Notes: a model not told the origin generated them from the letters alone. A DNA stretch of 20,000 bases from an uncultured virus (IMG/VR IMGVR_UViG_3300025099_000015) (IMGVR_UViG_3300025099_000015); one strand, 5' to 3'; counted from the stretch's first letter, positions 1 to 20,000 are shown. Made by a program: numbers and translations.

Positions 1-164
1 ATCCATCAGGATACCCTGTACCGCCGCAAGGTTATGATACAATGGGTAATCCCTATTGGATAGACCCTGCTACCGGACAACCATCGTATACACCCCCAGG
101 TTCTGGTATAGGACTAGGAAAGATGATTCAAAAGGGTGCGGCATGGGCGGCTTGGTTAGCATGA
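1..164 (+). CDS. 3' end of a hypothetical Pro/Gly/Tyr-rich protein (5'-truncated by the window)
   Basis: Frame from nt 3 is open to TGA 162-164: PSGYPVPPQGYDTMGNPYWIDPATGQPSYTPPGSGIGLGKMIQKGAAWAAWLA*. Its stop overlaps the SD of the next gene. Not in the ORF track. Confidence 0.8.
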   Translation, partial: PSGYPVPPQGYDTMGNPYWIDPATGQPSYTPPGSGIGLGKMIQKGAAWAAWLA

Positions 165-169
165 GGGGT
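163..169 (+). promoter_or_regulatory. Shine-Dalgarno site GAGGGGT (representative of SD sites across the operon)
   Basis: The same 10-mer ATGAGGGGTT precedes ATG 174 (161-170) and ATG 3455 (3441-3450). Other SD-like sites: AGGTGA 3967-3972, AGGTGG 6298-6303, GTGAT 6866-6870, GGTGAT 10157-10162, GGAGGT 16933-16938, GAGGTG 17326-17331. Confidence 0.7.
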
Positions 170-173
170 TTAG

Positions 174-2126
174 ATGGACATCAACATACCCGTAACTATT
201 AGATATAGTAGACGAGACTACACAATAGGACAAAAGTTAGAACTCGATTCTAGCATGAGAGGTGGTGATGTAGATAATCACCCATTGTTTAAATTAATGC
301 TACAATACATTTGTTCTCCATTTAGTGATAATAACTATAATGATATAGAAGATGATTTAACTTATTTTTTAATGCCTAGTTTTATGAATAAGGTTGCTGA
401 AGAAGATAAAGATTTAGATTTTGATGAAAACGAATATAAACTACATGTTGATTATGCTTGGAAAGCAATACAGGAATTAACAACAGCAGAATTATTAGAA
501 AAATTAAAACCATACGTTGGTAATTATGAACAAATAGAAAGAGCATTATCTGGAGAATCTGGACTAACTGATGAAGGTAAAACTGTTAGAGTTTCAGATG
601 TTAATACTGAAATAGGCACAGACCATATAATGTCTTCACATACAAAAGGCATGGAAAGTAAAAAGATATGGCAAGCATCTGATAAACAACTTCCTTATGA
701 ACCTGCTTTAGAAAAAATAAATACTACGGATGATGGCAATCGTTATTTTACCATTGAAGTAAGTAATAAATCCCCTGTTAAATTACCACTACGTTATGGA
801 ACTCATAAGGCTACATTTCAAGAACAAGAATATGTTATTGAAATAGATTTTCAAAGAATAATGGAGAAATTGTTTGAGGAAGCAGGTATATCAGTTGAAG
901 TTTTAAGAGGTAGAAGAGGAGATATAGCCCCAACTGCGCCTAAAGATAAACAGGGTAGTAGGGATAATACCGAACAAGCATTAGCAGAAGCAATGGAACA
1001 AGCAAAGAAAATTAAAAAGTCTTTAGAATTAATTATTAAAGAAGAAAACATGCCAGAGGATGAAATTAAGGAAGATGATAAATATGATTATAGTAATATA
1101 AAAGTATACAATCCTCATCCTGATTATACATTATCTGAATTAGAAGAAGAAACACTAGAAAGAATAAATCTTAAAATCGCATGGAATACTTTACATGAAG
1201 AAAAACAATTTGATTATGAAGATGAAGTATCTAGTGGAGATTTGGATGCAGAAGAAATAGTTAGACAATTTAGGGAAGGTCAAATGGATGAAATTGCTCA
1301 ATTAGCAGGTGAAATGCTTGATGCAGGTGTTATGACACAAACAGCATATGACGCTCTTTTAGACGAGGGTAAAGTCCCTGGCAAAAAAGGATTTATTAAA
1401 AGGGAAAAGGCATTGATAAGTGATGTTGTAGAGTTTAAATCTAATATGAAAAAACCATTAGGTATGAATGAGTTTGAACAGGCACAATATACTAAAGAAA
1501 CAGTTAAAACTAGAAAAGATAGAAGTAATGTATTGCCAACAAAAAACCGTTCTATATTACATAACAAGGATTCAGATAAAACATTCTTTACTAATAACAG
1601 TTGGACTAATTTAGAGACTGCTGTAATTGATTTAAAAAATGGGGCATCTAATTCAAGAGAATTAAAAAACCATTTAGATAGGGCATTAATACCAAACAAA
1701 GTAGGCACTATGGTTATTGTATTATCAGTTGTTCACCCAACAGATGAAGAGAGAAAAGGAAGAGAGGATTTACTAAATGATGAGGATATAAGTATAAGTG
1801 GTAATGCTGAATATATATTAGAGAATATATATGATGTATTTAGTTTAGTAAGCGTATCATATGCTGTATCTACTGAATATAAAATAGGACGAATGCATAG
1901 TGAGAGAAAGCCAGAAAAAAGAAGTATGGCTACAGGAAGTGCTGAAAAATATAAACTATCAGGTGCTTATACTTTCAATCCTGATAAAGAGACATATGGC
2001 AGTAAAACTAATTTAATGGGTGGAACAGATGCCGGAGGACAACGGGTTTACATTGATAGTAGAACAAATACAATTCTATTCTACATTAAAAAACAATTAA
2101 ATGACTTACAGAAGGCGATACAATGA
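174..2126 (+). CDS. Hypothetical protein, 650 aa, strongly acidic (D/E-rich) with a more basic C-terminus; possibly virion-associated
   Basis: Long ORF with SD and an ATGA overlap with the next gene. No motif recognised. Function is inferred only from position in the structural operon. Confidence 0.85.
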   Translation: MDINIPVTIRYSRRDYTIGQKLELDSSMRGGDVDNHPLFKLMLQYICSPFSDNNYNDIEDDLTYFLMPSFMNKVAEEDKDLDFDENEYKLHVDYAWKAIQELTTAELLEKLKPYVGNYEQIERALSGESGLTDEGKTVRVSDVNTEIGTDHIMSSHTKGMESKKIWQASDKQLPYEPALEKINTTDDGNRYFTIEVSNKSPVKLPLRYGTHKATFQEQEYVIEIDFQRIMEKLFEEAGISVEVLRGRRGDIAPTAPKDKQGSRDNTEQALAEAMEQAKKIKKSLELIIKEENMPEDEIKEDDKYDYSNIKVYNPHPDYTLSELEEETLERINLKIAWNTLHEEKQFDYEDEVSSGDLDAEEIVRQFREGQMDEIAQLAGEMLDAGVMTQTAYDALLDEGKVPGKKGFIKREKALISDVVEFKSNMKKPLGMNEFEQAQYTKETVKTRKDRSNVLPTKNRSILHNKDSDKTFFTNNSWTNLETAVIDLKNGASNSRELKNHLDRALIPNKVGTMVIVLSVVHPTDEERKGREDLLNDEDISISGNAEYILENIYDVFSLVSVSYAVSTEYKIGRMHSERKPEKRSMATGSAEKYKLSGAYTFNPDKETYGSKTNLMGGTDAGGQRVYIDSRTNTILFYIKKQLNDLQKAIQ

Positions 2127-3226
2127 GTAGACTAAAAACAGAAAGCGACTATCTTCCAACTTTATCAGGCACTCAAAATATTGGAGATTATTTAGAAGGT
2201 ATAGGATACTATACTACTCATACTGATGTATCAGATTTATTACAATGTGGTGCATTTACAAGCACTTCTACTCCAGATATAACAGCAGTAGGTAAAATAA
2301 TTAAAAGGACTGAAGGTAGAATTGATGAAAAATTAAAGATGTCTTTTAGGCCGGAAATAATAGAAAAAGAAGTTCATAATTTTGACCCATATCAACAAGG
2401 TGCATACCCTGTTAGGACTAGTAAAGACTATGTTGGTTTCATTCAACTAAATAGTGAGAAGATTAGAAAGATATTAAGATTAGAAGTATGGCAAGGAGAT
2501 ACTTATGTTGATATGGCATCGGCTTCTTGCACTTATACTCCACCTACAACAGCACAAACAGGAACATTCAAACTAACATTTGGTGTTGGTGGGCTTACCT
2601 TTGAATTAACTGAGAATACTGCGAATGGTTTTTACGACCACTTTGGACAAAAAACAACTGTATTAGAAATATGTGCCGCAATTAATGAAGTATATCCTTC
2701 AAAAACAGCACCGTTTACTGGACAAAAGACTCAAAAACAAACAAGAAACACTACAGATACAAGAAACATATCTGATTTTTTCTATGCTTGTCCAACAGAA
2801 GATGGTAAATCTGTTTATATTTCTTCTAAGTTACCTTCAGATGCAGGGACTATATGCACTTTAAATCAGTTATTAGGAACAGATACAACAAGTTATTCAT
2901 TTACTGATAATCAAACAAGTGGTAGGACTGAAGAATATTGGGTTATTAATGAAGAAGGAAAGATATTCTTTAGAACAAATTATCCTTATCACACTAATCA
3001 TTCAATAAGAGTAACATATGAAAGAGGTAGAGGTAGAGTCCCTTCATCTATACATGAAGCAACGACTAAACTTGTAGCCGCAGAAATATTAGTTACTGAT
3101 GATAATACTATATTAATTGCTGAAACAGGCTCTAACATAGATATAACTAAAAAACATGAGATTCTAACAACAGAAGCCAACGCTATATTAGACGGCAAAA
3201 AGAACTTGATATACTTACTTGATTAA
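2123..3226 (+). CDS. Head-tail adaptor/connector (HK97 gp6 / SPP1 gp15-like) with an internal inserted domain
   Basis: N-terminal YYTTHTDVSDLL...IIKRTEGRIDEKL and C-terminal IRVTYERGRGRVPSSIHEATTKLVAAEIL match the adaptor pattern (Y-T-x-x-x-V-x-x-x-L ... V-T-Y-x-x-G ... V-P-x-x-I-x-x-A). Lies upstream of the terminator and tube genes. Confidence 0.7.
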   Translation: MSRLKTESDYLPTLSGTQNIGDYLEGIGYYTTHTDVSDLLQCGAFTSTSTPDITAVGKIIKRTEGRIDEKLKMSFRPEIIEKEVHNFDPYQQGAYPVRTSKDYVGFIQLNSEKIRKILRLEVWQGDTYVDMASASCTYTPPTTAQTGTFKLTFGVGGLTFELTENTANGFYDHFGQKTTVLEICAAINEVYPSKTAPFTGQKTQKQTRNTTDTRNISDFFYACPTEDGKSVYISSKLPSDAGTICTLNQLLGTDTTSYSFTDNQTSGRTEEYWVINEEGKIFFRTNYPYHTNHSIRVTYERGRGRVPSSIHEATTKLVAAEILVTDDNTILIAETGSNIDITKKHEILTTEANAILDGKKNLIYLLD

Positions 3227-3227
3227 T

Positions 3228-3452
3228 ATGAATAAACTTCACTATAATGAGTTGCTGTTAAAGGCGAATACCATAGCAGACAAATTAAAAAATAGAGAAA
3301 AAATAGAAAAGCAATTAGGCTTACCTGTATCAACTGAAATGACTGAACAATGGATTAAAGAAGAATTAGATGAAGCCGCTAAAAGGTATGCTGACAAGAT
3401 AGTATATGACATGCTACAAGAACAAATATATCAACAATTAATGAGGGGTTAA
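3228..3452 (+). CDS. Small helical hypothetical protein (74 aa from ATG 3228) in the neck region
   Basis: Fills the gap between adaptor and terminator genes. ATG 3228 follows the adaptor stop by 1 nt and is more plausible than the track's TTG at 3219. Confidence 0.7.
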   Translation: MNKLHYNELLLKANTIADKLKNREKIEKQLGLPVSTEMTEQWIKEELDEAAKRYADKIVYDMLQEQIYQQLMRG

Positions 3453-3454
3453 AC

Positions 3455-3961
3455 ATGGATGAAGTCACCTTTGTTTTAAAATTATTAGAAGATAATTGGC
3501 AAGATGCTAGAACCGCCGCAGGTATTAACGAACATAAGCCGGCTGTTACTGCAATCAATTTCATAGATGTTAGGTCATTTGAACCAAACAAAGGAAGAAG
3601 GGTTGATGCCGATGAAAAATCAGTCATTATTGTTTACGAAGATAGTGCCTCAATAACCCATCCTACCATAGATTGGGGTGTAAGAAATGAAGAATATTCA
3701 TTTACAATACACCTAAGAGTTTTACATCAAAAAGATTGGGCGGATTTAACATTTTCACGGACTCGTCTGCAAAGTTTATATCAGATAGTCCGGCACATCA
3801 TAGAGAGGAACGGGCTTAGACCGAGCGTTATTGAGGGGTCAAGCACATATACCGCAGACTTAATTGAGATTACAGGAAGAAGTGAGGCTAATGATAGAGG
3901 TAAAAGATTGTTAGGTTATAAGATGTCTGTAACTATGAAAAGATTTGGAAGAACTACATAA
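3455..3961 (+). CDS. Putative tail terminator / tail-completion protein (SPP1 gp17 / lambda gpU-like)
   Basis: 168 aa, directly upstream of the tube gene. Helix followed by beta strands (VIIVYE, YSFTIHLRV), a helix (LQSLYQIVRHIIE) and a terminal strand (GYKMSVTM), the pattern typical of terminators. Confidence 0.6.
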   Translation: MDEVTFVLKLLEDNWQDARTAAGINEHKPAVTAINFIDVRSFEPNKGRRVDADEKSVIIVYEDSASITHPTIDWGVRNEEYSFTIHLRVLHQKDWADLTFSRTRLQSLYQIVRHIIERNGLRPSVIEGSSTYTADLIEITGRSEANDRGKRLLGYKMSVTMKRFGRTT

Positions 3962-3977
3962 ATAAAAGGTGAAATAA

Positions 3978-6113
3978 ATGACAGTAAATGAAATATATAC
4001 AGGTGCAGGTGCATCGGCAACAATGATACCAGAAAGAGATTTTAATCTATCTGAAGCATTTGGTGATACTACCCATAACTTACTAGCAACAAAAACCAAT
4101 GATACAACAACTTTAGAATGGACAGTAGCCAACGACAAAAGATTAGTTACTAATATTTATCAAGGATGTATGGCTAAGATAGATAAATACAATTCTTCTA
4201 ATGTTAATCAAAATCATACTCAAACATTACTCATAGAATCTAATGATGCAAACTCAATAACATTTTCTCAAGCGTTATCAGCAACTAGCGGTGATAAATA
4301 TAAATGCACGATTCTAGCATTTGGTGCGCCTGTATATTCTCCTGATATGATTGATGGAAAACCTTCCTTGTTATCAGATAATTGGTTAGGCTTAGTAAAC
4401 ACATTTACCCCGCCTAGCATTGATGCGGAGATGAAGCAATCTAATCTAGCATTAGGTGGAACAAGAAACTTTGGTTATCAATTCAAAGGTGCTGAAACAG
4501 TAGGTGAAGCATCTATTGATTGCTCTCTAAATAATGGTTCTTGGTTATACTATGCTTTAGGAAATATGACATTATCTCATACATCCGGTAATTCAAACAC
4601 ATTAGCATCTGGTTTAACCGCAGGTAAAGCATATGCATTACCTTCTGGTGGTAGTGAAATATACAGAGTAGAAGATAGTAGAATATTACCTCCATTTAAC
4701 GGTGTTAGTGCAACAGCAGATAAATTAAACTCAATTACAATAACTAATGATGGTTCGCAAATACCTTTTTCTGTATCGCAACCATTAACAATAACAGGCA
4801 ATGCAACGGCTACATATGCACTAACTAAAGAAAAGCATACTATCACTTGCACAACCGAGACTGGAAGTAATTATGATAGTAAAAGTATAACCATTAAAAC
4901 TCCAAGTGCTACAGGTGCATCAGCATCAGCAGTAGTATATACATTCTGGTTTGATATTGATAATGCAGGTGCTTCACAACCTACTGTTAGTGGAACCACA
5001 ACATATGTTGAAGTTAATACAATAAGTAGTAGTGATGGTGCGGCACAAGTTGCTACTGCTTTATCTACTCTTATTAATTCGCAAAATGGTTTAACTGCTA
5101 CTGTTAGTGGTGCAGTTATTACTGTTGAATCAACATTTGGTGGTTATGTAGCAACCCCTGTTACTTTAACAGGTAGTTCTCACCCATTATCAAAAACACA
5201 ATTAGTTATAGGAGGAGAAATAGAATCAGTTACTATCACTAACAAAGGAAGTGGTTATAGTGGTGTGCCAACTATTAGTCCTATCACCACAGGTAATGTT
5301 AATGCTACATTTACAGCAGTATTAGGTGCTGATTCTAAAGCAGACTATGATGAAATTACATCGGATATTACATACACTATTACAGAAAATGATACAGGTG
5401 AATTACCTTCATTTGCATTAGAAGTAACACATGAAAAAGGTAATGTTCCTAATGCTGATTATTTCCAAGATGCAAATACACAAAATCTAATGTCTTACAT
5501 ATACACAGGTTGTCAAGTTAATACATTAACATTAAACTTTGAAGAAGGACAAGAAGTTACTACTTCAATTAGTGCAGTTTCCAGAAAGGCTCATCGTGCT
5601 GAAACTAACTATGTGCCTAAAAGACAAGTAAGGACTACAAGTGGCCTGTTTAATTTTAGCAGCACAGATTCTGATAATAACCCTTACATGTATTCTGATG
5701 GAACTATCAAAATGTATGGACAAACACTTGGTAGAATTAAAAGTGGTAGTGTTACAATTAATAATAGTATAACTCCACATCGTTACATTGGTAATTATGA
5801 TAGAACAATGGCTAGCGCGCATACTGCCGGACAAAGAACATATGAAATTAATCTAACTATGATGATGACTGATAGAACAATATGGGATGAATTAAGAAAC
5901 CAAAATGAAACTGATAATACAATAGGATTGATTGAAATAGAGTTTGCTAAATCTGCAACTGATAAAATTGTAATGAAGTTTAATGACTATCTTACTACAC
6001 AAGTAGATGTGCCTTTCCCAGATGATAAAGGGGCAATAGAAGTAAACCTAACAGCCCAGGCTAGAACATTACACTCTTGCACATATCAAGGAAAGTGGAC
6101 AATACTTAGTTAA
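3978..6113 (+). CDS. Major tail tube protein with N-terminal extension and inserted decoration domains (711 aa)
   Basis: Tube-like motifs (ELPSFALEV, YTGCQVNTLTLNFEEG, IKSGSVTINNSI, GQRTYEINLTM). Position immediately upstream of the frameshifting chaperone and tape measure gene. Confidence 0.8.
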   Translation: MTVNEIYTGAGASATMIPERDFNLSEAFGDTTHNLLATKTNDTTTLEWTVANDKRLVTNIYQGCMAKIDKYNSSNVNQNHTQTLLIESNDANSITFSQALSATSGDKYKCTILAFGAPVYSPDMIDGKPSLLSDNWLGLVNTFTPPSIDAEMKQSNLALGGTRNFGYQFKGAETVGEASIDCSLNNGSWLYYALGNMTLSHTSGNSNTLASGLTAGKAYALPSGGSEIYRVEDSRILPPFNGVSATADKLNSITITNDGSQIPFSVSQPLTITGNATATYALTKEKHTITCTTETGSNYDSKSITIKTPSATGASASAVVYTFWFDIDNAGASQPTVSGTTTYVEVNTISSSDGAAQVATALSTLINSQNGLTATVSGAVITVESTFGGYVATPVTLTGSSHPLSKTQLVIGGEIESVTITNKGSGYSGVPTISPITTGNVNATFTAVLGADSKADYDEITSDITYTITENDTGELPSFALEVTHEKGNVPNADYFQDANTQNLMSYIYTGCQVNTLTLNFEEGQEVTTSISAVSRKAHRAETNYVPKRQVRTTSGLFNFSSTDSDNNPYMYSDGTIKMYGQTLGRIKSGSVTINNSITPHRYIGNYDRTMASAHTAGQRTYEINLTMMMTDRTIWDELRNQNETDNTIGLIEIEFAKSATDKIVMKFNDYLTTQVDVPFPDDKGAIEVNLTAQARTLHSCTYQGKWTILS

Positions 6114-6146
6114 ATAACATAAAAACATAAATAATCCTTTTCTGAT

Positions 6147-6248
6147 ATGGTGGTGACAAAAATTAAAAAAGAATCTACAAAAGAGTGGGTCTTAACACAC
6201 AAGAATGGAAAGTTTTTGTCCATCTTAGGAGGCCTAAAAAGGATTTAG
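6147..6248 (+). CDS. Possible small basic peptide (33 aa) MVVTKIKKESTKEWVLTHKNGKFLSILGGLKRI
   Basis: ATG 6147 to TAG 6248 inside the only large intergenic gap. No clear SD, so it would have to be leaderless. Confidence 0.3.
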   Translation: MVVTKIKKESTKEWVLTHKNGKFLSILGGLKRI

Positions 6249-6288
6249 GCTAATATTTATATTCCACTAACATTGTTTGTTTGTTAGT
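6232..6288 (+). promoter_or_regulatory. Two stem-loops flanking a TATA-like element upstream of the chaperone gene
   Basis: GCCTAAA 6232-6238 / TTTAGGC 6244-6250 and ACTAACA 6266-6272 / TGTTAGT 6282-6288, with TTTATATT at 6256-6263 between them. Confidence 0.45.
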
Positions 6289-6312
6289 TAAAGTTGAAGG
6301 TGGAAAAAGAAA

Positions 6313-6669
6313 ATGGAAAACATAGTAAGTGATAAGAACCGGCTATTTGCCGCAATAGAAACAGAATGTCATATTTTGAAAGTAGACGAAACTTCAGAAG
6401 ATGTATTGAAGGTGTGGGTTAAAGAACCTACATGGCTTCAAGTAGAACAAGCACTAGGGACAGTAATGAAACTAGATGCAGATACACAAAGTTTAGATTT
6501 AGATTTAAACAAGATGTATAAGTTTATGGTTGAAAACTTTATAGAAAAAACAGAACCACAGTTAAACACACTAGAATTAATGCGTTTATCTCCATTCATT
6601 GGGGCGCAATTAAAAGAAGTGTTACCAAACCCGTTTGATGACCTCATGGGGGCTGATACGGGAAACTAA
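6313..6669 (+). CDS. Tail assembly chaperone (lambda gpG-like), 118 aa
   Basis: Lies between the tube and tape measure genes, has SD AGGTGG, and ends in slippery heptamer G GGA AAC directly before its TAA. Confidence 0.85.
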   Translation: MENIVSDKNRLFAAIETECHILKVDETSEDVLKVWVKEPTWLQVEQALGTVMKLDADTQSLDLDLNKMYKFMVENFIEKTEPQLNTLELMRLSPFIGAQLKEVLPNPFDDLMGADTGN

Positions 6670-6869
6670 AGGATGTTCGTAGAGCCTTAAAGGGAAGGGA
6701 AGTTAATCCCGTAATAGGCTCTCGCATCCTTTTATATTCATATTGTATTGCTTTTAAGGTAAGTCCTTTAGAAGCATACAACACACCTGCTAACATAATA
6801 CTTAGTATGTTAGCAATACATACACAAGCAAAGAAAATAGAACAAGAAGAAATGGAAAAAATGAAGTGA
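6313..6869 (+). CDS. Frameshifted tail assembly chaperone (gpGT-like), about 185 aa, join 6313..6666 with 6666..6869
   Basis: The -1 frame is open for 67 codons after the slip (LKDVRRALKGREVNPVIGSRILLYSYCIAFKVSPLEAYNTPANIILSMLAIHTQAKKIEQEEMEKMK*) and ends at TGA 6867-6869, 4 nt before the tape measure ATG. Confidence 0.85.
6660..6732 (+). promoter_or_regulatory. Programmed -1 ribosomal frameshift signal: slippery heptamer plus downstream stem-loop
   Basis: G GGA AAC (6660-6666) in the X XXY YYZ phase. Nested stems AAAGGATG 6668-6675 / CATCCTTT 6725-6732, AGAGCCT 6681-6687 / AGGCTCT 6716-6722, GGGA 6697-6700 / TCCC 6707-6710. Confidence 0.85.
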
Positions 6870-6873
6870 TATT

Positions 6874-8400
6874 ATGGCAGATGATACAAAAAAGTATGTA
6901 TCGCAATTAGCAAATGATATGCAAGTATTAGAGTCAAATGCTACATCTTTAACTAGGGCTTTTGGAGACTTAGGAGATGCTAGTAATAAATGGTGGACTA
7001 TTCTTGCTAGATTGAGTTCTGGTAGTGGTTTATGGAAGTTTCAAGCAAGGCTACGTTCAGTATCTAACTTGTTTGAATTATATTATAAAGCACAAGATAA
7101 AGCATTACAAAACACTTTGAACAGCCTTGATGCGGCTCAGAAATTAACGGGTGCTTTTGAAAGAGTAGAAAACAAATATAGTATGTTTTCTAAAAACATA
7201 GGAAAGATAACTAAAAAACAAAAAGCAGATGATGTTTTTAGTGTGTATATGGCTAGATTAAAAGATGAAGAAAAAGCATTCTATTTTACACAAAAAACTT
7301 ATGCTTCCGCACATAAAAAGTTTAGAAGGCAAATGAAGAAAGATAATAAAAAACTAAAAAAGCAGATGAGATTACCATATTCTGCTAAACAATTCGGAGG
7401 TATTTTTAATAGAAAGGGCAAAATTAATGCCGATGGTAGTGAACAAAAAGGAACTTTAAGAAAAGGAACTATACTAGGGGACGTTGCACCAATGAGAGCA
7501 GGTAGAAAAGCATTGTCAATGGGTAAATCAGCATATGGTTTTTTTACTAAAGGTGGTGCAGAAAAAAGCACCCTTAGCGAAAGATACGGGAAAGCAGATA
7601 AACGAGGTGTAGTATATGGTGCAAAGAAGTTTAAGGCTGAACAAGCAAGATTAAAGGAAGCAAATAAGTTTCGTAAAAGAATGGGTAGAGTTGCTAAAAG
7701 TTTTAAGGATAAATTAATGCCGGCTCTTACTGCTATGAGTAAAGCGATTCTTCAAGTAGTAGTAAAGGCTTTAATGGGATTCTTAATCTATTTACCTTTA
7801 ATTATTATCGTATTCATGGCTTTAAGAAAAGCATTTGGCCCTGTTAGAGAGTGGGCTAGAAAGAATGAACATTTATTTATACAAATAAAAGAACAAATTA
7901 TTGAATTATATTATGTTATGAAAGAATTGTTCCGAGCAATATTTGATGGTGATATTATAAAAGTATTAAAAATATGGTTTACACAAGTATTACCATTAGT
8001 AGCAAGAATACTGTTTAATGTCGCTAAGGTAATTTTAACAGCATTAGCCGTAATTATACATAGTGTATTCAAGACTTTTTACGATGTATTACAAAATCTT
8101 TGGGGTGCCGCTAAAAGTTATATTTCAAAGAAATTAAGTTTCCATGCAAGTGGTGGAACTGTTAATACTCCATTACAAATAGTTGGAGAAAGAGGGCCAG
8201 AATTAGTATCTTTGCCTAGAGGCTCACAAGTATATCCAAATGGAATGGCGGTTAGTGGTGGTGGCTCAACTACAATAAATGTTCATGTGAATGGTAGGGT
8301 GGGTGCATCCGATTCAGAGATAAAAGATATAGCAAATAAGGTTGCTAAAGAAATTAATCTAAGAATGAATAGAACAGGAACAACAGGAACGGGATTCTAA
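6874..8400 (+). CDS. Tail tape measure protein (508 aa)
   Basis: Follows the chaperone, is largely helical with hydrophobic segments, and carries the common TMP C-terminal motif FHASGGTV...IVGERGPELVSLPRGSQVYPN followed by TTINVHVNG. Confidence 0.85.
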   Translation: MADDTKKYVSQLANDMQVLESNATSLTRAFGDLGDASNKWWTILARLSSGSGLWKFQARLRSVSNLFELYYKAQDKALQNTLNSLDAAQKLTGAFERVENKYSMFSKNIGKITKKQKADDVFSVYMARLKDEEKAFYFTQKTYASAHKKFRRQMKKDNKKLKKQMRLPYSAKQFGGIFNRKGKINADGSEQKGTLRKGTILGDVAPMRAGRKALSMGKSAYGFFTKGGAEKSTLSERYGKADKRGVVYGAKKFKAEQARLKEANKFRKRMGRVAKSFKDKLMPALTAMSKAILQVVVKALMGFLIYLPLIIIVFMALRKAFGPVREWARKNEHLFIQIKEQIIELYYVMKELFRAIFDGDIIKVLKIWFTQVLPLVARILFNVAKVILTALAVIIHSVFKTFYDVLQNLWGAAKSYISKKLSFHASGGTVNTPLQIVGERGPELVSLPRGSQVYPNGMAVSGGGSTTINVHVNGRVGASDSEIKDIANKVAKEINLRMNRTGTTGTGF

Positions 8401-8401
8401 A

Positions 8402-9136
8402 ATGGTAGCGGCAACAAATAGAGTAATGATTGAATTAAGTAGAAGGGCATCAGCAGAAAATCCTTCAGAAGCGAACACTATACATACAAATAGAATATCT
8501 TTATTATGTGATTCAGTAAGTATAAGCACATCTAAGAATGCATTTCCATTTGATATTCCATTCTCTGGTGTAATTTCTGGAGAATCATCAACAATGGTTA
8601 TGGATTTAGGGGCGGCAAGAAAAGAAGTGCAATTACAAGGCACGATACGCGAACAAGAAATTACTAAGTTTAAGGGAGGAGATGAATCAAGTGCTAAAAC
8701 AGTATCTTTAACCTCTTATGAAGTCGCTCAATTATTACATTCATATGTTGATTCTTCTTTCGTGCATGAAGACCAAAACATTAGTAAATTAATATTGTTA
8801 ATACCAAGTAGGGCTGATAATAATTTTGAATATAGAAATACTTCAAATGGCACAGGCCACATTAATGTAACTAAAACTACTCCATTAAATGAATTACCAT
8901 TAATACCATTTCATTTCGCAAATAGAAGTTACGATGTAACATCTTGGTCTTTTGGACATACAAAGAAAACATTCGATTACTTCCAAACAACTACTGATGA
9001 AATAGAAGGACTTAGAGGTTTTGTGTCTACCTTTTCTACTGATATAGCGGGTGCAGAAACACCTCATATTGGTTTCAGTATGACGTTTATTCAATCTTCC
9101 ACATTAGTTTCAGACTTTATTAACACAACATTTTGA
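8402..9136 (+). CDS. Putative distal tail (Dit-like) / tube-initiator protein, 244 aa
   Basis: Directly after the TMP. Tube-fold-like strands (MDLGAARKEVQLQGTI, LRGFVSTFST, IGFSMTFI). Call rests mainly on synteny. Confidence 0.55.
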   Translation: MVAATNRVMIELSRRASAENPSEANTIHTNRISLLCDSVSISTSKNAFPFDIPFSGVISGESSTMVMDLGAARKEVQLQGTIREQEITKFKGGDESSAKTVSLTSYEVAQLLHSYVDSSFVHEDQNISKLILLIPSRADNNFEYRNTSNGTGHINVTKTTPLNELPLIPFHFANRSYDVTSWSFGHTKKTFDYFQTTTDEIEGLRGFVSTFSTDIAGAETPHIGFSMTFIQSSTLVSDFINTTF

Positions 9137-9145
9137 GGAATATAT

Positions 9146-10168
9146 ATGCCAGGAGTATTTGTAGGAAATACAAAATCGTTAGTCTTCCCTGTAATGTGCG
9201 ATGCATATCTACAATTAAAATACGCTGATAAAAATGATAGTGCTTCAACTGCTTTAGGATTAAGACAAGGACTTTGGGGACATAATACATCATTTAGTAT
9301 AGAAGCAATAATTACTCCTTATGATGTAAACGGATTTGGTTCTTTGACAGGAGTAGGTGTTATAGATTCAGAAAAAACTCCACCTAGTATTGGAACAAAT
9401 ACTGCTAATCTAACACACTATCAAAGCCAAGCCTATTTTACACCTGCTAATAGAAATACACACAAGATGATGATATTCCATAGTGATGGCTTTGAATTGT
9501 ATTTACAAAATACTACTAGTCATAACTTTAATCAACCCGCAGAATACAAACTATGTGCTAAGATTGGTTCAGAAATTGTAGAAACAAATACTATAATATC
9601 TCCAAGAGATAGGCTTTATGGTTATTATGATTCATCTGGTTTCTATGATGGTATTTCTACTAGACTAAAACAATTCGATGATAGCACCACTAAACCTAAT
9701 AATAGCACAACTGTTACGTGTGAAAGCACTAGTCTGTTAGCAGTAGGTAAAGAAATATTCAATGCAAATGGCGTTAGTTTAGGGACTGTGCAAACTATTC
9801 CTTCATTAACTACTTTTACATTATCTAGCGGAGACAATTGGACTCCTAAGTTGTTTATACATCAACCTAAAGAAGCATTTTATATGGATACGATGTATAA
9901 AATAACTTGTTGTGTTCATACTGATGGAAAGATAAGATTATTTATAAATAATATTTTACTTGTTGAAGATAAAATTACTATTACTGACTTTAATTTTGGC
10001 ACTACTGATTGTTATATCGGTAGAGACCCTAATACAACCAATACTCAATTCATGGGAGAACTATACGAAATAGCGATGTATAAAACAGCAGAACCTAGTG
10101 TTGCATCAACTACTCTAAATATAGGATATAATGATACTATATTTTATTATAGGTTTGGTGATTTATAA
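9146..10168 (+). CDS. LamG / concanavalin A-like lectin-fold tail-tip protein, 340 aa
   Basis: LamG-type motifs SFSIEAIITP, YKITCCVHTDGKIRLFINN and YIGRD...QFMGELYEIAMY, separated by insertions. Confidence 0.7.
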   Translation: MPGVFVGNTKSLVFPVMCDAYLQLKYADKNDSASTALGLRQGLWGHNTSFSIEAIITPYDVNGFGSLTGVGVIDSEKTPPSIGTNTANLTHYQSQAYFTPANRNTHKMMIFHSDGFELYLQNTTSHNFNQPAEYKLCAKIGSEIVETNTIISPRDRLYGYYDSSGFYDGISTRLKQFDDSTTKPNNSTTVTCESTSLLAVGKEIFNANGVSLGTVQTIPSLTTFTLSSGDNWTPKLFIHQPKEAFYMDTMYKITCCVHTDGKIRLFINNILLVEDKITITDFNFGTTDCYIGRDPNTTNTQFMGELYEIAMYKTAEPSVASTTLNIGYNDTIFYYRFGDL

Positions 10169-13100
10169 TGGAAAGATATGTTTATGTTTTGAATGCCGGT
10201 AAATATGGTAACACGAATATAAATTATACTTACGCAAACAAGGGTAATGCATTTACAGGTGATGTAGCATTTAAGAACACATCAGTAAATCCTGTATTAA
10301 AATGCACTAATATAAATGCTGAACATAGTGGGTTATCTGCTAACTTTTTTGAAATTAGAAACACTCATTATGAAGGTGAAATATCTAATGCTAGTCATTC
10401 TGCAATAGTAAATAGAATATATCCAAGCACTAATAAACCAAATATAGTATCAGATGCAACGTATGGTAAAAATAAACAACAAACTACTTCCTTTAAAATA
10501 AGGACTTATACAAGCACAAGTGCAACTAATTCTGACGACCACGCTAATCAGTTGCTTGTTGGTAATAGCAGTTTGAATATGGATTTAGATACATACGATT
10601 ATTTTGTTTTAATTAATCCTCAAATAGCACACTCAACATCAGATAGCACACCTAGTATTAGACCTCATTTTGCGAAGATAACTAACATTATTTCTTTTGA
10701 TGAACATGGTGATGGCTTTGAGTTTGAACCTAAATATCCAGAAGCAATTGCTAAAGATACTAATTTTGAAATCTATAAAGGGCCATTAGTTTCAGATACT
10801 AGCGTTGTTGCTGTAAGTTATGGGCTTCGTGGGGATGGGACTGAATTAGGAACATCTACTAATGATGATTATGATAACAGTAGTCCTGTAACTTTTATAA
10901 CAGATAAATATGATGCAGGTAGTGAAGTATCAAGACCGACATGGTATTTTTATAATGATAGATTACAGAATGAAGATAGATTAGATTATGGAACTAAATA
11001 CAATTTAACTACTTGTAGGTGCTTTGATTGGGATACTAAAGGGACATTTACTCTAACCAATACAAAATCTCAATATCTAAACAATGCAGTTTTAGTTAGC
11101 ACTAATTTTACAGGAATAATAGGACAAAGCGTATATCAAAAATTAAATAATGGAAACTACATATATATGGGTAATGTAATATCATATTCTAGTCCTTCAT
11201 TAACTTTAGAATATGCAGTTAATACAATAACATCTACTTTATCATCAACAGCCAATTCAGATACTAATATCCATGTAGGTAGAACAATACATCAATCGGT
11301 GTTTAGAACAGAAAGAGAGTATGGAACGGATATTGAAGACTACGGTTCTATGAATCAACATGCAGTATTAGTAGATAGAATGTATAACAAAGATGGTGAG
11401 ATTGGAATTACAAATCAGCCAACAGATTATGAGACAGGCTCGACAACTACATATTCATTCAATCCGTGTAAATGGAAAGATGCCTTTAGAAATGCTAGAA
11501 GAAACATAAATGACCGTTCTTCTGCACATACTTCATACGCTACTGCTAATTCTGTAAATGCTAGACATGCAGATTTATCTGGCCCTAATAGATACACATA
11601 TTATAAAACGTCACATAAAAAGAACAATGCAATAAATCCTGTAATGTCTGTTGCTGTCAATAACCCAAAGAATAAACTTAGTCAATTCGCATCTACAACT
11701 GTAATGGATAATAACGGAATACAATTCTTAAAAATTAAAGAAGACGAAAAGTATTCTGTAACTAAATCTTTACACACTTCAACAACAAGTGATGTTAAAT
11801 TACCATTTACCGCTACCACTACTTACTCTAGTATAGGAACAACTTTTCAAATTAATTTAAAAAATATACATGAGACTAGCGCGTTAGATTGGAAACCTAC
11901 AATTGATTATAAAACTAATCAAGTAATTAAAACAGATACTATATTAAAAATAAAAGAAGTATATTATAGAGTCGGAACTATTGCTGCTGTTGGTTCTAAA
12001 ACACAATCAATACAAGTAACTCATAAAAAACAAGCAAAGGATAAACAATGGATTCCTTTAACTTCATCGCATGCTAATGAGTTTATTGATTCAGGACAAG
12101 ATGTATTTATTATGTGTTGGAATGGTGGATTGAACACATTATGTCCTATTGATACAGAAGCAGTTTATGAATCAAACACACTACAAAGATTAACTATAAA
12201 TGAAAAAACTGTAAGTAAAAACGATACAAGTTTATACAAGAAAACACTAAGCCTATTAAATAAAGAGTTTTATGGTTTTAATATTGAAATAGATTATGGA
12301 GATAAAAATCACAATCACATAAAACTATTAACAAATAAAACCTTTTATCAACCATCAACAAACAAAAAAGACTTTATGTATTATTATCAAGGAGGTTATT
12401 GTATTGAAGATGAGGTCTTCAATGGGACAGTAGAAGACATTAATTCTAAAAATGAAAATGGGATGCTAACTTATACTGTAAACGGTAGAGATAATACAAG
12501 TGTTTTATTAAACAATACAACTAATAAAAATCTACATAAGTCTGATGATATAATTTATTCTACTCTCCCTCCTGTCTTTATTCCTACAACTACAATCGCA
12601 AATAAATCTTCAGTAAGTGGAAGTGCTATTACTTTAGTTTCTGGTGATGATACAATTATAAATAAAAGTTTACTATTTAACGATGCTAATGAATTGATAG
12701 GAGAAATATCTTCTCATAGTGGTTCTCCAACTATTTTAATAATTGCTGGAAAAACTGATGCTAATGTTTCTACTACATTAAAAGTAATAACACCATTAGA
12801 AGCAAATTATATTGCAGGGACAAAGGCATTGGCCGCGAATACTAAACTAACTACTCATCCTACTGATTTCTCTAGTCTTGGTAATAACGGATTAATATTT
12901 AATGATGGGAATAAAATAAATGTTGTTGAAGGAACAGTTGCTTTGTCTTATTCTAAACTACTCAATACTTCTGCAACAGGTTCGTATAACCAAGATAATT
13001 CAATAGGATATGATATAACAGATATTAAATCAATAAGTGAAGGGTTAGATTCTAATTTTGCATTAAAATTAAGCAAAGAAAATAGAGCATCAATTGATTA

Positions 13101-16100
13101 TAAAAATGTTCAAACAGTTTCTAGTATGTATTTTAGTGTTATTAGTATTGATACATCCTCAGATACTAACACTACAATTAGATTAGCACCGAACTTCCCT
13201 GTGGTATTAGGTAGTATTGATACTAATGAATCGGATGATGTTTACGGCACAGAATTGCGTTATTTATATATGGTTAATTCTAATATACCTAATGGGGGTT
13301 TCATACATGGACTAAAGGATGCACCTACGACTTACTATACTCCCAAAAGCACGTTTAGATATTGGGGACTTCAAAGGTTTTCAGAAGGAACAATTAAAGA
13401 GACACATGATTCGATTTATGATAATAGTAAAAAGACTCAACGTATAACTGCGGCTACTCCTATGTTTCAAATAAAGGCATCTGGTGAAAAAATAACTAGT
13501 TTAACAGATTTAACACCAAGCCTAATGCCTCATTCTGGCTCTAATATCTGGACAGGTGCTGATATGGGATTAGTTAATAGAAAAGCCCCTGTTGAATATT
13601 GGGATATTCTTAGTGGTGTTAATACTGTTAATTGGAAACAACTAGAAAATATAGATTACAGGGCTAAAAACTATGAATTACTTTCAATAGGAGACGTATA
13701 TCCAGACTCTAAATTAAGATGGAACAGCCTACAATACGCTACTCAAGAAATGAATGAATATGGTTTACTCTTAAAAACCAAAGGACAGGAAGGAAGCGTA
13801 GTTGCTCATGAAAAGTATACAGGAAGTAATACACAAACAGAACTTTCGGATGCAAACTATGAAAGAGTAGAAATAACTACCTCAAATAAAACAACAAATC
13901 AACTAAAAAGATTTGGAGTAATGAGGTTAGTTGAAGCAACCTTTGATTGGCATATGAATCCAATTGATTATGAAAGTGTTGCCGGAAATAATGATTATGA
14001 TAAGATTACTAATTTTAAATATCCTAGAATGAAGGTATTGTATAATGCTTTAGTTAATACATATTCTGCTGGTAATTCAGTGTCTTTTGATACTATAACA
14101 GATGCTTCTGGTAGTAGTGAGGCCAATATGACTTTACAAGGGTCTGATATTATTTATAGAGCAGACGGAACTATACTAGGAGAAGTTCATACAGGAGTTA
14201 CAAATGTAACTTCTTTGAGCATTTCTGGTACTCAGATTGTATTATATGGGGCTGCGCCTGTACCTGATGAAAAAGTATACATTATTAGACAGAAACTATT
14301 CAGCACTCTAGCAGATACTAATTTTGGAATTGACACCATAGGCACAAATCCCTTTAGAATGTTAAATAATTATATTGCTTTACCTAATATTCATAAAGAC
14401 TATTTTCAGTTTAAATTACTAAAGGGTGATTCAGATAATAAGTTTGACGCACAAAATGTTTGGATTCCTTTAATATCTAGTCTTATAAATGATGGTAGTG
14501 GTTTTGATGAAACAGATTATTGGTCTTTATTTCACGAAGCAAAGGAATGGGATTCTTCGACTAACCCTATATGGTATCACCCATCTAAAGTAGTTTATGG
14601 TTTAGCAAAACCTACCACAACAACAGAAGGAAATGCTAACGTGAGAGATGATGGTAAACAATATAAAATAGGAAACAAAGCAGACCTATATGGTAAAAGC
14701 ATACTTATGTTTAAAAATATGAAAAAGTCATTTTCTGGGCAAACTGAAGATAGTTTTAATTTACCCACTTCTGCACCTTTAGACCCAGGCACTCATGGAA
14801 CTATGACAAAATATGATGCTTATGAAAACGAAACTCATTTTACAGGTTCAACAGGGTTAAACCAACTTTCTCCAAATATAACTATTAATACAAAAGAAGA
14901 CGATTTTGCTATATGTGGCACTAAAACACAAAGACATATTTATTCTGCACCTAATGGAACGAATAGAACATGGGGAAGTAGGCAGGAAACACATACAAAT
15001 GGTTCTGCAAATGAAGGAGGGTTATTCCAAGCACAGACCTTTATCAAACCTAGATTGATTCTTACATCTACTAATGCTACATCTTTTAGTTTAACAATGA
15101 ATGATTCTAGCGATAACCTATGGTTAGACTTTGTTCCTAACTTGGAAGGATATTATTTAGTATCAGAAAAGATGGGTAATAAATATATTCCTAGTTTAGA
15201 AAATGCCGCAAGTCATGCAATTAAAGGAAGCCCAGATTATATCGGTAAAATAATAACACACGTAACAGGGACAAGTGGTGATGATACAAGCCATACTATA
15301 ACCCTAGATAAGACATTGACTACAAGTAGTGTTGGAACGACATTTAGACTAATGAGAATATCAGAGACTACATTTGAAGATACTCCAGATTACTTTGAAG
15401 TAAACAAGATGTTTGATACAGGATTAAAGTATACAAGTCTACATCAAAACTTTGTTACTACAATAGAAGATGAAAGTGGGGCAGATGCATCGGTTTCACA
15501 AACAGAAGGAGACACCGCAGATGATTTCCCAGAATACTTAGCATATCAACAAGGGCTATACTCGATGTATTTGTTATTGAATATAGATACATTCAATACT
15601 TATATTGATAGAAGAACACTCGCTGATGCTAAGGCCTTGTTTGCTGATGGAGATTCATTGAACTGTTACATTACTGATGGTAGAAACAAACAAGAAAAGA
15701 ACATTATTGTTTCAGAAACCACAGACAGTCTACGGTTTTCTTATGATGGAAAATTAACAGGATATGGTGTAGTGTCTTTTGGTGAAACATTTACAATAGA
15801 GACAAGACACACTCCTTCTAATTCAAACGCCACAGAAGCATTTATTGGCACTACAATATCAATAGGAACAGATGTTGAACAGGCAATGTTAGAGATACTA
15901 GAAGAGAATGAAATCTCCACTACTACTTCATTAAAGAATATGGCATTTACAGGTAATATAGTAAACGCAAATACTTCTGGCACAACTATTACATTTACTG
16001 AAAACCATTCAGGTATTAGTGTAGATGATGTTCTCTACAATCAAGACGGTAGATTAATTGGTAAGGTTACTACTGCTAGTGCAGGGACTACTGTTGTTGT

Positions 16101-16887
16101 TTCTAATATATACTATAAACCAATAAAGAATGATGAAATTACAAAATACGATAGAACACCATTTATACTTAACACCGAGTTTAATGAGCAAGATATATTC
16201 TCATCAATAAACTATCTAGCATCTAAAAGAGGATTAGATTATGTTTTTGATAATAACAATATAACAATTAAAGATTTAAATAATTATGATTCAAGAAGAA
16301 AGTTTTCATTAAAATATAATGATGGTTCTAATTTAATATCAGTAGAAAGCAACACTAGTCTTTTTGATAAGGCAAATAAAATATTAGTGATTGGGGATAA
16401 CGTAAAAGCAGAAGTAGAAACTCCTAGTAATATTAAAAGGACTATAAAACATATAGATAGTAATATTAAAAACTCCGAAGAGGCAAGAATTAAAGCCCAC
16501 AATTTATTAGAAATACATCAGGCGGGATTTAGAAAAATAGAATTGACTTTAGAAAAGACAGGATTTGAGTTAATGAAAGCGGGAGATATTCTAACCTTAG
16601 ACTTCCCAAATCACAACATCCCTGCTGATGATTATATCGTTTTTGAGATAGAAAATGTGATGTCTACCATTTCCAAAATCACGGTTGGCACGTTTAATAA
16701 AACGATAGCAGAAAGGCTGTCTGAAATTAGTTTAAATCAAGATAAGGGCTTCACAGGGCTTTTGACTAGAAACATAAATAAAACACTTACGGGTAAGATG
16801 CTGATAGATAACATAGCACCGAAGGAGAAATCTTTACACTATGCTCTAACATCTACAACAGGAGGGACTATAATTGGCTTTAATTAG
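10168..16887 (+). CDS. Giant tail-tip / baseplate hub (Tal-like) protein, 2239 aa
   Basis: Hub-type motifs VFNGTVEDI...YTVNGRD (aa ~750-775) and C-terminal ANKILVIG...IDSNIKNSEEARIKAHNLL...AGDILTL...YIVFEIEN...ITVG. TAATG coupling to the upstream gene; T/S/N-rich beta composition. Confidence 0.7.
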   Translation: MERYVYVLNAGKYGNTNINYTYANKGNAFTGDVAFKNTSVNPVLKCTNINAEHSGLSANFFEIRNTHYEGEISNASHSAIVNRIYPSTNKPNIVSDATYGKNKQQTTSFKIRTYTSTSATNSDDHANQLLVGNSSLNMDLDTYDYFVLINPQIAHSTSDSTPSIRPHFAKITNIISFDEHGDGFEFEPKYPEAIAKDTNFEIYKGPLVSDTSVVAVSYGLRGDGTELGTSTNDDYDNSSPVTFITDKYDAGSEVSRPTWYFYNDRLQNEDRLDYGTKYNLTTCRCFDWDTKGTFTLTNTKSQYLNNAVLVSTNFTGIIGQSVYQKLNNGNYIYMGNVISYSSPSLTLEYAVNTITSTLSSTANSDTNIHVGRTIHQSVFRTEREYGTDIEDYGSMNQHAVLVDRMYNKDGEIGITNQPTDYETGSTTTYSFNPCKWKDAFRNARRNINDRSSAHTSYATANSVNARHADLSGPNRYTYYKTSHKKNNAINPVMSVAVNNPKNKLSQFASTTVMDNNGIQFLKIKEDEKYSVTKSLHTSTTSDVKLPFTATTTYSSIGTTFQINLKNIHETSALDWKPTIDYKTNQVIKTDTILKIKEVYYRVGTIAAVGSKTQSIQVTHKKQAKDKQWIPLTSSHANEFIDSGQDVFIMCWNGGLNTLCPIDTEAVYESNTLQRLTINEKTVSKNDTSLYKKTLSLLNKEFYGFNIEIDYGDKNHNHIKLLTNKTFYQPSTNKKDFMYYYQGGYCIEDEVFNGTVEDINSKNENGMLTYTVNGRDNTSVLLNNTTNKNLHKSDDIIYSTLPPVFIPTTTIANKSSVSGSAITLVSGDDTIINKSLLFNDANELIGEISSHSGSPTILIIAGKTDANVSTTLKVITPLEANYIAGTKALAANTKLTTHPTDFSSLGNNGLIFNDGNKINVVEGTVALSYSKLLNTSATGSYNQDNSIGYDITDIKSISEGLDSNFALKLSKENRASIDYKNVQTVSSMYFSVISIDTSSDTNTTIRLAPNFPVVLGSIDTNESDDVYGTELRYLYMVNSNIPNGGFIHGLKDAPTTYYTPKSTFRYWGLQRFSEGTIKETHDSIYDNSKKTQRITAATPMFQIKASGEKITSLTDLTPSLMPHSGSNIWTGADMGLVNRKAPVEYWDILSGVNTVNWKQLENIDYRAKNYELLSIGDVYPDSKLRWNSLQYATQEMNEYGLLLKTKGQEGSVVAHEKYTGSNTQTELSDANYERVEITTSNKTTNQLKRFGVMRLVEATFDWHMNPIDYESVAGNNDYDKITNFKYPRMKVLYNALVNTYSAGNSVSFDTITDASGSSEANMTLQGSDIIYRADGTILGEVHTGVTNVTSLSISGTQIVLYGAAPVPDEKVYIIRQKLFSTLADTNFGIDTIGTNPFRMLNNYIALPNIHKDYFQFKLLKGDSDNKFDAQNVWIPLISSLINDGSGFDETDYWSLFHEAKEWDSSTNPIWYHPSKVVYGLAKPTTTTEGNANVRDDGKQYKIGNKADLYGKSILMFKNMKKSFSGQTEDSFNLPTSAPLDPGTHGTMTKYDAYENETHFTGSTGLNQLSPNITINTKEDDFAICGTKTQRHIYSAPNGTNRTWGSRQETHTNGSANEGGLFQAQTFIKPRLILTSTNATSFSLTMNDSSDNLWLDFVPNLEGYYLVSEKMGNKYIPSLENAASHAIKGSPDYIGKIITHVTGTSGDDTSHTITLDKTLTTSSVGTTFRLMRISETTFEDTPDYFEVNKMFDTGLKYTSLHQNFVTTIEDESGADASVSQTEGDTADDFPEYLAYQQGLYSMYLLLNIDTFNTYIDRRTLADAKALFADGDSLNCYITDGRNKQEKNIIVSETTDSLRFSYDGKLTGYGVVSFGETFTIETRHTPSNSNATEAFIGTTISIGTDVEQAMLEILEENEISTTTSLKNMAFTGNIVNANTSGTTITFTENHSGISVDDVLYNQDGRLIGKVTTASAGTTVVVSNIYYKPIKNDEITKYDRTPFILNTEFNEQDIFSSINYLASKRGLDYVFDNNNITIKDLNNYDSRRKFSLKYNDGSNLISVESNTSLFDKANKILVIGDNVKAEVETPSNIKRTIKHIDSNIKNSEEARIKAHNLLEIHQAGFRKIELTLEKTGFELMKAGDILTLDFPNHNIPADDYIVFEIENVMSTISKITVGTFNKTIAERLSEISLNQDKGFTGLLTRNINKTLTGKMLIDNIAPKEKSLHYALTSTTGGTIIGFN

Positions 16888-16948
16888 TATAGGAACAGTA
16901 TTACAATTACCTTCAGAAGTAACCGTAATAACGGAGGTTAATTTATGA
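16874..16948 (+). CDS. Candidate micro-ORF (24 aa) MALISIGTVLQLPSEVTVITEVNL
   Basis: TTG 16874 preceded by AGGAGGG (16860-16866) with a 7-nt spacer. Its TGA (16946-16948) overlaps the next ATG as ATGA, and it spans the otherwise empty 57-nt gap. Confidence 0.5.
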   Translation: MALISIGTVLQLPSEVTVITEVNL

Positions 16949-17337
16949 TTGTAACAGAAGGTAAGAAACAAGTGGCTAAACTTATAACAGGCCTACAAGA
17001 TAACATTACTTATGCTACCACTAGTGGTACTAGAACAGATAGTAATTTTAGATATATAAGAGTAGGTAATGGAGGAGACAGCACATCACCTTCTCAAACG
17101 ACATTAGACAACCAAGTAGGTGATGCAAAAACATCTACTCCAGATTTAGTAGGCAACACATTAGTTTATACTGTAACTTTCACAGGGGCAGATATATCAT
17201 CAAATACCATTTCAGAAATAGGAATATTTGATGCGGCAGAAGGCGGTAATATGCTTTCTCGTATTGTGTTTGATGATGTGGGGCCATTAACTGCTTCTGA
17301 AACAATTACATTTACTCTTAGACTTGAGGTGGAATAA
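16945..17337 (+). CDS. Tail-collar / fibre-attachment (baseplate upper-type) protein, 130 aa
   Basis: Pattern MIVTEGK...YIRVGNG...SQTTLDNQV...ISEIGIFDAAEGGNMLSRIVF resembles the tail-collar fibre N-terminal domain (ITxxG ... xGxG ... ixEiGlf ... G.l). SD GGAGGT. Confidence 0.65.
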   Translation: MIVTEGKKQVAKLITGLQDNITYATTSGTRTDSNFRYIRVGNGGDSTSPSQTTLDNQVGDAKTSTPDLVGNTLVYTVTFTGADISSNTISEIGIFDAAEGGNMLSRIVFDDVGPLTASETITFTLRLEVE

Positions 17338-20000
17338 TGGGAACACAGACAAATACAGATGGAATAAGCACATTAGGAACAGCAGATGACCCAACTGGTT
17401 TAGTAGATGGAACCGATAGTATTCATACAGGTATTCTAAATGCATTAAATCAACAAAGTGCAGGTTCTTTTGTAGCGCATGGATTAAATGTAATTCAAAA
17501 CGGAAGCACATTTACTGTAACTTCTGGAGGTTGGTTTGATGAAGGAGAATATAAAACAACTTCTGTAGGTGCTGTAAGTGATACTTTAGATTCAAGTGGT
17601 GCAAAAGACCATTATGCTTTCTTGGTAATAGCAAAAGGTGCTACTACTCTATCATTAAGAACAGCAACAGGTTCTGTAAGTGGTGCAAATACCACTAGCA
17701 ATATATTAGTGGCTTCTTTGACAGCAGGGGATATACCTGTTTGTTTAGTTAAAGTTTTAGCAGGGGCAAGTCCAGGTGCTAGACCAATACAATTCTATGG
17801 AATAAAGAAATTAGATTCTAAGTTTACAGCAGTAAATAATGGCACAGAAACAATGAGGATAAATAAAGAAGGCACTATTTCTTTACCAGGTAATACAGGC
17901 ATTATTTCTTTACCAAGTATAGGAAGCACTAATGCTACTTTACTAAGCACTCACAATAAAGGTATTTCTGATGGAAGCATATTAGAAGCAAATGCAAATG
18001 TAGCAGACAATGACTTTCTAAGAGTTGATGGAACTAAAATAGAAGGTAGAACAGTTGCTCAAATGAAAACAGATTTGAGTATTGGGCTTACTGATGTTAG
18101 TGGTGATTTAGATGATATACCAGATGGTAGTAATCATAAAAGAATACCAACCGCAGACGCTACTAAAATAAGTAATCTAACTGTTAGTGGTGCTATTGAT
18201 TTAGATGCTATGAAAGTTAAATCAGACCGATTAACTGTTACAGGTGCTATTGATGTAGACGCTATGAATACTAAAGTTGCGGGTATTGCAGCAGGTGCTA
18301 CTGTTGGTGCTACAAGTTCTCAAGTATCAGACATTGCAGCAAATACTGCTAAAGTAGGAATAACTACTACTCAAGCAACTGCTATTTCTGATAATACAAA
18401 TAAAGTAGGTATAACATCTACTCAAGCAACTGCTATTAGTAACAATACTAGTAAGGTAGGTATTACCTCAACACAGGCTACGGCTATTAGTAATAATACA
18501 GCAAAGGTTGGTATTACTTCTACTCAAGCAACTGCTATTAGTGATAATACAGCAAAGGTTGGTATTACTACTTCCCAAGCAAATGCTATAACTGCAAATA
18601 GTGCAAAGGTTGGAATTACTACTACACAGGCTTCTGACCTTGCTACGGCTAAAAGTAGAACAGATACATTAACAGATACATATATTGAAAGTAAGGCCGC
18701 CGCTAAAATAGATGCATTACTTGGTGCAGATTCTAATGCTGTTGATACATTAGCACAACTAGAAGACTATCTATTAGACAGCACAGTATCAGGTGGATTA
18801 ATTCAATCATTAGGTAATAAAGTAAGCACTAGCACAACAGTTAATGGACATGCTTTAACAGGAAATGTTACTATAACAAAAGCAAATGTAGGATTAGGTA
18901 ATGTAACAGATGGGGCAACAGTTGGTGCAACTACTGCTCAAGTAGATGCAATAGCACTAAACACAGCAAAGACAGGTATAACATCAACACAGGCAACTGC
19001 CATAAGTGATAACTCGGCTAAAACAGGGATAACATCAACACAGGCTGATGCTATAACTGCTAACACATCTAAAATTAGTTATACTGATGCATCAGCAGTT
19101 GCTGCAAATACTGCTAAAGTAGGTATAACATCTACACAAGCCACAGCAATTAGTAATAATACAGCAAAGACAGGAATAACAAGCACTCAGGCAGGGCATA
19201 TTACTGCTAATAATGCTAAAATAAGTTATACAGATGCTTCGGCAGTAAGTGCTAACACAGCAAAAACAGGAATTACTACATCACAAGCAGATGCTATTAC
19301 AGCGAATACTGCTAAGACAGGAATAACTAGTAGTCAAGCAAGTGCTATTACTGCTAATACTGCTAAGACAGGAATAACATCTACACAAGCAGATGCTATT
19401 GCTGCTAATACTTCTAAAACGGGCATAACATCTACCCAAGCGAATGCAATTACAGCAAACACGGCTAAGGTTAGTTTTGCATATGATAGTGCTACAGATT
19501 TAGGCACAGGTGGAGACATTGATAATGATATTATCTCTATATATGATACAGGGGCAAGTGCTTATAAAAAAGTTAAAATGAAAGATTTCTTAACTAAGAT
19601 AACTGCTAATCAATTAGTAAGCAGTGGTAGTGGAACAGGAACAGTATTCTCTACACTACCTGCTAGTGGTGCAACTGTTGGTTCTATTCTAGGAACAAAC
19701 ATGTTTGACACTGACGGTTCAACTGCATTAACAGCAGCCATAGTAAAGAATGCTAATACAAACTGGTCTGATGTTGCGGGAACCACAAATGCACCTGCAA
19801 ACAATGCTACTGTTGGGGCTGTGCTAGGAAGTAATATTTTCAAATCAAATGGTTCTACTCTAATAACAGCAAATGAATTACTAAACACTAATACAACTGC
19901 TTCTGATGTAGGTTTAGGGAATGTAACTAATGAAAGTAAAACTACTATGTTTGACGACCCCACGTTTACAGGGGATATTACTATACCTAATGGTGGTAGC
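17337..20000 (+). CDS. Tail fibre protein, at least 888 aa, 3'-truncated by the window (absent from the ORF track)
   Basis: ATG 17337 overlaps the upstream TAA, SD GAGGTG. Frame is open to nt 20000 (MGTQTNTDGISTLGTADDPTGLVDGTDSIHTGILNAL...FTGDITIPNGGS). Fibre motifs VNGHALTGNVTITKANVGLGNV and ASDVGLGNVTN, A/T/G/S-rich, with tandem repeats. Confidence 0.88.
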   Translation, partial: MGTQTNTDGISTLGTADDPTGLVDGTDSIHTGILNALNQQSAGSFVAHGLNVIQNGSTFTVTSGGWFDEGEYKTTSVGAVSDTLDSSGAKDHYAFLVIAKGATTLSLRTATGSVSGANTTSNILVASLTAGDIPVCLVKVLAGASPGARPIQFYGIKKLDSKFTAVNNGTETMRINKEGTISLPGNTGIISLPSIGSTNATLLSTHNKGISDGSILEANANVADNDFLRVDGTKIEGRTVAQMKTDLSIGLTDVSGDLDDIPDGSNHKRIPTADATKISNLTVSGAIDLDAMKVKSDRLTVTGAIDVDAMNTKVAGIAAGATVGATSSQVSDIAANTAKVGITTTQATAISDNTNKVGITSTQATAISNNTSKVGITSTQATAISNNTAKVGITSTQATAISDNTAKVGITTSQANAITANSAKVGITTTQASDLATAKSRTDTLTDTYIESKAAAKIDALLGADSNAVDTLAQLEDYLLDSTVSGGLIQSLGNKVSTSTTVNGHALTGNVTITKANVGLGNVTDGATVGATTAQVDAIALNTAKTGITSTQATAISDNSAKTGITSTQADAITANTSKISYTDASAVAANTAKVGITSTQATAISNNTAKTGITSTQAGHITANNAKISYTDASAVSANTAKTGITTSQADAITANTAKTGITSSQASAITANTAKTGITSTQADAIAANTSKTGITSTQANAITANTAKVSFAYDSATDLGTGGDIDNDIISIYDTGASAYKKVKMKDFLTKITANQLVSSGSGTGTVFSTLPASGATVGSILGTNMFDTDGSTALTAAIVKNANTNWSDVAGTTNAPANNATVGAVLGSNIFKSNGSTLITANELLNTNTTASDVGLGNVTNESKTTMFDDPTFTGDITIPNGGS
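18342..18647 (+). repeat. Coding tandem repeat block 1: 6 x 51 bp (17 aa, consensus NTAKVGITSTQATAISD/N)
   Basis: Units start at 18342, 18393, 18444, 18495, 18546 and 18597. Confidence 0.95.
18960..19457 (+). repeat. Coding tandem repeat block 2: 8 x 51 bp (NTAKTGITSTQAxAITA) plus 2 x 45 bp (NxxKISYTDASAVxA)
   Basis: Unit lengths in aa 17,17,15,17,17,15,17,17,17,17, starting at 18960, 19011, 19062, 19107, 19158, 19209, 19254, 19305, 19356 and 19407. Confidence 0.95.
19659..19928 (+). repeat. Diverged 45-aa (135 bp) duplication in the tail fibre
   Basis: PASGATVGSILGTNMFDTDGSTALTAAIVKNANTNWSDVAGTTNA (from 19659) versus PANNATVGAVLGSNIFKSNGSTLITANELLNTNTTASDVGLGNVT (from 19794). Confidence 0.8.

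Follow-up and report, generated by a model that had tools for sequence, protein, structure and literature searches.

A near order-wide purge of GATC and AGCT from magrovirus genomes, probably driven by nucleases of their archaeal hosts

The words GATC and AGCT are missing from a 20,000-base stretch of DNA from an uncultured virus (hereafter the window) and from nearly all related records, and the probable cause is restriction-type selection exerted by nucleases of the host, which would have left a layered fingerprint of that host. An exact count finds neither word in the window, as a sequence-only reading of this DNA had claimed, whereas a maximal-order Markov model predicts 49 GATC and 61 AGCT and base composition predicts 60 of each; the 22,323-base contig that contains the window likewise has none. 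We also shuffled synonymous codons on the contig 1000 times, with protein sequences and pooled codon usage preserved in 14 coding regions and with intergenic DNA and overlapping codons kept as is. GATC then appeared 35.3 ± 4.4 times (minimum 21) and AGCT 84.1 ± 7.1 times (minimum 60), and thus both the Markov and the codon-shuffled expectation set dozens of each word against an observed zero.

The depletion is not a general feature of palindromes. Three of the 16 four-letter palindromes are purged, two more (AATT and TCGA) show a moderate deficit, and the others fall within about 3 s.d. of the codon shuffle; on the contig, observed and shuffled counts are 13 versus 13.2 for CCGG, 45 versus 44.9 for CATG, 79 versus 70.4 for CTAG, 16 versus 10.8 for GGCC, 211 versus 220 for TTAA and 249 versus 255 for ATAT. 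Equal depletion of all such words, the outcome that the sequence-only reading had named as fatal to its claim, is therefore not what we find, most palindromes being at expectation. Its list of words that do occur (among them GGCC, CCGG, TCGA, GTAC, CTAG and CATG) holds for CCGG, CATG, CTAG and GGCC, but TCGA is low on the contig (8 versus 26.2 shuffled) and GTAC, with 4 sites versus 75.8 ± 6.6 in shuffles (minimum 55), is a third purged word. By exact count the residual GTAC sites lie at 18..21, at 14228 and 14260 (14228..14263) and at 17027..17030; the middle two, within the gene for a 2239-aa tail protein, could be removed by synonymous change (GGT ACT; GTA CCT). Near-neighbour words are enriched, AGCA occurring 306 times versus 194 in the Markov model and TGCT 143 times versus 88 in the codon shuffle.

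Removal has worked mostly through which synonymous codons are used and which codons stand side by side. Codon context was counted in each of the window's 11 reading frames. All 15 Asp codons ahead of a C-starting codon are GAC, whereas elsewhere Asp is GAT 341 times and GAC 48 times (12% GAC). The bias had been noticed by eye at eight positions, and all of them read GACC: the bent pair at 621..626 on the plus strand (GACCAT) and those at 2636, 8771, 14782, 17388, 18225, 18636 and 19956. Ala is never GCT after an A-ending codon (0/125; 163/324 in other contexts), Ser is never AGC before T (0/95) and Ile is never ATC after G (0/41). Gln-Ala pairs, also correctly described as avoiding CAA-GCT (0), are written CAA-GCA (15), CAA-GCC (2), CAA-GCG (2), CAG-GCA (4), CAG-GCG (1) and CAG-GCT (4).

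Further words emerge from a constrained shuffle, in which the null itself forbids GATC, AGCT and GTAC (250 shuffles, 125 for degenerate words). RAATTY is absent (0 versus 43.8 ± 4.7), and CTRYAG (5 versus 31.5), GCWGC (8 versus 24.1), ACTGG+CCAGT (5 versus 36.7) and GGAGC+GCTCC (0 versus 16.7) are scarce; GGWCC, GTYRAC, CASTG and TGRYCA are also strongly depleted in the window, while CCWGG is retained in the present lineage (7 versus 11–15 expected). On the coding strand the non-palindromic words are low in both orientations (ACTGG 5 versus 27.4 and CCAGT 0 versus 9.3; GGAGC 0 versus 11.4 and GCTCC 0 versus 5.3), although all genes lie on one strand, and the depletion is thus a feature of the double-stranded DNA and not of the mRNA. 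GTAC, RAATTY and the other words of this younger layer had escaped the sequence-only reading.

Magroviruses (Magrovirales) are tailed viruses of marine archaea with genomes of about 95 kb, and the window is the tail module of one of them. On the plus strand the window encodes a 650-aa structural-module protein without family match (174..2126), which served as anchor for finding close kin and is 93% identical in one of them, L006; a 367-aa protein of function not known (2123..3226; phrog_17057); a tail tube protein of 711 aa (3978..6113; Pfam Phage_tube_2, 2.4e-17; phrog_290); a tail assembly chaperone (6313..6669; phrog_25860, 6.3e-08); a probable tape measure protein (6874..8400; phrog_19914, 2.9e-05, a weak match over the C-terminal part only); the 2239-aa tail protein, without family match (10168..16887), whose counterpart in the near-complete relative G029 has 2201 aa; a 130-aa fibre-associated protein (16945..17337; phrog_5417, 1.5e-11; Pfam Gp80, 4.9e-05, below the Gp80 cut-off); and a fibre protein whose repeats are rich in Thr and Ala and whose frame is still open where the window stops (17337..20000), the location of the Gln-Ala pairs cited in the sequence-only reading. 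Tail modules of the kin are collinear (tube, chaperone, tape measure, giant protein of about 2200 aa), and near-complete kin of 92,994, 95,571 and 98,438 bases are 99–100% complete with a G+C of 31–44%; a genome of about 90–100 kb that is poor in G+C and whose tail module lacks a sheath gene is a magrovirus criterion (PMC10768690).

The window's own contig (23% complete) stops before the capsid gene, and it and its closest kin end short of the replication module, so the capsid evidence comes from L006 and the polymerase data from other kin. Ligase, prohead protease and capsid genes adjoin in L006, so that a DNA ligase sits within the structural module; G029 shares this gene order and has a further ligase in its replication block. 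According to the available text of PMC5434244, an ATP-dependent DNA ligase embedded in this way is a group-B-like magrovirus mark. DNA polymerase B is split in near-complete G029 (572 + 304 aa) and G039 (562 + 292 aa) and unsplit in G024, and the collinear, near-complete kin encode, besides a split DNA polymerase B, a pair of ligases, an ERCC4 nuclease, a DNA glycosylase and a TFIIB-like gene. A further mark of group-B-like magroviruses is an HK97-type capsid protein most similar to those of Druskaviridae haloviruses; that of L006 matches archaeal tailed viruses only (9 of 9 records in the phage collection, namely eight haloviruses and one Methanofastidiosa virus), and in 185,579 species genomes its gene was found on three contigs only, from two bacterial bins. 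A chaperonin gene was found in none of 41 related records. Magroviruses are assigned to Poseidoniales archaea in the literature, and chaperonin phylogeny and sample enrichment tie them to Marine Group II in the available portions of two independent papers. Judged by the gene-content marks of the kin and this literature, the host would belong to the Poseidoniales, one of the two candidate hosts that the sequence-only reading had named.

The purge extends across the kin. A total of 170 related records (2.1 Mb without de-duplication) contain 10 GATC versus 5,791 expected and 223 AGCT versus 5,770, with GATC absent from 168 records and AGCT from 160. The first 90 of these (1.34 Mb; G+C 31% to 49.5%) have no GATC versus 4,081 expected and 167 AGCT versus 3,638, every one of the latter within a single clade (L014–L016), and the other 80, from a sister capsid clade (0.80 Mb), have 10 GATC versus 1,710 and 56 AGCT versus 2,132; one record holds 9 GATC versus 34 expected. 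In three near-complete genomes both words are absent, with 316, 462 and 269 GATC and 215, 271 and 168 AGCT expected. In the AGCT-tolerant clade, AGCT stands at 121 versus 179 expected, spread evenly along 49 kb; this return indicates that sites come back fast once selection lifts, and hence that selection is ongoing. The records carry many different IMG/VR sample prefixes. GTAC behaves differently: in the 90 kin records it is purged in 13, present in 42 and intermediate in 22, with 13 lacking power, and the purged records form six separate groups on a quick capsid tree, each beside GTAC-bearing kin. GTAC, RAATTY, CCWGG and GCWGC are purged in scattered sub-lineages only. The fingerprint is thus two-layered, with an old, near order-wide layer of GATC and AGCT and a young, lineage-specific layer in which, here, GTAC and RAATTY are purged and CTRYAG, GCWGC, ACTGG, GGAGC and others in part.

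We also looked for a virus-encoded DNA methyltransferase, a check that the sequence-only reading had proposed. Families PF01555 (0/40 records), PF02086 (0/41) and PF00145 (0/41) gave no match in records that are mostly fragments and include three that are at least 99% complete; the same search recovered DNA polymerase B in 5 of 41 records, including all three complete ones. No methyltransferase was found among the 11 proteins of the window or the 86 reading frames of G029. The virus replicates with its own replisome. Having no methyltransferase and its own replisome, it cannot rely on self-marking, and zero sites is the only safe state.

Published SMRT methylomes supply methylation of all three words in the presumed host class, Poseidoniia (PMC8919816). 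GATC m6A is reported in archaeal marine bins and occurs in five of six Poseidoniia genome bins with motifs, at 15–42% of sites; AGCT m4C is called in one bin, with a weak AGCT signal class-wide; and GTAC m4C reaches 72% in bin CM1_5m.P3, where a matching methyltransferase is present. Two euryarchaeal bins are nearly without GATC methylation (7% and 0.4%), while others show 42% or more. Poseidoniia bins retain about 0.9–3.2 sites per kb of these words. Restriction-enzyme genes are listed in none of the seven Poseidoniia bins, which are 13–68% complete, such genes being hard to recognise, and in the view of the authors most marine methyltransferases are orphans that are inactive in defence (PMC8919816).

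On the explanation that we favour, each copy of a word would be a liability within the host cell, where nucleases keyed to the words would cut viral DNA. The old layer would correspond to the pair of words methylated by persistent archaeal methyltransferases, and the young layer would follow the restriction repertoires of individual host strains, which vary. That nucleases act in some form is quite probable; whether they do so in the classical manner, cutting unmethylated sites, is close to an even call and leans slightly towards doubt. Of the host fingerprint proposed in the sequence-only reading, selection rather than composition, common to nearly all relatives, stands, but the host nucleases it invoked find no counterpart in the seven incomplete bins, and the host class has no nuclease on record for these words. 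Partial GATC methylation sits badly with a classical cutter sharing the cell, unless each bin is a mixture of strains, and selection of the classical kind is weakened because a host that methylates universally would protect the progeny.

It is unlikely, though not strongly so, that the host methyltransferases are true orphans and that the virus has dropped the words to keep its DNA free of methylation, either because Type IV or DpnI-like nucleases await methylated sites in other strains or because methylation, or the proteins that read it, interferes with replication, transcription or packaging. Such avoidance would suit Poseidoniia bins that all have methyltransferases without annotated nucleases, and the available text of PMC10609329 calls the same specificities persistent orphans in other archaea. 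The hosts are moreover heterogeneous in GATC methylation, so a virus moving between them meets both states, and full removal leaves it indifferent to either. However, Type IV enzymes have not been reported in these hosts: 'Mrr' has no occurrence in the supplement of the methylome study, where a single DpnI-like entry belongs to bin CM1_5m.P35 (PMC8919816). The young layer, too, includes words without reported Poseidoniia methylation, RAATTY having no occurrence in that supplement. Sequence data do not by themselves separate methylation avoidance from classical restriction.

A host other than Poseidoniales, namely an ammonia-oxidising archaeon (Nitrosopumilales), would leave the purge real and is improbable. 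Nitrosopumilales have a G+C of about 33%, similar to that of the virus. In the available part of PMC10609329, GATC methyltransferases are listed in 27 of 29 Nitrososphaerota genomes and AGCT methyltransferases in 14 of 14 Nitrosopumilales, and AGCT is modified at 82–91% in both marine thaumarchaeal bins as against 2–19% in Poseidoniia (PMC8919816). However, the ligase inside the structural module of L006 and the other gene marks of the kin are those described for magroviruses, which the accessible literature ties to Marine Group II, and GTAC methyltransferases persist in soil Nitrososphaerales but not in Nitrosopumilales, so far as the same part of PMC10609329 reports.

Self-immunity, in which a magrovirus nuclease would cut GATC and AGCT (possibly methylated) in host DNA while sparing its own genome, is very improbable. 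Although the hosts vary, the old layer differs little across the order, a viral methyltransferase is absent, G029 encodes several nucleases (PD-(D/E)XK and ERCC4), and the available text of PMC5434244 describes further ones in the structural module. Yet the 86 reading frames of G029 contain no match to a restriction-enzyme family at E <= 1e-4, the genome-wide regain of AGCT in one clade and the 9 GATC of 34 expected in one record are better explained by a change of host than by a central viral enzyme having been lost, methylation of just these words by the host is a simpler cause, and the variable young layer is left unexplained. That the purge is a by-product of composition, codon usage, mutation bias or assembly and library artefacts has next to no probability: low G+C does reduce expected counts and some depletions vanish once coding is considered (CTTA/TAAG, 160 versus 262 in the Markov model, does not rank in the top 20 for depletion in the codon shuffle), but none of the 1000 codon-preserving shuffles comes near the observed counts, one-letter neighbours are enriched, the same zeros recur across samples and a wide range of G+C, and the pattern is missing from control viruses, namely a pelagiphage of similar G+C (observed/expected: GATC 24/130, AGCT 51/100, GTAC 276/270), a Methanofastidiosa virus (GATC 273/264, AGCT 118/127) and halovirus HVTV-1 (GATC 0/173, AGCT 90/101). 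The shuffles and the controls refute this explanation.

We tentatively suggest that the 'orphan' GATC, AGCT and GTAC methyltransferases, persistent in several archaeal phyla, form the visible half of an unrecognised but widespread nuclease barrier, of which the viral purge would be the first evolutionary read-out and the younger purges a barcode. Its words would be GTAC, RAATTY, CCWGG, GCWGC, ACGT and several non-palindromic ones. If this is true, comparing the barcode with long-read methylomes could pair uncultured magrovirus lineages with Poseidoniales strains. The purge points to defences in the uncultured hosts of magroviruses.

Staphylococcal phage K, whose genome lacks GATC, is a classical case of restriction-site (palindrome) avoidance in phages. 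Reviews cover such avoidance in general (PMC4687349; PMC10359461). As in the classical cases, short Type II-like palindromes are lost here by synonymous choice while other palindromes stay intact; in textbook avoidance, however, the cutting enzyme of the host is identified, whereas the matching host methyltransferases of magroviruses are classed as orphans. Also close are the haloarchaeal tailed viruses, whose capsids are the nearest cultured relatives and which, in the available text of Liu et al. 2021 (PMC8651126), have either a Dam-type methyltransferase together with GATC or neither; like magroviruses, they are archaeal and have purged GATC where no viral methyltransferase is present. Halovirus HVTV-1 (41 kb; observed/expected GATC 0/173, AGCT 90/101, GTAC 193/208, CTAG 6/42) keeps AGCT and GTAC and is short of CTAG, whereas magroviruses purge GATC and AGCT nearly order-wide, and none of them is seen on the methyltransferase route (0/41), their presumed hosts being uncultured marine Poseidoniales. 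On the host side, the available text of PMC10609329 describes GATC (m6A) and AGCT (m4C) methyltransferases as a persistent orphan pair in Nitrososphaerota and Methanomicrobiales, the same words as here, broadly for GATC and AGCT and in sub-clades for GTAC (m4C); that part of the survey concerns host genomes of other phyla and a possible epigenetic role, and covers neither Poseidoniales nor viruses. A GATC/AGCT purge in magroviruses was not described in the literature searched. Restriction-site avoidance is a known viral strategy, and the magrovirus purge is a new case of it.

GATC and AGCT are absent by exact count from the window (20,000 bases, 33.4% G+C) and from the full 22,323-base virus record, whose bases 15-20014, read on the reverse strand, form the window. 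The window and the stored record differ at three single bases, window positions 10851 (A/G), 13881 (C/A) and 17579 (T/C); as both counts are zero in either version, these mismatches neither create nor remove the two words. For the contig, a maximal-order Markov model predicts 55 GATC and 65 AGCT. Under a codon-shuffle null, with synonymous codons permuted across every position encoding a given amino acid in 14 coding regions (n=1000; overlapping codons and intergenic DNA kept fixed), 35.3 ± 4.4 GATC (lowest 21) and 84.1 ± 7.1 AGCT (lowest 60) are expected. The claim of the sequence-only reading that both words have been purged is thus borne out. Nor is the depletion uniform across palindromes: CCGG (13 versus 13.2), CATG (45 versus 44.9), CTAG (79 versus 70.4), GGCC (16 versus 10.8), TTAA and ATAT occur as expected by codon shuffle. 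GTAC, which had been listed among the words that occur, is indeed present, but at only 4 sites versus 75.8 ± 6.6 (lowest shuffle 55). A depletion of CTTA/TAAG, strong by the Markov model, vanished in the codon shuffle and is a coding effect.

The avoidance can be followed in individual codon choices. Asp, said to switch from GAT to GAC ahead of C-starting codons, is encoded by GAC at 15 of 15 such positions and at 48 of 389 elsewhere, and GACC is found at all eight positions named as examples (621, 2636, 8771, 14782, 17388, 18225, 18636 and 19956); the proposed shunning of CAA-GCT likewise holds across Gln-Ala pairs (0 of 28). GCT never follows an A-ending codon (0/125, against 163/324 elsewhere), AGC never precedes T (0/95) and ATC never follows G (0/41); for GTAC, GTA precedes C once in 20 cases and TAC never follows G (0/21). 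Orthologous GTAC sites in the tail tube genes of two related loci were considered as a guide to the route of the purge: at the seven sites in L002 the amino acids are kept in the window at three and changed at four, and at the six in L003 they are kept at one and changed at five. At about 70% identity, these sites are too few to serve.

Further words are depleted relative to a second null, a chain of synonymous swaps that forbade GATC, AGCT and new GTAC (250 samples; 125 for degenerate words). RAATTY is absent where 43.8 ± 4.7 are expected, as are GGAGC with GCTCC (16.7 expected), GTYRAC (10.4), TGRYCA (8.5) and GGWCC (7.2); CTRYAG occurs 5 times (31.5 expected), ACTGG with CCAGT 5 times (36.7), GCWGC 8 times (24.1) and CASTG 3 times (19.1). 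The non-palindromic words are low in both orientations despite all genes lying on one strand, which indicates a constraint on double-stranded DNA and not on messenger RNA. As a separate observation, A-rich runs spanning codon borders are scarcer than in the codon shuffle (AAAT/ATTT 442 versus 534; AAAA/TTTT 492 versus 578; AAAAT 125 versus 168), a deficit only partly explained by RAATTY.

The window's long reading frames all lie on the + strand. Their products include the tail tube protein (Phage_tube_2, 2.4e-17), which had no hit among the phage collection, along with a tail assembly chaperone, a likely tape measure protein, a small fibre-associated protein and a repeat-rich fibre. A 2239-aa tail protein (window 10168-16887) matches nothing in Pfam or PHROGs; its counterpart in G029, a near-complete related record, has 2201 aa. 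L006, the nearest relative in IMG/VR, is 93% identical over a 650-aa protein of the window. Its genes upstream encode, one after another, an ATP-dependent DNA ligase of 843 aa, a prohead protease and a capsid protein of the HK97 type, and in the phage collection this capsid protein matches archaeal tailed viruses only (9 of 9 records: eight haloviruses of the HVTV-1/HCTV type and one Methanofastidiosa virus). The structural module also holds a small P-loop GTPase-like gene (L006:7797-8465; window coordinates about -2018 to -1350), whose match to MMR_HSR1 is weak and below the cut-off (E 0.0011). G029 (95,571 bases) is a collinear relative, with a capsid that shares 63% identity with the L006 one. 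This genome has the ligase-protease-capsid block and the tube as well, and encodes a second ligase, a two-gene split DNA polymerase B, an ERCC4 nuclease, a pyrimidine-dimer glycosylase, ribonucleotide reductase and a TFIIB-type zinc ribbon. The split of DNA polymerase B, or its spacer, varies among kin: the gene is an unsplit 948-aa frame in G024 (the record behind L046), and in G022 (the record behind L040) the match crosses 12 stop codons. According to Philosof et al. 2017 (PMC5434244), a structural-module ligase and a split polymerase mark magroviruses of groups A/B and B, and Xu et al. 2023 (PMC10160649) give a magrovirus set made up of polymerase, ligase, glycosylase and ERCC4. In size, low G+C and lack of a sheath gene, the kin match the order Magrovirales as the ICTV describes it for Aoguangviridae (PMC10768690). 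Because these marks, gene set, size, G+C and missing sheath agree with the published profiles, we file the window, whose record is 23% complete (CheckV), as the tail module of a magrovirus.

The purge of GATC and AGCT extends far beyond this contig. A first set of relatives, found via the tail tube, the 650-aa protein and the capsid profile, comprised 90 records (1,337,616 bases); four loci were swapped for whole records and L007 was removed as part of the same contig as L001, with no other de-duplication, and three contigs from bacterial bins are included. Measured against Markov estimates rather than codon shuffles, and in records that are mostly fragments, GATC is found 0 times versus 4,081 expected and AGCT 167 times versus 3,638, every one of the 167 in a single clade (L014-L016). 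A second set of 80 records (801,896 bases), from a more distant capsid clade at 46% identity to L006, has 10 GATC versus 1,710, confined to two records, and 56 AGCT versus 2,132, confined to seven. One of the two GATC-bearing records, L157 (IMG/VR, 21 kb), has GATC at 9 versus 34, AGCT at 0/54 and normal GTAC (76/82). In three near-complete genomes neither word occurs (GATC 0/316, 0/462 and 0/269; AGCT 0/215, 0/271 and 0/168). The AGCT-tolerant L014-L016 clade appears to have switched to hosts whose word set differs: its record G011 (L108-L110; 49 kb, 51% complete, no methyltransferase found) carries 121 AGCT versus 179, evenly spread at 6-16 per 5 kb, with ACGT at 0/26.5 and GATC at 0/105. 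Since AGCT returns quickly where it is tolerated, its absence elsewhere needs continuing selection.

Control viruses behave differently. Pelagiphage HTVC008M (L111, 1-50000; 50 kb, 34% G+C) has GATC 24/130, AGCT 51/100, GTAC 276/270 and TCGA 0/34, and with CGCG (1/24) and ACGT (39/114) also low it bears a fingerprint of its own. The Methanofastidiosa virus (35 kb, 41% G+C) has GATC 273/264, AGCT 118/127 and GTAC 119/115; halovirus HVTV-1 (41 kb, 57% G+C) has GATC 0/173, AGCT 90/101, GTAC 193/208 and CTAG 6/42. Purging of both words is therefore a general trait neither of low-G+C marine viruses nor of every archaeal tailed virus.

Other words are purged lineage by lineage. Counting a word as purged at no more than 15% of expectation and as present at 50% or more, GTAC is purged in 13 of the 90 records, present in 42, intermediate in 22 and untestable in 13; the purged and present counts are 10 and 64 for RAATTY, 10 and 67 for GCWGC, and 28 and 10 for CCWGG. 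For a capsid tree, loci no shorter than 7 kb were considered; 64 of these 67 had a capsid match free of stops and spanning 400 residues or more, and were used. On this quick, midpoint-rooted maximum-likelihood tree of one gene, with SH-aLRT support only and in a group that exchanges modules, the GTAC-purged records fall into six separate groups, each adjoining GTAC-bearing kin. The members of the window's group (G000, L001, L006, L008, L012, L013 and L019) have in common the purging of GTAC, RAATTY, CTRYAG, GCWGC, ACTGG, GGAGC and GTYRAC, and, except in L019, TGRYCA; most of the words purged there are still found in L017 and L026, whose capsids are 86-87% identical. In contrast to the majority of more distant kin, the group retains CCWGG (7 versus 11-15 expected). 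The three near-complete genomes show zeros or near-zeros of their own in non-palindromic words: TGACA 0/62, CAGAG 0/79, GAGAC 0/45 and ACTGG 0/33 in G022 (L103-L107); CCAGG 0/87, CGACG 0/40, GAGACC 0/35, GAGCAC 0/32 and CTCCAG 0/27 in G039 (L098-L102); CTACAG 1/47 and GGAACC 0/31 in G029 (L093-L097). These genome-specific zeros hint at recognition by Type IIS, IIG or III-like systems.

The viruses appear to encode no DNA methyltransferase that would protect such sites. The three main families, PF01555 (0 of 40 records), PF02086 (0 of 41) and PF00145 (0 of 41), gave no match in records that include three rated 99-100% complete, and the same search of the same records recovered DNA polymerase B from five of the 41, all three complete ones among them. 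A gene for HsdS is drawn in the reference magrovirus genome map (PMC10768690); the corresponding specificity subunit (PF01420) was found in 0 of 41 records. None of the 86 frames of G029 is a methyltransferase. Because most records are fragments, absence from them is weak evidence, and the weight of the argument lies with the three genomes that are complete and with the 86 G029 frames.

Poseidoniales are given as magrovirus hosts in PMC10768690, Nishimura et al. 2017 (PMC5332604), PMC5434244 and PMC10160649. A provirus link was sought by scanning one genome per species with the capsid profile, which returned three loci only, all in bacterial bins: two in a Maricaulis bin, each on its own contig (L009 and L010), and one on a contig of an Altibacter bin (L011). 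These contigs have 35-36% G+C, whereas L092, a stretch of chromosome from the Maricaulis bin, has 55%. We read them as probably viral contigs mis-binned in public MAGs, not as hosts. Chaperonin (PF00118), sought as a host-derived gene, was found in 0 of 41 records, and the replication-block ligase was uninformative as a host clue, its look-alikes in the Atlas being viral or bacterial clusters.

Motif tables usually count both strands. On that assumption, the motif counts in Hiraoka et al. 2022 (PMC8919816) amount to roughly 0.9-3.2 sites per kb in Poseidoniia bins. The same study reports GATC m6A at 19-99% in archaeal marine bins, with two exceptions (7% and 0.4%). For AGCT, methylation reaches 82-91% in the two thaumarchaeal bins but 2-19% across Poseidoniia. 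Motifs are given for six of seven Poseidoniia bins: CM1_5m.P3 (GATC 26%, GTAC m4C 72%, CGCG), whose methyltransferase is 54.5% identical to a GTAC enzyme; CM1_5m.P48 (AGCT m4C 15%, GTWAC); CM1_5m.P71 (GATC 15%, CGCG); CM1_5m.P78 (GATC 22%, GTNAC, CGCG); Ct9H_90m.P16 (GATC 42%, GAAAC); and CM1_200m.P21 (GATC 42%, GTWAC). For all seven, at 13-68% completeness, zero restriction-enzyme genes are listed there; its authors consider most marine methyltransferases orphans with no defence role and warn that nucleases may be missed. Across the 519 complete genomes of archaea surveyed in PMC10609329, Poseidoniales not among them, GATC (27 of 29) and AGCT methyltransferases run throughout Nitrososphaerota, and Methanomicrobiales have the same pair with GTAC added in sub-clades, all orphans, for which a common epigenetic function is suggested.

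Taken together, strong, continuing selection at the DNA level disfavours certain short palindromes in a virus that lacks a methyltransferase; the purged words match those methylated in the presumed host class, and GTAC, strain-variable in the hosts, is likewise variable among the viruses. Host nucleases keyed to the purged words, that is, restriction in the broad sense, would be the simplest cause and are probably responsible. Within this, we lean tentatively towards the classical form, in which a host enzyme would cut unmethylated sites, because the virus's own replisome may outrun host methylation and because the bins, being partly methylated, may mix strains that have the system with strains that lack it. 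As the main rival, methylation might itself be what harms the virus, whether via methylation-dependent nucleases present in some strains or by interference with viral functions; this is rather unlikely, and full removal of the words would be the sole solution valid under both it and the classical form. A virus-encoded nuclease, with self-immunity through lack of sites, is conceivable but unsupported and most improbable, and composition or artefact as the cause of the missing words is excluded.

Restriction-site avoidance as such is textbook knowledge. An order with genomes of ~95 kb from which every GATC and almost every AGCT has gone, with no methyltransferase, points to words under strong selection in the hosts; the purge is a concrete pointer to still-missing host nucleases or methylation-reading systems, and comparing the layered set of purged words with host methylomes could propose virus-host pairs for unculturable organisms. 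In the open full-text literature, we found no statement of a magrovirus word purge. Methylation and tetranucleotides go unmentioned in the available portions of Philosof et al. 2017 (PMC5434244), methyltransferase and restriction in those of Xu et al. 2023 (PMC10160649), and GATC and AGCT in those of Nishimura et al. 2017 (PMC5332604); a 2025 Poseidoniales virus paper mentions none of GATC, restriction and methyltransferase. In an open full-text search, 'magrovirus' and 'GATC' occur together only in a halovirus paper, Liu et al. 2021 (PMC8651126), which describes archaeal tailed viruses as having either a Dam-type enzyme together with GATC or neither. In the present lineage CCWGG is kept and GTAC and RAATTY are purged instead.
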